Assembly: GCA_000002445.1 (NCBI GenBank)
Contig: CP000071.1
Location: forward strand, 2,240,001 to 2,304,000
From: Trypanosoma brucei
Taxonomy: Eukaryota
Direction: 5' to 3'
Length of the DNA stretch: 64,000 bases
Shown here: positions 1 through 64,000 of the stretch, piece by piece
Numbering within the stretch: the stretch's first letter is position 1
How the letters are laid out: the number at the start of each line of letters is the position of its first letter
Notes under the pieces: generated by a model
Seen by the model: the letters and a program-made list of their open reading frames with translations, nothing else
Database searches by the model: none
What the model was told of the DNA's origin: nothing
Made by a program: the position numbers and the translations under genes

Positions 1-999
1 AGTCATACAATCCATCGTTGCAATGAAGGGGTAGCGGCTTCATACCGGTCACTGTGGAATGGAATGCATCAATATTACATTCCCATATAAAGTGTTGTGT
101 AGTTGGAACATCGCAGTTCTGTCCACCATTAAGTAGTTTACTCACCATATCGCTCGTGGATCTACTTTAAATCGATCTGGCGCTCAGATGGTAGAGATAT
201 GTCCCACCGAGACAAATAGATTTACATAGTCCAGAACTGTCTCTACGACTCAGGAATGGTTATCCTGCTGCATGATTGCATTTACCGCTTCCACAATGAA
301 GTTGGTGGTGCCCTCAATGGTCAGTAACCCGACTGTCATCGCTGCTGCTGCTCTCCCACGCAGTTTTTAAGTTTCCTGACCGTCACTATCTCGATGAGTT
401 CGTACACGGTACCGATTACCATCTGCAGCCCGGGTGATCCAACTTTTTAGTTGATTCATTCAGCTCAAAGAACAGTGATGTGGTGACCTCCTTTCTCCAC
501 CGTTCAGTAGTTTCGCCGAGTCTTGGCGGCGGTATTTTCTTTTGTTTTTTTTTAAGTGCCGAAGTAAACATGACCTTTAGTTTCCCGCATTTAACTCTTT
601 CCCCTGCTGCCATTTGTTAGACCGATAGTTCTTTTGTTTCTTTTTCGGTTCGACACACGCAAGCAGTTCAGACAATTCTAGGTATAGGGAAAATTCATCC
701 TTGGGGTCACCGAATTTCCTACGGAACACTTCACATACATATCCTCAAATCGCTGAGCCTCCATTTTTTCCTTTTTCCCAAGTGTGTGACACATCCTCCA
801 TTATTAGGACAGGGTCGATGTCGGTCGCAGTGCCAATACCGATTTCGGCGAGACTCAAGCTTTTCGTCTATCAGCAGCTTGGAAGTGCTTCTTCCCCCAT
901 TACCTTGCGGCCGTTTCGCTTAGTACACACTTTCTTGGGTGAATGAATACTGACCTTCCCCTATGGTTCCACGCTAAGTCATTTTACCCCCAAGTACCA

Positions 1000-1980
1000 C
1001 CAATACCATGACCCAATGTGGCGGCACCGAACCTCGTCTATTAGTGATTGCTGTTTCTGGCAGGCGCACCGCAGATGCAGTAGATCCACTGGGCTCGTTA
1101 TCTCCCCTTTACATTCCATTCAGCCGGCTTACAGGGCTTATCAGCACACTGTTTTCGGAAATGTGGCCAGTTCGTTCTCCCCACACGGAAACAAAGTACT
1201 ACGGCACTTGAAGTGCTCGATCCTTCCTATGTTGCTTCCCACTGCTCCACAGAAGGTAACCTCAGCCACGCCTCCTGTTAAAGCCTTTAATCGCATTCTA
1301 AGATGTCGCCCCGTGGTTTACAGAGCAGACGACACTGGGGGACGGCATTTCTATCTTAATCGCCCCGCCAAGCACGCCTCCTTTCCGGTCCTGGTGTTGT
1401 CGCACGCGGTTACCCCTCGCCGCTACATACCAAACAGTCTTGTTGTTTCGATGCTACGGAGGAACTGTCGCTTAATTTACTGCTGGTCGGAACGCCGGAC
1501 CCCTGCGCGACGGAGAAACGGCGGACGCAGCTGGGGTCGGCAATGATAGCAGCACGTTTGCGTGGCATACCTGGCGGGTGCTCCTGGTAGCCGAGGTAGC
1601 AGTTTTCTCTTACCGGAGGCTTGCTGTAAGCAACTGGCCGTTGCGTGTGTTCCTGTGTGTGGAGCGACCTCGTGTTGACGTATAACGAAGCTTCGGGTGG
1701 GGGAGTACGGCAGCCGGGGTTCGCTGGCTCCACGCATCCGAGGGAGTGTGTACGAACACCGCCATTTGGACATCACCAGATGCGCCAGCCTGTAGCCGGT
1801 ACCGGCCGGGTGGGGATGCGCCTGCCCTGCGTGCACTCGCTCGGGTACCGTATCTGTACGTATGTAAGCCGCGTGGGCGCCTTTGATCACCGGGTGGTTT
1901 CCAGCCGGCCGTCGGACTCCGTTGCTGCCTGCGTGCGAGCCGCTCGGTGAGGGTGATATAGCCACCGAGGACGGGAGCTG
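1000..1980. other. GC-rich block with overlapping medium ORFs on both strands and no intact long ORF. Possibly a decayed coding sequence or retroelement remnant, but I cannot identify it.
   Basis: Base composition shifts visibly to GC-rich relative to its flanks. ORFs of 100-200 aa overlap on both strands (1016-1546 +, 1477-1965 -, 1610-2230 -), which is typical of GC-rich non-coding or degenerate sequence. Confidence 0.25.
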
Positions 1981-2467
1981 TCGTCTTTGTTTTTTTCTGC
2001 AGGTCTGGCTTGTTTGATTCGATAATCATGCAGATCAGGTGGTTGGTTACTCGGTCACGTTCTCTCCGCTCCTTTTGGTGATGTAACAGGAGAAGCGGTT
2101 TGTAGCACCCACTGAGGGGGTGCGTCCGCTTGGCCGATCTACGGGCGGGTCGCATCTCCCATGTTTTAAAAGCGGGGCTGCAACCAGTGTTGATTGTTTG
2201 AGGCGTCGCAGAAGCATACGGAACACGCAAGCCAGCGTTTCAACTGATTTGCTCTGTTTGAACGCGTAGTAAAGCAAAGTTCATTTGTTAGGTAACAACA
2301 AAAGCTCACCAGTGCTGTGGTGCTACTGCAGACTGCGCAGAAGACACCACACCAAAATAACATCAGTTTAGATACAGTATCTCTCGAGTGTATGAACTAC
2401 CGTAGCAACGGTGCTGACTGCGTTTTAGTGGACGGGGTTGGGGTTGTGCACGTCTTAGTGAGGCTTA

Positions 2468-2498
2468 GTGTGTGTGTGTGTGTGTGTAGGGGGGGGGG
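2468..2498. repeat. (GT)10 dinucleotide repeat immediately followed by a G10 homopolymer
   Basis: The run gtgtgtgtgtgtgtgtgtgtagggggggggg is read directly from the sequence. Confidence 0.9.
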
Positions 2499-2593
2499 AA
2501 GGGGGACGTCTGCCAGGTACGGATTTTATTTGTTGCCACAGTTATGATTTTTTTTGTTTTTTGGCGTGACACGCTAGTGCACTGTATCGCAAA

Positions 2594-2594
<1 letters not shown>

Positions 2595-2624
<30 letters not shown>
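2595..2624. repeat. (AAC)10 trinucleotide microsatellite
   Basis: The run aacaacaacaacaacaacaacaacaacaac is read directly from the sequence. Confidence 0.9.
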
Positions 2625-5600
2625 GTTTATTAGTGCCCTACAAGCCCTCTGAGGATCTTGCTTACTCTACTATGAAGTGCTTAATTGCTTCACGCTACTA
2701 GCGACAGTTGATAGAATGACTGGTCGCAAAAACCGTGATATTACAAGGGAGGATGAATCACTTCCGGAGTATTGGTGTCTTGTTCTCAGTAAATGCACAA
2801 GTTTCTATTTCTTTTACCGAGCAAACGCATTTAAAAATCAAATATATACCCAGACACAAGCAGCCAGGGAGAATTGGGTTTACCACTGGCTATACGACTT
2901 TTATCGTTTTCTTCGAGAGGTTTTAACGGAAAATCCCCATTTGCTGAACTTAGGTCAGTGTCACAACAAATTCTGAGGTTTTTGTGGGGCGTCTTTGTTT
3001 TTTCTTTTATCTTAGAGCCTTGGGGTCCCAAGCGTTTGTTCTGTATAATTTCATTAGTGTCGTAGAAAACTTAACGCTTCCGTGCCGATGTTCTCTTTTG
3101 AAGGAATCATTCACGCTACAGACCCCTCTAAAGACTGGTTTCACCAGCGTGGGGGAGGGACTAAACCGCAAAAAAAAAAAAAGAGTGACCGGACCCCTGC
3201 ACCTTGTCAAAGGACTAGTGTCCTGGCTTTGTAGCCAATAATATTCACCACCTTTGAGCGCTGATGCTTCTGTTTTCTTTTTTTTTTTTTTGGCTCTGAC
3301 TTAGGTGGTCCCAAGAAGGTATGGTTTAGAGAAGTATATCATTAGACTGTGCCGAGTATTGAGAAATGGATGCTCTTGAAAGTGCAACTATACCATAATC
3401 GATTGTGATTACTGCTTTTTTTTTTTTTAAAATGTCATGTTAGCACACATTTCGGCTGCTTAATTACCGACTATCAAATGACTGCTTTGTGTAACCCGTT
3501 CCAACTAAGAGGGACTTCACTGGGAACGGTTGTGGGCTTCAGTAAAATGTACGGGCTGCTTACCACTGAAGGCTGTCTCGGACGGGCAGCCCTTCTAAAC
3601 ATTTGGTCCCCATAAACTCCATATCGAATAATGATTACATTATTAAATCATCACGCTGGCGTCAAACTCCTTCGAACGTGAACACGAGAAGCTGGGGGAT
3701 ATAGTCACATTTGGAGCGGTTGTCCATGAGCAGGGTTCTTAGGCATATATGCTTTGAAGCATTTGTTCTTGTTGTTGTTTGCATCCGAGGAATTCTTGCT
3801 AACTGACAGTTTTCTGCAGGTAAAACAAAAATACGATGTTGATGGTCAACGATTCCGCCATAGTTAGTCATCACTGACTCCATATATTACGTTCACGTAA
3901 GGCAACCGGTCCTGTTTTTTCCTAGAAATTGTGTGGTAACTGGGCCCTATATTTGCCAATCATCCATACCACTGTGGGATTTACTGCGACATAGTTGGGG
4001 TAGGGGAAGGGTGTTAACGACAGACCATGTGAGTGCCTGCAAGTTTTTAGTCGATTCGCCATGGTGACGATTTCCATTGATGATCAGATGTTATTTGGGG
4101 TGTCGCCGTAAAATTTTGTATCAATCCATTAAAGTTTTTCGCCACAGTATTTTTTTCGGCAATAAGGCGAAATGTTGTGGTGCTGCTGCGACATCACAGG
4201 CGGGAAGGGAAAAATAAAAATCATTATGTACGGTTCAGTGGTCTACGATAGAGGTTTCGACTACAGATTGGCCGCTTTTTTTTTTCTAGTTTCTATTACC
4301 TCTTGCGTTTTTACGTTCAGCCAGTGGAGGTGGTTAGGCTCGTCCTTTAGATGCCTCGGGTTACAGCGGCCGTGATTCAAGCATCTACGTGAGCACTGAT
4401 AGTGCTGCGTACTGATGTCACCGTGCGTGAAATATTAGTTTCATTTATATTAACATCAGTGCATTGTGTATGATGAACTTTTGTTGTAACTGGCCCTCTA
4501 AGTTTACCCTCACTTTAATCCCACAACTCCTCATATATGTGCTTGTGCCTCTGATTCCCTTTTTTCTTTCTTTATGTGAATAGAACACGAAGGCAAAAAG
4601 GGAAGGTTCTGAGCACCTACACGCACATAGAAAACCGTGAGGGTGGAAACTTGAAACTTCCGGGGAAACGAATCTTCCTTCTCTGTTTCACCTTCCATTT
4701 GCCCCGTCTCGCTTTTCCTTCGTGTTTTACTGTTTTTAGGATCCCCTGGAATCCGTGTTTCATAGTTCCAGTTATTTAACTGACTTGCGTCACCTGGGAG
4801 GCGGAGCGAGGAAAAAAAAAAGTTAAAAATACGGACAAAAAAGTGAGTAAAAGAGATAAAAAGCGAAAAAGACTCACGCTGCCACTATTTTTGGGTGAAA
4901 GTCTGGTACGTGTGCTGACAGGTGAATTGCTGCCATAATCATTCAAAGTATTGTATATTTGCGTTTGGTTTGAACGCTCATTAACTGGCGAGGCGAAGGT
5001 GGAGAGTGGCGACAGTCGAACCAACAACATCGCTACATACTTGACTTGCCAAGTTCCTCCCTCCCTTATTCGGGTGTATCACTTCTTTTGCTTTTTCTTT
5101 TGGCTCATTTCTGGACGTCGGTAGAGGGAGGACCACATTCACGTGTTGGCTGCTCCGCTGATTATCATTAAAGTGGAGGCAGTGTGAGAAGAGAAGAAGG
5201 GGAAGGAGGAGCCCATTAGAAAGCAAATCGAGGGAAAGACGTGTAGAGATAGGAAGGGACAAGGGGGAAAAAAAACAACAACTAAAACGGCGGAAAAAAA
5301 GGAAGGGAAGTAGAAAATAAATAAATCGTTAAAAGTAGATATATTACACATAACAGGTTAGGGGTGGACGGAAGGCGGCAAAAGGAGTGACGAAGGGATA
5401 ATCACAACCAGACGGAAGTAGCAAGGAAAGAAGGAATCAAAGGAAGGGGACAAAAAATCGAGGTGGATTGTCTGAGGGAGAACAGAGGGGGTGCGTGGAT
5501 TTAGCACCATTATAACATTATATCTTATAGGAGTTCACCATTTCTTTTTTAAAACAACAGCAGTACAAATTAGTGTCGAGAAGAGAAAAAGCCAAAAGGG

Positions 5601-6360
5601 GAGCCTTTTGTTCCGGATTACATAAGTTGTTTTTGAAAATAACTGATCAGTAAAGCAACCAAAACAGGAGGCAACTGAACATTAAAAAAAAAGAATAGTG
5701 GCGTGTTTTATATATTGTTTGTGTATTTGTTGTGTTCAAGTTCCCTATTGTATATCTAGTTACTCATTTCCGTGCTCCTTAGCGTTAGCCCTCCATTTTT
5801 TTTACTCCCTTAAGTCTCGAGCACAAGGAGAGAAGGAGAGAAGGAGGGAAGGAGAGGAAAAATTGCGGAGAGGAGCGTGGGGTGGGGACAATTAAACGGA
5901 GAGGAAAGATTTGCTTTTTTAAATTTCATTTATATTTATACATATTTTGACGTCATTTTGTTGGGAAGCGAGTAGTAAATTCTTTCCACCAGTGAGAAAG
6001 CAAAAGAAGTTGCAAGGGGGTTGACTCGTCCGTTTGTTTTGCCTTACTGTTTTGCTGGTTGAGTTGATTCGGCTCGACTTGAAGTGTGGGGCTCCTGAAC
6101 CAACCAAAAGATTAACCGAAGGTTCTGAGTGTAGGAGGTGCAGTGAAAAAGTAGCGGTAACTTCAAAAACAAAGGCATATAAGGGGGAAGGGAATCACCG
6201 TGACATTTATACTAAATCTTGCATATACCAATTTACAAATATATAGCGTTGTGAAGCAACTGGGGCATTGCCAAAAGGGTGTGAAATAGCCAGGGATACA
6301 GCAGGGAGAAAGACGCGGTGCACGCACGGTGCGAAGGAGGGAAGTAAGAGGGAGGAGGAG

Positions 6361-6442
6361 ATTCTACTTCCCTTTTTGGTTTTGCTTTATTCTTATTATC
6401 ATTATTATTGGAACACAACTTGCATTAAATTTTTGTTATTGA
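6361..6442 (+). promoter_or_regulatory. Polypyrimidine tract with a downstream AG, a candidate trans-splice acceptor region for the CDS at 6545
   Basis: T/C-rich run (cctttttggttttgctttattcttattatcattattatt) followed by AG dinucleotides about 100 nt upstream of the ATG. Kinetoplastid mRNA processing uses a polypyrimidine tract plus AG. Confidence 0.45.
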
Positions 6443-6471
6443 GGTCTTCATCGTTTGAATTGCTTCGTTAA

Positions 6472-6498
6472 ACACACACACACACCCACACACACAAC
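6472..6498. repeat. (CA)n repeat about 50 nt upstream of the first CDS
   Basis: The run acacacacacacacccacacacacaac is read directly from the sequence. Confidence 0.85.
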
Positions 6499-6544
6499 GC
6501 CCTCAACAACGACACCGACTTAAACACGCTCACAAAATACGCAG

Positions 6545-9500
6545 ATGGGGGCTGTGCCCAGCCGTGAGTCCTTGGGGCGCGGACTGTGCCAAATACCAGA
6601 TTATGGGCAGAAGCACAAAATGGTGCTCATTCCCTTAACGAGAGAGTTCTTCCCGTCACCCGACTGTTTGCTCTTACGGCAGCTCTTTGAGGCGCGGAGG
6701 GATCCGTTTGTCCATTACTATCACACATTCGATGAGGGGTTTGCTAAGGCGCAAGCGCCAGATCCTGCTGTGGACGCTGACGCCGCAAAACTTTATGATC
6801 TCCAGGGTCTTGTTGCTCCATCAACCAGCGCCTCCGCTACCGCCCATCTCGTTGAGGGCAAGGCATGGCGTGCTGATGACTTTGTGCCTTTTAGCTGTAC
6901 ACTGGAAGAGTTCTACGACTCGTATGTGTGCCGTATGGGCGAGCGCCGCATATACGATACAGATGAACAGATGCTCAGGTTGTGCACGCGGGACCCGAAC
7001 GCGATCCGCCCTGTGCCGTGCGCGGTAGCGTTTGCTTATAACTCTGCCCCCACGCCCTCCGTACTCGGTAATAAAGAGGCGCTTGGTGGGGAGGTCATGT
7101 TGCGTGAGGATGGTAGTAATAGTGAACTGGGTAACAGCGGTGGGGAAAGTAGAGCTGAGGTAGGGGATGCAAAGGGCAGTACGCTAGAGGAAAGCAGCAT
7201 GCTTTTTGGATTGTACGTGCGTATCGTTGGTTTCGTTGGTGGTGTGAGTGACATCTGCCCGCATGGTTGTAACGATGTGTTGCTGGAGGATACGTTTCAA
7301 CTACAAGTGTTTCTTAACAAGTCGGTTGGAGACCACAACTTTGTACACGCCTTCATAACGGCCGTTTATACCTATGTAAGGCAATGGCGTGAGGCAGCGG
7401 TGATGCACATAGGGAGTATTGAGGACCAAAGGCAACCGACGGGACGTGGCTCGGTTGAGGTAGGGGAAGGGGGACATTCTAAGGTTTCCTCCACTATGAG
7501 TGGCGAGAAGCCGTTGATGACACCTCCTGCTGCGTCTGTTGTTATTGCATGCAAGCGGACCAACGTTCCAATGCTATGTTTCCAGCGGGGGTTGCGAGCG
7601 ATGCTATCACGACTCCTAGGCATTGTGGAGTCCGAGGGGATAAGTAACCCCGGAGGGCCGTGTTGTTGTCGGTGCCGCAGAAAAAATGATTGTATTCTTC
7701 AGACGCATAAATTAGCAGCTGGGGTTCCGTTGGGTACGCCACAAGACGGCGATACCAAAGTTGTCAGCGAATGTTCTTCTGCTCCTTCTTTGGAAAAAAC
7801 TACCATGTTGGAGAATGTCTTTGACATGTGGTTGAATGGCGACGTAGTGTTTGCATGTATTCCAAAGCAAATTGTAGCACGTGCTTTGGAATGTGTTGGG
7901 ATGCGCATGGGTTGCCCAGAGTGCATAATGGACATTGTGCGACCAAAACGTACTGAAACGCGGGCGGGCTGTAACACGGAAGTGAGGACGGCGCAGTCTA
8001 ATCCCCATGTCGGAGTGGCCCGGGATGTGTGCTCGCTGCACTCAACTGCCGATGCTTTTTGCCCACAAGATGCCGTTAACGCATTGGCTACCACTGCCGC
8101 TAAGGGTTCCTCCTCAAAAGGCTATGGGGGCGGTCTCAAAGTGTGCGACTCTGAGGCCGCTGCCACTGAACTACCTGCACATCAAAAGCTGCATGACGTA
8201 TTGGGCGAGACTGTGGTTGTGGAGGAATGGCCAGTGGATGGGATCGATCTGGTCAGCTTTACGAACGCCAAGGGGGATACCATCGACCGCCCGGCGCACT
8301 TGTATTGGGTAGTTGGGCGTTCAGTGACTGCCCAAGAAACCGCAGCCTCTGCCTTTTTCTCATGGTGGGCTGGTGGGAGGCTAACGGTTATGGGAGGAGG
8401 ATGTGACGTGTCGAACGAAAGTGAGCACGAAAGAAGCAACAGTGGGAAGGGGAAAGTGGATGAACGCTTGTCGGTCGGAGAGTTGCTTTACCTCAATATG
8501 AACCCATGCCAGTCAAATGCGATGCGTCAGTGGGTTCTTCAGCGTACCACGCTCCCACTGGAGGAGCTTTTGCTATCTGAACTACATGACAGCTGCAAGC
8601 TGGCACGACAGGCGCCGGTTGATGCAGAGAACTGGCTGCGCCATACTGACATCAGCGGCCCACGAGAGCGTGACAGGTCTCTACTGCTACCGCTAGGTGC
8701 TGAGGATACCAATGGGGAAGACTTGTCAGAGTTTGCTGTTGGTGTAAGACAACTTGTTGGCGAAGGTTCGCTTTGTTTGTGGCGGGTGACACTCGTGACA
8801 GGTGCAGTGCGCGCTATAGCGGTCACACCGCACTTTCTTCGCCCGCCACGGAAAAAGCGGGCGCGCAGAAAGCCAACCCGGCGCCCGTATGCTCCGGAGC
8901 AGGCTAATGCAACATCGACGGCGGTGGATGGGGCTGCACCGGTCAACAGCTTTGGGCCCTCAGCGGAGACGCAGGCATCCAAGGGCAGAAGAGCAACGAG
9001 GTCAAAGATGGTAACAAGACGGTCGGTACCATTACCAACAGCTGTCGTATCGGAAGGTGTGCTAAGGAGCGACGAACGGTCCGCCATGTCGCCATCGTTG
9101 AGCCAAGGGCTCTGCAGGGAGGGCGGAGTCCCTCCGATGGCTCCTCCTAACACCACGCCTTCTGTGGGTTTTGGTCGTGTGCGGACTCGGCAGCAGCCTT
9201 GCTGCTACGGAAACCCTGCGCTGGCTTCCCATATGGAGGTGCCTGCATTTCCCCAAGGTCAACAATCCGGTTTTGTTGCTTTCAACCAGCCAGTTGTCGA
9301 TTCTAGTCATTCCCCCGTTTCTGATGCAAGCTATGCAAATAGGCGTACGTCGACTCCTTTTCTGAGCCGCCGAACTTCAAGGGAGGATCAACTTGGGTTT
9401 ATGCCTTACGACAGTTACAATGTTTCGCGCCGCATAAGCAGTGACGTAACAAGCCAACGCTTATCTACGGCTTCCTTCACCCATTTCCCTCGTTGGGACG

Positions 9501-9859
9501 GGTGTGGAACCATCTGGCCCTACACAGGTTCGGAGGAACGGCCGAGTGTTACACGGCATTCGTCAGCGGTGGGAGGTGGGTGCACTCCCTTTTTTCAGCC
9601 GGCAGATGGATGGTCAAATTCCATGCACTCACGTTCTGGCACCCGCGAGGACTTTCACCCTTCCTGTGCCCTCCACCGGACCGGCGGAGGTTTCAGCAGC
9701 AGCGGCGGCTGCAGCAGTGAAAGTGTTGCAGGTTGTGCCCGCACTCAATTCGACTTCATTTCTGCGTCTGGACTTGGAACTGATGAGGTGTACGCCGATG
9801 GGGCGGAGGTGAGAACCCCAACACTTAATGTAACGGTGCGGCGTGGCCTGCAACACTGA
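6545..9859 (+). CDS. Member 1 (1104 aa) of a tandem paralogue family. Conserved N-terminal domain with an MGAVPSRE N-myristoylation consensus; Ser/Thr/Gly-rich C-terminal half. Function unknown.
   Basis: 3.3 kb ATG-initiated ORF. The N-terminus (MGAVPSRESLGRGL...VLIPLTREFFPSPDC) is shared with the ORFs at 12048 and 21587. Blocks YDTDEQMLR, PVPCAVAF, IVGFVGG and YVRQW are conserved among the paralogues. Confidence 0.8.
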   Translation: MGAVPSRESLGRGLCQIPDYGQKHKMVLIPLTREFFPSPDCLLLRQLFEARRDPFVHYYHTFDEGFAKAQAPDPAVDADAAKLYDLQGLVAPSTSASATAHLVEGKAWRADDFVPFSCTLEEFYDSYVCRMGERRIYDTDEQMLRLCTRDPNAIRPVPCAVAFAYNSAPTPSVLGNKEALGGEVMLREDGSNSELGNSGGESRAEVGDAKGSTLEESSMLFGLYVRIVGFVGGVSDICPHGCNDVLLEDTFQLQVFLNKSVGDHNFVHAFITAVYTYVRQWREAAVMHIGSIEDQRQPTGRGSVEVGEGGHSKVSSTMSGEKPLMTPPAASVVIACKRTNVPMLCFQRGLRAMLSRLLGIVESEGISNPGGPCCCRCRRKNDCILQTHKLAAGVPLGTPQDGDTKVVSECSSAPSLEKTTMLENVFDMWLNGDVVFACIPKQIVARALECVGMRMGCPECIMDIVRPKRTETRAGCNTEVRTAQSNPHVGVARDVCSLHSTADAFCPQDAVNALATTAAKGSSSKGYGGGLKVCDSEAAATELPAHQKLHDVLGETVVVEEWPVDGIDLVSFTNAKGDTIDRPAHLYWVVGRSVTAQETAASAFFSWWAGGRLTVMGGGCDVSNESEHERSNSGKGKVDERLSVGELLYLNMNPCQSNAMRQWVLQRTTLPLEELLLSELHDSCKLARQAPVDAENWLRHTDISGPRERDRSLLLPLGAEDTNGEDLSEFAVGVRQLVGEGSLCLWRVTLVTGAVRAIAVTPHFLRPPRKKRARRKPTRRPYAPEQANATSTAVDGAAPVNSFGPSAETQASKGRRATRSKMVTRRSVPLPTAVVSEGVLRSDERSAMSPSLSQGLCREGGVPPMAPPNTTPSVGFGRVRTRQQPCCYGNPALASHMEVPAFPQGQQSGFVAFNQPVVDSSHSPVSDASYANRRTSTPFLSRRTSREDQLGFMPYDSYNVSRRISSDVTSQRLSTASFTHFPRWDGCGTIWPYTGSEERPSVTRHSSAVGGGCTPFFQPADGWSNSMHSRSGTREDFHPSCALHRTGGGFSSSGGCSSESVAGCARTQFDFISASGLGTDEVYADGAEVRTPTLNVTVRRGLQH

Positions 9860-11765
9860 CCTTTTGCAAAGCTTCATAGTGATGTATTGGTTTTAAAGAG
9901 CGCTCTACGTCTTTAAGTGGGCATCGTTGGGGAAGTGAGAATAGGTGCCGCTATTGCGGAATCTTTCACTAACTAGACCCAAGCACACTCTGGCTGATGA
10001 AGGTGCGCGCGTGGCGTCTGCTCCGTGAAAAATTCTGCCCTTTCTCTGTGCTGAGTGCTGCACGATCCCATATTTTGGGAAGAAACAAGTTGTGATAAAG
10101 GCAGTCTGTATCTCATGGTCTGTACGAGCCTAGGGAAAAAAAATGTAAATAGAATGTACTAAGCCAGTAAAGGTTAGGCAAGCGCACAGGCGCGGGTAAA
10201 GGGTCAGGAAAAGAGACTGAAATAAATGTGGGAAACTTATGAGGTTGAGCAAGTCGGCTTCGTCCTTTCCTTCCCCTTCTCATCGTTTCCTCTATTGTTG
10301 CCATTAAATGAAATGACCCCATTGGGAGTGGAAAAGACGTTTGTGAAGGGTCCTTAATTTATGTGATGTTTTGCTGCCAGACGTGTTGCGTCGTACTCAT
10401 TCGTTGAAGTGTATTGTGGCATACCATTCGTCGAAAGCAGTAGCAGCAACGCCAACAGCGTATCTCTTTTCTTCCGTTCTTATCTTTCGTTACTACAAGC
10501 GCGAGGGGTATCATTCTTCCTGCGCATCATTATCTCTGTTGGAGATCCTACGGTCCCGTGGCAAGCGTATGCGGATGCGTTTGCATCGTTGCACTTGTTA
10601 CCAGCGTATACCGATAAGTACTCTCACAGGAGTTCGTGTTTACGTACACGACATGCTTTTCTATTTTTTCCCCCTCTCCTGCTGCTTATTTTTCTTTGAA
10701 ATACATACACGCACACGCCGGTGTTTTAAAGTCGTTAACAGACGACATGCGATTTCTTCCCGGTATGACTCAATATCCTTTTTTTTCCTCCGCCCCACAC
10801 GTTCACCAATTTTGTTTTTCTGTTTCGTTTTGTTTTGTGTGGATGTGTTGTCCACTGTCTCCCCTCGACATTACTTTCCCCTTGGCACCTGCTTGCGTAC
10901 GTTACTCGTGCTTTTGCGGTATCAATCCCCTTACCTCATCTCCACCCGCTCTACCATTTCGATTTCCCTTTTATATCTTCTTTAGTTTCATGGCGTCCCC
11001 TGGTTGAATGGCGTTCGTGCTTCTCTTTTCATTTCGTTGCTGCTTCAACAGAACCTTCGGTGAGTGGAGACTCGAACAGTGACAGCAAGGGGGGTGTATG
11101 AATGCGTCGTCGGCGTCAGAGGCAGGCGAAATAAGTAAACAAAGGACACGCGCGGTTGTACAGGTGGTTGAATATAACATGCATACTGCTTTCACCCTCG
11201 ATGTTGCTTCTTTTTGTGGCAATAATGTGGCAATGAACGAAAATTTTCTTGTGACATTTGTTGTTTTGGAATTTATTAACATTATTATTGCTATTGTTGT
11301 TGTTTTACGGGTGAATTTGATTGCCATACGGCCCTTTCTCTTGCTCTTGCTCTTTTTTTTGTACACTGAAAATCCCTTTAGCGTGCCCCGTGAAGCTAGA
11401 AAAGGACGAGAGTATTTTAAGGATCTACTGGAAAAAGGGAATAAGAAACAACAACAAAAACAACAAAAGAGGGGCAAATCCAACTGTTGAATACGAACAT
11501 AATTTTCAACGTCAAATAGCCCAATATTTCATTTTAGCTAGAGGGAAAAGATCAGAAGGGCGAGGTACGTCTTCCTTTAAATTTTCCTCTATTTGTTTAA
11601 GGACAAAAAATATAATAGTCGATTGCTTAACCCACGCGAGGAGGCCACTAAATCTACGGGAATATACGCAAACCTATACAGTCATTGGTCGTGACATCGC
11701 CGTGTGGCCACTACTTCCTTATCCTCCCAAAGTGGGTGATATCAGAACACTGATTGTCGCGTGGT

Positions 11766-11827
11766 AGGCCTGTTTTTTTCTTTTTCTTTTTTTTTTGTTG
11801 TTGCCCCTTTTTACACTACTTGTGAAT
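11766..11827 (+). promoter_or_regulatory. Polypyrimidine tract plus AG, a candidate splice-acceptor region for the CDS at 12048
   Basis: The run tgtttttttctttttcttttttttttgttgttgccccttttt, followed by gaatag, lies about 220 nt upstream of the ATG. Confidence 0.45.
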
Positions 11828-12047
11828 AGCCGGGGGAAGCGCCGCTGAAAGGGAAGACACATATACATATATACACAAGGTACACCCCCACAAAATTGTC
11901 CGCATCTGCGCTTACCGGTGTGTGTTAACGGTAAAAAAGGAGGAGGAAGGGAAACAGATTGGGGAATAAGCAACAGAGATAATTATATAAATAAATATAT
12001 AACTTTTCATTGGATTACATTAACATTATATATATAACATTTTTGCA

Positions 12048-14747
12048 ATGGGTGCTGCTCCAAGCAGGGAGACACTACGACGGGGGCTATACAACGTGCC
12101 AACACAGATGAAGAATAATGTTGACAGCTCCCGATCTCAAAGCAAACCAGACATTGTACTTATTCCGCTCATTAAAGAATATTTTCCATCGGCCGACTGC
12201 CCGCTGTTCGTGCAGTTTCACAAGATGCGGTGTGATCCGGGTGTGAATTATTACTTCCGCCACCCTCTGTACCCGGGTGATTTGAGCCGCATTCCCAACG
12301 TGCATAGCAATGATGCCAGGTCTTCTAACCGATCGAGAGATGCACTGTATTCTGAATTTGTGGAGCAGACAGAGGAGAGACTCTTTGATACAGATAATGA
12401 GATGCGACAGGCACATGAGCTTTCCATGAGTGACAGGTCTGCCGGTGGATCCCCTTCCTTCCATATGGAGGGGGCGAAAACAGCAAACGTTGGGAAAAAA
12501 GTTCTTCCGATCATATGCGCAGTGGCTTTTCTCCACGATCGCGAGAAGTTTGAACAACTTCAACAGACTCAGGGGACTCCGGGGGGTAGCAGGGTGCCAC
12601 ATGTTTTGATGGGGAAGGAAAACTCGGATATTCTTGAAGGAAAGGTTGTCAACATCATCGGTTTCTTTGGTATGTTACCAAGGGAGATAGAGCGGAAACC
12701 GTTGACATCTCCGGTAATCTTCAGTCCCGTAAGTCCCGGATTAAGTGCGACCGGAAAAGGCATTGCGGCACCAAGTATGTTGAAAAATTCTCTTTCTCTG
12801 CCATGTACAGCTAGGGGGCCCAGCCATGGTTCCTCGCAAGACCTTCAGCAACTGATTGCACCGCTCTCTTCACAGGCTTCAGTGGCTAGTGGGAACGAAC
12901 TTCGCAACCGTCCCAGCTTTGTACCTACGCCGCACGTGCCACCTGAACGATGCCCGTTGACAGCATCCGCTGGTGCCTTTTCACTGGTGTCCTCTCTCGG
13001 CGGGACGCCAGCTCGGGAACCGTCGGCGAGACAGCGACCCTTCTTGCAGTCAGAAGGTTTGTTACGGGAAATGGACCAGGCGTTGTCTTACCGTTGCACT
13101 GCGTTGGAGGAGAGGCTTAGCCGGTTTGGTTTGCCGGCACCTGCGGCGCCGGAGCCGCTTACAGCTGTTGTTTTTATGACCAAGTCTGCGGGAGAGCAAA
13201 ACCTGTGTCGGGTGACTTTTGTGGCCGCCAAGACTTATCATGGCCAGCTGGTTGAGGCTGGGGTACTAAAGCAGCGTGGAAATGGCCCTTCACCACCGCT
13301 GGAATCCGAAAGGCGGTATCTCCCACCTTTGGAAACATTTAGTTTTTCATCGCTGATGACAAACGTACCGTTTATTTCATTCGTGTACGAAATGCGTTGT
13401 CGCTGGGGACGCTTTGGGTTTTTCTCTCGACGTGTGGACTCACCGTCCTTACGGATGGGTTCTCTGAATGCTTCCTCCAGTTTTACTTACGGCTTTACGG
13501 GAGGCGCACATTCAGAGGCACCGAATCCGGAAGAGACACACAGGGGCTTCGCCATGTGGCTGACAAAAAACGGTGTGTTCCATGGCCGAATCGAAAGAGA
13601 ACTGGCGGAACATCTTTGTTTTTGCATGGCAGAACAGCCCGACTTCATGTCAGTCCCAGCTGCAACACTTCCAATAGGTGGGGGTTACTGGCGGTTCCGT
13701 GGCCTTGTTGACCGTAACAACCCACGACCTATTCAGCTTTGTGGCGACGGTGCTGAAGCGGCGGACCCGCTTGATGTGTATGTCATGGGTTCCCCAGCGG
13801 TTGGTGGTTTTGACGAGGGTGATGTTTTGAAATATGACCAAACGAGCCGTTCGTGGGTGGCCAACCGGGACATCCCACTCGATGCTGTTGTCCTTGCGGC
13901 AATGCGGCCATTTTGCAAGGCTGCGCGCACAGCTCCACCCGATGACATCGGGTGGGTGACTATTGAGGTGGAAGAGCAAGACGAGATGGGGGTTGAAGAC
14001 CAGGATCATCTTGAGACGGCGGGAAAGAGGGATATGGATACCGGGGCAGTTGTTCGTCAAGAGGACCGTGATGGTACTGTGGTGAGAAAACGAGTCCACG
14101 TTCGTGAAGGGAATTTCTATATCTATCGTTTTGAGCTGAATGGTGAGGTGCATTACCACGGTACTGTGCCAGATTTCGCGAATCCCAACAAAAAGAGGGC
14201 ATCGCACAGCAGTTCTGTCGGGGCGAGGAGTGTAGCTCCCATGGGGCCAGCGGTTGTCGCACGGCGTTTTGATAATACGAACGAAAGGGGCCGTCAACAT
14301 TCTGTTGGATTAACAGCAGACCGCAGCACCAACGAGCACTCATTGTCTGTGACTTCAACGTTTTCCCCCCCCTTTGTTGAGAGTTTTATGGGGAGCGAAA
14401 GGACGAGTGCAACGTTCCTAGCAAGCCCTCTCCAGCCCGTAAGGGAGGCCATCAGTCGCTCGGTGGGGACGGTCTCGTATTCTAATCGGGGCTATGAGTC
14501 GACCGGGAGCCAGTCCTCTTTTCCTGTTGTGCCTGTGACCCCAGATACGATGTTTCCTCCATCGAGAGGGCTGACAACGCCGGTGGCGCGTCGCAGGTCG
14601 ACATTTGTGCCAGTTGGCTCGGAGGTCGAAGTGGATGAGTCGCAACGGGACACGAATGAATCGGACGGAGGGCCAACAGCATTTGTCAGGCGCTTCATAG
14701 ACTCAACGGTTTATATATGGGACTGGAGATATTGCGCAGATAGATAA
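12048..14747 (+). CDS. Member 2 (899 aa) of the MGAxPSRE paralogue family. N-myristoylation consensus. Function unknown.
   Basis: 2.7 kb ATG-initiated ORF. The N-terminus (MGAAPSRETLRRGLY...IVLIPLIKEYFPSADCPLF) and the blocks FDTDNEMRQ, PIICAVAF and IIGFFGMLP align with the ORFs at 6545 and 21587. Confidence 0.8.
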   Translation: MGAAPSRETLRRGLYNVPTQMKNNVDSSRSQSKPDIVLIPLIKEYFPSADCPLFVQFHKMRCDPGVNYYFRHPLYPGDLSRIPNVHSNDARSSNRSRDALYSEFVEQTEERLFDTDNEMRQAHELSMSDRSAGGSPSFHMEGAKTANVGKKVLPIICAVAFLHDREKFEQLQQTQGTPGGSRVPHVLMGKENSDILEGKVVNIIGFFGMLPREIERKPLTSPVIFSPVSPGLSATGKGIAAPSMLKNSLSLPCTARGPSHGSSQDLQQLIAPLSSQASVASGNELRNRPSFVPTPHVPPERCPLTASAGAFSLVSSLGGTPAREPSARQRPFLQSEGLLREMDQALSYRCTALEERLSRFGLPAPAAPEPLTAVVFMTKSAGEQNLCRVTFVAAKTYHGQLVEAGVLKQRGNGPSPPLESERRYLPPLETFSFSSLMTNVPFISFVYEMRCRWGRFGFFSRRVDSPSLRMGSLNASSSFTYGFTGGAHSEAPNPEETHRGFAMWLTKNGVFHGRIERELAEHLCFCMAEQPDFMSVPAATLPIGGGYWRFRGLVDRNNPRPIQLCGDGAEAADPLDVYVMGSPAVGGFDEGDVLKYDQTSRSWVANRDIPLDAVVLAAMRPFCKAARTAPPDDIGWVTIEVEEQDEMGVEDQDHLETAGKRDMDTGAVVRQEDRDGTVVRKRVHVREGNFYIYRFELNGEVHYHGTVPDFANPNKKRASHSSSVGARSVAPMGPAVVARRFDNTNERGRQHSVGLTADRSTNEHSLSVTSTFSPPFVESFMGSERTSATFLASPLQPVREAISRSVGTVSYSNRGYESTGSQSSFPVVPVTPDTMFPPSRGLTTPVARRRSTFVPVGSEVEVDESQRDTNESDGGPTAFVRRFIDSTVYIWDWRYCADR

Positions 14748-16952
14748 AGTTGAGGATGTGTAGCTAGGGGAACAGGCACCCGAAGAATAAATAGGTTAGT
14801 AGCACGTTTTATATATCTTTTTATATCTTTTTGTCTTTTTTTCGTTTTATTACCATGGCCATTATTTTCTTAAGCTATTATGTGTAAAACTTTGTGTTTG
14901 CATTCTTCGTGGTAATGGTCCCCTTGCTTTTTCTTTTCCAAAGCTGCTCTTAATTTAATGTGATATTTGTGCTGCCGACTTTTCTGTAGATAAGTATCCG
15001 CTTACTTCGGGTAAAAGATGTGGGCACTAAACAACTTATTTCTAATTCCACGCTGCTTCTTTGCTAGGCGGGTGCGCTCCACAAATTGAAGCTTTTGCGT
15101 TCCGTGAGGGGTTGGTCAAAATTTCACAAATGGTATTCAAAAAAAAAAATGACGTGACACTCGTACAATGCATTAGGTTGATGCCATATCCTTTTCCGTA
15201 TCCGTATTTTGAAACGCTAAGGTGCTGTTGCTTTATGGGATGGACTCACTCACGTAGTTGTATCATTTGCATTTCCCCCTTTTAACCACCATTTTTTCTT
15301 TCTTTAAATGCCTTAGCTCTCCCAACATTTTATTTAACTGACCGTTTTTGCTTTGATTTTGACTATTGGATGACACAGTTCCGTTTCTCACCAGCCCCTG
15401 CAGCGGGTATGCTCGCTTGCTAAGACCAAACATTTTTACCTTCATGCCCCCCAATATTGTTCTCTTTGATCGTAGCCGAAACCATCCTTATTTTTCTTCT
15501 CTCGCCCCTCTCTCAATCTTTTTTCGGTTCGCTTTAGTGCTGGTAACGAACACCTCCATTTTAGCAGAGCACACGCGCAAGAGCGCATGGATCAATAATC
15601 TGTTGGTGCGGGTTGTTTCCCGTGTTCATTTTTTTCGGTGTCATGGGGGAGTATTGGGGAGGCAGCCTATGATATTCCCGAAGCTGGTGGTGTTTACACG
15701 CTGTGCGCTGGCGAATGATCATTCTTATTGTTGTTTTCAAACAACCTAACAAAAAAGACAGGAAAACGGAGGTTGTATCTTGGCGTGCGGTTTAAGCAGT
15801 CTTTGAGGCGAGGGACAGGGGGTAGGGTGTTGCTCATGCAGTAGACATTGCTTGTTTCAATGCTCAAAACATTCCTAGAAGGCTATGTTGAATTAATTAC
15901 GGTCCTGATGCGACTCTACGGAGGGCTGCACCTATCAGTGTTCGTTCCAACGAACGGTGGTAGTTGCGCTGTTCAGAACTGACCGGTGTCGAGGGACGAC
16001 CCCGAGTTCGTCCCCACTACTGCGCTTAGGGGGGACTCCATGAGAATAGCGTTGCGCCGTTCCAGTTTCAGCAAATGCTTAAAAGCCTCGGTATCCCTGT
16101 TTACAATCGGCGTGCTGTGCCACCCGAAGTCTGCAGCGTATCTCTGAATTGAGTGGACTCGAGCCAATATGACGCTTTCAGGGTCGAGTGCACGCGGAGG
16201 CTTCCTCATTCCCATCCACAGTATGGTCGGGAATCATTTCGCGTGCCGAACAAAAAGTCGTTTGTGTTTTATATCCTTGTTATACTCAACCCACTCCACG
16301 GGTGTTGCGCTGCTGGTCCTTGATTGCGCCTATTTACACCATACTTTACCTGGGAATTCGGGTTTGTTGCTTATGCTTTGTGATGCCGGGAGTTTGCCAA
16401 GGTGTTTCCCACCGCCTTGCTTCGACCTCATTGCGTCGGAGGTGATGGAGGTTGTAGCAAGAGTCAGTATCTCCGTGCATGCAGGTGCCACGAAAGGCGT
16501 TTTTTTTTGTCTACGGACCCTCGCGCGATGTTACCACGTGCGATGTGCAACCCCATTCTGTCACCCATCTAGAAAAAGGATACTGGCGTTCTCGCTGGTA
16601 AGGGGAAGACCCTTTGGTTTGTCGCACGAGTTCTCCGCGTGACCGAGTTGCTTCGGGCAAGAGGGCAATGCAGTTTCGACGTGGGCACCCTAAAGGTATC
16701 GTCTTTGACCCTTCTCATGCGGGGCGGAACCCCAACGGGTCTTGGGCTTTTGAAGTTATCACTCGAATGTGCACGGCTTGTAAGCTGACGGTTGGTGCTA
16801 CCGCCATCGATCAGCCTGTTTTATACGCATTACCTAAGGAAGGGACTTACTGTGATTCAACAGCGCAACGCCCTTTCGGTTCGGCTAAGGACCCAGCGTT
16901 CTCCTTACCTTCCGTATATTAAGATATTTTGTTTTTTCGATATAAGAAGGAC

Positions 16953-18632
16953 ATGCAGTTTTGTGGCGGGCTTGTTTGCCGCACACCACCACGACGATTT
17001 GCATGGAAGCAAACTTACAGCCAACTTCTACCATCACACTCCATGGTTCCCTCTGCGTACATATGCGGGCGTTTGCGCCAAGCGCACCACTACTCCGGTC
17101 GATTTGCTTGTAGCGCTGCTTCTGTTGTGGTAGAGAGTCCCTCTGATGGAGCTGGGATCCTCACTTTCACAGCCAACACAGTTGATGGCGCTGCGCGTGC
17201 GCTCAGCGAAATAATGCATGAAGCTCAGGCGCTTTCTCATTCTGTGGAACTTCGCGCGTTGGAGCGCCTGGAGGCCATCCTAAGGCAAAACGCTGACTTA
17301 CTGGCATTAGCGGAGGCCCTTGCTACGGGAATATGTTTGCGTGAAGCTCGGAACTCGATTGGGTTGGCGGCAAACGTCGTCGGAAGTTGTGCGGAACGTC
17401 TGCGTGGGTGCCCCGCCTCGGTCGCCGCCAGCGAGACCATTGATGTGGAGGACTTACTTCGTTCGTTGGGCTGCAGTGACAGGGGTATCAACTGTCACGG
17501 TATCAGGTGTGCAACTGGCGGAGGTTCCTCGGTAGCGCTGTGCTACACATCGGCCAATTACCCCCTTCAGAGAGGTGTTGAGGCTATCGCCGCCGCTCTT
17601 TTGCGAGGTCATGTGGTCGTCTGGCTGCCATCACTTGAAGCACCGCTCTCCGCGTTGTGGCTTATGCAGTTGCTTTGCCGCTCTTTCAGCTGCCAAGCTG
17701 ACGAAAACGACAGTCGGAGTGCCACTAGTGATGACAAGGGCTGCGATCCGGGCGTTGGTATGCATACCGTGGACCCTATAAATATCATTTTGTATCGCGG
17801 TGAAAACTCAATTTTACTTGAAAAGGCTTTCGGCGTACGAGGCGCCCGTGAAGGCTTGGAGCTAGTAGGGTTGACGAACGGCTTTACAGAAGGCCAAACA
17901 AACCAGTTTTCCGTCCACTTGTCGGATAGCCAAGTGAGACGTTCGGATATTAGCGCCTTGTACGCCATTGATTGGCACCATCGGTTGACTAAACCTGCGG
18001 TTGCCATTGTTAGTGTTTCCCAAGGGGAATCACAGTCATTTTCACCTTCTATCCCATTGACGGCATGCGCGGCAGTGGCGAAAACAGATTCAGCGCCTAC
18101 ACACGTGGAATGTGTAGCTGAAAATTTCTTTCATCACGCCTTTCACTGCAATGGGAGAACACTGCACCCACTTCACGTGGCGTTCATTCCCCACGAGGAT
18201 GTGCTACCGATACTCCGTTACCTTCGGGAGCGCATACGACAGGTGCGCATTGGGCACAGTCTTGACAGCAGTGTTGAGCTTGGCCCGCTTCCCACTTCTA
18301 AACACCTCTCTTTGGTGAAGGAACTTATTGAGTCTGCTACTAGCGGTGACGATGATGCTGGGGTCTGTATTCAACAGGTGTGCGGCGGGTTCGAGGTAGC
18401 GATGCCTGCAGGTTTTTTTTGCCTTCCCTGTGTGCTGTATGCCCGGCTGCCGAATGAAGCACCAGGTGCAGTTTCTTCGATGGTTGAACGAGTCATGAAG
18501 CTGCGCACGGAGTTGGATGAATTGGGAGGTGGTCCTGTAGCTCTTGTGTGCGCCTATGACCTTCGGCACCAGTTAGATGAGTTACACGTATGGAAGGACA
18601 ACGCGCAACATTATGTTGTGCATGACTGGTGA
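16953..18632 (+). CDS. Aldehyde-dehydrogenase-superfamily-like protein (about 560 aa), divergent. The catalytic-Cys position appears substituted, so it may be non-catalytic.
   Basis: The track ORF starts at a TTG (16929); the first ATG is 16953. Motifs recalled from ALDHs are present: DVD-AV-like TVDGAARAL; ERLEAILRQNADLLALAEALATG matching ER.xxL.KLADLIE...LA.LE; LPSLEAPLSALWL matching KPAE.TPLTAL; LELVG matching LELGG; and RIGHSLDSSVELGPLPTSKHLSLVKELIESA matching the +vG.P.d..t..GPlis..q..kv..yIe motif. The GQCCxAGSR catalytic-Cys region is replaced by FHCNGRTLHPLH. Confidence 0.6.
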   Translation: MQFCGGLVCRTPPRRFAWKQTYSQLLPSHSMVPSAYICGRLRQAHHYSGRFACSAASVVVESPSDGAGILTFTANTVDGAARALSEIMHEAQALSHSVELRALERLEAILRQNADLLALAEALATGICLREARNSIGLAANVVGSCAERLRGCPASVAASETIDVEDLLRSLGCSDRGINCHGIRCATGGGSSVALCYTSANYPLQRGVEAIAAALLRGHVVVWLPSLEAPLSALWLMQLLCRSFSCQADENDSRSATSDDKGCDPGVGMHTVDPINIILYRGENSILLEKAFGVRGAREGLELVGLTNGFTEGQTNQFSVHLSDSQVRRSDISALYAIDWHHRLTKPAVAIVSVSQGESQSFSPSIPLTACAAVAKTDSAPTHVECVAENFFHHAFHCNGRTLHPLHVAFIPHEDVLPILRYLRERIRQVRIGHSLDSSVELGPLPTSKHLSLVKELIESATSGDDDAGVCIQQVCGGFEVAMPAGFFCLPCVLYARLPNEAPGAVSSMVERVMKLRTELDELGGGPVALVCAYDLRHQLDELHVWKDNAQHYVVHDW

Positions 18633-21560
18633 GTGCGCGGCGATATATTTGAGGAATAGGTGGGGACGTGAGCAGATGCCACATTAAGTGTTGCGTGGTA
18701 TGCCAAGTTAAATCGTACAGCTGCCGTGGAAATTAGGAGAAGAAAGTGCCGCAATACGCATTTGGTGTTAACAGTGAAACCGTGTATATGCTTGTGTGTG
18801 TGTGTGTGTGGAATTGGTGATACGGAAAGGAAATGTGCCAACAGTTCGGCGGCCAAAAAGCGGTACGATAACCTTTGTCCAGTACGCGCAGTCTGTGTTA
18901 CGTCGCGGAAGTGGAGTTTCTTTGTGCCATGGCTTGCCGTTATTGCTATTGTTATTACTGTTATTATTATTATTATCATCATCATCGGTATTAATCCATC
19001 TATTTATTTCCTGTCTGATGTTATGCCTCGAGCCATACCGCAATTCCCGCATCCTCTTTACTGTTTGCCTTCTTCATCTTTCTTTCCTCTGAAAGGGGCA
19101 CCGTGGCGAAGAAACGGCAAAAAGCGAGAAGGAAGAGGGAATAATAGGGAAGCAAAATCATTTGGGGTACTTGGAACAAGAGAAGGAGAGAGCAGAAAAC
19201 GAAAAAAAAAATAGAAATAGAAAAAAGGACTCCAAAGGGGACGTTGTGCGCGTGTAGGTGCCCAGCCGAAGACAAGCAACTATTAAGCAAGCAAACAAGC
19301 AAGCAAGTGAAGAAGAGCAAGAGGAGACGAGAGAATAATACGTTAAGTGGCAGTTAGTTGTACGTATACGCACATATTTATATATATACATATACATTTA
19401 AGTACACATATAAAGTGAGGAAACAGAATAGGGTGGAGTGCATCTGTAAAAGTCCCATCCCCGTTGTTTAGTGCACACGCAAACTTTCAAAACGGACAAA
19501 CGCGCGTTTCCGTGTGAAGAGGCCATTCTATTGCTGACACGTCTCCGCGTAGCACCTGTGCCGTCGTTTTGAATATTCGTCTGTTTTTTTTCCTTCGTTT
19601 TCTTGATAAAAGAAAATCACATATAGTTAAATTTGACTTTTGCTGATTTAAATTTTTTTTTTTTAAAGAAAAGAAAAGCGGTGTGGAATATACGTTGTTG
19701 CGGGAGGGGAAAGAAGAGACGGGAGGAAACAAAACCAGAGGTGTGGAAGCATCGAGTTCTATAACGGGAATAATATTAAATCATAGGGGGGGGGTTGAAA
19801 ACACGCAAACAGACAGGAAAAAGAAAACAACAATAACGAGAGGGGGAGTCCTGACGACGCACTGACAAGAAGTATCAAATCAGTATAGTTTTTCTTTTTT
19901 CTTTTTTCTTTTGCATCTTTCAACGACACCAGAAAAAGGGGAATAAATAAATTGTAAACTTCTTTCTGTACGCGTACTACATACGTATATACATACATAT
20001 ACATATTTATACATAGGAAAAAAATTTCGTTTCTTTTTTTTTTTTCTTTAAATTTTCGTCCACCAATCGCTCCTCTGCTTTAAACAAAACGGGACAAGGT
20101 AATAAAACAAGAGTAAAATAAATTCAAGGAAAGTAAGAGAGTCGTTTACTTTGTAACTTTTTGCTCTCTTTGCATTTGCATTTGCATTTTTCTCCTCTTT
20201 TTTGTTTTTCTCCTTTGTAATTTTATCTTTCATTATTAAAATCATAATTGTCACCATTTTCTACCGCCCGTCTTTCTGTTTCTGCTTTGCTCTTCGCGTG
20301 GATTCATTTTTTCTTTGTCACTAACTCCCTCAACTACAGTGTGTTACTTTAACACAAACCTAGCGGTTGTGCGTGTGTGCGTGTGTGTGTGTGTTTTAAA
20401 TCTTAGATAACCCTCATTGTCATTTTTTTTGATTTATATTTTGCCACCGCAGAGTCCGTGGAAGTAAAAGAGAGGAATAACAAAAACGATAAATAATAGG
20501 GAAAAAAAGAAGGGGAAAGGAGAGAAAAAGGTAAAAAAGGGAGAAAAAGGCGTGACAGTAGTTGTGGTTGGAGGGGGACCCCGAATAGAAAAAAAAAAGG
20601 AAGGAAGAAAAAAAAAAGAGGGAAAAGGACGGAGAGAGAAAGAGGGATCCGGGGACGGCGCAATTATATAAAAAGATATACAACACACACGTGCTATCGC
20701 TTCTTTGTTCTGTGGTTTATACAAACACATTCACATCCGTATTAGTTTTCTTATTAATATATCGTGCCGCGCCACACATTTCTTGTGCAGACATATATAT
20801 TTATACACATTTGTTTTTATATAAAAGGTGAGGAATTGAAGGAGTTTTTTTTTCTTTGCGCCATCGATCTATTCGCTTTCACCACAAGTCGCCACCGTCA
20901 TTGCGCCATTAATTTACTACTCGCGGTTATTCCATCAAGGGTGGAAAGGGAGGGATTGACAGGAGATAAATAAAGCAATTCAAACCTTTTTTTTTTCTAA
21001 AAAAAGTGAGAGAAGGAAAAAAAAAGAAGAAAGTGACGGGGTGAAAACAAGTAAATCCAATAATATAAGGAGGTATAGTTATAAATAAATAAATATATAT
21101 TGGGGGAGGCGTACAAGTTAGAATATAAAGGTATTTCCAAGTAGCTTACTCTTGACATCAGTTGTTTTAATAATAATAATAATAGCATTGACTTTAGGGT
21201 TCTTGTTGACCATTTTTTTTTAAAAGGAAAACAAAATCGTTCTGCTTTTTTTTTTCCGTTTGACTAAAAACCTTTCCCTACATTGTGGAGCGGGTGCCGT
21301 TTTTTCAGTGTCTTTTTTCTTTGTAATTTGATCAGTTGAGATCGGGGAGGAGTGGGGTTAAGGGTTAGGGGTTTGTTGGATTTTTGTCTTTTTTTTTCCT
21401 TGAGAAGAGACCCAAGTAAAGAAGGAGGAAAAAAAAAGACAGATTTGTAAAGAGAGGAATTTAGAACGGAAGGGACCCAACAGAGATAAAGAGGAGAGGA
21501 GAGGAGAGGTGTGTGTGGTAGTTCCTTTTTTTTTCTTTACATTAATTTTTTCGTGAGGTG

Positions 21561-21580
21561 TGTGTGTGTGTGTGTGTGTG
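21561..21580. repeat. (GT)10 repeat immediately 5' of the start codon of the CDS at 21587
   Basis: gtgtgtgtgtgtgtgtgtgtg lies directly before acgaatATG. Confidence 0.9.
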
Positions 21581-21586
21581 ACGAAT

Positions 21587-24055
21587 ATGGGAGCACTGCC
21601 GAGCAGGGAAACACAACACCGCGGTTTGTATAGCCATCGTCATGGGCGCAATAGGCGGAGTGAAGTTATTTTAGTTCCTCTTACCAGTGAGTTCTTTCCG
21701 AGTGAGAGCTGCCCTCTTTTTACGCATTTATTCCAGGCGAAGCACCACCGCACCGCCAAATATTACTATCGAGCAACACGCCCCGCCGACACGGATTGGG
21801 AATCCGATTATTATTGTCAAACGACCGCCCACGTCCGTAATATCAACATAACTGATTCAGATGATTCCGCAAAGGTCGGACACTTTGAGACATTCTTCAC
21901 GGATGATATCTCAGGACTATATCACAGACTCGTGCGCGAGACCGAGTACTGCATGTGTGAAACGGATGAGGAGCTTCGGACACGATACGAAGAGCAGATC
22001 CGCCAGCAACAGCACCATCAGCGAAAGCAGCGACTGCAAAGACCGGAGAAATCAAGCGATTATGGGACTGCTGGTGGCCGCTCGTACGAGGAATATTTTG
22101 GATTTGCTTCCGGCGCTTACACCAGTGGCTACACTGATGCTTTGGCCTTCATGAAGGGAAGGGAGCAGCACACGCACCGCAATGCGTGTGGTACGCATGT
22201 AACTTCATCGAGTGCCTATTACCTTCGTCCTATTCCATGTGCAATTGTGTCGCGGTCCGAGGCACACAAATCTGCATCTGAGACTGGGGTTGAGTTCCTT
22301 GGTTCAACGGTTAAGGTGCTCGGTATGTTTGGGCTTCTTCCCTCCATAATCCCAGTGACTGTGCATGGCGAAGTGATGGAGCAGCATATGCTGAAGGCCA
22401 CAATGTTCGTTGACAAGGATGTCGGCGACCAGATATTGGGTAACGTAGTGATGCTTGCTGTCCACATGTACGTCCGACAATGTATTGAGGCCCGTATCCG
22501 AGCTCCATACATTCCAATGGTTCCCATGATTCTTCGGACACCCATATCAAACATCCCGATGCTACAGTTTGTGCGGGAGATGCGAGTGCGTCTTCGTGGC
22601 TTGTTGGAAGCCGGTGCACCGCGCCGGGGCGGAGGAGCGGGAAGGCGTGTGGGTTCATTCCACGGCACTGAGGGAACTCGCGAGGCGGTGGAGGCATCTT
22701 CCCGTTGTGAGGCAGATATACTGTACCTTTTTGAAGAGGATGTACCCAATGCCATTTCTGCCCACCAACTTTTCCTTGATCCGGCGGAGGCACAGTCACT
22801 AAGGCTCCACCCGGCACAGAACACCAATTCTGATGGTACCATTCCGATTCTCCTCATGTCGGGCGTGAATGTGCAGGCGGCACCACTAACACATCCCTCC
22901 GTTACGAGTATGTCACATGTGCGCGTCCCGCCGTGGGCGCTTGAAGGCGCCTCCGACTCTGCAGGCGGTGGACCATCCGAAGCGTCCCCGCAGCGTGAAG
23001 CCTTCCAGGCCACGTCGCTTTTGGCAACACGACGGAACCGCTTCCGCATTTGGGTGGAAGGTGGTCGGCTGTGCATTTGGGCGAGTGCCGCGTACGCTCG
23101 GCGGGGGTGTCTTATGCTCGCTCAGAAGCTTACACAGACGGTTGACAATAATCTTTTGCCAGTACCACGCCCGTGGAATTACCGTGGTCTTTTGCGCGGT
23201 GGTATGCCAATGCCGGAGCCAGAGCTCGCCAATGATGTGTTCATTGTGGCTGAGGACATGCCGAGTATGGGGCTTTATCAGGGTGACGTTCTCCGTTGCA
23301 GCACTCCCGTGGAGATCGCTGATCAGCAACAACGGCTGTCACTGCACGGAACATCCGCAACATCTTCGTCCACGTTACTCGAGGCGATATGTGTGCACAG
23401 CAAGAAAAGTGTGACCAGCGCCTCCACACCTATGGAACCGACGACACCCGGTGGGCAGCAAAAAAGTCAGGAGAGTTTTGCAAGCAGTCACCCCACTAAT
23501 TTACTTCTACAGGATCCGGGCGAGGCCCCACCGAATGCCTTCTGGGTGTGCATTCCTTTCGACCGCGACTGTGTGAGTGCGGGACCTAATGAAAGACGGC
23601 AACAACAACATCAACTGGACACTGTGTCCCATCGGGCAACCAATGTGGAAGAGGTTCTTCTCTCGTGGATCAAAATAATTTCACTCAAGACCCGCGAAGC
23701 CAGTGAGGAGGATGTGTATTGGGTGCGTGACCCCACAACCGGAGCGCCACTCCGGGTGGATCGCTACGTTATACGCCGTGTGGAGCATGATGGCATGCGT
23801 TATTTCATTGGTGTCACCCCGCGCTTTGTTGGGCAACAGCGCCGATTGGAGAGAATGTTGGAAGACATCAAAGCTCAAGATGCGGGAAGTCCGGATTTGG
23901 ACGTGGAGCGGGAGGGGTTTCACATGTCGCCCACACACGCTGGCACAGCTTTGGAGGGTAATGATGACGACAGTGAAGACGATGATGCAGATGATGGATG
24001 CGCTGCCATGGCGCAGATGCTCAGCGGGCAGTCAAATATATTTTACAGGGAATAG
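21587..24055 (+). CDS. Member 3 (822 aa) of the MGAxPSRE paralogue family. N-myristoylation consensus. Function unknown.
   Basis: The track ORF begins at a GTG inside the (GT)n repeat (21560). The first ATG (21587) gives MGALPSRETQHRGLY...VILVPLTSEFFPSESCPLF, which aligns with the N-termini of the other two paralogues. Shared blocks are ETDEELR, RPIPCAIV, VLGMFGLLP, YVRQC and IPMLQF.R..R.RL.GLL. Confidence 0.75.
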   Translation: MGALPSRETQHRGLYSHRHGRNRRSEVILVPLTSEFFPSESCPLFTHLFQAKHHRTAKYYYRATRPADTDWESDYYCQTTAHVRNINITDSDDSAKVGHFETFFTDDISGLYHRLVRETEYCMCETDEELRTRYEEQIRQQQHHQRKQRLQRPEKSSDYGTAGGRSYEEYFGFASGAYTSGYTDALAFMKGREQHTHRNACGTHVTSSSAYYLRPIPCAIVSRSEAHKSASETGVEFLGSTVKVLGMFGLLPSIIPVTVHGEVMEQHMLKATMFVDKDVGDQILGNVVMLAVHMYVRQCIEARIRAPYIPMVPMILRTPISNIPMLQFVREMRVRLRGLLEAGAPRRGGGAGRRVGSFHGTEGTREAVEASSRCEADILYLFEEDVPNAISAHQLFLDPAEAQSLRLHPAQNTNSDGTIPILLMSGVNVQAAPLTHPSVTSMSHVRVPPWALEGASDSAGGGPSEASPQREAFQATSLLATRRNRFRIWVEGGRLCIWASAAYARRGCLMLAQKLTQTVDNNLLPVPRPWNYRGLLRGGMPMPEPELANDVFIVAEDMPSMGLYQGDVLRCSTPVEIADQQQRLSLHGTSATSSSTLLEAICVHSKKSVTSASTPMEPTTPGGQQKSQESFASSHPTNLLLQDPGEAPPNAFWVCIPFDRDCVSAGPNERRQQQHQLDTVSHRATNVEEVLLSWIKIISLKTREASEEDVYWVRDPTTGAPLRVDRYVIRRVEHDGMRYFIGVTPRFVGQQRRLERMLEDIKAQDAGSPDLDVEREGFHMSPTHAGTALEGNDDDSEDDDADDGCAAMAQMLSGQSNIFYRE

Positions 24056-25936
24056 CGTGGAGGTGGTGCTGGAGTGAATGAGCGCTCCTGCAGCTGTTGT
24101 TGTTACTTATTACCGCCACAATCGATATTAATGTACCACCGCTTCCCGCGGGACCTCCTTTTTTTTTTTCTTCCCTTAACGTGTGAAAGCAGTTTTATGT
24201 TGATATTTCTGCATATGGAGTCGACTCTTTCTACTTTTTCTTTTCGTTTTTCAAAAAAAAAAATGTTCTTCGCTTTCTCACTTATATTCACTTACTGTCA
24301 GTAATACTTATGTGGGGGTTCTTTCTTTTTTCTTTTTTAAACATGTTTAACCGTGCGTAGTTGTGGGACTTCCAGTTCGCGTGTTCAGTGAAGGATATTG
24401 CGACAAAAGACGCACCAAACACTACGAAGTCAGCAACGAGCAAATGTACCGTAAAAAAAAAATGTGTAAACATGTAAATGTCGAATATCAATAATAATAA
24501 TAATAAATTATTAAAGACACTATCGACAATCATTCACAACAGCAACAGGCAAGGCAGAATGGCTGAGAAGAAAAGCATAACATGTTACTAATGAAAAAAA
24601 AAAAGGTACCAATGTGATTTAAACTCTTCTTCATGCCGGTGGAATCAATATGAGCTGTGGTGACGGTAGCCTAAATTGCTCACATCAAAGCTTAAGGAAG
24701 GAAAAATAAGTCTTTAACTTGGGTGATGGTCGCGGATGTTTATTGGACATTTTGTTTTTGCTTTTGTTTCAAGGGGGTGTGGGACATATATTTTTGTATT
24801 CAACATTACATATCATTCTTTTTGCTTTTGCTTTTGCTTTGCTTTGATTTGCTTTGCTTTGGTTTGATTTTCCCTTTTCTCTTTTCTCTTTAGTATCTGT
24901 TGTAATGATTCTTTCTCCTTTCTTTTAACATTTACTTACTGCACTTACTCTTTGCTTTATCAGTTGTTTCCATTCGCCGTTTTGTGCAACTGCATTTCTG
25001 TTATTGTGAAGCATGGGATTTATTCCTCTCCACATGTGTAAATCACATTTCATTTTCCCTTCCCTCTTTTTCTCTTCTCTTCTGTTTTTTCTTTTCCTCC
25101 CTCCCTTCCATCCTCCGTTTTTTTTTTTTGAAGGTTCAGTAGAAAAACGGTAGAAGTAAAGGATGTTGGCATGACTAGCGCGTTATTGCGTGGGTGAATG
25201 GACCGTAATGCTTTAAGTGGCGTTGTTTTGAAGGGTTTCACTTCATCTAATCTTTTCCTTACCAGAGTTTTGATGAATAGGGAAGTGGCCGCGCGTATTT
25301 GTGAGGGCCTACGTTGTGTTCTTTTTGTTTGAGATCAGAGACTTTACATATCTATTTAAGGACTTGTATGGTTAGTTATACCTTCGCTTTCTGCCGGTAC
25401 ATTAATGCTTCCACACTTCCCCCGTTGGTTTTTTTACTCCTTTCTTTTGGGCTTGAGACCGATGCGTGGTTAATCCGTTGCGTGTAGTGAGGGTAAAATA
25501 GCGACTTGATATGATGCCCTTGAATTATCTCGTTGCTTTAATGCAGGTCCTTCCCCTTCTCTACCTTAATGTACGAGCACCGGTTGTGCGTATACTCCAC
25601 TGCTATTGCCGAACTGGTAGAAGCATATAAAATAAATCTATAATAACGCTATCTCTTCATATAATTCAACTGCTCCCATCTCTCATCTCGGTTCTTATTT
25701 GTGGTATGTCTTTCACACGTGTTGTGTTTGATTGGCTGTATATGAAAATAGGAACCACAAAATAAGGCAGGATTGAAGGTGCTAGAAACAAACGAGCAAA
25801 CAGCCTAAACACCAGTAAGAGCAACCACATAAGCAAACCTGTGAAAAAGAAATATAGAACTCTGGCCTAGTGTGAACGGTTTGTTCTAAATAAAAAAAGT
25901 AGCATACAGTAGAAGCAAATAAAATAATTAGGGATT

Positions 25937-26302
25937 ATGCCTCCTGCCCCGCGCTGCACGGGACAAATTATTTGCCAGAGTTGTCAAGTAACCCTCGCGT
26001 ATCCCATCGGGGCCCCTTCCGTCCGCTGCCCGCTTTGTGCCTCCGTGACGCCCGTGAGGCAATTCAGCGTTTCATGTGTTCAATGCCGCAGTGTACTCAT
26101 CTTACCACAAAACACCAGCCTTGCCATGTGCCCTCGATGCCGTGCAGTCATGAGTATTCCCGCATGTATACGCGACGGGCAGTCGAGTTTGTTTCCTCCG
26201 AAGGAATGTGTTTATATTGAGCGACCAATTAAAAGCGAGGCGTCACGGGCTCCGCCGCGTATTGCCGTTGGAACGAAACTCGACGATGATGATGATCTGT
26301 AA
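25937..26302 (+). CDS. Small (121 aa) protein with two LSD1-type zinc-finger-like CxxC-x16-CxxC modules and an acidic C-terminus
   Basis: ATG-initiated ORF in an otherwise ORF-poor spacer. CQSCQVTLAYPIGAPSVRCPLC and CVQCRSVLILPQNTSLAMCPRC fit the zf-LSD1 pattern CxxCRxxLxYxxGAxxVxCxxC (recalled from plant LSD1 and metacaspases). It ends in DDDDDL. Confidence 0.5.
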   Translation: MPPAPRCTGQIICQSCQVTLAYPIGAPSVRCPLCASVTPVRQFSVSCVQCRSVLILPQNTSLAMCPRCRAVMSIPACIRDGQSSLFPPKECVYIERPIKSEASRAPPRIAVGTKLDDDDDL

Positions 26303-26342
26303 CGTAAGCACTGCGGTGTGTGATCTTATTTGTGCGTGCGTG

Positions 26343-26390
26343 CATATATATATATATATATATATATATTTATTTATTTATTTATACATA
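26343..26390. repeat. (AT)n followed by (ATTT)n microsatellite
   Basis: The run atatatatatatatatatatatatatatttatttatttattta is read directly from the sequence. Confidence 0.9.
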
Positions 26391-26554
26391 TAGAACCATG
26401 TACATATACATGTATGTGTTTCTATATGTATTGTGTTGGTGTACTAGAGTGTAACAGAAGAGTAAATATTGGGCGTTGTCACCGTTCAAATATAGTAGTG
26501 GACCTGCGGGACATATACGCTTTTGGTGATTGCGACTTGTGATGTTGCGGCACA

Positions 26555-26590
<36 letters not shown>

Positions 26591-28202
26591 TATATATCTT
26601 TTAAAAAAGTATTTCTACTTACCTACTCAACCAGCCTCTGCATTCCCCTTCTTTCAGTCCACATTCTATTCTACTTTTTCTTTTTTTTTTTTTCGTCCCC
26701 CCTTCTTTCTTATGTTTATATAAACGTGTACTTTTTCTTTTCTTTTTGTTTCGGTGCCAGATGGAGATACAGCAACAGTTGCTTCCGTGCGACATTTGCC
26801 GTGCACATCACTTGTCCACGTCTTTTTTGTTTTAGTTTGGTTGCAGGTTTTCTTTTTTAAATTTTACACGGTGGTGAACGGACGAAAATGAAGATATATA
26901 AAAAAAAAGAAAGGAGGTTTTTTTTTTTGTTTGCTCTATTGCCTATGATTGAACGAGGCCAGTGAGAGGATGAATTGAGTGCTAAATGTTGTTGCATTTG
27001 TGTAGTGATGAAATACGGTGGGGTGTGTAAAGAGGAATGAGGGCACGTGATATTGTGTGTGTGTGTGTGTGTGTGGATATATATATATATATATGGGTGA
27101 AGTAAGGCAAAATAAATTAAAATGTTTTTTTTTTTTAAAGAAAAAGAAAGAAGGTGGAAAAAAGAAAAGAAAATAAGAACATGGTAAAGCGATCAGAGGC
27201 GTTTTTAAATATTTATTTTTGCACAGTTTTGGAGGTTCATCAGCTGTGAGAGTAACGGCAGCAAAGGTAATGATATTGTATGACCGTGACCCAATTTAAC
27301 ACAAGCACGTGGGATATAGTTTTGAGCTGATAAGTTTCACAAGCAACATTGCATGTTGGATTATAAATTCAACGGTGCATGCCGAGGTGACCCCAAAGAG
27401 GCGTAGAAAGAAGGATTCGGGCGGAACAAAAAGAAAATATACGGTCCCAAAATAAATAAACACATATTTATATGATTGTGCATTGTGACCACTAATGCTC
27501 CTTGTTTTTGTCCTTTTATTCACTGTTCGCATTTTTCCCCTCCTTTCCCAAAGGGTCTTTATAGTCACGAATCCTTTGGTCATATATTGCATTTCTTCCG
27601 CCTAAAGTAAGTGGGGTACTTTTAGGACAAATAATGCCTTCCCCATATACATATATATATATATATATGTATATGTATATGTATATGACTCAGTACTTTA
27701 CTGGGTTGTGCTGTCGTTTTTTGAAATATTGAGACGTTTCTTTCCCCTTTTTTTCTTTTTTACCACACCCCTCTACCCCACACATTTTGAAGGTGAAAGA
27801 GTTTTGCGAATCACAAGCTTCTGCTTTTCATTCCTTAGCTCTAGTAACTTTCCCTGCCCATCATTCACTTGCTTTCATTCAATTGTTTGAATGATTATTT
27901 GTCCACTTTTTGTTAACGTTTCTTTTCTTCCCCTCTCCCTCATCTTCGTACACCCTTTTTTCTCTCCTCTTCCTTTTCATCCTCAAACAAACAAACAAAC
28001 GAACGAACAATAAATAAATCAATAAATAAATAAAAGCCAGCAGTGGAGATCGCAGGGGTGCAGAAGCAGCAGCAGCAACAGCAACAGCAACACGACATTA
28101 GGAGAAGAGGCGAACATACAATAGTGCACGGGGAAGTGGTGGTGGTGGTGGTGGTGGGACAGAAAAATTTACTCGTGTGTATAATTGTTACGTGTGAGGG
28201 TG

Positions 28203-28227
28203 CTTTCTTTTTTTTTTTTTTTTACAG
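28203..28227 (+). promoter_or_regulatory. T20 polypyrimidine tract followed by an ACAG acceptor, about 210 nt upstream of the ATG at 28441
   Basis: The run ctttcttttttttttttttttttacag is read directly from the sequence. Confidence 0.5.
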
Positions 28228-28440
28228 AGCATTAGTGTTTTTTATACACCCGCATTTTTATTTCTCCCCTTTCGTTTTTGCTGCTTTGGTGGGCAAGGAG
28301 AGGAGGAACTGAGGGCAAATACGGTTAACGAAAACGAGTGTAAGAGAGTCTCCGCCGTTTTTTTTTGTCCATCACTGCCACGTCTCCGGTGCCTTGATTG
28401 ACGTCCCCAACAGCGTTTCCGAACAAAACAGCGTGTGCGC

Positions 28441-31400
28441 ATGTCAACACCAATTGGTTCTCGCAGTCGTACGCATAGCATCCGAAGGGAGTCTGCTGCA
28501 TCTTTACCACAGAGTACTACGTGTAGTAGTGATAGTACCAGTCCCCCACGCGCGGTGCCTACAGACGGAACTGTGATGTGGTCGGGGAGTGACAGAACTG
28601 TGATAGGTAATGAAGTTGCTGTTGGAGATGTAAGTGCTTGTAGTGGTGACAGTTGTAAAAAAAGCGGTGGGGATCGTTCTTTTGCCTCATACGCCAGCGG
28701 CACCAGTTACGTTGACTGCTCGGGGATTGGCGCTGTTGCAAAACGATCTTGCGTGGAGGAGGAGGCTTTCCAACGCGGCCGGATTTACCTTCAGCAACTA
28801 GAATCGTGGAAGAACCTCCGTGTGCAGGCCCTGCAAGAACAACCGGGGAGTCTCGCCTGTAGCCGTTCCGCTTCACTGCGGAGCCTCAGTACTGCGACAC
28901 GGCAAGAGGTCGTGCTTTTTAGCCCACCTCGACGGCAGCGTCAGCAACAACTCCTCTCAACAAGTCCCCAACTGCAGCAGGAGGCCACATCACCACAGCC
29001 ACAACCACAGCCGCAACTGTCACCACCGCCGTCACCGGCTAAACAAGCGCAACCCCAGCTAGCGCGGCCACAATTGCAGCAGCAGCCGAAGTCGCAGTCG
29101 CAGTCGCAGTCGCAGTCGCAGTCGCAGTCGCCACAGTTATCACAACCGCAGAGACCTTTCAATAGCAGGCGCCCGGGCGACTCGGAGTGGGGTGGAGCGC
29201 ATCTACTCGAGAAGTATTACGAAGGTGAGGTGCGGCGAGTGGCACAACGCGGGCAAAGGTTGCAGGAACGTGAGTGGCGTCTGATGGAGCGGCAGTTGCA
29301 AGATGCCCGAGCAGCAGAGACTCGGGCAGTTGAAGAGGCTCGAGCCACAGCGGAACGAGTGCGGGCTCTGGAGGGGCAGTTACACGCAGCTCAGCAGGCG
29401 CTCGCGGGTGTGTCCGCTTCAGGTCGCGAAGCGCTAGAGGACTTACAGCTGCGTGATCGGCAGGTGGAGGTGCTTTCCATTGAAGTGGAGCGGCTGCGGA
29501 TGGAGAACATGACTATTGCTGTGGAGCGCCGGAAGGTTGAGTCTCTCATGAAGGAGCGTGTTGGGGAGTTGGAAGCCGCAGCGGAAGCTAGTAGGCAAAC
29601 CGAGGCGACACTGGCTGCCCGCCTGCAGGAGGCACAATACGAACTGAGCGGTCATCACCAGGTGCTGAGAGAGCGGGATGAAGCTCTCTGTCGTGAGTCA
29701 CAAAGTCATCAACTTGTAGAAGAGCGGGTTGCGGAGATGGAACGCCAACTTAAAGAGGCAACGAGCTTGGTGGATGGTGAGCGACAAGAGGCCAGGAGAC
29801 AGGCAAAGAGGCAGGCGAAGGCGCTTCAGCAGTCTCAGGCCAGGTGTGAAGAGCTTCAGCGTCGTTACAAGGAAAAGGAGCGCGAACTCACAGAGCAGGC
29901 GGAACGCTACGAAGAAATTCTCGCGGCACGAGATGCCTCCGCCGCTTCGACCACCGCTCAGATAGAAAAGGAAGTCGACGGTTACAGACGGCAATACCGA
30001 GAGCTCCAGCAACAGTTGCTTCAAGAGCGTGTTGCCATGGCCGCAGTTGCCGAGACGCAACGGGCCGAAGTGTTGAGGTTGCGTCGGACCTTAAATGCGT
30101 TGCAGGAGGAGTTGTTGTTAGAGGCAGAGGATAGTCGCGGAAGCTTGGCGGCCTCCCGAAAGCACTTGCAGGGAGAACTTGCACGGGGTCGGCACGCAGA
30201 GGCACTTCTACGAGAAGCGAGCGCAGAGGTGGCAAGGCTGCGGACAACTGTTGCAGACTTGCAGCAGAAACAGCATGGATCGGAGGGAGTACTGCATGAT
30301 TCGCCAGCTCAACTGAGCCCCAAGCAAAAACAAACTAAAAAGCAGAGGCAGAAACAGCGGCAACGGCACGACCCACCACTCCCCGAAGATGAACCAGTTC
30401 CGTTGCCTGGTGACACCACGAGTTTGCTCTTAAACGAGTGTGACGACGTTAATAATGATGATAGGTCGACTCATCATCATGATTCATACCACTGTAATGG
30501 TGGGGGGCATAACCCTCAACAGTTCCTGTTTCCTTGTAAAAAGGGTGATGATGGTGAGGAGCGATCTCCTAGTGTGCGCAATGGTACCGTGCCCCATGCA
30601 GTTGACAGGCCCAGTTCTTCGCTATCACGTGGTGAGCAGGAGAATGCGCAGGCGAACGGAGAAACTGCGCCGTCACCGGAACCATCGTACACCTGCACGG
30701 AATCGGCGACATCAGATCTTGTTAAGTGCATAGAGGAGCGGTTGGAACCGCACCTGGCTGCGTTGCAGACAAAAGTAGTCGATGCGGTGAGTGCGCTCAC
30801 GTCTGCTGGGGGTTATGGAGTGCCGGAGGAGCAGCCCCAACAGCCACATGACGACAAGTACCAACTGACGCATTTAGTCAACTCGCCACCCACACGACGT
30901 GGCACAGCGCCACAAGTGGCAGATGCAGCTCTTACGCTGGGCTGCGTGGTGAAGCTCCTCGAAGCTGTATCCACGCTAAATGTAGTCTTGCCGTACTTCG
31001 AGTCTCTGTCCTATCAAGCAGCTGCCGACGGGGTGCTTCGTGGCATGGATAAGCGGTTGGTAGAGTGTTTGCAGCAACAGCAGCGGTTACTGCGCTTCGC
31101 CATGCAGAAAATAGATGAGGGACGAGGGCAAGGGGGGAGTCCACCCGCGTCCAATGTGTTATCTGCTTCCAACGTTGCCATTGGGGATCCGCTCATCCCT
31201 GCATTAACAGTGGCTTTGGAGGAGCGTCTCGAGACATTGTTAGCCATGGCTGACCTCAGCAACTGGGCGGGGCCTTCGTCAGACCCTGCGACGGTTTCTA
31301 CGCACCCGCAGTTTGAAGAAGCTGGCAACGCTTCGGTGTCCGCAGAGCCGATGGCGTTGAGGCAAGTGACTCCGTCGTCACGTGATGAGGATCACGCGTT

Positions 31401-32043
31401 GCAACAGCTCGGGCCGGCACAGTCGCCGTTATCGCCCCCCAGGCGGTCGCGCACTGGTGATGTGCGGTCTCGACACACTTTTGGCGCTGTGGGCGGCAGA
31501 CTTGAAGTGTCGGAAAGTGGCGCCGGCATCCGCCGATTGCCGCTGCCCTCTGTTGTTGACATCATATCTTGTTCAGCACTGGGTGCGCTTAATCACAAGA
31601 GCTTCTCGATGGATCATCGTGCAGCTCCAGCCAGCGCACTTTCATCATGCTCTCCGCCGTGTTTCACCTACACCATAAGAGCTGTTGCACCTTGCACTAA
31701 TCTTCTTGTGGGACTTTCTGACGCGCAGTTGCCCCTTGAGGTGTTTTCCCCGGCGCTGAACTCCTTGTCATACCCAAACTGTTATTTCCTTCACTTGGGT
31801 CGCGGGACGCTGTATTGCCCTCGGCTCTCCATGGCTGATGTGCCGTATCCTAGTTTTATGTGCTCAGGCCCCATACTCGTGGATGAGGAGGTTACGTGTG
31901 TTCTGGACGTGGCTGCCCGGACCATTCGGTTTGTGCGGAGTGGTGTGGACTGTGGCGTCGCCTTCAACGATGTGGAGGTTTCGCTTCCACTCTGTCCAGC
32001 GTTTGAGTTTGACTCGAGCGGTGGTGCCATTGAGTTCAGGTAA
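28441..32043 (+). CDS. Large (about 1200 aa) coiled-coil protein with a Gln/Pro-rich N-terminal region and a (QS)n repeat. Function unknown.
   Basis: The track ORF starts at GTG 28435; the first ATG is 28441. It contains long heptad-like E/R/Q/L-rich stretches such as LQEREWRLMERQLQDARAAETRAVEEARATAERVRALEGQL, and a (gtcgca)n repeat encoding SQSQSQSQSQSQ. Confidence 0.8.
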   Translation: MSTPIGSRSRTHSIRRESAASLPQSTTCSSDSTSPPRAVPTDGTVMWSGSDRTVIGNEVAVGDVSACSGDSCKKSGGDRSFASYASGTSYVDCSGIGAVAKRSCVEEEAFQRGRIYLQQLESWKNLRVQALQEQPGSLACSRSASLRSLSTATRQEVVLFSPPRRQRQQQLLSTSPQLQQEATSPQPQPQPQLSPPPSPAKQAQPQLARPQLQQQPKSQSQSQSQSQSQSPQLSQPQRPFNSRRPGDSEWGGAHLLEKYYEGEVRRVAQRGQRLQEREWRLMERQLQDARAAETRAVEEARATAERVRALEGQLHAAQQALAGVSASGREALEDLQLRDRQVEVLSIEVERLRMENMTIAVERRKVESLMKERVGELEAAAEASRQTEATLAARLQEAQYELSGHHQVLRERDEALCRESQSHQLVEERVAEMERQLKEATSLVDGERQEARRQAKRQAKALQQSQARCEELQRRYKEKERELTEQAERYEEILAARDASAASTTAQIEKEVDGYRRQYRELQQQLLQERVAMAAVAETQRAEVLRLRRTLNALQEELLLEAEDSRGSLAASRKHLQGELARGRHAEALLREASAEVARLRTTVADLQQKQHGSEGVLHDSPAQLSPKQKQTKKQRQKQRQRHDPPLPEDEPVPLPGDTTSLLLNECDDVNNDDRSTHHHDSYHCNGGGHNPQQFLFPCKKGDDGEERSPSVRNGTVPHAVDRPSSSLSRGEQENAQANGETAPSPEPSYTCTESATSDLVKCIEERLEPHLAALQTKVVDAVSALTSAGGYGVPEEQPQQPHDDKYQLTHLVNSPPTRRGTAPQVADAALTLGCVVKLLEAVSTLNVVLPYFESLSYQAAADGVLRGMDKRLVECLQQQQRLLRFAMQKIDEGRGQGGSPPASNVLSASNVAIGDPLIPALTVALEERLETLLAMADLSNWAGPSSDPATVSTHPQFEEAGNASVSAEPMALRQVTPSSRDEDHALQQLGPAQSPLSPPRRSRTGDVRSRHTFGAVGGRLEVSESGAGIRRLPLPSVVDIISCSALGALNHKSFSMDHRAAPASALSSCSPPCFTYTIRAVAPCTNLLVGLSDAQLPLEVFSPALNSLSYPNCYFLHLGRGTLYCPRLSMADVPYPSFMCSGPILVDEEVTCVLDVAARTIRFVRSGVDCGVAFNDVEVSLPLCPAFEFDSSGGAIEFR
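29088..29131 (+). repeat. (GTCGCA)7 hexanucleotide coding microsatellite encoding (SQ)n
   Basis: The run gtcgcagtcgcagtcgcagtcgcagtcgcagtcgcagtcgcc lies inside the CDS 28441-32043. Confidence 0.9.
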
Positions 32044-32942
32044 GTTGAGCGTCATTTGTTTCAAATGGCGTCTGTTTCTCTTCTTATAGATTGATTTCCC
32101 TATAGTTTTTTTTGTGTGTTTTGTGTTTAAGCTCCCACGTGCTCGATTTTATGTTGTTTTGTAGTTGATGTGAGGAGATGTAGTGAAGCAGTTGCAAGTG
32201 GGAGACGTGGGGGAGACCGATGAAATGATGGGTTTGTGTGAGCCAGTCATTTTAATATTTCTATTTTGGGAACTGAAGTGATCTCCATGGGTTATATTTC
32301 TTCAAAATAAGATTGCTGACGACGCCAAGTGGATAGAGGAATATCCAACTTAACTTGCTGTATAGTCGTTAGAGATTACTTTTGTCGTCGTTTTTGTTCC
32401 CCTTCCATCCCCTTGTAACCACGTTTTTTTTTCTCGTTTTTAAAGATCATACTGCGGCGCCCTCGTTTTTGCACGCAACTTGCGTGTATTCCATCGGTTA
32501 CCTCTGGGGTCGTTTGTCTAGCAGTACTTTTTTTTTTTTCCACTGCCTGCTGATGTGTTCATGGTTGGGGCGGCGGGCATATGCGTGGCGCATTCTAGTT
32601 TTGACCATTGATGTACAATACAGGTGAATTGGTTGTGTTGGTGCATTTTGATTGTTATTGGTCTGTGTGTGTATACATATGGTATTGCTTAATGTTACAC
32701 GCTGAGTGGTGTGAGGCACTCCTGATTATTGATCCAATTGCTGCTGTTGTGTTCGCCTCTCGTATGCGTTTTTGTGTTTGTGTTTGTGTGTGTGTACACT
32801 GCCATTTGCGAAGTCCATTTTGTTGCTTGCAACAGGGCCACATTGTCGTCGTCTTAACGTCGCGAAGTTTTCAACCCCATCATTTTCTATACTGATAGCA
32901 GGCAAGGACGAAATTCCCTCAATAGAATCGACAGAACAAAGA

Positions 32943-32970
32943 AAGGTGTGTGTGTGTGTGTGTGTGTGTT
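32943..32970. repeat. (GT)n repeat upstream of the CDS at 33077
   Basis: The run aggtgtgtgtgtgtgtgtgtgtgtgtttgtgtg is read directly from the sequence. Confidence 0.85.
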
Positions 32971-33076
32971 TGTGTGCGCGCATTTATTGACAGAGGCTAA
33001 TCCGACAGATTATCTATTTTTTCCGTCATTATTATTATTATTACTATTATTGTCATTATTTTCGGAGCTATCCGTG

Positions 33077-33997
33077 ATGCTCAGTTCCTTGGATCACACG
33101 GCTACAGATGCCCTTCACAACTTCCAGGTTGCCCTGCGGCGCTCGCAGGAGGCTCTGCAACAGGAGGAGGCTCGTTTCAACCAACTCACACAAGCGATTC
33201 ATCAACAACAGGAAGTTAACAGTACACATCGTGAGTTTATTCGTGGGCAGCAGCAGCCGCGTCTCGACGCTCTCCATCGCGAAATCACTCGCCTTCGGTC
33301 GCTGCTCGATCAACAGCGGGAAGAGGCGGGATCTCAGCAGAGTCACCTTGAGGCAGTGCGGCGGCCGCGGCGTGAAGGTGAAGCGAGGGACCGGGAACTA
33401 CGTCGCAAAATTGAGGGACAGCGACGTGAATATTCACGACGTGCTGCGGCTGTGCAGGCTGCGTTATTGCAGTGGTGGAATCCGCAGAACAGTTTGGAGA
33501 ATTTGTCTGCCGTTGCTGAGCAGCGAGTGTTGGAAGCTGAGGCGCTCCGGTGCCAAGTTGCGGGGTTGCAGACGAGGTTGCAGGACCTCACCGCAACGGT
33601 GGTGGGGGAGGCGAATCAAAACCGCAACGGTGCCGGAACTGACAGCGTAGAAAAGGAGAGTAACACTGACAATGTTGCAGGTAAGGGAGGCGAGGCATCT
33701 GCCGAAGACCAATGCGATGGTGAAGGTTGTGTAGAGTCGCTTCGGCTGCGACTTCGGCAGCAGCAAGATCAACGTGAGGCTTTTGTGCGGAGCTCATCGG
33801 AGAACATATCTTTCCGCCGCAGAGAGTTACAGTCTCTTAAGGCGGACTTGCAGAAACTTTGTGCGGCGGTGGAAACTGCAGACGCCGCCCGACAGGAGGT
33901 GCAGCAGAAACTCCGTGGGGCATTGAATCAACAGAGTAACACCCGCGTGGTGTGCTGCCGGTGTGGACTAGATGTTGTTGGTTCGTTTGTTGCTTGA
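33077..33997 (+). CDS. Coiled-coil protein (about 306 aa). Function unknown.
   Basis: The track ORF starts at GTG in the (GT)n repeat (32948). The first ATG at 33077 follows a pyrimidine tract and AG (ttattattattattactattattgtcattattttcggag). The sequence is Q/E/R-rich and heptad-like, e.g. RRSQEALQQEEARFNQLTQAIHQQQE. Confidence 0.55.
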   Translation: MLSSLDHTATDALHNFQVALRRSQEALQQEEARFNQLTQAIHQQQEVNSTHREFIRGQQQPRLDALHREITRLRSLLDQQREEAGSQQSHLEAVRRPRREGEARDRELRRKIEGQRREYSRRAAAVQAALLQWWNPQNSLENLSAVAEQRVLEAEALRCQVAGLQTRLQDLTATVVGEANQNRNGAGTDSVEKESNTDNVAGKGGEASAEDQCDGEGCVESLRLRLRQQQDQREAFVRSSSENISFRRRELQSLKADLQKLCAAVETADAARQEVQQKLRGALNQQSNTRVVCCRCGLDVVGSFVA

Positions 33998-34965
33998 CAG
34001 CCCAGCATTTACCGCTGTTGCTGTTGTTCTGGGAGGCATGCTCACGATCCCACAGATGATCAAACCTGTCGTAACAGCTCGTTAACAATCGCAAAGGTTG
34101 CTCACGGTGACCCGTATATATGCCTTGTTTATCCGTTTGTGTAATACCCTTGTTATTTTCAATCCTTTTTAAGGGCCACTTCCTTTTTTTTCGTTCATTT
34201 TTGAGTATGTGCTAAAGCATGCGTGTACAGTTTCTCCCTAATTCCTGGATCTAAACATTTTGTTTTCATTTGTTATTTTTACCGTTATTTTTGCTATTGT
34301 TTTACCTTACTATGCCTATGCACCCCATGCTCGGGTGCTCTTCCCTTTTGGTTAACATGCCGCTTAGTGCACGTATATGCGAGCGCGGACGCATACTCTA
34401 TATTTTCTTTCATTGTTCGTTTTCTCTGTTTTTGTTTTGTTTTTACCCTACTCCCTTAAGTCTCTGCATTCTGTGGGCCTTTCCCACGCAATTCCTTCCT
34501 TTCCCTTCATATCTATTTCCATCTTCCATCTTCAATTTTCATTTTCATTTTTCTGTAACACAGTGTAAAGTATATATATATACATATATATATACATACA
34601 TTTTCAGAGTGCATTCACTTGTTACATTGCGTGTTTATTAAGAGAAAAAAAAATTAAACCAAGAAGGGACAAAGAGTAAGGGAAAGAAGAAGTGCGTTCA
34701 GGACGTGAGTGAATACTTGGAACTTTAGAAGCAACTGCGACCCACCTTTGTGGTTCAGCGTCCGTTAGGGATTATTTCCACTCAGTAACCTATAGGAACA
34801 CAAGGAGAAGAAGCAGAGGATTCGGTACACGGCTGTCAGACTACATCAGTGAAGCGGGAAGAAGTGTGTGTGTGTGAGGAAAAAAACAAAGCAACTTGTT
34901 TACTTCATTTTTCCTCTTTTTGCAACTTATATTGAGCGACAGGGGATACTACCAGGCCAGCCATT

Positions 34966-36480
34966 ATGCTTTTTCACACGACACCATGCAGTGTCAACGG
35001 CGTGCCGTTAGTTTCATTTAATGCCGTTGCCCCCTTCAACGCTTCGATGGGCGGCCCTCCTGTGGCGACTCCGCCGGGTCAACGGACATTAACGACATTT
35101 TATTCAGATCCCACGGCGTCGTGGCAAGCCGCGGTTCCGCTCGGTAAAATAGCCTCACCGCCGCCGCCCTCGCGCGGATCCGCAGCTTCGACCCCACCGA
35201 GCCTCACCGGCAGCAGCCCCAGCGTCCAACACTCCAGCCCCAACAGTCAACTCGGGTTTCGTGGCCACAGTGGCATAATTATCACCAGCGGTGGTGGTGG
35301 TAACGTGCATCAGTTCCATCCCCATCCTCAACAACATCCCACAATGAGTGGGAACAGCAGTATTAACAGTACCAGCAATATGAGCCCATTGCCACCGGGT
35401 GCCATGCCAGCGTGTGCTTGGAATCTTTCCATGTCGCCACCGCCGCCCTCTTCACAGCCAATTTATGTTGTTCTGCCACATGGTCCGGCACCAACAGCAG
35501 GAGGGCCGATGCCTCCCGGAGCGGCGTTGACAGCAGCGCGAGCCCCGTCATCTTTGCCCACTACTTTGCCATCCCGCCGCGGAAACGGAATGATGTATCA
35601 ACTTGGGGAGTGGTATGAGGGAGTCGTAAAGCGGTACAACCCGATGCGTGGCTTCGGTTTCCTTACGGCAACACATCATCTGCAGGTCATCCCGCCCGAT
35701 GTGGATAACAGGGCGGGATCTGTGAGTGATGCTGATGGCCAAAACTCGCAACAAACCGCATCACCACCCCAAGCCACATTACTGAGGACGCCCGTAACGG
35801 TCGGTGATGTGTTCGTGCACCAGTCATACATCCGAATGCAGGGGTTCCGTGCGCTCAGCACTGGTGACCGTGTTGCCTTCCGTGTTGGGAAACTTCCTGG
35901 TAAGGATGCGAATCAGGCTGTTTCAGTTCAATTACTATCCACGGCTAAGCCGGCAACTGGTGCAACTCCAACAGAGGAGGAGGAAGAGGACGTGCAGGGA
36001 TCATCATCGACAACAGCCACGACAGTTTTGTCAGGGTTTTCCCTCACGCAGCACTCATCTAAGGATCATGAGGGTGATGCGCAAAATAGTGCCCCTGGCG
36101 TTACGGAGCATGATGTTACTGATGAGAGCGTCACACATTCCGACATTACAGTGGAGCGACTTCTTGCACACATTACCAGGCATGCGATTCCCTCTTCTGT
36201 CGCATCAACTGCGGAGCCCCTCGACGGCACAGACGCTACGAATGATGACAATATTGGGGGAAATGACAATATGAAATGTTCCCGTGACGGATGGGTTGAA
36301 AATGCGCCAACTCAGCGCCGCCACCTTCCATTTTGCCCTCGCCTGGAAGAAGTCGCCGCAGCTCTTGAGGCCACTGATTTTCTTGGGGAAGCCGAACTGA
36401 CATCACCGCCTGCTCAATGGGGTTTATTGTCGCCAAGTACCGACGCTCGGGGGCTCTTTGGTGGATTTGATGGGAAATGA
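34966..36480 (+). CDS. Cold-shock-domain protein (504 aa), putative RNA/ssDNA-binding. Pro/Ser-rich N-terminus; the CSD carries an internal insertion.
   Basis: ATG-initiated ORF. YEGVVKRYNPMRGFGFLTA matches the CSD start G.VKWFN..KGFGFI. DVFVHQSYIRMQGFRALSTGDRVAFRV matches DVFVHFSAI...GF+SL.EGQ.V.F.V. A roughly 40-aa insertion lies between the two halves. Confidence 0.75.
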   Translation: MLFHTTPCSVNGVPLVSFNAVAPFNASMGGPPVATPPGQRTLTTFYSDPTASWQAAVPLGKIASPPPPSRGSAASTPPSLTGSSPSVQHSSPNSQLGFRGHSGIIITSGGGGNVHQFHPHPQQHPTMSGNSSINSTSNMSPLPPGAMPACAWNLSMSPPPPSSQPIYVVLPHGPAPTAGGPMPPGAALTAARAPSSLPTTLPSRRGNGMMYQLGEWYEGVVKRYNPMRGFGFLTATHHLQVIPPDVDNRAGSVSDADGQNSQQTASPPQATLLRTPVTVGDVFVHQSYIRMQGFRALSTGDRVAFRVGKLPGKDANQAVSVQLLSTAKPATGATPTEEEEEDVQGSSSTTATTVLSGFSLTQHSSKDHEGDAQNSAPGVTEHDVTDESVTHSDITVERLLAHITRHAIPSSVASTAEPLDGTDATNDDNIGGNDNMKCSRDGWVENAPTQRRHLPFCPRLEEVAAALEATDFLGEAELTSPPAQWGLLSPSTDARGLFGGFDGK

Positions 36481-39400
36481 GTGAGTTTCCTCTTCAACCT
36501 CGATCCTTATTTTGTCTGTGTTCTTTTTCTTTCTTTGTTTTTTTGTTTTTTTGTTTTTTCCTTCTTTTTTCCTTTTTTGTTTTTTTTTGTTTTTCGTGTC
36601 TTTCTTTCTTTCTTTGATTATATATCCTTCTTTCACTCTGTCATTACTTTTTGTTTTTTTTGATTCTTCTTTTTGGCTTCCCTGCGTTGTCGTTAAATCA
36701 GGTTTGCGTGTTTGTGTGTTACCTTCATTTCTTTTGCTGTTTTGTTTTGTTTTTTGTTTTTTGTTTTTCACGATTATCACCGTTCCTTTCCCGTAGTTTC
36801 GCAGCAGCGTCTCTGCATTGCTCCCACGGGGTGAACATCATTGCGCAGTCACGCTACTGCTTTGTGTATCCAAAGAGAAAAAAAAATCTTTTTTCTTCTT
36901 ATTTATTTATTGCACCGTGAAGGGCTCCTTATGAGTTTTCCCCACGGCATTGAGTCAGTTTATGTAAAACACCCCCTCCCCAAAAAAAAAAAAAAAGAAG
37001 AAAAAAAGAAAAGAAAATGAAATGAAAACAAATAAACAAATAAACGAAAAAAAAAAGCAACAACAACAACAGCAACGACAGAGGGAAAAGTGCGAACGAA
37101 AGAGCGATATGAGAATGGATGAGGAAAAAGAAAAAAGGAGGAAAAGAAAAAGGAGGAAGGAACAAAACACGATGAAAATATGTGTTTTTTTTTTTTGGTT
37201 TCCTCTACTTTTCCCCCTTCCTTCCTTTATTTTTTTCTCATTTTTTTTTCCTTTCATCTTTTTTTTTTTATTTAATTTAAAACAAGAAAAAAAAAACAAA
37301 TGAAATATCAAATGCGTACGAAAAAGAGAAAAAAAAAGCAAAAGGGAAAAAGGTAAAAGGATGAGGGAAGTGAATAAGAAAGAGGGATGGAAGGAGGAGG
37401 AGGAGAAAGGAGCAAAAAAAAAAAAAAAGAAAGAAAAGAAAAAGAAAAGGGGAAATAAAATGAGGTGTGAATTTGACATGAATTTTATTTTTTTTTCTCT
37501 CTTTCTCTTTTTCTCTCTTCTCTCTCCTCTTTTTTTTTTTCGTACTTTTGTTTCTTTTTCCTGTTTTTTTTTTGTTTCTTCATGTTTTATCTTCACGTTA
37601 TCCATTTTTACCCATTTTATCCACTTATCCTTTTTTTTGTTTTACCCATTTTTACCCATTTGCCTCTTTTTTTTTCTTTCTATTTTGGTTTTGGAGTGTT
37701 GTCGCCCGTTGTTTTCTTTTTCTTTTTTTTGTTTTTGTTTTTGTTTGTTTTTGATTTTCCCTCCTTTTCCTTAACTAATTTCCTTTCCCCCCACCTCTTT
37801 TTTTTATTTTTATTTGCTTAACTTTTGATATTTCCAGACCCTTCCCTCTTTTCCTCATTTATAATTATATAATAATTATCTCTCTGTGTGTGTGTGTTTT
37901 TTTTTCTTTCTTTTTTTTTTTGGTGTTTTGCTTGATTTTTGGTTGGGGCTCTTAATTTAAAATGTTTGATTTGATTGAATGAAACCGCGACCGTTCCTGT
38001 TCGCGTTTTTGCGTTTTTGCGTGTTTGTGTGAGATAAAAGGAGAGGGGTAACAAAAAAAAAATAATAATTAAATATAAATATATACATTAAAAAGAAGAG
38101 AAAAAGTGAGTGAGTGAGTGGAGTGAGTGGAGTGAGTGAAACAAAGCCGCCAAGTGCGCCCGTTTTTTTGTTTTTTTTTGTTGTTTTTTTTTGTTTTGTT
38201 TCGGTGAGACGGGGGAGGGGGGAAAAAAAAAAAGGAAGAAAGGAAGAGAGACACAAACACACACACAAACACACACATCCAGAAAAAAAAAACAAAATGA
38301 AATGAGATGTATTATTATGGGGGCGGGAGGGGGTGGGGGATGGAGATATATGACCACTAATATAAATGATATTGTAAATATAAATAAATAAACACATATA
38401 TGTATTTTTATTTATATATATTTATATATATATTTGTATGTATTTATTTATTTATAATATATGCGTGTGTTTGTGTGTGTGTGTGTGTGTCTGTGAATCA
38501 CAAATGAAAAAATAAGTTAAGTGGATAAGAGAAAAGAGAAAAAAAAAGAGAAAAAAAAGTAANNNNNNNNNNNNNNNNNNNNNNNNNNNNNNNNNNNNNN
38601 NNNNNNNNNNNNNNNNNNNNNNCACAAATGCACGTATTTTTGGTCCCTTCATTTTGTTCTTTGTTTTTTTTTTATTTTGTGTTTTTAAATTATTTTGTTG
38701 CCTTTCAACGAGCGATGACAGAAGGGGAAGGAGAAATAAGAGGAGCAACTGTTATTTATCTCCAACACGTGTTTGTTGTTGTTTTGTTTTTAAAAATATA
38801 TTTACATATATATATTGTTCCTTCCTGTCGTAATGCGTTGTCATGAACTTTTTTTTGTTTTTTGTTGTTTTATTTTTCCCCTTCGTATGTGTGTTTGTGT
38901 TTGCTTGTGTCTTTCCGTCTATTCATTCTTTTTCTTATTTCCATTTTTTGTTTATTTTATACAACTTCCGCTCTGACGTGAAGGGACTTGAGCTTCCACA
39001 TGCGCATGCATTTATTTTATTTTTATTTTTATTTTCGTTATTTTTATTATTATTATTATTGCTGTTGTTGTTGTTGCTACCACTTCCGATTCCGCCGCTG
39101 AGTGTCTTTTTTTTTTTTTACTTCTTTTTTTTTTCCTTACGTGTGCGTGTGATTTTACGCGTGTGTAAATGAGGCCCCATTTGTTTTTTTCCCTCCTCAT
39201 TTTTACGTTTTACTTCTTTACTTGCTTTTTTTTTTTCTACCACTAACTTTAATTTTAATTTTTCTTTTTTTTCTTTTGGTGTGTGTGTCTTCTTTTTTCT
39301 TTGTTTTTAATTGAATATCGTCCCACTTTGTTTTTTTGTTTTGTGTTACTTCTAATTTTTCCTTTCCTTTTCTTTTTTTTTTGTTTAACCCCAACGGCAA

Positions 39401-39960
39401 GACGGACTTTTCTCGTTTTTTTCTTTTTAAATTTTGGTTCTGTACGGCCTCGTCCATTTTCCTCGCGATTTGTTTTTTTTTGTTTTTTGTTTCCCACTAT
39501 GCTCATACCGGTTTTGCTGTTATTGCCATTATGATTATTATTTTTGTTCCATTGGTCAAAATATTTCTCAACTTTTCTTCTTTTTTTTTTTACTTTACTT
39601 TACTTTTTGTTTTGAGTGTTGCGACCAAAAATTCCATGCGGCCCCCCTCATCATCTTCTGTTTTGTTTTGTTTTTTGTTTTATTTTATTTGTTTTCAACT
39701 CAATTTACTGCAGGTTTTCTTTTTTGTTATTGCAGTGGAGAAATCTTTTGATATCTCAACTTACAGCAGCTCTCATTTTCTACCATTCAAATTCTTCTCA
39801 CCTTTTCTCCCGTTTGTGTTTCTTCTTCTTTTTTTTCTTTTTTCGTTGAATTTTTAAATCTTCTGTTACCTTCCATTTCATTAGCGTAGCAGATATCCAT
39901 ACGTATACATAACAAACGTGTATATCTGCAACGGTGTAGGTTTGCTATTTGCCGTGTTTG
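36481..39960. repeat. About 3.5 kb of extreme low-complexity spacer: T-rich runs (36481-36920) switch to a purine-rich plus strand (36960-37480), then mixed T-runs, (GT)n, (AT)n and (GTGAGTGA)n. Contains the assembly gap.
   Basis: Read directly from the sequence. All ORFs here translate to poly-F/L/K/E low-complexity peptides on both strands. Confidence 0.8.
38563..38622. other. Assembly gap (60 N)
   Basis: A run of n characters. Confidence 1.
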
Positions 39961-40000
39961 TGTGTGTGTGTTGGTTATTAGTTCCCGACTATTACACATT

Positions 40001-43000
40001 ATGAGTGGGCGCCTGTCTTCTTGTGAACTTCCTGAACCACGGCGCAGTGAAATCATGTCTGCGGCTGGAAGGCGCTCGCAACTCGCCTTAGCAGTTAACC
40101 GCACGCTGGATCGCAAATCATTATTTTATACTTCATCCAACACACACAACACGGCCGTCGATGCAGCGGGCAGTTCTCGAATCAGCGGTATCAATGAGCA
40201 TAAATTAGACACTTGCACCAACACCACCATTAGGGATGTGGTAAAATGCGCAATTAATAGGGGTTCTGGTATCACCGATTCAGCGACTGCAGTGAGGGCG
40301 TTGTCGGTATTGCCATCGGAAACACTCATGTCATCTTCAAGACCATCTGAATTATTGTCTCATTGTCCTCTTTCCGGTAGCTTGAGGGAAAGAGGTGCGG
40401 ATCCATTAAGGTCAATGCAACCAACTTCACAACTCAGTTTTATGACATGCAGCAGTGCTGGCCCAAGAATCAGCGCAGGTAAAAGGGTGAGTGCACCTCC
40501 CAGAGTGGAACCAACAGTGAGCTGCAGAATTTCAACCATGCAAATTAGTCCACGACTGAGTTGTATCGCTGACCGTAGCGGCGCTGTTGCGCGATCTGAT
40601 ATCGCTGTGGGCGGCAGATCGGCACTAGTGGGGGTGCACTCACCACAGCCGCGAGTGATTAATAGCGGTCGTGTAGCATATGGTACGTATACGCGGAGAA
40701 GCACTGAAAATGACGGTGTTGCTCCGGCAAGGTGTGCACCTGCAATTTCGTCCACGTCCAGCTCTGCTCGTATTGCTGCAATTCGTAGTGAAAAGTCTGT
40801 TCTTCCCCCAGCCGCTATCGCAACCACAACCGCAACACCAACGAAAACAACTCCTGTCACTCCTGTTAGCGCATCCAGTAGCGCGAGCATTCATTTTGCA
40901 GTTTCCAGAACAGCGGCGCCACGTAATGGAGCCGCTGCTGACAATAGTGGCAGTGGTACTCGCGCTGCGCCGGATGTGTCTGCCTTTCGTAATTCGAGGC
41001 TTTCCGATCATGAAGGAGCTCAGCAGCTGATTAGCCCGGAAAAACAAGCGCGCGATGCTGATGGATGCACTGGAGCCAAGGGTGTTTCAAGGCGACTGTC
41101 TTTTGATGATGGGGCCGTGAAGATGGGCTCGAACTCTTTGGATTTCTCAAAGGATAGTACGAAGGCGTCGTCCAGAGTAAACGGGGCTGACAAACCAGAG
41201 CAGACGACCGTTTCACTAAGCGCTAATACTCAACAATGGAGGGAGGAGTCGAGGACTACCTTAACCCCTGTGCGTCGTCCCACTGCGCCACCTACCTTTA
41301 TTTCTACTCTCGATCCCTGTCCTGTTAATGTCAATGAAGGAGTGGTGACAACAACAAAGTCATCAGCGGACGAGGTGGTACTGGGAAAACATGTACAGGA
41401 AAATGATGTAAGGGCTCATGGGCGAGAAAGACAAACGGTCAATGTCTCCCGCTTGCACAGTTACGCGGGTGCACCCGTCCATGAAACTGGGCAGAAGCCG
41501 TTCATTAGAGAAAGTGTGTGTGGAACCGACAGTGATCGATCACAATCAAATGTCGTGTCTTCTCGTATCAGTCAAGGAGACATCAGATTCTGCAGCGCTC
41601 TTCGGCCCAAATTTGACATGTGTTCCGGTCGTTACGGTGACAAAGTGGCTCAAGTGAAAATGAGCAGATGCCATAGCGCTGGATCAAGGTTGTTGCCAGC
41701 GTCGAGGGAAAGTGGTGGAACACTCTTCAACGATGAGCGTAACACTAGTTTTGGCGCTCGCAGTCGTGCTCGTGCGAGCGATCAGGTTGGTTGTAATAGT
41801 CATAAGGAAGCTAATGGTTCTAGTCATGCAGCGTCTTTGGTTTCGACAACAGCAGGTGGTCGGTTGGAAAGAGCGGAACGGCGTCCCATACCTCCTGCAT
41901 CACAGTGGAAGGGGACGTGTTTTCCTGCATCCCTCACCGCTGTCGATCGTGCTAGCGGCTCAAATACATATGCTGCTACCACCGCTAAAAGGGCTTCTTC
42001 TACTGATGCGCAAACCTCTGAAGGTTGTGGTGCTTTCCTTCGCGGATTAAAATTGGCATCATCTGGCGCAGCTGATTCAATGGAGCCCCAAGTCATTCCC
42101 CCTACTTTTTCCAAAGACACAGAGACCACATTAACCTTCACCCGGTGTGTGACTGAATTTTGTACAACGATCCTCCAGGAGCGAGACCGTCGACATGATG
42201 CGGAGGCGGGGGCGGAGGTGAAGGCTTGCCATCCTACACGGAAAAGTGGTTCTATGGATGTCACATCTCTTTGCTTTTCCCGCTGTGCTTCGGGTCGCAT
42301 CGTGCCTCAGTCACGTGAGTGGCCCCGTCGTGCCGACCCCACTTCCCAAAAGCGTCTTAGCTGCCCGTCAGTTCCTCTCCGTCGTTCTGCAACGGCGCCG
42401 TCATGGCGGTGTCGGATGTCTACGCGTGAAGAAACCACTTGCCCAATTAGGGCTCCCAGCCCTACGAATACCACAACATCATCCACCGCTTCGGTTCTCC
42501 TCCGTGTGCGGAATGTACTCGACGAGCGCCGTGCGCGAATTCAAGCGAGTTTGCAAGAGTGGCGGAATGGTACGAGTGAGGCGGGTGGCAACGCTGCAAA
42601 GGCAGTAGTGCTCGCCCGTGTCGATCAGTCCAATCATCAACAGTTGAAGTTCAACAGGGGCGGAGGTAGTGGCAGTGGGAGCAGTGGCGGATGCTACGGT
42701 ATAAGCAGCAGCAACACACCCGGGGAGATGACAGAACGGGTTGACAAATCCCATGAGAGGTCAGAGGAGGAGGAACACACGCCCCTTCAGGCGCCGCTTC
42801 ACGGGGATGAGTCCCACATGCAACAAAAAAGGTATGTATTATTAGCGAGTGAAAGCGTTGCATCACCGAAAAGAATTAATAGTAGCGATCACCATGGCAC
42901 TGACGATAGCGAAGGGAATGATACAAATCACATTAGTGTTGGAGGAGATGCCGCGAGGAGGGGCGAGCAACACGTGGATTGCGACAATTGCGTGTCTGAT

Positions 43001-43519
43001 GGCTACGAAGCCGACTATTGTGATGATGATGATGATGATGACTGTGGTGAGTCAAGCCACAGTGATGAGGATCCGTGGTGGTTCTTTGAATACTTTTGGA
43101 GCGGTCCTGCTATTGTCGTTGTACCACCAGCTTTTGTGCCCCCACTGAATTTCGCTAAACTTCTTATACCCGATGACGGAACTGCGCTAAAGAAGTACGC
43201 TATTCCATTGCCGACCCCAATGCCTCTGTCACCAACGAGAGCCAACCGGACCGTTCCGACTGATTTTGTAGCGCCCCCCGCGTTTAACCCGCCGCATTCC
43301 TCAGCAGCATGTAGTGGTTCTCGTAGGAGACGCCTGGCTGAAGTTAAACAAACTGAAACCTCAGTTGAGGCGAAACGGGAGAGAGGAGTAAGTGTTAAAA
43401 TATTGCTGTTGGAAACGGCAGAGCGGCGCAGTCGGCGGTTGCGGCATCAGGAAGAGATCGCTAGTCGCTGGGCTTTGCAAGAGCAACGTGCTGAAGAGTT
43501 AAGATGCCAAGGACTTTGA
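40001..43519 (+). CDS. Large (about 1170 aa) Ser/Thr/Ala-rich low-complexity protein with a C-terminal acidic/aromatic cluster. Function unknown.
   Basis: The track ORF starts at GTG in a (GT)n repeat (39962). The first ATG at 40001 follows ttattag. It is a continuous 3.5 kb ORF on the same strand as its neighbours. The C-terminal motif is DYCDDDDDDDCGESSHSDEDPWWFFEYFW. Confidence 0.7.
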   Translation: MSGRLSSCELPEPRRSEIMSAAGRRSQLALAVNRTLDRKSLFYTSSNTHNTAVDAAGSSRISGINEHKLDTCTNTTIRDVVKCAINRGSGITDSATAVRALSVLPSETLMSSSRPSELLSHCPLSGSLRERGADPLRSMQPTSQLSFMTCSSAGPRISAGKRVSAPPRVEPTVSCRISTMQISPRLSCIADRSGAVARSDIAVGGRSALVGVHSPQPRVINSGRVAYGTYTRRSTENDGVAPARCAPAISSTSSSARIAAIRSEKSVLPPAAIATTTATPTKTTPVTPVSASSSASIHFAVSRTAAPRNGAAADNSGSGTRAAPDVSAFRNSRLSDHEGAQQLISPEKQARDADGCTGAKGVSRRLSFDDGAVKMGSNSLDFSKDSTKASSRVNGADKPEQTTVSLSANTQQWREESRTTLTPVRRPTAPPTFISTLDPCPVNVNEGVVTTTKSSADEVVLGKHVQENDVRAHGRERQTVNVSRLHSYAGAPVHETGQKPFIRESVCGTDSDRSQSNVVSSRISQGDIRFCSALRPKFDMCSGRYGDKVAQVKMSRCHSAGSRLLPASRESGGTLFNDERNTSFGARSRARASDQVGCNSHKEANGSSHAASLVSTTAGGRLERAERRPIPPASQWKGTCFPASLTAVDRASGSNTYAATTAKRASSTDAQTSEGCGAFLRGLKLASSGAADSMEPQVIPPTFSKDTETTLTFTRCVTEFCTTILQERDRRHDAEAGAEVKACHPTRKSGSMDVTSLCFSRCASGRIVPQSREWPRRADPTSQKRLSCPSVPLRRSATAPSWRCRMSTREETTCPIRAPSPTNTTTSSTASVLLRVRNVLDERRARIQASLQEWRNGTSEAGGNAAKAVVLARVDQSNHQQLKFNRGGGSGSGSSGGCYGISSSNTPGEMTERVDKSHERSEEEEHTPLQAPLHGDESHMQQKRYVLLASESVASPKRINSSDHHGTDDSEGNDTNHISVGGDAARRGEQHVDCDNCVSDGYEADYCDDDDDDDCGESSHSDEDPWWFFEYFWSGPAIVVVPPAFVPPLNFAKLLIPDDGTALKKYAIPLPTPMPLSPTRANRTVPTDFVAPPAFNPPHSSAACSGSRRRRLAEVKQTETSVEAKRERGVSVKILLLETAERRSRRLRHQEEIASRWALQEQRAEELRCQGL

Positions 43520-46146
43520 TTTCTTGTGCTTTCATCTTTGTGTTTTTCTTTTTTTTCTTTTTCTTTTCCTTTTGGTGTAGCGTCTTTCTACCCAATGTAC
43601 GTATTTATCTATGTGTTTGTGTGTGTGAGAAAATGGATGGTTGCTATAAGACAGTCGCATTCATCCTTGTGTGTGGTTTGAGACTGTTTCTTTACCTTTC
43701 CATTGCCACTGTACTACTAGGTGATTCCGTTTTTTTTCGTTTTTTTCTTTTGTTTGCTGCGTGCACTGCTGGAAGGTGTGTTTGTGTTTTTTTTTTTATG
43801 TGGGGAGTAAAGAACGGTTAAACAGAAAAAAATTAACTGTTTGATTATGTATTTGGCCCTTTACGGTATATATAGTTTGTTGTTTCACACTTTTACAAGA
43901 TCCCCATTAGGTTTCTTTACCTTCTTTTTTTTCTTTCTTTTAGATTGTGTCCTTGGTTTCATTGATATTGGTGGAGTGCGTGATGGAGATTTTTTTTTTT
44001 TTTTAAAGAAGAGAGAAAAACGAAAAGGGAAGCGACGACAGAAACGGCGACATGGAAGAAATGAATAAGTGAGACAGCGAGAAAGCGAGAAAGCGAAATA
44101 TAAAGAGAGAGAGAGCGAGCGAGGACGATAAGATGGATGTGACGCTCACACGTTTACTTATATGAATCAATTAGTTTATTCACCACCCACTTTTGCTGAA
44201 TGAAACCCATAAAATATTTTATATTTATCTTCTGTATTTGTGTACGCATGTCAACAGACTTTTAGATTTCAATATTGCGTATCAGGGGGTATGAAGAAAG
44301 GAGCGAAGGGAAATGTTATGATGCGTTAACTCTTTTTCTTTCCTTTTTCCTTCTTTTTCCTTCTTTTCTTTCTTTAATTCCTTCTCTCTTCAGAAGCGCA
44401 GGGGTTTCCTTTTTTTTCTTTTGCTTGGGCGACCTTTCTTTCGTATAAATATAAATAAATAAATAAATAAATATATATATATATATATATATTAGTTTGG
44501 GATTTTCGTTTGAAGTGTTTCCCATTTTTTTCTTTCTTTTCCTTTTCATCCTCGTTGCGTGTATAAATTTAAGCACGTTTTTCTTTTTTTTAAAAAAGTT
44601 GTGGATGTACTCATGTATTTTTCTTTTTGCAAGCACGTGTGGGTGCCCGCATGTGTTTGTGTGTTTTATAAAAAAGAAAAAAAAATAAGCGGTGGAAAAT
44701 AAAGCAATGAAAAGAGTCCGGGGGGGGGGGTGGCACATGGGAAGAGGGAGATAAACGTATGAGTTTTTTTAATTTTTCTAAAAACAAAAACAAAAAAAAA
44801 TAACATCATTCGAATTAAAAAGCAAAAAAAAAAAGGAAAAGCATCGAAAAGCAAAATGTGATGGTGAATTGTTTCGTTTTGTTTTATTTCATGCGGCGTT
44901 GTTGTTGGGAAAATAAAGTAAAGTGAGTGAATAAAACGAGGGACGGAATGGTGTGTGGGTGTAGAATTCGATTCCCCTTCCATTTGAACACCTCTTTTTT
45001 CTTTTCTTTTCTTTTGCAAAAAAATTTTCTCCCGTTTCCTGTCCGTCCGTCCATTTTAACATACATATGCAAAAGGAGGAAGGAAAACAAAAAACAAAAA
45101 CAAAAAGAAAACAAATAAATGTACAACTAGTTATATCGTCTTTTATTTTCCCGTGGTCTTGGGGAAATGGGAACAGTTTCAGTGCATGCATAAATAAACT
45201 TTTGCGTTGCTCCTATCGCTTTTTCATCATCTGCACGTCCTGTTAATATCATCATTGTAACCGTCACCACTGTTACTTATATTTATTATTATTATGACTG
45301 TTAAATATGTTATTACAATTAATATTATTTTCTCTGTTATTGGATTTTACAGGTGTTTTTTTATTCATCTTGTTTTTCTCCCTCTTTACTCCCTTTTCTT
45401 TTCCCACTTTTCTTTGGTTTACATTTTTGACAAACATAATTACATCAGTTGCATGGTAAGAATGAAGATTACAAAGTTTAGCATAGTACGAATATTCGCT
45501 TTAGAGAAAGGAAAGGAAAGAAGAAAGAAAAAAACACTTTAAATTCAACTGAAAGCAACGGCACAACACTATTTTAGTGATAAGAGGACTTCACACACAT
45601 ATCTGAAGGGTAATTTGTCTCAATTTCCCTCAAAGTATAACATAAACTAAAGGAACAGTTGCATATAGTACATGTGTACAAATGTCAGATAAGAAATCTG
45701 TGCTGCACAGATGATGAGGCCAAAGAGGAGAGATCTGTGAAGATGGTGCAGAGGAACATTCAACCAGTTAAGTGTTGTCGGATGAAAAGAACGAATAAAA
45801 CGGGGGTCCGCACAACCGTTTCTTTTTTTTTTTCTTTTCTTCTTTTGTGTATCATTTCTCTTAAATTTCTCGTATTTCCTCTGCGCATTCCACTATATCG
45901 AAAAAGAAAGAATAAAGGAAGTGTTTATGTTAATGTATATATATTTATTTATACGTGCATATGCAAATCTACCGTGAAAATAGATTTTATAACTATCTGT
46001 TTTTTTTTTTTTACCACACTTATGTAGTTTAGGGAAGGAAAGACAAACACCGTGTGAGAAGAGGAGATAAAAGAGGGGGACGCAAAAGAACGACAACAAA
46101 AACAACATACACACACAAAACAAAAAGCGAAACAAGAAAAGAGGAT

Positions 46147-46222
46147 CATTATCATCATCATTATTACTATCATCATCATCATTATTACTATCATCATCAT
46201 CATTATTATTATTATTACTATT
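46147..46222. repeat. Complex (CATCATCATCATTATTACTAT)n-like repeat just upstream of the CDS at 46234
   Basis: The run catcatcattattactatcatcatcatcattattactatcatcatcatcattattattattacta is read directly from the sequence. Confidence 0.85.
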
Positions 46223-46233
46223 CTTTTGCCTAA

Positions 46234-48756
46234 ATGACGACGAAGTCAGCCGTGCGAAAGGCGAGACGGTCGGCAACCCCACGTGCATTTCCATCAACAT
46301 TGTCACGCCATGACAAAACCGTGAAGAAGTTGCCGGCACCGCTGCAGTGTGCGGCACTGATGTTGGAAGAGCCCGCATCCGACCCTTCAACGCCTGTAGA
46401 ACATAAGGCCATTTCCGTCCCACCTCCACCACCACCGAACTGCGATCCCACAAAAATGATAATTTCTGATCGAAGTTTTGTCGACAGTAAATGTAATGAT
46501 TTCTCTGCTGGTAAAGTTACCGGTGTGGATATCAGTTGTGGCGTTGTGCCCATACATGTGGATGATGTTGTCGCCTACGAGTACATTGATAACTGCCGGC
46601 GCTGGCGGTGGGGGTTGGCAACGGTTGTTGCTCTCCCTGCACCATGGGTTGTGCAACTACTGCTATGGCGCAGCGACGGAGAGTTACTATTGCCATCATC
46701 AAGGTATTGTAACGGTCAACACAGCAGTCATGCACACAATTTGGCAAGTGATTATACGGCAGATGTTGGGATTAAGAGTTGTCATTTGCCGGACTCAATT
46801 TCCAAACATCGGAGGCAGTTACTGATGCACCAACTCGAGCGGCTGAAGGAGGAGCGTGATTACGTGCAAGAGGCAATGGATGGGTTGGTTAGACGTCTTG
46901 CTGTCCATCGTTTAACTTACAGAACCCAACGTCAGAGAGTGCAGGACGCAGCGACGGCAGCGGAGCATTTGTTAGCTGAGGCCCAAGCGCGGGTGAAATC
47001 CATTAACCAGCGGGACTGGCGGGAGATTCGTTGCTATCGTAACCCACCAGCGATTGTGCGACTCGTGGTGGAAGCCGTTTTCGCGGTGTTGGGTGAACAC
47101 GACTGCGGGAAGTGGCGATGGTCCCGATTGCAAAAGGCGATGCGCAGAAGTAGCTTCCTCCATGCTGTGGAGCGATTCAAGCCTTGCCATTTGAGCGAGT
47201 CCGCGAAGCAACACATACGCAAGAAGTTCATGGAAGATTCCCGCTTCACATACGAGGCTGCGGTGAAGGGAAGCCAAGCATTGGGTTATCTTGAGCAATG
47301 GGTTGTCGTACAAGTGGAAAGCGCGGCTGCGAAGGAGGGCCTCGCCGCATATGATGAAGCCCACGGTAAAGAGCGTGGTGCTATAGTCATGTTGGAGGGG
47401 GAGGTGAACGCGCTGCGGGATAAACTGGACCAGTACATGAAAGAGGAAGAAAATATTCAAACAGCCCTCCACAGGGTAACAGGAGAGTTTCCGAACAACT
47501 TCAGCGAAGTTGGTGACGGTGACGACACCACCAGTTCTGCTGTCGACGCGGGCTTTGGTGTTACTGATGGCTGGGATGGGTGTGGGTGTGGGTGTGGCGA
47601 TGTGAACGGTGGGAGTGCGTTAAACTGTGACGACTGCAGCGGATGTTTTATCAACTGTGACAATGTGAGGGTAATGGAAGGAACTCCCCGTGACGTTGTC
47701 TCCGCATCCGTTGCCATTGATATCTGCAAAGGTCACATTGTCAACAACATCAACTCAGCCTTACGTGAAGATGCCGGTTGCGTTCAGGAGGCCGGTGCAG
47801 TATGGACAGGTACTGAAGAGCTATTGCTCGTCTTGCGAACCACTATTCTTTGCAACTTCAATCGAGCAGAGCAGACTATAATTCACCTTACGCACGAGCA
47901 AATGAGCGCACTTGGAGAGGCGCTGCGTCGGCGTGGTCATAGCCTGATAAATAATTCCTGGGAGGTTGACCGGCGGGCCGGGGAAATGGAGAGGGATCTG
48001 CAAGATGCGCTGGAGGAACTCCGTGGACATCATGGTCGGACATTACACGACCTTCGGCAACTAGAAATTGAGAATTATGAACTCACAAGGAAGCTTGAGC
48101 GGCGTGAGCAGGAGTTGGATAAACTCAACCGGGCAATACAAGATGGCATTGGTTTGTTCTGTACTCCACGCGGATCACAACTTGGCTCGACACGCGGGAC
48201 CCCTCGGAGTTATGAAATGGATGGCAGGATGAGTACCACTGGGAATGGATCAAACGTTTCCAATCGTTCACGTCGATGGAACTCGTCAACTCACTTTTTG
48301 TCCACTGCTGTCAGCTGCGCTGACGAGTCGCAGAGTAACCGGTTGAGCCCGGTGGATCAACGGGACGCCTCGAAAGCAACGGCTTCGACGACATCATCAC
48401 GCCCGCTTCCCACCGCCGCCTACGTGCAGTTGTTGGAGGATGATTTGCGGTTCGTGCAGGAGGAGCTGCAGCGCAGTAAAGATGAACTCAACAATTTCCG
48501 TAAGATGGTGACACCTGGTTATTATACTTCCACCGCGTTATGGTTAGACCGAGAGAGTGTGATGGAGGTTCAGGCAAAGAAGATTGCAGCACTTGTGGAA
48601 GCACTCGCGCACAGTGATGAGGGGCGACGGCATGTTGAGGAACGCATGATGACTGAGCACCGCCAACTGATGGCTCGCATGGAGGCGTTGCAGCGGGATA
48701 TGGAGCAACAGAGAGGAGCCGGTAAAAACTCTCTTCCCATTCCCCAAAATGTGTGA
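46234..48756 (+). CDS. Coiled-coil protein (840 aa) containing a block resembling the dynein heavy-chain stalk entry segment. Paralogue of the CDS at 50844.
   Basis: ATG-initiated 2.5 kb ORF. AEAQARVKSINQRDWREIRCYRNPPAIVRLVVEAVFAVLGE...WRWSRLQKAMRRSSFLHAVERFKP...SESAKQHIRKKFMEDSRFTYEAAVKGSQALGYLEQWVV resembles the dynein stalk start ...L..LKKADITEIKS.K.PP..VKLVMEAVCIL.G...W..AKKLL.D.NFL.SL..YDKDNI......KIRK.Y..NPEF.PE.I.K.S.AA.GLCKWV. It is flanked by long heptad regions. Confidence 0.8.
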   Translation: MTTKSAVRKARRSATPRAFPSTLSRHDKTVKKLPAPLQCAALMLEEPASDPSTPVEHKAISVPPPPPPNCDPTKMIISDRSFVDSKCNDFSAGKVTGVDISCGVVPIHVDDVVAYEYIDNCRRWRWGLATVVALPAPWVVQLLLWRSDGELLLPSSRYCNGQHSSHAHNLASDYTADVGIKSCHLPDSISKHRRQLLMHQLERLKEERDYVQEAMDGLVRRLAVHRLTYRTQRQRVQDAATAAEHLLAEAQARVKSINQRDWREIRCYRNPPAIVRLVVEAVFAVLGEHDCGKWRWSRLQKAMRRSSFLHAVERFKPCHLSESAKQHIRKKFMEDSRFTYEAAVKGSQALGYLEQWVVVQVESAAAKEGLAAYDEAHGKERGAIVMLEGEVNALRDKLDQYMKEEENIQTALHRVTGEFPNNFSEVGDGDDTTSSAVDAGFGVTDGWDGCGCGCGDVNGGSALNCDDCSGCFINCDNVRVMEGTPRDVVSASVAIDICKGHIVNNINSALREDAGCVQEAGAVWTGTEELLLVLRTTILCNFNRAEQTIIHLTHEQMSALGEALRRRGHSLINNSWEVDRRAGEMERDLQDALEELRGHHGRTLHDLRQLEIENYELTRKLERREQELDKLNRAIQDGIGLFCTPRGSQLGSTRGTPRSYEMDGRMSTTGNGSNVSNRSRRWNSSTHFLSTAVSCADESQSNRLSPVDQRDASKATASTTSSRPLPTAAYVQLLEDDLRFVQEELQRSKDELNNFRKMVTPGYYTSTALWLDRESVMEVQAKKIAALVEALAHSDEGRRHVEERMMTEHRQLMARMEALQRDMEQQRGAGKNSLPIPQNV

Positions 48757-49154
48757 CCGCATCAAACGGTGAAACGGGGTTGAAACCAGCAGCAATGGAA
48801 GGGAAGTTCCATATACTCTGGAGGTTTATAGTTGATATCCTTGTGTGTACAAAAGCTGACAAAATTGAAGGAAGGGGGAAAGATGTAAAAAGAAAAAAAA
48901 AAGGAAAAGAAGGGAGCTCATAATTCTGTTGCATGCGTTTTTGCAGCTGCATGACTCGGTGGCAGGAATAACGTCACAAATTATGTTACGGGAGTGGGAG
49001 GCGGCCACGACAGAAACCGTAAGTTGCCGACACACATTCACACATTTAGTGGTCACGTGTGTCCGCGCGGCTGTTCCTTCCTTCCTTCCTTTCCTTTCTT
49101 TTCTCTTTTTTGTTTTTCCTTCCCCATTGGTGGTCTCATTCTTTTTTACTTTTC

Positions 49155-49186
<32 letters not shown>

Positions 49187-50843
49187 TTATTTATTTTTTT
49201 GTTTTTGTCTTTTCATCATTCTATCGTGAACAGTTCCATAAGCAAACCAGCAGAGTGAAGTTCTTTTTTTTTTTTCTGTGGGAGTACATTGCCAGTGAGC
49301 TTGCGCGTGTAGGGGGAGGAGGGGGGCGCTATGAGCCGTACGACATCTGTGGAAATACCGCTTGAGGAATAACATATGCTCACGTGTACGCATGTGTGGG
49401 ATTCATTGAAGACAATTCTAATGTTTCTTTCACTTTTTTTTTCTTCTTTCTTTCTTTCTCAGAAAATTCTTTTTAGACCCTCCATTTTTGTTTTGTTTTG
49501 TTTTTACCTACCTACCTACCTACATACCGCTTCGCGCACGTATTCATATAACATTTGCCGTGTCGTTGATGTTTTGATTTCTTAACCCTTTTCATAGTTA
49601 ACACCATTGTTATTGTTATTGTTATTATTATTTATTTTTATTTTTTTGACGCTCTTACTGTTGTTATTGCTGACTTTGCCTGTGGTTCTGTTGCCACCGC
49701 TCCTTTTCCTTAATATTTTTTTTTCCTCTTGTTTTTGAATCCACCGTTTAACATCAGTGTACAGGTGGAGAGGTGCGAAGGGGCCTTCTGTTACATTTCC
49801 CCACTTTTTTTTTCCCGTTTCAAAGCATGGTGGATGTAACAGGTTCCTTCTTACATCTTCTTTTTTTTTTTTGAGAAAAAACAATCAACTAAACAAGTTA
49901 AATTGTAATAATGATAATAATAATAATAGTAACAATAATATTTATTTATTTTCCCCCTTTTCCCCTTTCCTCCCCCTCTTGTATTATTTTGCGCGTTTCA
50001 TGCGTTTGCTTAACTTTCATTGAAGGGGAATTTCTGCACATCTGCGGAGGTGGGTCAGTGAATAGTTAATTAGATATTTCAAAGGGAAACTACGGGAAAT
50101 AAGCGAATGAACCAAAGAAAGAAAAAGAAGGGGAAAAGGTGAGGGGGAGGGAGCAGTGGTAAAATAATAATAATAATAATATATGTACTTAATAAAAGGC
50201 AATGAGAAAGCGGAATCATGTCTGATATTCATTTGGGAAAGAAGGTGCGCGTGCATGTGTGCGTATAAATATTAATCTAAATAATAATGATGATAATAAT
50301 GATAATAATTGTTATTAATGTCATTTTTTTTATGCTTTACTTCAGTGTATCGTCCCCACATCATTAATAGTAACAAATTATCACCGTTGTATTTGCTATT
50401 TTTTTTTTAAACTTAAAGCAGCTGAAGCACGATGCCGGTCTTACGGTAAAACTGTACATGCTATATTTTTAAGAAACGAAGAGAGAGAGAGAGAGAAAAA
50501 AAAGTATTTTGCCTTCAATTGTTGTTTTCTGCGACATGTCTGCGCAAGGAGCATGTTCCATTTGTTCATGTAGCATCTCAATTACTCTTCTTATAGTAGT
50601 TGGGTTCGGTTACCTCTTCATTCGCATTACTTCTTTCTGCAACTCATGACATAATGATCATCATCAGTTCAATCTGGTAATTCATATTATTAACATTATT
50701 GTTTCCACTCTATTCCTCATGTTTTCTTCAAGCTTTCCGGGAATCGGATTAAAACCAGGGAAAGACGTGACTTACCTTGGGTGTGCGTGTGTGTGTGTGC
50801 GTTTGTGTTTGTGTGTTTGTGGGTAGTGCTTAGTGAATTTAAT

Positions 50844-53810
50844 ATGAATCGCTTCCAACGGAGTGACGAAACGCTTTCATCATCTGCGAGCGGGCAAAGA
50901 GCTCGACGGTCAACTACAGGGGGTCTCGAGAACAGCATCAGCATCAGCTACGGCACGGATATCACCAGAAGCACAAGTAGCAAAGCAATCAGAAGAAGAA
51001 GAAGTAATCTCACCGTTCCCAGTGGGACTGGTCATTTTAGCTGCACCCGAACCCGGATTCCTAATAATACTTGTTTAAGGAGAAGCAGCTTTCCATCGGG
51101 TAATACACCCCTACGGGCTGACCGAACACCGAGTCCGAAAAGTCTCAAGCGGCAGAAGGTGCGGCTCCACGTAGTTAAGCCTCTGCTGCAAAGCAGCCAT
51201 AACACCCGTTTGATTGTAAATGATAGCGTTTGTACTGGTACTGATACTAAGGCCAATGGTGACAGCGATACGAAGTGTGATGTTAACGATATCAGTTTAT
51301 GCAGCACTAGTGTTGTTGATGCACCGCCAATAGGGCCAGAGGAGGGGACCGCTTACCAACAGCAGGAAAATCTTACGCTGAATGATGTGGAGGAGTTACG
51401 CCGCCGCCGAGAACAACTACGGTACGGCGTTGACACATCACTTGCGCGCATTGCAGAATTGAAACTGTTAACGCAGGCGTTCCGTTTAGATCAAAGAGGC
51501 ACCGATGGCGGGGACGGTGAAGCTCTCAACGCTGCATCCAGTGCTGAGATCAGTAACAGTGCCCTCCTTAATAGCACGGAAAATGAGGCCAGTGTAACTT
51601 CGAAGAGTCTGGCAATTGAGGGAGAGGAATGGGGTAGAGAGGAGGATACCCTATTACTACTAAAAGTTGCTGAGGAGGAGTATGAAGAGCTTAGATTGCA
51701 ACTGACTTTGGCGTGCGCTTCCCTTTCTGCTGTCCCACAAACCTTGTGGACTGACATTCGGAGGTTTCGCCAGCCACCCCCTGCTGTGGCTGCCGTTGTT
51801 GATGCCGTCTTGATACTTTTAGGCCTCCCACAAAGCAGACACCGACGGCTGGGGCTTGGAAATGGGGGATGGCCCAACTTTCCTCAGCAGCTTATACAGT
51901 GTGACCCGCTGGCCACTTATCAAAAAATAATGGGTATTGCTGATTGTGAGTCGTGGATGAATGGCGTTTCGCGTATGGGTGAGCTTGAACATTTTTTGTG
52001 CCACTGGACTCATCTCCGCGTCTCACGTGTGCACCCGACTTTGGGTCCACTGCACCAGTGGGTTAAGACAATGGTTGACGCCAGCCGGGCAGCCGGAAGG
52101 TTGGAGGCTCTTAGAGATGCATCAAGCGCTAAACAAATTGCAACTGTAGCCGGCAGAGGGATACTGCTGCGTGAGCTGGAGGAAAATGAGGAGTACGTTC
52201 AGCTTGCGCAGGAGGAGATAGCCGCTATCGACGCATTGGTTGCGGATGTAGTTGCATTCGGTGTGGCGGGTCCAGCTATTAGTTCGGGTGCTGCCGTCTC
52301 GGAAGAAAAGAGGAATCTCGCGGAACCGGCCGAGGCTTACGGGGAGCCCTCCGCGCAGAGGTCTGGAGGTCGAGGGCGTGCAGGGAAGGGGGTGAGTTGG
52401 AGTGCAGAGGTGTCCAATGCCAATTCTCTTCCTCTTGTTTCTGGGACAGAGCAACGGGTTACTACGGCAGGGACGGGGCGGAGGAGGAAAGATATTGTCA
52501 TCCCTGCTCTCAACTTTGCCGATTGCTTGCCTTCGTTCCCTCATGCGGAGCAGGGGCCGCTGTCGTTGCGTGAGCGATTTGAGAGGATTCGTACGTCTTC
52601 GTTATGCCATAGTCCTCGGGCTGGTCCCATCAGCCATGTTGAAGGTAGTCCCTCACGTGGTAATTTCGGTAGCGTAACGGAGATTGCAAATTCCATTGGA
52701 AATGTGAGTTTCCTGACCACCGCCCGTGCGCTTCGTGATAGAGAGAACCTACTGATGCGCGTCCACCAGCTGGAAGAACAGTTGAATGAAATTTGCGGCA
52801 GCAAGCCAAAAGAAGTGGAACTCGTTCTGTTGCGTGACGAGCTGGCTGCAGCACAGGAAGAGATTAGCAGGCTGCGGGCAGAGCGGGATGAGCTTGAACA
52901 GCGGGCTAAGCGTCGTGACACCTATTACAAACCTTCCTCTCCACGAGGGGGGTGCATTAAGGGGTTGGATGAAGAACTAGCCGGCGCGGATGAGATTTCA
53001 TCGGCGGGCGCGTCGAAGGAGAAAGCTGCGGATGGTTCAGGGGATGCCATGACGGTAATGATGCTGGAACAACAGTTGTTGACCGCTCATGCCCGCATAC
53101 AACACCTAGAGGCTACTGTTGTAGGGCTGACTTCAGATGAAGGCACGCAATGCACATCGGTAAGTGGTAGTGGCAATGACTCACCGGAGGCTCCATATGA
53201 CAATTCCAATCGACCTTCAGCTTTCGCCGCATCTGGCCTCGGTATCACCATTGCTGGCGGCCCGGGGGAGGTACCGTTTCTTCAGCGCCGCATAGATGAA
53301 ATGCAACGAATTTTGGAGATGCAAGAGCGTGCTGTCAATGATGCGGAGGAGAGGCTCAATAATGAAATGCACGCTAAGAATGAGGCATACGAGCAGGTGC
53401 GTCAGCTACAGGCAGAGCTCCGCAGCGTATGGCAGCAACTGGAGAACAGCGAGTATCAACTTAAGGTAGCAATGGAGGGCTCGCGCTGTTATTACTGCCG
53501 TGCGGATTTGGATGACCGCGATGCGGGGCATGGTGGTGAAGACATGCGACAACAGCGACGGCGTGAGGCGGTTTGTCAGGAGGAAATCGAGCGCCTTCGC
53601 ATGCAGCTGCGTGACCAAAAACAACGCAGTGTAGAGGAAAGGCGGCGACGACTTGAACTCCGTAAGGTTCGCAGCGCGCTTTTGCTCAAGTTGGAGAATA
53701 CCTTCACTGAGGCCCTGCGGTTGCAAGAGAACGGATCGGAGCGGGCGGCTGCGATATTACAGCCCACCCGTACAGACATGGGTGATAATGTGAACTCGCA
53801 GGAACTTTAG
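50844..53810 (+). CDS. Coiled-coil protein (about 988 aa) with the same dynein-stalk-like block. Paralogue of the CDS at 46234.
   Basis: The track ORF starts at GTG in a GT-rich repeat (50781). The first ATG at 50844 gives MNRFQRSDE... Block LWTDIRRFRQPPPAVAAVVDAVLILLGL...W....LIQCDPLATYQKI...LHQWVKTMVDASR aligns with the CDS at 46234 (EIRCYRNPPAIVRLVVEAVFAVLGE). It is extensively coiled-coil, e.g. LLRDELAAAQEEISRLRAERDELEQRAKRRD. Confidence 0.8.
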   Translation: MNRFQRSDETLSSSASGQRARRSTTGGLENSISISYGTDITRSTSSKAIRRRRSNLTVPSGTGHFSCTRTRIPNNTCLRRSSFPSGNTPLRADRTPSPKSLKRQKVRLHVVKPLLQSSHNTRLIVNDSVCTGTDTKANGDSDTKCDVNDISLCSTSVVDAPPIGPEEGTAYQQQENLTLNDVEELRRRREQLRYGVDTSLARIAELKLLTQAFRLDQRGTDGGDGEALNAASSAEISNSALLNSTENEASVTSKSLAIEGEEWGREEDTLLLLKVAEEEYEELRLQLTLACASLSAVPQTLWTDIRRFRQPPPAVAAVVDAVLILLGLPQSRHRRLGLGNGGWPNFPQQLIQCDPLATYQKIMGIADCESWMNGVSRMGELEHFLCHWTHLRVSRVHPTLGPLHQWVKTMVDASRAAGRLEALRDASSAKQIATVAGRGILLRELEENEEYVQLAQEEIAAIDALVADVVAFGVAGPAISSGAAVSEEKRNLAEPAEAYGEPSAQRSGGRGRAGKGVSWSAEVSNANSLPLVSGTEQRVTTAGTGRRRKDIVIPALNFADCLPSFPHAEQGPLSLRERFERIRTSSLCHSPRAGPISHVEGSPSRGNFGSVTEIANSIGNVSFLTTARALRDRENLLMRVHQLEEQLNEICGSKPKEVELVLLRDELAAAQEEISRLRAERDELEQRAKRRDTYYKPSSPRGGCIKGLDEELAGADEISSAGASKEKAADGSGDAMTVMMLEQQLLTAHARIQHLEATVVGLTSDEGTQCTSVSGSGNDSPEAPYDNSNRPSAFAASGLGITIAGGPGEVPFLQRRIDEMQRILEMQERAVNDAEERLNNEMHAKNEAYEQVRQLQAELRSVWQQLENSEYQLKVAMEGSRCYYCRADLDDRDAGHGGEDMRQQRRREAVCQEEIERLRMQLRDQKQRSVEERRRRLELRKVRSALLLKLENTFTEALRLQENGSERAAAILQPTRTDMGDNVNSQEL

Positions 53811-54350
53811 AGTAAAATTCAAAAAAAAAAGCAACTAGAAGTAGCCTTAACAGTAAGAGAAAATGAGGAACAGAGAGAGCAAGAGAAAGTTTCCTTTTTT
53901 TTTAAAGAAAAAAGAGGAAAGGAAAGAGGCGCATGAATAAGTAAGTTAGGTTGGGGAGGATTCATGTCAGGTGAATAGCGCAGCGGGCATGTATATATAA
54001 ATATATATATATATATACATATATGCATGTGTGCACATCCCGTAGCGTCATTGGTACCAGTGGGAACGAATTACATTATTGAAGGATCAGGTGCCCCTAA
54101 GTAGCCGAGGGGACGTGTCGCAAATGTGCTTAAGGTACTTCATTCCCATTTTGTTTTGTTTTTATGTTTTTTTTTATTTTCCCCTTTTTGTTTAATTTCT
54201 AACACCTCTCTTCAATCCTTTTCTGCCTACAGTGGATATGAGGTAATAATAACCTTGTTTGTGGAGGAGGGAATTTATACGCCGTATCGACTGTAGGCGC
54301 TGTGCAACGGTAAAAAATAAAAAAACAAAAAAAAACAAAAAGGACGTGCA

Positions 54351-54395
54351 TGTTTGTGTGTTTGTACCCGTGTGTGTGTGTGTGTGTTTGTGTTG
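54351..54395. repeat. (GT)n / GTTT-interrupted repeat
   Basis: The run gtgtgtttgtacccgtgtgtgtgtgtgtgtgtttgtgttgg is read directly from the sequence. Confidence 0.85.
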
Positions 54396-57300
54396 GAGGT
54401 TTGCGGTATGCAGTTTCTTGTCTTTTTGTTTTTGTATTCCTTCCTACTCCTGATTCGTTAAATTATTGTTTTTTAAAAAAAGTTTGCTTATTCACTCCAG
54501 CACGCTATAAAGCTTTACTTTCTTATTATTGTTATTATTACTTATGCTATTGTTATTATTGTTTGTCACTCGCAAGTAAATATAAATAGGTGCATCTCTA
54601 TATAATTATTGAATCAAGTTTCTGTTTAGTACTTCATTTATGCAGTGATATGATGAATATTTTGGGTTAAAAAGAGTGAAAAGAAGTGAAAAAGAGAAGG
54701 AAGAAGTGGCATAGAGAAGCATACAAGAAAAGAGCTAAAATAAATAAAAATAAAGTAAAATAGCAATAGAAGCGAAAGAAAAGAGAAAAGATATCATTAA
54801 AGAAAAAAGGAAAGAAAAAAAAGAAAAAGAAAAGAAAGAAGGAAGACCAGGAAGTTGTTTTTAAATGGTGTGAGAGATGCAAGAAGAAAAAAAAACATTT
54901 TCTTTTTTTTTTTTTACACATAGAGTCACAATGCATGTGCCATAACAAACGCAACCGCACACCCACAAACAAGAACATGCGCATATACGCAAAACTGAAG
55001 AAATAAAGGGAACTTTTTGTATTCGCAAGTATATAACATATATATATATATATATATGAGTTAATATATGTGTACAATATTATTATTATTATTTTTACTA
55101 TTCTTATTTACTGCTATTATTGTTGACGTCGTGGTTTGGAGGTTAAAGAAAGCAAAAGAGAAAGAAGGAGAGAGAGAAAGAGAGAGGAAAAAAAAAGAAA
55201 ATGAGAACGAAGAACAACAACAACAACAACAACAACAACAAAATAATAATAACAATAATAATAATAACAGATAAAAAACGAAGGATGAGCAAACGATGTG
55301 GCGGCTGCAACTACGCCTTGAGTTCCTGGTGTTCGTGTTGGAACCCGCGTGTGAAATGCAAAAAACAAAAAAAAAAAAAAGAAAACAAATGGAAAAATAA
55401 AACAATAATAATATTACTTTTTCTTTTTTCTTTTTTTTGTTTGCGGGTGCCACTGGGACCAGTGAGGGTGCGGCTACTGATTGAATTATTGTACCTAAAC
55501 AGTTTTTTTTTCTTTTCTTTTCTTTTCTTTTTTCGTTGTTTTGTGTGGCACGTAATGATCGCGACGATATTTTTATTGTTTTCATTATTATTGCTTTAAA
55601 TCATTAATAGAGGCATAAAAAGTTTGTTATATTTGTATATGTTTGTAATAAAAGCAAAGAAAAAAAAATGAAATAGATAAATAATAGAGAGTGGGATGAG
55701 AGAAGTAGTATCAAACGACATTTTCTTTTCTTTTTTGTTTTTTTGTTTTTTTTCTAAATTTAAAAAGAAGAAATTCTTCCATTATAATGGGAGGTTGAGC
55801 AAAGCAGAGCGGAGCGAACCAGACTGAAAATCCAAAGCAAAGAAAAAAAAAAGAAACAAGCAACAAAAATGAAACCGATGAGAAAGAGGAGGAAAATATT
55901 GTGTTTTGTTTTGTTTTTCTCCTTTTTTTTTGTTTTTCAGAAATCAAATCGGTTTCATATGAATATATACAAGTGTATATATATGTGTATGTCTATATGT
56001 TTGTATGTTTGTATGCTGATTCCTTTTGTATCCCAATTTCTTTTTTTTCTTTTTTTTAAAATTTGATTCGTTATTTCCTCACTGATTTTTCTCCCCCCTT
56101 TGTTAGATATTTAATTTAGCTTAATTCATTTTTATCATCATCATCATCATTGTTACAAACGTTTCTTTAGAGAAGAAGGGGAGAAGCAGAAACGAGAGGA
56201 ATTCTTTTATTAAGAGAGAAGAAAAACAAAGAAGAAAGGAACAATGATCTTTTGAATTATACTGCGTGTTTTTGTTGTTTTTTGTTGTTTTATTCCATTT
56301 TTTTTATTTGGTTTTTATTCCATGTTTCAAGTTTTTAGCCGTGCAATAACAGCGATAACAACAAAATTTAAAAAAAAAACCATTGAAGCACAGTTGAAGT
56401 AAAATGCTTACGACGGGGAACATAAATAACCTTAAAGGGAACGATTCTCTGTAGGGCAAACGCACGTATGGATTGTAATCATTTGGGAGTTACCCGAGAG
56501 CTTAACCTAAAAAAAGAGGAAAAAAAAGAGGAAAAAGAAAAGAAAAATCAGTCACCTGTGAGTGCCACGTCATGTCATGTGATTATCCGCCTTTTTCTTC
56601 TTTTCTTTTTTCCGGTTTCCTTTTCCTTTCCTTTTCCTTTATTTATGTCTGTGTGTGCGTTGGTGTGAAATTAATCCAAATCAGTTTGTAGGCCTCTTTT
56701 TTTTTTTCTTTTCTATTTTCTGTCTCCTTCTTCCGTTTTGAAAGTTTTACTCCTCTCATTTTCCTACTCGATACTTGTACTTCAACGGCGCGTCGCTGTT
56801 AACACTCTGGTCAATCCGCTATGGCGCTTGCTTTTGTCCTTTTTTTTTCTTTATTTCCCTCTTTCGTTTTCTTTATCTTACCTTATTTCTCAACGTCGTC
56901 ATTATCTGTTTATTCTTTTCTATCTTCTTCTTTTAACTACGTGTGTTAATTGCATTAGTTTATAAGTGCAGGCATAATGGTTGCATCATAGAAAAATAAT
57001 TGTGATGCCGACATGAGATTGAGGTGCGTGGTGTTGTAAAATGTTAAACTTTTAAATTCATCATCATCACTGAAGCAAACGGGTGTATCTAGTTGCAAAC
57101 ATTTTCTCTGTAGCTCCGCTGTTAGATGAGGATACACAAAGCAAGCAAATGAAAATGTGACCGAATGAATCCAACATGTTTAAGTTGAAGCAACCCACGG
57201 AAACATTTTTGTTTCAATATGTGAGGGGAGAAATATCACAGATTTCGATTAACTTCAGCTCAAATTCAACATGCAGATGACAGTTGAGCACGCGTGCTGA

Positions 57301-58374
57301 GGCAAGAAGAAAAGGGGAAAAATCTCTGAATTATATAACGGTTTCGATTGCGGCTGCTGTTTTGATCTTCCGTGAGAATGTTACGGAGCTCAACCACATT
57401 TCTTGTTTTTTTCCTTTTTTCTTTTTTAGCATGGCACGAATGAAGACATGAGTGTAATGCCATTTGAGACGATAGGTTAGGCTTGCAGGGCGTTCTGAGG
57501 GTTGTAATTCTTTCCATCTCGTCTTGCATCCTTCCTTATTGATTATACCACATCGCCTTAAAGCCATATACTTCCACGTGCCATATTTCCTTCACGTGTG
57601 GTGTTCTCACCGGTAACACTTTCGCGCGGTGTCATATTTGAGCACATCCCGGAAATATGACATCATTTAACTGAGGAAAGGAAAAATATTCATGCTGACA
57701 ATGGCTTTTAAGGCTTGTTATGCCCTCTGCGTTAGTGATGAAAGTGAGAGCAATTTAATGATATTCACTTTCGCAGATCCTCTGGCACTGAGATGAAGTT
57801 TACCGCTCTTTCCTTGATGTTATCGGTTTTAGGATGAAAAGAGAAGACGCATTTGTGCTCGCATAACAGAAAATATAAAAAAAAACATGCCACGACTGAC
57901 ATATTAATAATATGTAAGCAACCGTGCAAACGAGGGGCAAGATAGGTTTGACTCGCATTTATGCCCACTGGGAAGGGAACCTCCCAGGGATTGTTCCCAC
58001 CATTGCGTGGGGAAGCGGAAGACACTGCAAATGTCTCCAAACCCCAATGCACACCAGCGAAAAAATATAAAAAAGGGAGAGTCTTGAGATCAAGTTGGGA
58101 GGGAACTCATCAGGAAGGCAAGCCACTGGATGGGAGAGGGATGACCAAAAAAGAAACACTGCAAATACACATCAAAAACGCATTTGCGCCGTCCACACCG
58201 TCCTCAATATTGTGAATTGCCGCCGCCGACCTGTCCTTCAATTCCTTTTCACATTTCTGTGTAACTGCTCGACGGGTTTTGTGGAGATGTGCGCCCATTT
58301 GACGGTCTCAACTAAGCATTGAGCCGCCCCTCGAGTACGCAATCTCCTTTACACCATACGTAATGCTGCAATTT

Positions 58375-58454
58375 CTTCTTATAAGTCCCTGTTGCTTACA
58401 GTATTGTTGTCTATTATCATTATTATCATTATTCTCTCATTTCTCTTCTTTAAG
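58375..58454 (+). promoter_or_regulatory. Polypyrimidine tract plus TTAAG acceptor for the adenylate cyclase gene. The 5'UTR would be about 34 nt.
   Basis: tcttcttataagtccctgttgcttacagtattgttgtctattatcattattatcattattctctcatttctcttctttaag lies directly upstream of the ATG at 58489. The same element is duplicated at 63345-63401 before the second copy. Confidence 0.6.
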
Positions 58455-58488
58455 ACTTACGAATTCCTCAAGTCAAGTCACCAGTGTT

Positions 58489-61400
58489 ATGGCTTCCTTC
58501 ATGCGTCTTGTTACTCCACTTGGCGCTGCAGTGGCTTGCAGTCATCTCCTCATGGTTGTGTTACCGCTGCTGTTACTTATTCCTGGTTTATGTGCTGATA
58601 AAGACTGTAACAGTAGCAGTGTAACGGTGAGGGTGTATAATTTGTTGTACAGCTCCGACATATCAAAGACAACCTATGAACCCGTCATTGCTGGTTTCAA
58701 TGCCTCGCTACATGCGCATAATGATGATTTGCCGGCAAATGTGTGCATAGAGGTCGAACATGTTCATGCCAGAAGCGATGAGGATTACGTCTCATATTTA
58801 AAGAATAAAATTGATGGAGACGCTGCTGTACAAAATAAGAGTGAACTGCCCATTGTGCTGGGGCCTGTTGGTGATGAGACTACTCTCCATCTCACCAGGG
58901 AACTTGAGAAGTTTGAAATAGTGGCCTTTTCTCCCTTTACTGGATCTTCGGATGTGCGTGTGTGGAAAAAGAGTCTGTACTTCCTTACGGCATCGCCTAT
59001 TGCACAGGTGCTTGCACTAATTCGTTATGCTGTGAGTCAATTGAGGCTTCAGCGACTGGGTTTTATGTACCTGAAGGGCGTTTCTTTCGGCGATAAGGAG
59101 TATAAGCTGACACTTAAGGTAATGTCGATTATGGGCCGTAAATTGTGCGGTGTTTTCGAATTAGACAGCTCTACTGATGGAAGGGCTTCTGATGATGATT
59201 TTGAGGCTGCATGGAAAAGGTTTGCTCCCACGATGCCACAAGGTGTAATTGTGTTTGGTTCGCCAATTGAGGATACGAAGAGGTTCCTGATGAAGTTTTT
59301 AGGGAGCAATGAATTGAGAGGTGCTTACATATTAATTCCTTCTATGCTTCAATATGTTATTATAAACAGTTGGATGAAGGAGTTGGCCGTAAAGAATTTT
59401 GTGCCTGAGAGAGTGATACTGACGGGTCCGAGTCCACTTGCAAATGATAATGAATACATAGCAGTACGGAAGTTTCAGACTGTCATGGGGAAGTACCTGG
59501 AAACAAATGGGAAACTTAATGGTCACAATTATGAAAAGGGTCACTTTTACGATCACCGTACTGACGGAGAATTGATGGTGCACGGATGGATTGTGGGCGA
59601 GGTCTTGTGGCGTACACTGGGAAGTCGTGAATCGCTGAAAAACCGTACAACTTACATTAACTCTCTGTACAACCAGCGTCGGTATGTTATCGATGATCTT
59701 GTGATTGGTGATTTTGGTGGTGAATGTGAGGGGAAGGCTGGTCAGCGTGGAGCTGCATGCAAATGTAATCAAGGTGGAAATGTTGTTTACATGAAGAGGA
59801 TGGGAACTGATCGGAATCTACATCCTGTGAAGGAGGGTGTAGTGACTCTCGCTTCATCACGCTGCTATACGAATCTCTTACAACTGTATGCCCCATTGAA
59901 TGGTATAATGTTTCGACTAGAAGACAATCCATTGGCGCAGCGGATTACAGAGGAATATCGCGATGGCGCCTCCCTCGTTGTTGGAAAGGGCCAATTGGGT
60001 CAAGGTGATCGCTTCTTTTTGCATGAACTGAATTCGACATCGAGTGCAACAAAGCACAACATGTTAGAGGAGGTTAAAGAGCGTGTTGTGACGGCTGTGT
60101 TCGGTGTTGTGGATGATGCGCTACTGTCGATGACAGATATGACATTTATTGATCCCATTCCTCTCAGTCCCAGGTTGAAACACCCCGGAAGGAATGCGTT
60201 GCATTTGTCTCCAACAATTGAGCAGCAGATTTTTGTAATGGTGGAGCGTGTTGTGGTTCCGAATTCCTGGGGGAGTGTGCATGCCATTGTTCGCAGTAGT
60301 GATGCACGTGGAATAAAATCTGTTCTTCGAAAGACTTTTTGGGCACTTGGTGGGTCGCTGGGTGCTTTCGACGAAGTTACCGACGGTGAAAGTGTGAAGA
60401 GTTTGTTACCGCATAGCGGTTTCGTTCTCGTTATTGGTCTAACTGAAGCTGATATTACTGCAATTGCTGAGCATCTTGACAATCACAGGGAAGTGCGTGT
60501 ATTTGCGTTATTCTTCGATGTGGCACTGCTGTACAGTGAGTTTGTGAAGGTATTCAAAAAGCATCCGCAAGCTGCCGAGCGGTTACTATTCGCAACAAGC
60601 CTACCACACTGGGCAGACAACAATACGACATCCGAGACGGTTCAGGAATTTCACAGGGACGTGGGGAATGAGAGTAAATGGACTCCACTGGCGCTACTTG
60701 GGTACGCGACCGCACGTGCAATGGAAAGTGTTGTGTTGCAAATGGGGCGTGTGAACTCAGAAGAGCTTATCAACACTATATTCAGTCAGTCTGTAATTGT
60801 AGCGGATGACATGTGGTATGGACCCTTTGAGGACAGTTGTTCCAATAGCCGCTGGTCATCAGCGAAAGACTGCATTGTGAATTACGGTGCGACACATATT
60901 TCCGTGTGGTCCATGGCTCGTGTGTTGAATCCTTCCGTACCTCCTGTTCGTGGAGTAGCAACACCATCAATACGTTACTACAAAGATGGATTGAATATGA
61001 CTGAGGAAGAATTTATTGGCACAATTGTGGGTACCATTTTGTGTTTGATAGCACTTGTGCTGATAGTAATGCTTATGCGGAAATGTATGCGTGGGGATAC
61101 TCGCGATAACGAGAACGCACCAAGAGAATTGACAGACCCCGTAACGCTAATATTCACTGACATCGAGAGCAGCACTGCGCAGTGGGCAGCACACCCTGAG
61201 CTTATGCCTGATGCCGTTGCAACACATCACCGCCTAATTCGCACATTGATTTCCAAGTATGGATGCTATGAAGTGAAGACTGTTGGAGATTCTTTTATGA
61301 TTGCATGCAAGAGCCCTTTCGCTGCTACGCAATTAGCGTGTGACATGCAACGATGCTTTTTAGAACATGATTGGAAGACTGATGTGTTTGATACGTCTTA

Positions 61401-62259
61401 TCGTGAGTTTGAGCGGCAGCGTGCGGAAGATGATGGGGATTATGTTCCACCCACTGGCCATCTTGACCCTGATGTTTACAGTCGGTTGTGGAATGGACTG
61501 CGAGTGCGTGTTGGAATTCACACCGGGTTGTGTGATATTCGGCATGATGAAGTGACGAAAGGATATGACTTTTACGGTCGTACATCGAATATGGCAGCAC
61601 GGACTGAGAGCATTGCTAATGGCGGGCAGGTGCTGTTGACACGTCCGACATACCTTTCATTGAGTGCTTCGGAGCGTGAGCAATTAAATGTGACTGCATT
61701 GGGTGATGTGCCATTGCGTGGTGTACCCAAACCTGTGGAGATGTACCAATTGAATGCGGTACCCGGAAGGACATTTACTACACTGCGACTTGACCATGAG
61801 GTTGCTGATGACGAAGATACGAGTGTTTCTTGCAGTGATGGGAGTTCCATTGGTGCAGTTCTCAGTGATGCCGCTTATCAGGTTGTTGCTTGCGTTGAAG
61901 CACTACTTGGTGCATTCCCCACTGCGCAGCGTAAGAAATTACTTATGCCATTTTGTAACCGATGGGGAGTTTCGTTACCTTATAATGTTTCTGATACGTG
62001 GGATGCAACCACGTGCCGTAATGTTACTCGCCTGCTTGCCGCGAGGGTTGGTCGTGTTGTGGATTTTGGGACGAAGAATACTCATGACAGTGTACAATTC
62101 TCTGAAAGACGCTCGGGAACTTTTCCGTCCAGGTTAGCTGCCGCTGTTGATCTTGTAAGCATCCCTTCAACTTCTACCTGTATTCAATCCAGCTGCAGTA
62201 TTATATATATGAATGTGCCAGATGATGATGATACCAGCAAATATTCCCCTAAGCATTGA
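58489..62259 (+). CDS. GRESAG4: Receptor-type adenylate cyclase (GRESAG4/ESAG4 family), about 1256 aa: signal peptide, large extracellular domain, single TM, class III cyclase catalytic domain
   Basis: The N-terminus MASFMRLVTPLGAAVACSHLLMVVLPLLLLIPGLCA is signal-peptide-like. The TM helix is IGTIVGTILCLIALVLIVMLM (about 61020-61080). The catalytic core is LIFTDIESSTAQWAAHPE...YEVKTVGDSFMIA...GLRVRVGIHTGL...DFYGRTSNMAARTES...GGQVLLT (about 61141-61750), matching class III nucleotidyl cyclase motifs and trypanosome GRESAG4. The track ORF start at 58363 lies in the polypyrimidine tract, so the Met at 58489 is preferred; it is conserved in copy 2. Confidence 0.9.
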   Translation: MASFMRLVTPLGAAVACSHLLMVVLPLLLLIPGLCADKDCNSSSVTVRVYNLLYSSDISKTTYEPVIAGFNASLHAHNDDLPANVCIEVEHVHARSDEDYVSYLKNKIDGDAAVQNKSELPIVLGPVGDETTLHLTRELEKFEIVAFSPFTGSSDVRVWKKSLYFLTASPIAQVLALIRYAVSQLRLQRLGFMYLKGVSFGDKEYKLTLKVMSIMGRKLCGVFELDSSTDGRASDDDFEAAWKRFAPTMPQGVIVFGSPIEDTKRFLMKFLGSNELRGAYILIPSMLQYVIINSWMKELAVKNFVPERVILTGPSPLANDNEYIAVRKFQTVMGKYLETNGKLNGHNYEKGHFYDHRTDGELMVHGWIVGEVLWRTLGSRESLKNRTTYINSLYNQRRYVIDDLVIGDFGGECEGKAGQRGAACKCNQGGNVVYMKRMGTDRNLHPVKEGVVTLASSRCYTNLLQLYAPLNGIMFRLEDNPLAQRITEEYRDGASLVVGKGQLGQGDRFFLHELNSTSSATKHNMLEEVKERVVTAVFGVVDDALLSMTDMTFIDPIPLSPRLKHPGRNALHLSPTIEQQIFVMVERVVVPNSWGSVHAIVRSSDARGIKSVLRKTFWALGGSLGAFDEVTDGESVKSLLPHSGFVLVIGLTEADITAIAEHLDNHREVRVFALFFDVALLYSEFVKVFKKHPQAAERLLFATSLPHWADNNTTSETVQEFHRDVGNESKWTPLALLGYATARAMESVVLQMGRVNSEELINTIFSQSVIVADDMWYGPFEDSCSNSRWSSAKDCIVNYGATHISVWSMARVLNPSVPPVRGVATPSIRYYKDGLNMTEEEFIGTIVGTILCLIALVLIVMLMRKCMRGDTRDNENAPRELTDPVTLIFTDIESSTAQWAAHPELMPDAVATHHRLIRTLISKYGCYEVKTVGDSFMIACKSPFAATQLACDMQRCFLEHDWKTDVFDTSYREFERQRAEDDGDYVPPTGHLDPDVYSRLWNGLRVRVGIHTGLCDIRHDEVTKGYDFYGRTSNMAARTESIANGGQVLLTRPTYLSLSASEREQLNVTALGDVPLRGVPKPVEMYQLNAVPGRTFTTLRLDHEVADDEDTSVSCSDGSSIGAVLSDAAYQVVACVEALLGAFPTAQRKKLLMPFCNRWGVSLPYNVSDTWDATTCRNVTRLLAARVGRVVDFGTKNTHDSVQFSERRSGTFPSRLAAAVDLVSIPSTSTCIQSSCSIIYMNVPDDDDTSKYSPKH

Positions 62260-63013
62260 AATATGTGTCCATTATTGCCAGAATAATTGGATAAGGTTCA
62301 ATACATGATCTGTGCATGTTTCTTGTTCGATATTGGATGTTTTCGATAATATTCTTTTTAGGTTATATTTTCCACTTCTATGTATGCGCAGCATCCTCCT
62401 CACATGTTGGGTGCTTTCCATATTCGTGTGTTCCGCTTAGCTAGTGATTAAAGCACTTATTGAAGCAAACCCACTTTTCGTTTGTTGTTATAAAGTGGGG
62501 GATGTACTTATTTTCTCCATACTCTCACTGTGTGAAGCGTTATTTTTCTTGTTTCCCACTTCCGGTGAGCGGGTGTCAGGCAAAATGCACTGACCTCCTA
62601 TATTAATGAAAATCGATGCATTCCCGTGCTGGACAGATAAGCCATCGTATTATTAACTTCTAATGTTGCTGTTGGTACAACATATCACTGTTGTTCACTT
62701 TGCTTTCCTTTACTATTATATTGAAATGGATTATTGTTTTTTTCTTTTTGTGTGCATATATCTGTATATGTGTTTCGATATACCGTCACCACTCTACCAC
62801 GTTGATGGATTGGGGAATGGCTACTGATTGATTAATGCATGGTTTTATGTCACTTTAATAACAGCATTGTATTCCATGATGGCTTTCAGCAACTGACCCT
62901 TGTGTACAATTTCCTGTTTATTTCCCTCTACTGACACAAATCTTTTTTACTAATATCTTTTCCTTCTTTTATCACTTTCCAGGACTTGACAAGCCAAATA
63001 TGTGAGGCTGGCT

Positions 63014-63287
63014 ATTGCATTCGGAAGGACATTTGCTACACTGCGACTTAACCATGAGGTTGCTGATGACGAAGATACGAGTGTTTCTTGCAGTGATGGG
63101 AGTTCCATTGGTGCAATTCTCAGTGATGCCGCTCATCAGGCCGTTGCTTTTATTGAAGCACTACTTGGTGCATTCCCTACTGCGCAGCGTAAGAAATTAC
63201 TTATGCCATTTTGTAACCGATGGGGAGTTTCGGCGCCTTATAATGTTTCTGATACGTGGGATGCAACCACGTGCCGTAATGTTACAG
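63014..63287 (+). pseudogene. Internal fragment of the GRESAG4 C-terminal cytoplasmic region (about 91 codons) embedded in the spacer between two GRESAG4 copies
   Basis: About 95% nucleotide identity to 61762-62035 of copy 1 (TLRLNHEVADDEDTSVSCSDGSSIGAILSDAAHQAVAFIEALLGAFPTAQRKKLLMPFCNRWGVSAPYNVSDTWDATTCRNVT). It lacks upstream and downstream gene context and joins abruptly at 63288 to unrelated sequence, then at 63345 to the upstream-region repeat. Confidence 0.75.
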
Positions 63288-63435
63288 TCACTTGTGTGTA
63301 ATTGAATTTCAACTGCACTCTCTTCTGCTCCCTTTCGTGCCCTTACTTTATTGTTGTCTATTATCATTATTATCATTATTCTCTCATTTCTCTTCTTTAA
63401 GACTTACGAATTCCTCAAGTCAAGTCACCAGTGTT

Positions 63436-64000
63436 ATGGCTTCCTTCATGCGTCTTGTTACTCCACTTGGCGCTGCAGTGGCTTGCAGTCATCTCCTCAT
63501 GGTTGTGTTACCGCTGCTGTTACTTATTCCTGGTTTATGTGCTGATAAAGACTGTAACAGTAGCAGTGTAACGGTGAGGGTGTATAATTTGTTGTACAGC
63601 TCCGACATATCAAAGACAACCTATGAACCCGTCATTGCTGGTTTCAATGCCTCGCTACATGCGCATAATGATGATTTGCCGGCAAATGTGTGCATAGAGG
63701 TCGAGCATGTTCATGCCAGAAGCGATGAGGATTACGTCTCATATTTAAAGAATAAAATTGATGGAGATGCTGCTGTACAAAATAAGAGTGAACTGCCCAT
63801 TGTGCTGGGACCTGTTGGTGATGAGACTACTCTCCATCTCACCAGGGAACTTGAGAAGTTTGAAATAGTGGCCTTTTCTCCCTTTACTGGATCTTCGGAT
63901 GTGCGTGTGTGGAAAAAGAGTCTGTACTTCCTTACGGCATCGCCTGTTGCAGAGGTGCTTGCACTAATTCGTTATGCTGTGAGTCAATTGAGGCTTCAGC
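63436..64000 (+). CDS. GRESAG4: Second receptor-type adenylate cyclase (GRESAG4) copy, 5' partial within the window
   Basis: 63345-64000 duplicates 58398-59053 (polypyrimidine tract, 5'UTR, ATG, signal peptide and start of the extracellular domain) with a few substitutions, e.g. ASPVAEVLALIRY versus ASPIAQVLALIRY. The ORF is open to the window end. Confidence 0.85.
   Translation, partial: MASFMRLVTPLGAAVACSHLLMVVLPLLLLIPGLCADKDCNSSSVTVRVYNLLYSSDISKTTYEPVIAGFNASLHAHNDDLPANVCIEVEHVHARSDEDYVSYLKNKIDGDAAVQNKSELPIVLGPVGDETTLHLTRELEKFEIVAFSPFTGSSDVRVWKKSLYFLTASPVAEVLALIRYAVSQLRLQ

What the first reader, a model, noticed from the sequence alone, without database searches (positions are those of the whole stretch)
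6545..24055. A tandem triplet of rapidly diverged paralogues has a conserved N-myristoylation-type N-terminus (MGA[VAL]PSRE)
- Three ORFs (6545-9859, 12048-14747, 21587-24055) share about 60 colinear N-terminal residues: MGAxPSRE[ST]..RGL[CY]....[ILV]L[IV]PL[TI].E[FY]FPS..C[PL]LF.
- They also share scattered blocks deeper in the protein ([YFC][DE]TD[EN][QE][ML]R; P[IV][PI]CA[VI][AV]; [IV][VLI]G[FM][FV]G; YVRQ).
- Their C-terminal halves are almost unrelated: Ser/Thr-rich in one, acidic in another.
- Gly2 with Ser6 (MGxxxS) matches the classic N-myristoyltransferase substrate consensus, which predicts membrane or flagellar association.
- The family is interleaved with an unrelated ALDH-like gene (16953-18632), so the triplet arose by dispersed rather than purely head-to-tail duplication.
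- Old duplication with a conserved lipidation head and free-running tails is the pattern seen for membrane-anchored scaffold or surface-skeleton proteins.
Basis: seen in the sequence. Interest (0 to 1): 0.6.

Follow-up and report, generated by a model that had tools for sequence, protein, structure and literature searches.

The report
N-myristoylated PuREBP1-family gene trio

Summary
The three ORFs exist as described and are true paralogues. Pairwise BLASTP E-values are 2e-11 to 4e-14, and family-invariant residues run from Gly2 to about residue 750 of ORF C. The window is T. brucei TREU927 chromosome 8, and the ORFs are XP_847602, XP_847603 and XP_847605 (inferred Tb927.8.7750, 7760 and 7780).

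They are the chr8 duplicates of Tb927.4.4580, 4.4570 and 4.4550. Tb927.4.4550 is PuREBP1, a published RNA-binding repressor of the NT8 purine-transporter mRNA.

The family is ancient and specific to trypanosomatids, with at least 8 members in Leishmania. It did not diverge recently or rapidly.

MG[AV]xPSRE is nearly invariant, and no upstream start codon is possible. Published chemical proteomics shows N-myristoylation of relatives:
- a YnMyr-modified peptide, GALPSHETHER, from the Leishmania PuREBP1 orthologue;
- NMT-inhibitor-sensitive labelling of the A orthologue in L. donovani and the B orthologue in T. cruzi.

The "membrane or flagellar scaffold" reading is not supported. The ALDH-like gene is an ancestral neighbour, kept on chr8 and lost from chr4.

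The parts
6545..9859 (+). ORF A, 1104 aa, XP_847602.1 (inferred Tb927.8.7750). It is the chr8 duplicate of Tb927.4.4580 and an A-type member of the PuREBP1 family.
   Evidence: The sequence is an exact match in TREU927 chr8. It is 47% identical to the chr4 copy with dN/dS 0.25. Orthologues are found in T. vivax, T. theileri and Leishmania, where the orthologue is LdBPK_311540. The gene-ID pairing comes from PMC2212663.
12048..14747 (+). ORF B, 899 aa, XP_847603.1 (inferred Tb927.8.7760). It is the chr8 duplicate of Tb927.4.4570 and a B-type family member. This copy evolves faster than its chr4 partner.
   Evidence: Identity is. It is 53% identical to the chr4 copy with dN/dS 0.25. The relative-rate test gives 136 versus 39 unique changes against T. 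congolense, chi2 54. This agrees with PMC2212663 Table 2.
21587..24055 (+). ORF C, 822 aa, XP_847605.1 (inferred Tb927.8.7780). It is the chr8 duplicate of PuREBP1 (Tb927.4.4550).
   Evidence: It is 74-75% identical to PuREBP1, which UniRef names 'Purine-responsive element-binding protein 1'. dN/dS is 0.20. The protein was detected in bloodstream-form proteomics (PMC11867338).
6545..6571 (+). Codons for MGAVPSRES, the N-myristoylation signal of A.
   Evidence: It fits the PROSITE NMT pattern and the motif is near-invariant in the family. An in-frame stop lies 24 nt upstream.
12048..12074 (+). Codons for MGAAPSRET, the N-myristoylation signal of B.
   Evidence: The T. cruzi B orthologue K4E6H0 is azidomyristate-labelled and sensitive to an NMT inhibitor.
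21587..21613 (+). Codons for MGALPSRET, the N-myristoylation signal of C.
   Evidence: The L. donovani orthologue LdBPK_311430 yielded the YnMyr-modified peptide G(+534.33)ALPSHETHER.
21659..22738 (+). GNAT-like domain of C (residues about 25-384), interrupted by three disordered inserts. It carries the shared blocks and the invariant residues F274, K277, G280, N322 and P324.
6614..7727 (+). The equivalent GNAT-like region of A, placed by alignment (F256, K259, G262, N340).
   Evidence: Alignment A3 mapped to window coordinates. This region was not modelled separately.
12147..13440 (+). The equivalent GNAT-like region of B, placed by alignment (F376, K379, G382, N439).
   Evidence: Alignment A3 mapped to window coordinates. 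This region was not modelled separately.
22994..23896 (+). Conserved C-terminal module of C (residues 470-770), of unknown fold. It contains the invariant residues G562, W653, L692, R703, W712 and F747.
16953..18632 (+). ALDH-like gene (presumably Tb927.8.7770). It is an ancestral neighbour and not a family member.
   Evidence: PF00171 partial hit at 4e-17. It is 36% identical to the syntenic T. theileri ALDH gene, blastp E 3e-117. It is absent from the chr4 cluster.

Best explanation
**Identity (shown).** The three genes are the chromosome-8 copies of an ancient trypanosomatid gene cluster. In T. brucei the cluster was doubled by the known chr4/chr8 segmental duplication. Their chr4 partners are Tb927.4.4580, Tb927.4.4570 and Tb927.4.4550. 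Tb927.4.4550 is PuREBP1, the purine-responsive RNA-binding repressor of NT8 mRNA.

**Shared architecture.**
- An invariant N-terminus, MG[AV]xPSRE[ST].
- An N-terminal core predicted to be GNAT-like, broken up by disordered inserts.
- A conserved C-terminal module of unknown fold.
- A free-running low-complexity tail.

**Mechanism.**
- *Shown in relatives, inferred here:* the initiator Met is removed and N-myristoyltransferase acylates Gly2 during translation.
- *Inferred:* the acylated, structured N-terminal segment is part of the functional core, either docked on the domain or forming a partner interface. It is not a permanent membrane anchor. This would explain why conservation extends to P5, R7 and E8. 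It would also explain why an N-terminal tag on PuREBP1 abolishes PuREBP2 and RNA binding.
- *Inferred by homology:* the chr8 proteins act as subunits of selective post-transcriptional regulators. Their specificities have diverged from their chr4 partners.
For: **Identity and synteny**
- The sequences match TREU927 chr8 proteins exactly.
- The chr4 cluster has the same order.
- The gene pairs are listed in PMC2212663.

**Age of the family**
- Each of A, B and C has its own orthologues across trypanosomatids.
- The profile search finds only 116 clusters, and nearly all full-length members start MGxxPS.
- L. donovani has at least 8 members.

**Selection**
- dN/dS is 0.20-0.25 overall and 0.05-0.12 in the first 60 codons.
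- The ORFs are intact in the T. brucei subspecies and T. equiperdum isolates in the database.
- Tb927.8.7780 protein has been detected.

**Myristoylation**
- There is no upstream start codon, and the NMT pattern is universal in the family.
- L. donovani: a modified peptide was found for LdBPK_311430. LdBPK_311540 and LdBPK_200770 are in the high-confidence block.
- T. cruzi: K4E6H0 (B orthologue) and K4E6H6 are depleted by DDD85646. Both are cross-referenced to the T. brucei myristoylome hit Tb927.4.4580.

**Function of the relative**
- PuREBP1 binds the PuRE element and NT8 mRNA together with PuREBP2. An N-terminal TAP tag abolishes both interactions, while a C-terminal tag is tolerated.

**Structure**
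- Residues 1-55 are modelled as ordered, with pLDDT 74-91.
- The fold is GNAT-like.
Against: - I could not access any direct lipidation data for the three window proteins themselves. The T. brucei myristoylome paper is not held.
- The L. donovani B orthologue, LdBPK_311530, was detected but did not respond significantly to NMT inhibition.
- The NMT predictors disagree for several members: 'high' from one tool and 'no' from the other.
- RNA binding has been shown only for PuREBP1. A and B share just 20-28% identity with it.
- The loss of function on N-terminal tagging could be steric and unrelated to the lipid.
- The claim that the N-terminus docks on the domain rests on pLDDT values alone. I could not inspect coordinates.
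Confidence: 0.72

Rival explanations
1. The proteins are membrane- or flagellum-anchored scaffold or skeleton proteins, held on the membrane by the myristoyl group, with tails that evolve freely.
For: - N-myristoylation is well supported.
- The first 35 residues carry a net basic charge: 5-6 Lys/Arg against 3 Asp/Glu, plus 3 His in C. This could give a myristate-plus-basic membrane signal.
- About half of the mRNAs bound by PuREBP1/2 encode membrane proteins. Action close to a membrane is therefore conceivable.
Against: - PuREBP1 is reported as cytosolic, and it purifies as a soluble RNA-binding complex.
- No Cys lies in residues 3-14 to allow dual acylation. Cys15 occurs only in some A-type proteins.
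- The N-terminal segment is modelled as ordered rather than as a free anchor.
- There are no transmembrane or cytoskeletal repeat domains, and Pfam finds nothing.
Confidence: 0.13
2. The GNAT-like core is a working acyl-CoA-dependent acyltransferase. On this reading the family consists of enzymes that acylate proteins, RNA or metabolites, and RNA binding is secondary.
For: - The family-invariant residues F274-x-x-K277-x-x-G280 sit at the strand 4 to helix 3 junction. N322 sits at the start of helix 4. GNATs bind CoA at these positions. The mapping of those positions is my own inference.
Against: - No sequence-level match to any GNAT Pfam model was found, even at E<=10, in any of 23 members.
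- Profile searches against PDB sequences also found nothing.
- The motif is K-x-x-G-[DE]-[QH] rather than Q/R-x-x-G-x-G/A.
- Foldseek matches are not significant; the best E-value is 0.2.
- The model is of only moderate confidence, with mean pLDDT 56.7.
- No catalytic residue can be assigned.
Confidence: 0.1
3. The chr8 copies are redundant leftovers of the segmental duplication. They are drifting towards pseudogenes and have no distinct function.
For: - They have diverged strongly from the chr4 copies: 47% and 53% identity for A and B.
- B on chr8 is significantly accelerated.
- Neighbouring genes were lost reciprocally after the duplication.
Against: - dN/dS is 0.20-0.25 overall, with an even more constrained head region.
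- Long intact ORFs are 98-99% identical across TREU927, DAL972, T. equiperdum and T. b. equiperdum.
- All family-invariant residues are retained.
- Tb927.8.7780 protein has been detected.
Confidence: 0.05

Closest known systems
PuREBP1 (Tb927.4.4550), subunit of the PuREBP1/2 purine-responsive RNA-binding complex (Rico-Jimenez et al. 2021, PMC8053114)
   Same: - ORF C is its chr8 duplicate: 74-75% identical, colinear over the full length, with the same N-terminus (MGALPSRETQ) and in the same cluster position.
- A and B are more distant members of the same family.
   Different: - The window genes have not been characterised. They have diverged, and C shows about 21% mismatches to PuREBP1 over ungapped aligned columns.
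- PuREBP1 is essential by RNAi. ORF C therefore does not substitute for it, unless the RNAi also hit ORF C.
- The PuREBP1 paper reports no recognisable motifs. It does not mention paralogues of the protein or myristoylation.
Experimentally N-myristoylated trypanosomatid proteins: LdBPK_311430, LdBPK_311540 and LdBPK_200770 (Wright et al. 2015, PMC4372256); T. cruzi K4E6H0 and K4E6H6 (Roberts & Fairlamb 2016, PMC4974623)
   Same: - They are orthologues or paralogues of the window proteins and share the MGAxPS[RH]E start.
- They were labelled with myristate analogues in an NMT-dependent way, or yielded a directly modified Gly2 peptide.
   Different: - They are from other species.
- In those papers they appear only as 'hypothetical protein' rows in supplementary tables. 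They were not recognised as one family or linked to PuREBP1.
GNAT (GCN5-related N-acetyltransferase) fold superfamily, including members that act on RNA-linked substrates (AtaT/TacT toxins, ATE1)
   Same: - The predicted order of strands and helices over residues 25-384 follows the GNAT order.
- Conserved residues sit at the usual cofactor-site positions.
   Different: - There is no detectable sequence similarity.
- Three long disordered inserts interrupt the fold.
- Motif A is only partly kept.
- No activity is known.
Dually acylated flagellar or pellicular proteins of trypanosomatids (calflagins, HASPB, SMP-1, CAP5.5); named from my own knowledge, with SMP1 and CAP5.5 also appearing in the myristoylome tables
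   Same: They have an MG start that is acylated by NMT.
   Different: Those proteins have Cys at positions 3-5 for palmitoylation and short, unstructured heads. The window proteins have no such Cys, and their N-terminal segment is conserved and predicted to be ordered.
T. brucei chr4/chr8 partial duplicons (Jackson 2007, PMC2212663)
   Same: The window lies inside the chr8 duplicon. The pairs 4.4550/8.7780, 4.4570/8.7760 and 4.4580/8.7750 are listed there, together with the faster rate of 8.7760.
   Different: In the passages I retrieved, that paper treats the pairs one at a time. It does not note that the three pairs are related to each other, or that they share a lipidation signal.

Membership tests
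N-myristoyltransferase substrates | Gly at position 2, directly after the true initiator Met | tested here: met
   All three ORFs start MG. In-frame stops lie 24-33 nt upstream, so no other Met can serve as the start.
N-myristoyltransferase substrates | Sequence fits the substrate consensus G-{EDRKHPFYW}-x(2)-[STAGCN]-{P} | tested here: met
   GAVPSR, GAAPSR and GALPSR all fit. So does every full-length homologue retrieved. The dedicated predictors quoted in the published tables give mixed calls.
N-myristoyltransferase substrates | Gly2 conserved in orthologues | tested here: met
   Gly2 is invariant in alignments A2 and A3. The exceptions are truncated or mis-started gene models.
N-myristoyltransferase substrates | Myristate (analogue) attached to Gly2 in cells and lost on NMT inhibition | not testable with these tools
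   - This has been shown in the literature for orthologues and paralogues: the LdBPK_311430 peptide, LdBPK_311540, LdBPK_200770, and T. cruzi K4E6H0 and K4E6H6.
- Tb927.4.4580 is listed as a T. brucei hit.
- No data for the three window proteins could be accessed.
PuREBP1 family | Full-length, colinear sequence homology to Tb927.4.4550 | tested here: met
   - C is 74-75% identical over 819 aligned residues.
- A and B are significant by BLASTP, and they share 28 invariant columns from G2 to F747.
- The family HMM hits only these three ORFs in the window, at E about 1e-217 to 1e-233.
PuREBP1 family | Stable complex with PuREBP2 and specific binding of mRNA 3'-UTR elements | not testable with these tools
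   This is known only for Tb927.4.4550.
GNAT superfamily | Core fold with the order strand1-helix1-helix2-strand2-strand3-strand4-helix3-strand5-helix4-strand6 | tested here: met
   - The elements of the AF2 model follow this order.
- Caveats: this is a model of moderate confidence, only ORF C was modelled, and Foldseek was not significant.
GNAT superfamily | Sequence-profile match to a GNAT family | tested here: not met
   No GNAT family was found by hmmscan for the three window proteins, or for any of 23 family members at E<=10. Profile searches of PDB sequences found none.
GNAT superfamily | Motif A, Q/R-x-x-G-x-G/A, at the strand 4 to helix 3 junction | tested here: inconclusive
GNAT superfamily | Binds acyl-CoA and transfers the acyl group | not testable with these tools
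   This needs biochemistry.
Dually acylated membrane or flagellar proteins | Palmitoylatable Cys within the first few residues after Gly2 | tested here: not met
   No Cys lies in residues 3-14 of A, B or C. Cys15 occurs only in A and is not conserved among A orthologues.
Aldehyde dehydrogenase (the neighbouring gene at 16953-18632) | Full-length match to PF00171 | tested here: inconclusive
   The hit is above threshold (62 bits, 4e-17), but its best stretch covers only profile positions 11-176 of 461. The T. theileri orthologue also carries PF00171. Catalytic residues were not examined.

The most novel reading that the evidence does not exclude
The PuREBP1 family is a trypanosomatid-specific set of lipidated proteins built on a GNAT fold. 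The preserved cofactor cleft (K277, G280 and N322 in ORF C) binds a small molecule that carries an adenine nucleotide, such as an acyl-CoA or a purine nucleotide. The Gly2 myristate docks on the same domain, or switches on and off it. On this reading each paralogue is a metabolite sensor that couples nutrient status to the fate of a small set of transporter mRNAs. This would make the cleft the missing purine sensor of PuREBP1. The diverged chr8 copies in this window would be sensors with new ligand or mRNA specificities.
Probability: 0.15. Interest if true: 0.8.

Novelty: new member of a known kind. Interest (0 to 1): 0.4.

Why it matters
Trypanosomes control genes almost entirely after transcription. 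How RNA-binding proteins sense nutrients is an open question. PuREBP1 is one of the few cases linked to a defined nutrient, purines. Its authors found no recognisable motifs in it.

This analysis ties together three separate literatures that had not been connected in the papers I could search:
- the chr4/chr8 duplicon;
- the Leishmania and T. cruzi myristoylomes;
- the PuREBP1 study.

Together they show that PuREBP1 belongs to a family of at least 8 proteins with an experimentally supported N-myristoylated start. That offers a simple explanation for why N-terminal tagging inactivates PuREBP1.

The predicted GNAT-like core gives a concrete place to look for the ligand. It also suggests point mutants to test: G2A, K277 and G280, and N322.

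For the window itself the result is modest. The three genes are uncharacterised paralogues under purifying selection. Their lipidation signal is already documented in relatives.

Tried and rejected
- **Pfam.** Scans of A, B and C, and of 23 family members at E<=10, found no domain.
- **PDB sequence profiles.** Searches with profiles A2 and A3 gave nothing meaningful.
- **Foldseek.** The full model against the PDB gave no significant hit; the best E-value was 0.2.
- **ZNK1.** I checked whether this nutrient-responsive regulator from a 2026 preprint is a family member. It is an unrelated zinc-knuckle/PIN protein.
- **More family members in the window.** The family HMM and a motif scan over all six-frame ORFs found only A, B and C.
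- **Gene remnants.** I looked for decayed remnants of the missing 4560-like gene, the ALDH-like gene and the D-type and E-type family members in the intergenic gaps. There were none.
- **The chr4 middle gene.** I tested whether the 1080-aa gene in the chr4 cluster is a family member or ALDH-like. It is neither.
- **T. brucei myristoylome paper.** I tried to read it by DOI and by PMC id. It is not held.
- **Centromeric repeats.** I looked upstream of A for the repeat array reported between Tb927.8.7740 and 7750. There is no tandem array, protein domain or Rfam hit in 1-6544.
- **Model coordinates.** They are not available to scripts, so I could not measure how the N-terminus packs against the domain.
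Full report
**1.

The window carries three + strand ORFs at 6545-9859 (A, 1104 aa), 12048-14747 (B, 899 aa) and 21587-24055 (C, 822 aa from its first ATG). In-frame stop codons lie 24, 27 and 33 nt upstream of the three ATGs, so the MG start cannot be an internal Met of a longer protein.

The three are true paralogues. BLASTP gives A-B 4e-14, A-C 2e-11 and B-C 6e-14, each with further significant colinear blocks deeper in the proteins. Identity is 42-54% in the first 60 residues and 17-24% across the rest of the conserved body.

One statement needs correcting. The C-terminal halves are not unrelated. In a 23-sequence family alignment, invariant residues run from M1, G2, P5, R7 and E8 to G562, W653, L692, R703, W712 and F747 of ORF C. 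Only the tails beyond the last conserved block differ:
- A: 335 aa, 22% Ser/Thr;
- B: 184 aa, 25% Ser/Thr;
- C: 70 aa, 27% Asp/Glu.

**2. What the genes are**

The exact protein sequences are in the public collection as T. brucei brucei TREU927 proteins XP_847602.1, XP_847603.1 and XP_847605.1, on a 2,481,190-bp contig (chromosome 8). Copies that are 98-99% identical occur in T. b. gambiense, T. equiperdum and T. b. equiperdum.

Each has a diverged partner on the 1,590,432-bp chromosome 4:
- A is 47% identical to its partner;
- B is 53% identical;
- C is 75% identical.

On chr4 the three partners lie in the same order. UniRef names the chr4 partner of C 'Purine-responsive element-binding protein 1'.

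Jackson 2007 describes the chr4/chr8 partial duplicons and lists the pairs Tb927.4.4550/8.7780, 4.4570/8.7760 and 4.4580/8.7750 (PMC2212663). The gene IDs I give for the window ORFs are inferred from that table, the gene order and the accession order. The Pfam content of the downstream ORFs (SPRY, cold-shock domain) fits the annotations Jackson gives for Tb927.8.7800 and 8.7820.

**3. The family is old and larger than a triplet**

A, B and C each retrieve their own orthologues in Trypanosoma and Leishmania, and B and C also in other trypanosomatid genera such as Leptomonas, Phytomonas and Angomonas. The three therefore split before the trypanosomatid radiation, not recently.

A family profile searched against 1.84 billion representative proteins finds only 116 clusters. 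Nearly every full-length hit starts MG-x-x-P-S. All named hits are trypanosomatids.

The table of all MG-start proteins in the L. donovani myristoylome paper contains at least eight members: LdBPK_311430 (C type), 311440, 311530 (B type), 311540 (A type), 200770, 080630, 080640 and 281770.

In T. theileri the local gene order is: kinase, a D-type member, A, B, an orthologue of Tb927.4.4560, an ALDH-like gene, then an E-type member. The ALDH-like gene is therefore an ancestral neighbour, not evidence of dispersed duplication. After the T. brucei duplication, chr4 kept the 4560-like gene and chr8 kept the ALDH-like gene. No remnants of the lost copies are detectable. The window itself holds only A, B and C.

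**4. Selection**

Against their chr4 partners the chr8 genes have dN/dS of 0.25 (A), 0.25 (B) and 0.20 (C). The first 60 codons are more constrained: amino-acid identity is 90%, 68% and 92%, and dN/dS is 0.12 for B and 0.055 for C (head dS is saturated for A). Synonymous sites are saturated for A and B overall, so those ratios are rough.

B on chr8 is significantly accelerated: 136 versus 39 lineage-specific changes with T. congolense as outgroup, chi2 54. A and C are symmetric. This agrees with Jackson's relative-rate result for Tb927.8.7760.

Tb927.8.7780 protein was quantified in a bloodstream-form proteomics study (PMC11867338). These are working genes, not decaying copies.

**5. The N-terminus is a genuine N-myristoylation signal**

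All full-length family members fit the PROSITE NMT pattern. The exceptions are truncated or mis-started gene models. Published experiments support the modification.

In L. donovani (Wright et al. 2015, PMC4372256):
- The PuREBP1 orthologue LdBPK_311430 gave the directly modified peptide G(+534.33)ALPSHETHER. It is classed as a low-abundance substrate.
- LdBPK_311530 (B type) was detected but did not respond significantly to inhibition.

In T. cruzi (Roberts & Fairlamb 2016, PMC4974623):
- The B orthologue K4E6H0 was enriched 6.4-fold by azidomyristate and depleted by the NMT inhibitor DDD85646 (log2 H/L -1.56).
- The D-type member K4E6H6 was depleted more strongly (-2.14).
- Both are cross-referenced to Tb927.4.4580, the chr4 partner of A, in the T. 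brucei myristoylome hit list.

I could not access the T. brucei study itself. Lipidation of the three window proteins is therefore inferred, although strongly.

**6. What the characterised relative does**

PuREBP1 (Tb927.4.4550) forms a stable complex with PuREBP2. The complex binds the PuRE stem-loop in the NT8 3'UTR and a handful of other mRNAs, and it represses NT8 when purines are abundant. PuREBP1 appears cytosolic.

The authors found no recognisable motifs. In the text I searched, they do not mention myristoylation or paralogues of the protein (PMC8053114).

An N-terminal TAP tag abolished both PuREBP2 co-purification and NT8 binding, while a C-terminal tag was tolerated. That is what one would expect if a free, acylated Gly2 is needed. 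A purely steric effect is not excluded.

**7. Structure**

An AlphaFold2 model of ORF C built on 19 orthologues has mean pLDDT 56.7 and pTM 0.61. It has ordered cores separated by long disordered inserts.

The model's elements over residues 25-384 follow the GNAT order: strand1-helix1-helix2-strand2-strand3-strand4-helix3-strand5-helix4-strand6.

There is no sequence-level GNAT signal. I therefore call the core GNAT-like and do not file the family as GNAT members.

Residues 1-55 are modelled with pLDDT 74-91. This suggests the conserved N-terminal segment is part of the folded unit. It would explain why P5, R7 and E8 are conserved beyond what NMT requires.

**8. Most likely mechanism, and its rivals**

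*Best reading (confidence about 0.7).* These are co-translationally N-myristoylated members of the PuREBP1 family. The acylated N-terminal segment belongs to the functional core or to a partner interface. The proteins act in selective post-transcriptional control, with specificities that diverged after the chr4/chr8 duplication.

It is weakened by:
- the reported cytosolic localisation;
- the lack of a palmitoylation Cys;
- the ordered N-terminus.

*An active acyltransferase (about 0.1).* The fold allows it, but no sequence evidence supports it.

*Decaying duplicates (about 0.05).* This is contradicted by the selection data.

**9. Novelty**

Each element is already on record separately: the gene pairs (2007), myristoylation of relatives (2015-2016) and PuREBP1 function (2021).

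I did not find the following in the searchable literature:
- the link between the three literatures, namely that PuREBP1 is a member of a family with an experimentally supported N-myristoylated start and at least 8 members;
- the GNAT-like core.

These give testable hypotheses about how purines are sensed. They rest on one model of moderate confidence.

Noticed in passing
window 14748-21586, compared with L001 12710-19217 and L003 14463-23022: Neighbouring genes were lost reciprocally after the chr4/chr8 duplication. T. theileri has both a Tb927.4.4560-like gene and an ALDH-like gene between B and the next family member. T. brucei chr4 kept only the former and chr8 only the latter. No remnants are detectable by tblastn.
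   Followed up: yes
window 16953-18632: The ALDH-like protein matches PF00171 above threshold, but the best stretch covers only profile positions 11-176 of 461. It is just 36% identical to its T. theileri orthologue. It may be a degenerate or non-catalytic ALDH. The catalytic residues were not checked.
   Followed up: partly
window 12048-14747: The chr8 copy of the B gene evolves about 3.5 times faster than its chr4 partner (136 versus 39 unique changes, chi2 54). A and C are symmetric. All family-invariant residues are still retained.
   Followed up: yes
window 22883-22937 (inside ORF C): ORF C and PuREBP1 share exact nucleotide runs of up to 55 nt; the figures for B and A are 29 nt and 15 nt. 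RNAi fragments or short reads aimed at PuREBP1 could therefore also hit Tb927.8.7780. This matters for interpreting the published PuREBP1 knock-down phenotype.
   Followed up: partly
window 9857-10400 and 14700-14747: A-type and B-type proteins of other species end in a conserved W-D-W motif, for example YVWDWRRS. Window B keeps it (IWDWRYCADR). Both T. brucei A copies stop at RRGLQH or RHGLQH, about 50-60 residues short, and no remnant lies downstream. The truncation therefore predates the duplication.
   Followed up: yes
window 1-6544: The chr8 centromeric 147-bp repeat array is reported between Tb927.8.7740 and 8.7750 (PMC1868937), which is just upstream of ORF A. The window's first 6.5 kb has no tandem array, Pfam domain or Rfam hit. 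Positions 1-2000 are GC-richer (0.52) with negative GC skew, unlike the rest of the window, and carry overlapping ORFs on both strands with no matches.
   Followed up: partly
window 58363-62259: A receptor-type adenylate cyclase, with two periplasmic-binding-protein-like domains and a cyclase catalytic domain, lies at the 3' end of the window. SPRY-domain (28435-32043) and cold-shock-domain (34966-36480) genes lie in between. All are on the + strand, as expected for one polycistronic unit.
   Followed up: no
L. donovani LdBPK_311430/311440, 311530/311540 and 080630/080640; L. martiniquensis LSCM1_01426 and 01445: Family members tend to occur as adjacent pairs in Leishmania, and several more lie within about 30 genes on chromosome 31. 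T. brucei chr8 lacks the D-type and E-type members found next to A and the ALDH-like gene in T. theileri and T. grayi.
   Followed up: partly

What the first reader, a model, noticed from the sequence alone, without database searches (positions are those of the whole stretch)
16953..18632. The aldehyde-dehydrogenase-like gene appears to have lost its catalytic cysteine, which would make it a pseudoenzyme
- The ORF keeps several ALDH-superfamily landmarks in the correct order, as recalled from the family:
  - the N-terminal NP..GE/DVD.AV-like segment;
  - the ER..L..LADL+E...LA.LE..+.GK helix;
  - the KPAE.TPL(S/T)AL strand;
  - a LELVG counterpart of LELGGKSP that retains the general-base Glu;
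  - the +vG.P.d..t..GP....q..k+..yIe motif as RIGHSLDSSVELGPLPTSKHLSLVKELIESA.
- Where ALDHs have F.NQGQ(C)CxAGSR with the nucleophilic Cys, this protein has ENFFHHAFHCNGRTLHPLHVAF. By my alignment the Cys position falls on Thr/Leu.
- The upstream Gly-rich NAD-binding turn is also not obvious.
- A divergent, probably non-catalytic ALDH-fold protein sitting inside an array of membrane and cytoskeletal genes is worth noting.
- Repurposed ALDH folds are known elsewhere, for example as structural or binding proteins.
Basis: partly seen in the sequence, partly recalled or inferred. Interest (0 to 1): 0.5.

Follow-up and report, generated by a model that had tools for sequence, protein, structure and literature searches.

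The report
Dead, truncated aldehyde dehydrogenase of trypanosomes
This Trypanosoma brucei gene (Tb927.8.7770) encodes a conserved protein that keeps the aldehyde-dehydrogenase fold but has lost the residues needed for catalysis and cofactor binding, so it is very probably a non-catalytic "pseudoenzyme" of unknown role, an uncharacterised example of a known kind of thing.

Summary
The ORF (window 16953-18632, +, 559 aa) is real. It is T. brucei TREU927 chromosome 8 gene Tb927.8.7770 (UniProt Q57U66). It is a significant but very diverged ALDH: Pfam PF00171 scores 62 bits, hhalign probability is 99.9 %, and the AF2 model matches ALDH crystal structures at TM 0.6-0.7 with about 15 % identity.

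Cys399 in "FHC" lies 5 residues upstream and is Gly in half of the orthologues.

Other losses:
- Lys192 to Leu225 and Glu195 to Leu228.
- The Gly-rich turn and the GSTxxG motif.
- The general-base Glu, replaced by Arg344 or His342.
- Glu399/Phe401.
- The last 60-65 residues, including PFGGxKxSGxGRE and the C-terminal oligomerisation strand.

Intact syntenic orthologues occur across Trypanosoma and in Phytomonas, with dN/dS of about 0.38. The closest active relatives are a small ALDH clade that includes a Bodo saltans enzyme with all catalytic motifs.

The protein is predicted mitochondrial and was detected by mass spectrometry. No paper main text in the held library names the gene. Verdict: a new member of the known class of ALDH pseudoenzymes, of moderate interest.

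The parts
16953..18632 (+). Complete CDS, 559 aa plus stop. Tb927.8.7770 / Q57U66, an ALDH-fold pseudoenzyme.
   Evidence: The ORF is. It is 100 % identical to the T. equiperdum/T. brucei-group cluster representative, whose members include the TREU927 entry XP_847604.1/Q57U66. The gene ID is linked to Q57U66 in Peikert 2017 Supp Data 4. PF00171 scores 62 bits.
16953..17051 (+). N-terminal 33 residues: a basic, acid-free leader (putative short mitochondrial presequence) plus the conserved arm RRFAWKQTYSQLLP.
   Evidence: The first acidic residue is at position 61, with 7 K/R in the first 60 residues. The motif R-F-x-W-K/R-Q..Y..LLP is conserved in Trypanosoma and echoed in Bodo and relatives as FLWGQ..FVP after MFRR/MLRR-type starts. 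TargetP and MitoFates are both positive in Peikert 2017 Supp Data 2a. pLDDT is 88-93 for residues 21-40.
17556..17558 (+). Asn202, in the column of the oxyanion-hole Asn169. Retained in T. brucei.
   Evidence: The alignment gives SANYPLQ against pWNFPL. The column is variable in orthologues: K in T. congolense, S in P0007, H in T. rangeli, A/Y/L in the Leishmaniinae-like set.
17616..17666 (+). VVWLPSLEAPLSALWLM, the counterpart of the ALDH 'vvlKPsE.tPLtal' strand and helix. Lys192 is replaced by Leu225 and Glu195 by Leu228.
   Evidence: Leu228, Trp224, Trp236 and Leu237 are invariant in Trypanosoma.
17856..17885 (+). LELVGLTNGF, which aligns with 'liGFTGST' (the strand plus GSTxxG cofactor motif), not with LELGGK. 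Gly245 is replaced by Asn309 and Ser246 by Gly310.
   Evidence: MAFFT block, column table, and hhalign placing LELV on the 'vdmI' strand.
17973..17996 (+). WHHRLTKP, the counterpart of LELGGK. The general-base Glu268 column is Arg344 (MAFFT) or His342 (hhalign).
   Evidence: Trp341 and His343 are invariant, and no acidic residue is conserved here.
18138..18164 (+). AFHCNGRTL, the counterpart of 'F.N.GQ.C'. The catalytic Cys302 column is Leu404 (18162-18164). Cys399 (18147-18149) sits at -5.
   Evidence: Profile against 8yen and 1ky8, MAFFT and hhalign AFHCNGRTL against CFTNTGQTC. Leu404 is invariant in the eight Trypanosoma sequences, while Cys399 is Gly in 4 of 8.
18249..18287 (+). IGHSLDSSVELGP, the retained structural motif 'vG.p.d..t..GP'.
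   Evidence: Gly434, Gly444 and Pro445 are kept in all 33 aligned sequences except Pro445 in one canonical ALDH.
18522..18548 (+). LGGGPVALV, the counterpart of 'EE.FGPVl.v'. Glu399 and Phe401 are lost.
   Evidence: A gapless register gives Leu524 and Gly526; MAFFT gives Val514 and Lys516. Neither register has Glu or Phe.
18615..18629 (+). C-terminus VVHDW. The protein ends 31 residues after the GP column, so the last 60-65 residues of an ALDH are absent. His557 and Trp559 are invariant in Trypanosoma.
   Evidence: The trypanosomatid sequences have 31-56 residues after the GP column against 92-120 in active ALDHs.

Best explanation
**What it is**
- Tb927.8.7770 encodes a catalytically dead, C-terminally truncated member of the aldehyde dehydrogenase superfamily.
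- Orthologues occur across Trypanosoma, in Phytomonas, and in high-GC Leishmaniinae-like contigs.
- Its closest active relatives are a kinetoplastid ALDH lineage that survives in the free-living Bodo saltans with all catalytic motifs.

**Shown**
- The two Rossmann-type domains of the ALDH fold are kept.
- The nucleophile is gone (Cys to Leu404).
- The general base is gone (Glu to Arg344 or His342).
- The NAD(P) contacts are gone: Lys192 to Leu, Glu195 to Leu, the Gly-rich turn, Gly245/Ser246, and Glu399/Phe401.
- The last 60-65 residues are gone, including the PFGG..SG.GRE loop and the C-terminal oligomerisation strand.
- The gene is under purifying selection and the protein is made.

**Inferred**
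- It is imported into the mitochondrion through a short basic N-terminal signal.
- It cannot oxidise aldehydes or bind NAD(P) in the canonical way.
- It is kept for a non-enzymatic job as a binding or scaffold protein.
- That job most likely uses interfaces other than the classical ALDH dimer interface, because the oligomerisation elements are missing.
For: **Family and fold**
- PF00171 E = 4.3e-17.
- hhalign against 15 active ALDHs: probability 99.9 %, E = 5.9e-35.
- AF2 model: pLDDT 81.5, pTM 0.85.
- Top 50 Foldseek PDB hits are all ALDH-superfamily dehydrogenases: E about 1e-22 to 1e-20, TM 0.55-0.72, 12-18 % identity.

**Lost residues**
-.
- Structural columns are retained: G126, G219, P226, G401, G434, G444, P445, P528.

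**Conservation**
- Eight intact Trypanosoma orthologues at 36-48 % BLASTP identity to the T. brucei protein, with more than 100 invariant columns.
- Conserved flanking genes in T. cruzi and Phytomonas.
- dN/dS of 0.376 between T. cruzi and T. c. marinkellei, against 0.22 and 0.36 for the neighbouring genes.

**Ancestry**
- In an exhaustive profile search, the best non-orthologue hits (E 1e-33 to 1e-23) are a clade that includes Bodo saltans CUG69955. It has N, K, GSTxxG, E, C, E.F and PFGG..SG intact, and it shares clade signatures: the N-terminal F.W.Q motif, ESPSD, VVWKP, GHALDPS..QGP and GGF..P.GYF.
- Generic ALDHs score E of 1e-12 or worse.

**Expression and location**
- Two peptides were detected in organelle-enriched fractions.
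- TargetP and MitoFates are both positive (Peikert 2017, PMC5436138).
Against: - No activity, cofactor-binding or localisation experiment exists for this protein.
- The ATOM40-knockdown ratio of about 0.76 was not significant, so mitochondrial import is unproven.
- The alignment around the general base and the Glu399 region is uncertain: two methods give different columns, although neither gives Glu.
- Asn202 is retained in T. brucei, and Cys399 lies only 5 residues from the canonical position, so a rewired site in the African trypanosome lineage cannot be strictly excluded.
- Orthology with the Bodo enzyme rests on similarity ranking and shared motifs. No synteny was found.
- The non-enzymatic role itself is undefined.
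Confidence: 0.78

Rival explanations
1. Prozyme model. The dead ALDH pairs with an active ALDH of the parasite and activates or regulates it, as the trypanosomatid AdoMetDC, DHS and PRMT1 prozymes do.
For: Trypanosomatids repeatedly use catalytically dead paralogues as obligate activators (PMC5201418, PMC3663545, bioRxiv 10.1101/776112). ALDHs are obligate dimers or tetramers (general knowledge). The protein is conserved and under selection.
Against: The elements that build ALDH dimers are missing or unrecognisable. The C-terminal strand is absent. Residues 150-193, where the oligomerisation hairpin should be, are modelled at low confidence with short helices. The closest active relatives are found in Bodo and unnamed environmental sequences, and no named trypanosomatid protein appears among the 120 best relatives of the Bodo enzyme. 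There is therefore no cognate close paralogue of the kind the known prozymes have.
Confidence: 0.1
2. It is still an enzyme. It would be an ALDH with a displaced nucleophile (Cys399) or a fold re-used for different chemistry without NAD(P).
For: A single-sequence phmmer alignment to 4qyj puts Cys399 on the catalytic Cys. Asn202 is retained in T. brucei. Pseudoenzymes with migrated catalytic residues are known (PMC10211241).
Against: Cys399 is Gly in T. cruzi, T. c. marinkellei, T. rangeli and P0007, and Asn202 varies (K/S/H). Every cofactor contact tested is replaced, mostly by hydrophobic residues that are invariant in the family (Leu228, Leu404; position 225 is L/F/I). The C-terminal part of the catalytic domain is missing. 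Three profile-level alignments disagree with the phmmer register.
Confidence: 0.06
3. It is a decaying gene relic without function.
For: Divergence from other ALDHs is extreme: only 432 of 1.84 billion representatives reach E of 1e-3 or better. The Leishmaniinae-like orthologues carry long low-complexity insertions. dN/dS of 0.38 is not low.
Against: The ORF is intact with a conserved start and stop in at least eight Trypanosoma species, Phytomonas and the Leishmaniinae-like contigs, in a conserved position. There are more than 100 invariant residues, including new family-specific ones (W224, W236, W341, H343, H557, W559). dN/dS is similar to that of the neighbouring genes. Peptides were detected.
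Confidence: 0.04

Closest known systems
ALDH16A1 (vertebrate ALDH pseudoenzyme)
   Same: It is an ALDH-superfamily protein that lacks the catalytic residues and is regarded as a non-catalytic binding partner of maspardin and HPRT1 (PMC10650815).
   Different: The origin is independent. The only match of Tb927.8.7770 to the solved 767-aa ALDH chains 6mvr/6mvu is E of about 0.02 over the N-terminal helices. From memory, these are bacterial ALDH16 and ALDH16 carries an extra C-terminal domain; neither point was checked here. The trypanosome protein is C-terminally truncated and keeps the Asn.
Bodo saltans 'NAD-dependent aldehyde dehydrogenase' CUG69955 and its unnamed environmental relatives (P0011, P0013, P0018, P0019, P0026)
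   Same: They are the closest relatives by profile score (E 1e-33 to 1e-23). They share clade-specific motifs: the N-terminal F.W.Q..VP arm, ESPSD, CLRDA, VVW-x-P, GH(A/S)LD and GGF..P.G(Y/F)F.
   Different: They keep every catalytic and cofactor motif and the full C-terminus, so they look like working enzymes. No synteny with the T. brucei locus was found.
Trypanosomatid prozymes (AdoMetDC prozyme, DHS paralogue, PRMT1 prozyme)
   Same: They are lineage-specific, catalytically dead homologues of enzymes that are conserved across trypanosomatids.
   Different: The known prozymes have a close active paralogue in the same genome and keep the oligomerisation interface. Here no close active paralogue was seen and the interface elements are missing.
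ALDH-derived lens crystallins (eta-crystallin; the cephalopod and scallop omega-crystallins are recalled from memory)
   Same: The ALDH fold is re-used for a non-metabolic, structural role (PMC10211241).
   Different: Crystallins are full-length, very abundant cytosolic proteins, and some are still active. This protein is truncated, of low abundance (2 peptides) and predicted mitochondrial.

Membership tests
ALDH superfamily (Pfam PF00171, fold level) | Significant match to the family profile | tested here: met
   PF00171 scores 62.2 bits against a cut-off of 23, E = 4.3e-17, in two stretches. hhalign against active ALDHs gives probability 99.9 %.
ALDH superfamily (Pfam PF00171, fold level) | Two Rossmann-type domains (cofactor-binding and catalytic) | tested here: met
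   AF2 model with pLDDT 81.5 and pTM 0.85. All top 50 Foldseek PDB hits are ALDH-superfamily dehydrogenases, TM 0.55-0.72.
ALDH superfamily (Pfam PF00171, fold level) | Oligomerisation domain (beta-hairpin around residues 140-160 plus the C-terminal strand) | tested here: not met
   The C-terminal 60-65 residues are absent. Residues 150-193 have pLDDT 43-65 and are modelled as short helices.
Catalytically competent NAD(P)-dependent ALDH | Nucleophilic Cys (ALDH2 Cys302) | tested here: not met
   Leu404, invariant in the eight Trypanosoma sequences.
Catalytically competent NAD(P)-dependent ALDH | General-base Glu (Glu268, LELGGK) | tested here: not met
   Arg344 (MAFFT) or His342 (hhalign). No conserved acidic residue lies in WHHRLTKP.
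Catalytically competent NAD(P)-dependent ALDH | Oxyanion-hole Asn (Asn169) | tested here: met
   Asn202 is present in T. brucei, but the column is K/S/H or A/Y/L in orthologues.
Catalytically competent NAD(P)-dependent ALDH | Cofactor contacts: Lys192, Glu195, the Gly-rich turn, Gly245/Ser246 (GSTxxG), Glu399/Phe401 | tested here: not met
   Leu225, Leu228, Tyr/Cys and Ile/Leu/Val at the turn, Asn309/Gly310, and non-acidic, non-aromatic residues at the 399/401 columns.
Catalytically competent NAD(P)-dependent ALDH | C-terminal PFGG.K.SG.GRE motif | tested here: not met
   The protein ends before this region.
Catalytically competent NAD(P)-dependent ALDH | Measured aldehyde oxidation or NAD(P) binding | not testable with these tools
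   This needs recombinant protein assays.
Trypanosomatid prozyme (dead paralogue activating an active partner) | A close active paralogue in the same genome | tested here: inconclusive
   No named trypanosomatid protein appears among the 120 best relatives of the Bodo-type enzyme. More distant T. brucei ALDHs were not examined.
Trypanosomatid prozyme (dead paralogue activating an active partner) | A physical heteromer that raises the partner's activity | not testable with these tools
   This needs co-purification and kinetics.
ALDH16-type pseudoenzyme | Membership of the ALDH16 clade, with the extra C-terminal domain (recalled from memory) | tested here: not met
   The only match to the 767-aa chains 6mvr/6mvu (which I recall, without checking, to be ALDH16) is E of about 0.02 over the N-terminal helices. 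The protein is shorter than canonical ALDHs at the C-terminus.
Mitochondrial matrix protein | N-terminal presequence and import dependence | tested here: inconclusive
   TargetP and MitoFates are positive and the protein sits in the mitochondrial reference set by annotation only. The ATOM40 RNAi ratio of about 0.76 was not significant. The leader is acid-free and basic.

The most novel reading that the evidence does not exclude
The dead ALDH has been recruited as a dedicated non-catalytic subunit, adaptor or regulator of a kinetoplastid-specific mitochondrial process. That could be a prozyme-like partner of another dehydrogenase, or a structural component of an RNA or ribosome-biogenesis machine not yet solved. 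In this reading, catalysis was lost on the stem leading to the parasitic trypanosomatids.
Probability: 0.2. Interest if true: 0.55.

Novelty: new member of a known kind. Interest (0 to 1): 0.35.

Why it matters
Trypanosomatids are the classic source of "prozymes", and their mitochondria recruit many dead enzymes into large machines. A conserved, parasite-lineage-specific ALDH pseudoenzyme with a still-active relative in free-living Bodo gives a clean pair for studying how an enzyme fold is repurposed.

It also corrects the database label "aldehyde dehydrogenase family, putative". That label would otherwise be counted as metabolic capacity in reconstructions and drug-target lists. The practical impact is modest until a partner or a phenotype is known.

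Tried and rejected
**Alignment register**
- The single-sequence phmmer register putting Cys399 on the catalytic Cys was rejected. It needs 5 gap positions, three profile-level alignments contradict it, and Cys399 is not conserved.

**Synteny and homologue searches**
- Synteny with the Bodo locus: none detected.
- A third word-indexed homologue search, with the Leishmaniinae-like alignment, was meant to recover named Leishmania orthologues. It returned only two of the six query-alignment sequences. Distribution in Leishmania proper is therefore not shown.
- Two look-ups gave no organism names for the environmental clades.

**Literature**
- No main-text hit for Tb927.8.7770, Q57U66 or the other accessions.
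- Nothing useful for trypanosome ALDH pseudoenzymes or ALDH-like proteins.
- No occurrence of the gene ID in the held supplements of TrypTag, hyperLOPIT, the complex map or Dejung 2016. These files may be truncated, so absence is not informative.
- Alsford 2011 and Pyrih 2023 are not held.

**Other**
- The afdb50 fold library was unavailable.
- The neighbouring genes gave no functional clue.
- The protein is not in any solved structure: the best PDB sequence hits are ordinary ALDHs at E of 4e-7 or worse for the single sequence. It is therefore not a subunit of the trypanosome complexes deposited so far.
Full report
**1. What is at the coordinates**

An uninterrupted ORF runs on the + strand from a TTG at 16929. 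The first ATG is at 16953 and the stop at 18630-18632, giving 559 aa. The ATG is the real start: Met1 aligns in all eight orthologues.

The protein is 100 % identical to the T. equiperdum/T. brucei-group cluster representative, named 'aldehyde dehydrogenase family, putative'. That cluster includes the T. b. brucei TREU927 entry XP_847604.1 / AAZ13538.1 / UniProt Q57U66, which lies on the 2.48-Mb chromosome 8 record. Several neighbouring ORFs are exact matches to TREU927 proteins in the AAZ13536-13547 range.

A published proteomics table links Q57U66 to gene ID Tb927.8.7770 (old name Tb08.6H23.40, 60.3 kDa) (Peikert et al. 2017, PMC5436138, Supp Data 4).

**2. Is it an ALDH?**

Yes, but an extremely diverged one.
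- Pfam Aldedh (PF00171) matches with E = 4.3e-17 and 62 bits against a cut-off of 23, in only two stretches.
- NCBIfam equivalogs score 40 bits or less against cut-offs above 500.
- The best PDB sequence hit is E = 3.8e-7.
- A profile of the eight Trypanosoma orthologues was scored against 1.84 billion representative proteins. Only 432 reach E of 1e-3 or better, although ALDHs are a very large family (general knowledge).
- Profile-profile comparison with 15 active ALDHs gives probability 99.9 % and E = 5.9e-35 over 361 columns.
- An AF2 model built on a 33-sequence alignment is confident: mean pLDDT 81.5, pTM 0.85.
- Its top 50 Foldseek hits in the PDB are all ALDH-superfamily dehydrogenases: E about 1e-22 to 1e-20, TM 0.55-0.72, 12-18 % identity.

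**3. The catalytic columns**

The register was determined in three ways:
- hmmsearch of the family profile against PDB chains.
- A MAFFT E-INS-i alignment of 33 sequences. It held 8 Trypanosoma sequences, 6 Leishmaniinae-like or Phytomonas sequences, 6 Bodo-type active ALDHs, 5 partly degenerate environmental sequences and 8 canonical ALDHs.
- hhalign.

All three align AFHCNGRTL with F-x-N-x-G-Q-x-C, so Cys302 (ALDH2 numbering, recalled from memory) corresponds to Leu404.
- The family-invariant Phe397 and Gly401 sit on the conserved Phe and Gly.
- The spacing from Leu404 to Gly434 of IGHSLD is 30 residues, as in the Bodo-type enzymes and, from memory, in ALDH2.
- Pro413 sits on the clade-conserved Pro at +9.

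That register appears only in one single-sequence phmmer alignment, to 4qyj, and it needs five gap positions downstream. Cys399 is Gly in T. cruzi, T. c. marinkellei, T. rangeli and P0007. Leu404 is invariant.

Other columns:

| ALDH2 column | In T. brucei | Note |
|---|---|---|
| Asn169 | Asn202 | kept here; K/S/H in other trypanosomes |
| Lys192 | Leu225 | L/F/I across the family |
| Glu195 | Leu228 | invariant Leu |
| Gly-rich turn | both Gly replaced | |
| Gly245 / Ser246 | Asn309 / Gly310 | GSTxxG motif |
| Glu268 | Arg344 (MAFFT) or His342 (hhalign) | no conserved acid nearby |
| Gln300 | Arg402 | |
| Glu399 / Phe401 | non-acidic, non-aromatic | true in either register |

The structural Gly and Pro columns are all kept: G126, G219, P226, G401, G434, G444, P445 and P528.

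The protein stops 31 residues after the 'GPV' strand, where active ALDHs have 92-120 more residues. About 60-65 residues are therefore missing, including PFGG.K.SG.GRE and the C-terminal strand of the oligomerisation domain. Residues 150-193, where the oligomerisation hairpin should lie, are modelled with low confidence as short helices.

This segment aligns with the strand preceding FTGS.

**4. Conservation and ancestry**

Intact orthologues were found in T. congolense, T. vivax, T. cruzi, T. c. marinkellei, T. theileri, T. rangeli and one unnamed trypanosome. They are 36-48 % identical and share more than 100 invariant positions.

Flanking genes are conserved in T. cruzi and Phytomonas EM1, and partly in a GC-rich Leishmaniinae-like contig.

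dN/dS between T. cruzi and T. c. marinkellei is 0.376, against 0.22 and 0.36 for the two neighbouring genes. Selection is purifying but not strong.

The next-best hits of the family profile (E 1e-33 to 1e-23) form a small clade that contains Bodo saltans CUG69955 ('NAD-dependent aldehyde dehydrogenase').
- These proteins keep every catalytic and cofactor motif and the full C-terminus.
- They share clade signatures with the trypanosome protein, including the unusual N-terminal F.W.Q..VP arm.
- The Bodo enzyme's own nearest relatives are unnamed eukaryote-like sequences, followed by bacterial PuuC/phenylacetaldehyde-DH-like ALDHs. No named trypanosomatid protein appears in its top 120.

The simplest reading is that an active kinetoplastid ALDH lost catalysis and its C-terminus on the trypanosomatid stem. 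This is an inference. There is no synteny with Bodo and no formal tree.

**5. Location and expression**

The first 60 residues contain no acidic residue and 7 Lys/Arg. Clade members start with MFRR- or MLRR-type leaders, which I recall as typical of kinetoplastid mitochondrial presequences.

Peikert et al. list Tb927.8.7770 in their mitochondrial reference set because of a TriTrypDB annotation plus positive TargetP and MitoFates predictions. It is not there because of any earlier proteome.

It was quantified from two peptides in organelle-enriched fractions. The ATOM40-RNAi ratio was about 0.76 and not significant; the column meaning is inferred from the table layout. The protein is therefore made, and mitochondrial import is plausible but unproven.

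No paper main text in the held library mentions the gene ID or its accessions. It is not a chain of any deposited structure.

**6. Mechanism and rivals**

Most likely (about 0.78) this is a non-catalytic ALDH-fold protein retained for a binding or scaffold role, probably in the mitochondrion. It would probably not use the canonical ALDH dimer interface.

| Rival | Confidence | Main objection |
|---|---|---|
| Prozyme-type partner of an active ALDH | about 0.10 | lost interface elements; no close active paralogue seen |
| Residual or rewired enzyme | about 0.06 | non-conservation of Cys399 and Asn202; loss of all cofactor contacts |
| Functionless relic | about 0.04 | conservation, synteny, selection and peptide evidence |

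**7. Comparison with known things and novelty**

ALDH pseudoenzymes are known. Human ALDH16A1 lacks the catalytic triad and acts through protein interactions (PMC10650815), and ALDH-derived crystallins exist (PMC10211241). Trypanosomatids are known for dead-paralogue prozymes.

This protein is an independent, lineage-specific and additionally truncated example. It has not been described as a pseudoenzyme in the literature I could search. I rate it a new member of a known kind, with interest 0.35. It would matter more if a partner or an essential phenotype were found.

Noticed in passing
window 6545-9859, 12048-14747, 21587-24055 (all +): Three paralogous large ORFs (1104, 899 and 822 aa) all start MGA(V/A/L)PSRE(S/T)..RGL. 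The Gly2 start would fit N-myristoylation. They have no Pfam hit. They flank the ALDH-like gene, and this arrangement is conserved in T. cruzi and Phytomonas.
   Followed up: partly
proteins P0020, P0022, P0023, P0024, P0025 (environmental contigs): A second set of unnamed ALDH-like sequences related to the Bodo-type clade keeps Lys192 but has lost Asn169, Cys302, Glu399/Phe401 and in part Glu268. This suggests further, differently degenerated copies of this ALDH lineage in unknown organisms.
   Followed up: partly
window 18615-18629: The extreme C-terminus is conserved as (V/L/I)-H-x-W-stop in all eight Trypanosoma orthologues, with His557 and Trp559 invariant. It is not conserved in the Leishmaniinae-like or Phytomonas proteins. 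The meaning is unknown.
   Followed up: no
window 58363-62259 (+): A receptor-type adenylate cyclase GRESAG4 gene, apparently the first copy of the Tb927.8.7860 tandem array on chromosome 8.
   Followed up: partly
window 34966-36480 (+): A 504-aa protein with a cold-shock domain (PF00313, E = 1e-11), annotated only as 'hypothetical protein, conserved' in TREU927.
   Followed up: no
window about 18650-19100: Simple-sequence DNA lies just downstream of the ALDH-like stop codon. Spurious ORFs there translate as runs of Ile (IIIIIIII) and as CVCVCV or HTHTH, which indicates short tandem repeats of the kind expected in a 3' UTR or intergenic region.
   Followed up: no
locus L003 6427-9609 and 12091-15708 (T. 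cruzi): T. cruzi has two additional large genes (1060 and 1205 aa) immediately next to its ALDH-like orthologue. Neither has a strong counterpart next to the T. brucei gene in this window. The upstream one is shared with Phytomonas.
   Followed up: no

What the first reader, a model, noticed from the sequence alone, without database searches (positions are those of the whole stretch)
58489..64000. A GRESAG4 adenylate-cyclase tandem array carries an in-frame internal gene fragment in the inter-copy spacer
- Copy 1 (58489-62259) is complete.
- The spacer to copy 2 (62260-63435) contains a 274-bp piece (63014-63287) that is about 95% identical to 61762-62035 of copy 1. That region lies just after the cyclase catalytic core (TLRL[DN]HEVADDEDTSVSCSDGSSIGA...TTCRNVT).
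- The fragment ends abruptly at 63288.
- At 63345 the sequence re-enters a near-perfect duplicate of the copy-1 upstream processing region plus gene start (58398 onward).
- The fragment retains an open frame with only conservative substitutions, so it is recent.
- This looks like a recombination or gene-conversion scar and marks the repeat-unit boundary.
- It could seed segmental gene conversion among cyclase paralogues, which would generate diversity in their cytoplasmic tails.
- The two copies also already differ in the extracellular domain (AQ versus VAE).
Basis: seen in the sequence. Interest (0 to 1): 0.5.

Follow-up and report, generated by a model that had tools for sequence, protein, structure and literature searches.

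The report
Cyclase gene fragment in array spacer
A 264-base piece of the adenylate-cyclase coding sequence sits in the spacer between tandem GRESAG4 genes of Trypanosoma brucei chromosome 8; it is an old, conserved part of the repeat unit that recombines with the real genes, which makes it an ordinary by-product of a gene array already known for concerted evolution.

Summary
Window 63022-63285 matches 61764-62027 of copy 1 (264 nt, 95.1%), with sharp ends and no other cyclase remnant in the spacer. The tandem repeat restarts at 63342 (= 58395; unit 4947 bp).

The window is T. b. brucei TREU927 chromosome 8, 2,240,001-2,304,000. Copy 1 is Tb927.8.7860, the first gene of published array "80a".

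The fragment is neither recent nor a one-off scar. The same piece, with identical junctions, lies in every internal spacer I could read: two in T. b. gambiense DAL972 and two in T. b. equiperdum. It is absent from the paralogous chromosome 4 array. It is therefore part of the repeat unit and not an assembly artefact.

It does exchange sequence with the genes:
- Variants are shared in a mosaic pattern, and 10 of 28 site pairs fail the four-gamete test.
- The TREU927 fragment is more diverged than its flanks.
- Its "HQAVAFIE" block occurs in the TREU927 paralogue P0001.
- T. b. equiperdum carries the 1255-bp duplication expected from unequal crossover between fragment and coding sequence.

The open frame is uninformative, and the substitutions look neutral. 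Published mapping puts the copy 1 poly(A) site upstream of the fragment.

Verdict: a pseudogene fragment acting as an ectopic homology block. Low novelty.

The parts
58363..62259 (+). Copy 1 of the array, Tb927.8.7860 (AAZ13547/XP_847613, 1298 aa as annotated). The real coding sequence most likely starts at ATG 58489 (1256 aa).
   Evidence: The ORF is identical to P0076. Pfam finds PF25495, PF25493 and PF00211. Kolev 2010 Table S1 gives the ORF as Tb927_08_v4 2298363-2302259 and maps the 5'-most SL site inside it at 2298485, which is window 58485.
58395..63341 (+). First tandem repeat unit (4947 bp): 94-nt upstream/5' leader region, coding sequence, 3' UTR, spacer-specific DNA, fragment, and a 56-nt tail.
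   Evidence: 58395-59053 = 63342-64000 at 98.9%. Sequence left of 58395 is not repeated.
61764..62027 (+). The coding-sequence segment homologous to the fragment. It is aa 1135-1222 in 1298-aa numbering and begins 3-4 codons after the catalytic domain (Pfam 922-1131).
62260..62856 (+). 3' UTR of copy 1, up to the 3'-most mapped poly(A) site.
   Evidence: Kolev 2010 Table S1 gives the transcript 3' end as 2302856, which is window 62856. The fragment lies 166 nt beyond it.
62260..62423 (+). The part of the spacer that is also found downstream of the divergent terminal copy in T. b. gambiense. The array homology ends at this right-hand boundary.
   Evidence: L002 15230-15389 matches at about 90%. 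Nothing beyond 62423 matches.
62424..63021 (+). Spacer-specific DNA of unknown origin. It ends in a polypyrimidine tract (about 62910-62980) plus AG (62981-62982), followed by 39 nt that abut the fragment.
   Evidence: No match elsewhere in the window, in the cyclase protein, in the chromosome 8 singleton locus, in the chromosome 4 array or downstream of the array. Sequence read. From 62660 onward it is conserved at 98-100% in all spacers.
63022..63285 (+). The fragment: 264 nt of cyclase coding sequence, in sense orientation, with no start codon and no catalytic domain.
   Evidence: 95.1% identical to 61764-62027. Identical junctions in five other spacer copies in two other genomes.
63002..63301 (+). 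The cyclase-frame ORF that runs through the fragment (99 codons from a GTG, ending ...CRNVTVTCV*).
   Evidence: Openness is expected by chance (P = 0.63).
63054..63305 (+). The +1-frame ATG ORF (83 codons) inside the fragment. The same frame is open for 113-127 codons in the coding-sequence copies.
   Evidence: No evidence of expression.
63286..63341 (+). 56-nt spacer-specific tail between the fragment and the unit start. It is the beginning of the second polypyrimidine tract.
   Evidence: 98-100% conserved in the other normal (non-hybrid) spacers. Not significantly similar to the region upstream of copy 1.
63342..64000 (+). Start of unit 2: polypyrimidine tract, predicted SL acceptor AG at 63430-63431, and the copy 2 ATG at 63436. 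Its translation matches the N-terminus of P0083/AAZ13548.

Best explanation
The 264-nt piece is a pseudogene fragment that became fixed in the inter-copy spacer of the chromosome 8 GRESAG4 array (Tb927.8.7860 onward) before, or during, amplification of the array. It is now copied with every repeat unit.

**What is shown**
- It has no protein-coding or RNA role that I could detect.
- It provides 264 bp of sense-oriented homology, 1258 bp downstream of its coding-sequence counterpart.
- It is therefore a partner in homologous recombination with the cyclase genes, in two ways. Short-tract gene conversion moves variants between the fragment and the post-catalytic tail of the coding copies, and keeps the fragment 95-99% identical to them. 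Unequal crossover between fragment and coding sequence adds, or would remove, a 1.26-kb 'tail plus 3' UTR' partial unit.

**What is inferred**
- How the fragment was first inserted is unknown. The junctions are sharp, with no poly(A), no target-site duplication and no significant microhomology.
- The direction of the conversion events is also inferred, not shown.
For: 1. **Part of the unit.** The same fragment with the same 5' junction (...GCATT|CGGAAGG) and 3' junction (GTTAC|AGTCAC) is found in T. b. gambiense DAL972 spacers 1 and 2 (L001 14939-15202 and 19905-20168) and in T. b. equiperdum spacers (L004 15208-15471 and 20178-20441).
2. **Specific to this array.** The spacers of the paralogous chromosome 4 array (558 bp) contain no coding-sequence fragment. 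Neither do the flanks of the chromosome 8 singleton cyclase.
3. **Exchange with the genes.**
   - No site is a fixed difference between fragments and coding copies.
   - 10 of 28 informative site pairs fail the four-gamete test within 264 nt.
   - The codon TCA (Ser) is shared by coding copies and fragments in both T. b. gambiense and T. b. equiperdum, and is absent from the TREU927 sequences seen here. A TGT codon and the Asn variant are shared only by T. b. equiperdum coding copy 1 and its adjacent fragments.
   - The TREU927 fragment differs from its T. b. gambiense orthologue at 12/264 sites, against 3/418 in the flanking spacer (Fisher p = 0.002).
   - Its block HQAVAFIE is identical in TREU927 paralogue P0001, and AFIE also occurs in P0082. 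SAP occurs in P0081 and in the divergent terminal T. b. gambiense copy.
4. **Unequal crossover product.** In T. b. equiperdum spacer 1, a hybrid (L004 13954-14217) has the fragment's 5' junction but continues into the coding-sequence tail, a second stop codon and a second spacer. This duplicates 1255 bp at 1252/1255 identity.
5. **Published background.** Array 80a shows recombination (PHI p<0.001, 10-11 breakpoints; PMC2854126). Its concerted evolution is strong enough that T. b. brucei and T. b. gambiense copies are reciprocally monophyletic (PMC1855330).
6. **No sign of other function.** There is no Rfam or tRNA hit and no Pfam hit for the ORF. Substitutions look neutral. The copy 1 mRNA ends at 62856, before the fragment. 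No new transcript was called in the array spacers.
Against: - Only three genomes, six fragments and six coding segments were available. DNA of TREU927 copies 3-8 could not be fetched, so the HQAVAFIE/AFIE sharing is seen at protein level only.
- Shared variants could partly be ancestral polymorphism sorted among units, rather than fragment-to-gene conversion.
- The T. b. equiperdum duplication comes from a single long-read assembly with many indel errors, and was not checked against reads.
- The absence of a transcript in the 2010 data is weak evidence, because reads from repeated DNA map ambiguously.
Confidence: 0.75

Rival explanations
1. One reading: a recent, one-off recombination or gene-conversion scar in this particular spacer.
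For: 95% identity and an intact frame. Position close to the unit boundary.
Against: Identical junctions in all four normal spacers, plus the 5' junction in the hybrid, in two other subspecies. High identity is explained by concerted evolution. The open frame is expected by chance.
Confidence: 0.03
2. An assembly mis-join or collapsed repeat in TREU927.
For: Tandem arrays are hard to assemble. The window holds a 60-N gap elsewhere, at 38563-38622.
Against: The same structure appears in the independently sequenced DAL972 genome and in a T. b. equiperdum long-read assembly. The junctions are conserved to the base.
Confidence: 0.01
3. An inert relic only. The fragment is carried passively with the unit and does not really exchange with the genes. 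Shared variants would then be ancestral polymorphism, and the T. b. equiperdum duplication an artefact.
For: Small sample. Direction of transfer not shown. Part of the evidence is protein-level only.
Against: Lineage-private variants are shared between neighbouring coding copy and fragment. Differences cluster in the fragment relative to its flanks. There are four-gamete failures. The duplication period of 1255 bp equals the fragment-to-coding-sequence distance.
Confidence: 0.13
4. A functional RNA-level element. The polypyrimidine tract plus AG at 62910-62982 would drive trans-splicing just upstream of the fragment. Internal copies would then get a long leader carrying upstream ORFs (uORFs), or a small separate RNA or peptide (the 83-codon +1-frame ORF) would be made.
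For: The copy 1 poly(A) site at 62856 lies about 125 nt upstream of that AG. This is the usual spacing for coupled polyadenylation and trans-splicing (the spacing rule is from general knowledge). The +1 frame is the longest alternative-frame open run in the cyclase and is open in all 12 copies.
Against: No new transcript was listed in the spacers. The ATG of the +1 ORF is absent from the divergent terminal copy. The fragment is less conserved than its flanks. No family hits.
Confidence: 0.08

Closest known systems
T. brucei tandem gene array 80a (GRESAG4, Tb927.8.7860 onward), described by Jackson 2007 and Jackson et al. 2010
   Same: This is the same locus. Mosaic sequences, recombination breakpoints and concerted evolution among the copies are already published.
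   Different: Those analyses, as far as I read them, treat the coding copies and UTRs. I found no mention of a coding-sequence fragment in the internal spacer or of its role as a recombination partner.
Truncated or fragmentary receptor adenylate cyclase genes in T. brucei (Durante et al. 2020; Tb927.8.7880 is annotated as a pseudogene)
   Same: A partial cyclase sequence in a chromosome-level assembly, taken as a sign of rapid rearrangement.
   Different: This one is only 88 codons. It lies inside the spacer, is repeated once per unit and is conserved across subspecies.
Pseudogene-mediated segmental gene conversion, as in mosaic VSG formation in trypanosomes or the human RCCX module (CYP21A1P/CYP21A2) (from general knowledge)
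   Same: A non-functional partial copy near functional paralogues supplies or receives short conversion tracts and mediates unequal crossover.
   Different: No evidence of selection for diversity here. The region affected is a cytoplasmic tail, not a surface epitope. Donor direction is not established.
Templated insertions at duplication junctions (FoSTeS/MMBIR-type events) (from general knowledge)
   Same: A short stretch copied from nearby sequence, sitting close to a tandem-duplication junction.
   Different: No significant microhomology at either junction. About 600 nt of unrelated spacer-specific DNA also sits beside it, so the origin remains unresolved.

Membership tests
Functional receptor-type adenylate cyclase gene (GRESAG4) | Extracellular periplasmic-binding-like domains, a transmembrane helix, a class III cyclase catalytic domain, and a start codon downstream of an SL acceptor | tested here: not met
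   Copy 1 has all the domains. The fragment covers only aa 1135-1222, after the catalytic domain, gives no Pfam hit and has no in-frame ATG at its start.
Component of the tandem repeat unit | Present at the same position, with the same junctions, in successive internal spacers and in orthologous arrays | tested here: met
   Window spacer 1, T. b. gambiense spacers 1 and 2, and T. b. equiperdum spacers 1 and 2. The other TREU927 spacers could not be read.
Gene-conversion / unequal-crossover partner of the coding copies | Mosaic sharing of variants, phylogenetic incompatibility within the segment, and recombinant structures with a period equal to the fragment-to-coding-sequence distance | tested here: met
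   10/28 four-gamete failures. Lineage-private variants shared by coding copy and fragment. Excess divergence against flanks, p = 0.002. The T. b. equiperdum 1255-bp hybrid duplication. The direction of transfer is not resolved.
Processed (retroposed) pseudogene | Spliced-leader remnant at the 5' end, poly(A) tract at the 3' end, and flanking target-site duplication | tested here: not met
   The flanks read show no A-run after 63285, no SL-like sequence before 63022 and no direct repeat around the insert.
Assembly artefact | Structure absent from independent assemblies | tested here: not met
   Present in DAL972 and in the T. b. equiperdum assembly.
Independent cistron / small ORF or non-coding RNA | Its own SL acceptor and poly(A) site with a detected transcript, a conserved ORF or RNA structure, and constraint | tested here: inconclusive
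   A polypyrimidine tract plus AG lies upstream, and the upstream gene's poly(A) site fits it. However, there is no listed transcript, no Rfam hit and no constraint.

The most novel reading that the evidence does not exclude
The fragment is not merely tolerated. Either it is kept as a spacer-resident cassette that repeatedly reshuffles the variable block just after the catalytic domain of the array's cyclases. Or it forms part of an alternative long leader, bearing upstream ORFs (uORFs), that makes internal array copies behave differently from the first copy, which alone lacks the fragment upstream.
Probability: 0.08. Interest if true: 0.5.

Novelty: new member of a known kind. Interest (0 to 1): 0.2.

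Why it matters
It gives a concrete, base-level example of how a trypanosome tandem array evolves. A short stretch of gene-derived homology in the spacer lets the array gain partial units, as seen in T. b. equiperdum and possibly in TREU927. It also moves variants into the cytoplasmic tail of expressed cyclases.

This is useful for annotation: the fragment and the tail-only units are pseudogene pieces, not genes. It also matters for read mapping in this family. It does not change what is known about adenylate-cyclase biology or about recombination in trypanosomes.

Tried and rejected
- **Exact-protein look-ups for TREU927 copies**. Not on record, so the rest of the TREU927 array could not be read.
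- **Protein search with the 92-aa fragment peptide**. It returned nothing. This reflects the tool's word index, not the biology, since P0076 obviously matches.
- **Origin of the spacer-specific DNA (62424-63021 and 63286-63341).** No match in the window, the cyclase protein, the chromosome 8 singleton locus, the chromosome 4 array or the region downstream of the array.
- **Hidden homology or microhomology beyond the junctions.** I first thought a CGTAATG motif, and a weak match to the region upstream of copy 1, might mark the junction. Shuffle tests show neither is significant, so I dropped that idea.
- **Non-coding RNA or tRNA in the spacer.** Nothing credible.
- **Splice and poly(A) site tables.** Nilsson 2010 has no entries for these genes, and no supplement is held for Siegel 2010.
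- **Alternative +1-frame ORF.** It is open in all copies, but it lacks its ATG in the divergent copy and has no expression evidence. I recorded it as a curiosity only.


Full report
**Identity of the window**

The 1298-aa ORF at 58363-62259 is identical to AAZ13547/XP_847613 of T. brucei brucei TREU927. It has the usual receptor adenylate cyclase architecture: PF25495, PF25493 and PF00211.

Kolev et al. 2010 (PMC2936537, Table S1) give Tb927.8.7860 as Tb927_08_v4 2298363-2302259. The window is therefore chromosome 8, 2,240,001-2,304,000.

The same table places the 5'-most spliced-leader (SL) site at window 58485. That is 4 nt before the ATG at 58489, so the annotated start at 58363 is too far upstream. 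It places the 3'-most poly(A) site at window 62856.

The array is 'array 80a' of Jackson 2007 and Jackson et al. 2010, with 8 annotated copies in T. b. brucei and 4 in T. b. gambiense. The cluster look-up shows five highly similar TREU927 proteins. Tb927.8.7880 is annotated as a pseudogene.

**The observation**

Self-comparison confirms a 264-nt ungapped match, 63022-63285 against 61764-62027, at 95.1% (E = 6e-118). It also confirms the restart of the tandem repeat at 63342 (= 58395), which is 98.9% identical up to the window end. The unit is 4947 bp.

The fragment is isolated:
- Nothing else in the spacer matches the cyclase at the DNA or protein level.
- The 56-70 nt outside each junction are no more similar to the corresponding gene sequence than shuffled controls.

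The fragment corresponds to aa 1135-1222, starting 3-4 codons after the catalytic domain.

**Not recent, and not unique**

The orthologous array of T. b. gambiense DAL972 (L001/L002, FN554971) carries the fragment in both internal spacers. T. b. equiperdum (L004, CM010679) carries it in both of its spacers. The 5' and 3' junctions are identical to the base in every case.

The fragment is therefore a constituent of the repeat unit. It is not a scar of one event in one spacer, and it is not an assembly error.

Other loci lack it:
- The paralogous chromosome 4 array (chromosomes 4 and 8 are partial duplicons, PMC2212663) has 558-bp spacers without any coding-sequence fragment.
- The flanks of the chromosome 8 singleton cyclase have none either.

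The insertion therefore post-dates the chromosome 4/8 duplication and is specific to this array.

Downstream of the divergent terminal copy in T. b. gambiense, homology to the spacer stops at window 62423. So 62424-63341, including the fragment, is found only between copies. The origin of the non-cyclase part of that stretch could not be traced.

**Age and constraint**

The open cyclase frame carries no information. 63% of simulated sequences with 13 random substitutions remain open. 9 of 14 single-nucleotide differences are non-synonymous, against 76% expected at random. There is no sign of purifying selection, and several replacements are not conservative.

**Exchange with the genes**

Across six fragments and six coding segments from three genomes, no site is a fixed difference between the two classes. 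10 of 28 informative site pairs fail the four-gamete test.

Variants are shared between coding copies and fragments in a lineage-dependent way:
- TCA (Ser) occurs in the coding copies and the fragments of both T. b. gambiense and T. b. equiperdum, but not in the TREU927 sequences seen here.
- A TGT codon and the Asn variant occur only in T. b. equiperdum coding copy 1 and its adjacent fragments.

The TREU927 fragment is the outlier. It shows 12/264 differences from its T. b. gambiense orthologue, against 3/418 in the flanking spacer (p = 0.002).

Its distinctive residues occur in other members of the array:
- HQAVAFIE is identical in TREU927 P0001.
- AFIE occurs in P0082.
- SAP occurs in P0081 and in the terminal T. 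b. gambiense copy.

This pattern fits short-tract conversion in both directions. It is also consistent with the published concerted evolution of this array.

**Unequal crossover product**

In T. b. equiperdum spacer 1, one fragment copy keeps the fragment's 5' junction. It then runs on through the coding-sequence tail, a second stop codon and a second spacer, before the normal fragment and copy 2. The result is a 1255-bp duplication at 1252/1255 identity.

This is the product expected from crossover between the fragment and the coding segment 1258 bp upstream.

In TREU927, the published start coordinates of Tb927.8.7900 (2314616) and copy 2 (2303436) are 11,180 bp apart. That equals two units plus about 1.26 kb. 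It suggests a similar partial unit there. This is inference only, because I could not read that DNA.

**RNA processing**

A strong polypyrimidine tract plus AG (about 62910-62982) lies just upstream of the fragment. A second tract (63318-63400) precedes copy 2.

The copy 1 poly(A) site at 62856 lies about 125 nt upstream of the first AG. This suggests, from the general coupling of polyadenylation and trans-splicing, that the first tract is recognised.

The fragment is therefore outside the copy 1 mRNA. It lies either in an alternative long leader of copy 2 or in a discarded intergenic RNA. No new transcript was reported in the array spacers. The nearest is Tb8.NT.132, at window 56959-58369.

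There are no Rfam or tRNA hits.

**Conclusion**

The 'recent scar' reading is wrong. The suggestion that the fragment can take part in gene conversion is supported.

The thing itself is a pseudogene fragment embedded in the repeat unit. It acts as an ectopic homology block in an array already known for recombination and concerted evolution, and in a gene family already noted for abundant fragments. I found no published mention of this particular fragment. It is best described as a new member of a known kind, of low general interest.

Noticed in passing
window 61754-62137 and 63054-63305; same segment in L001, L002, L004: The +1 frame over the fragment region is the longest alternative-frame open run in the whole cyclase coding sequence (127 codons; the next longest is 68). 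It is open in all 12 copies examined, including the 15%-diverged terminal T. b. gambiense copy, which however lacks the ATG.
   Followed up: partly
L004 12699-15527 (T. b. equiperdum CM010679): A 1255-bp tandem duplication (coding-sequence tail + 3' UTR + spacer), 1252/1255 identical. It creates a tail-only partial cyclase unit between copy 1 and copy 2.
   Followed up: yes
TREU927 chr8 2303436-2314616 (beyond the window): Published coordinates put the start of Tb927.8.7900 11,180 bp after the copy 2 ATG. That is two units plus about 1.26 kb, which hints at a tail-only partial unit in TREU927 as well.
   Followed up: partly
window 58363-58488: The annotated start of Tb927.8.7860 (58363) lies upstream of the mapped SL addition site (58485, after AG 58483-58484). 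The real start is ATG 58489, with a 4-nt leader after the SL.
   Followed up: yes
window 58400-58401 vs 63347-63348: An AG (CTTACAG) is present upstream of copy 1 and in all T. b. gambiense and T. b. equiperdum spacers. It reads TT in the TREU927 spacer 1, which removes a possible alternative splice acceptor.
   Followed up: no
window 62418-62650; L001 19279-19428; L004 spacer 2: There are two spacer types. Spacers after copy 2 in T. b. gambiense and T. b. equiperdum carry a different, barely alignable sequence here, and the stop codon TGA reads TGC. That change gives the longer ...KHCNM.PLLPE tail seen in P0001, P0081 and P0082.
   Followed up: partly
L001 about 23560-23628 (third T. b. gambiense copy, P0080): The annotated protein shifts into the +1 frame a few codons before the position where the fragment homology begins, and then stops at a 100-N gap. 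This may be a sequencing error at a contig end.
   Followed up: no
window 56959-58369: This corresponds to the published new transcript Tb8.NT.132 (1410 nt), which ends just before the polypyrimidine tract of copy 1. Five further Tb8.NT transcripts (127-131) fall in the window.
   Followed up: no
window 54150-56950: A long intergenic stretch between the 1009-aa ORF (50781-53810) and the array is full of A-rich and T-rich low-complexity tracts, plus (GT)n-like runs at 50767-50835 and 54344-54406.
   Followed up: no
window 38563-38622: A run of 60 N, which is an assembly gap.
   Followed up: no
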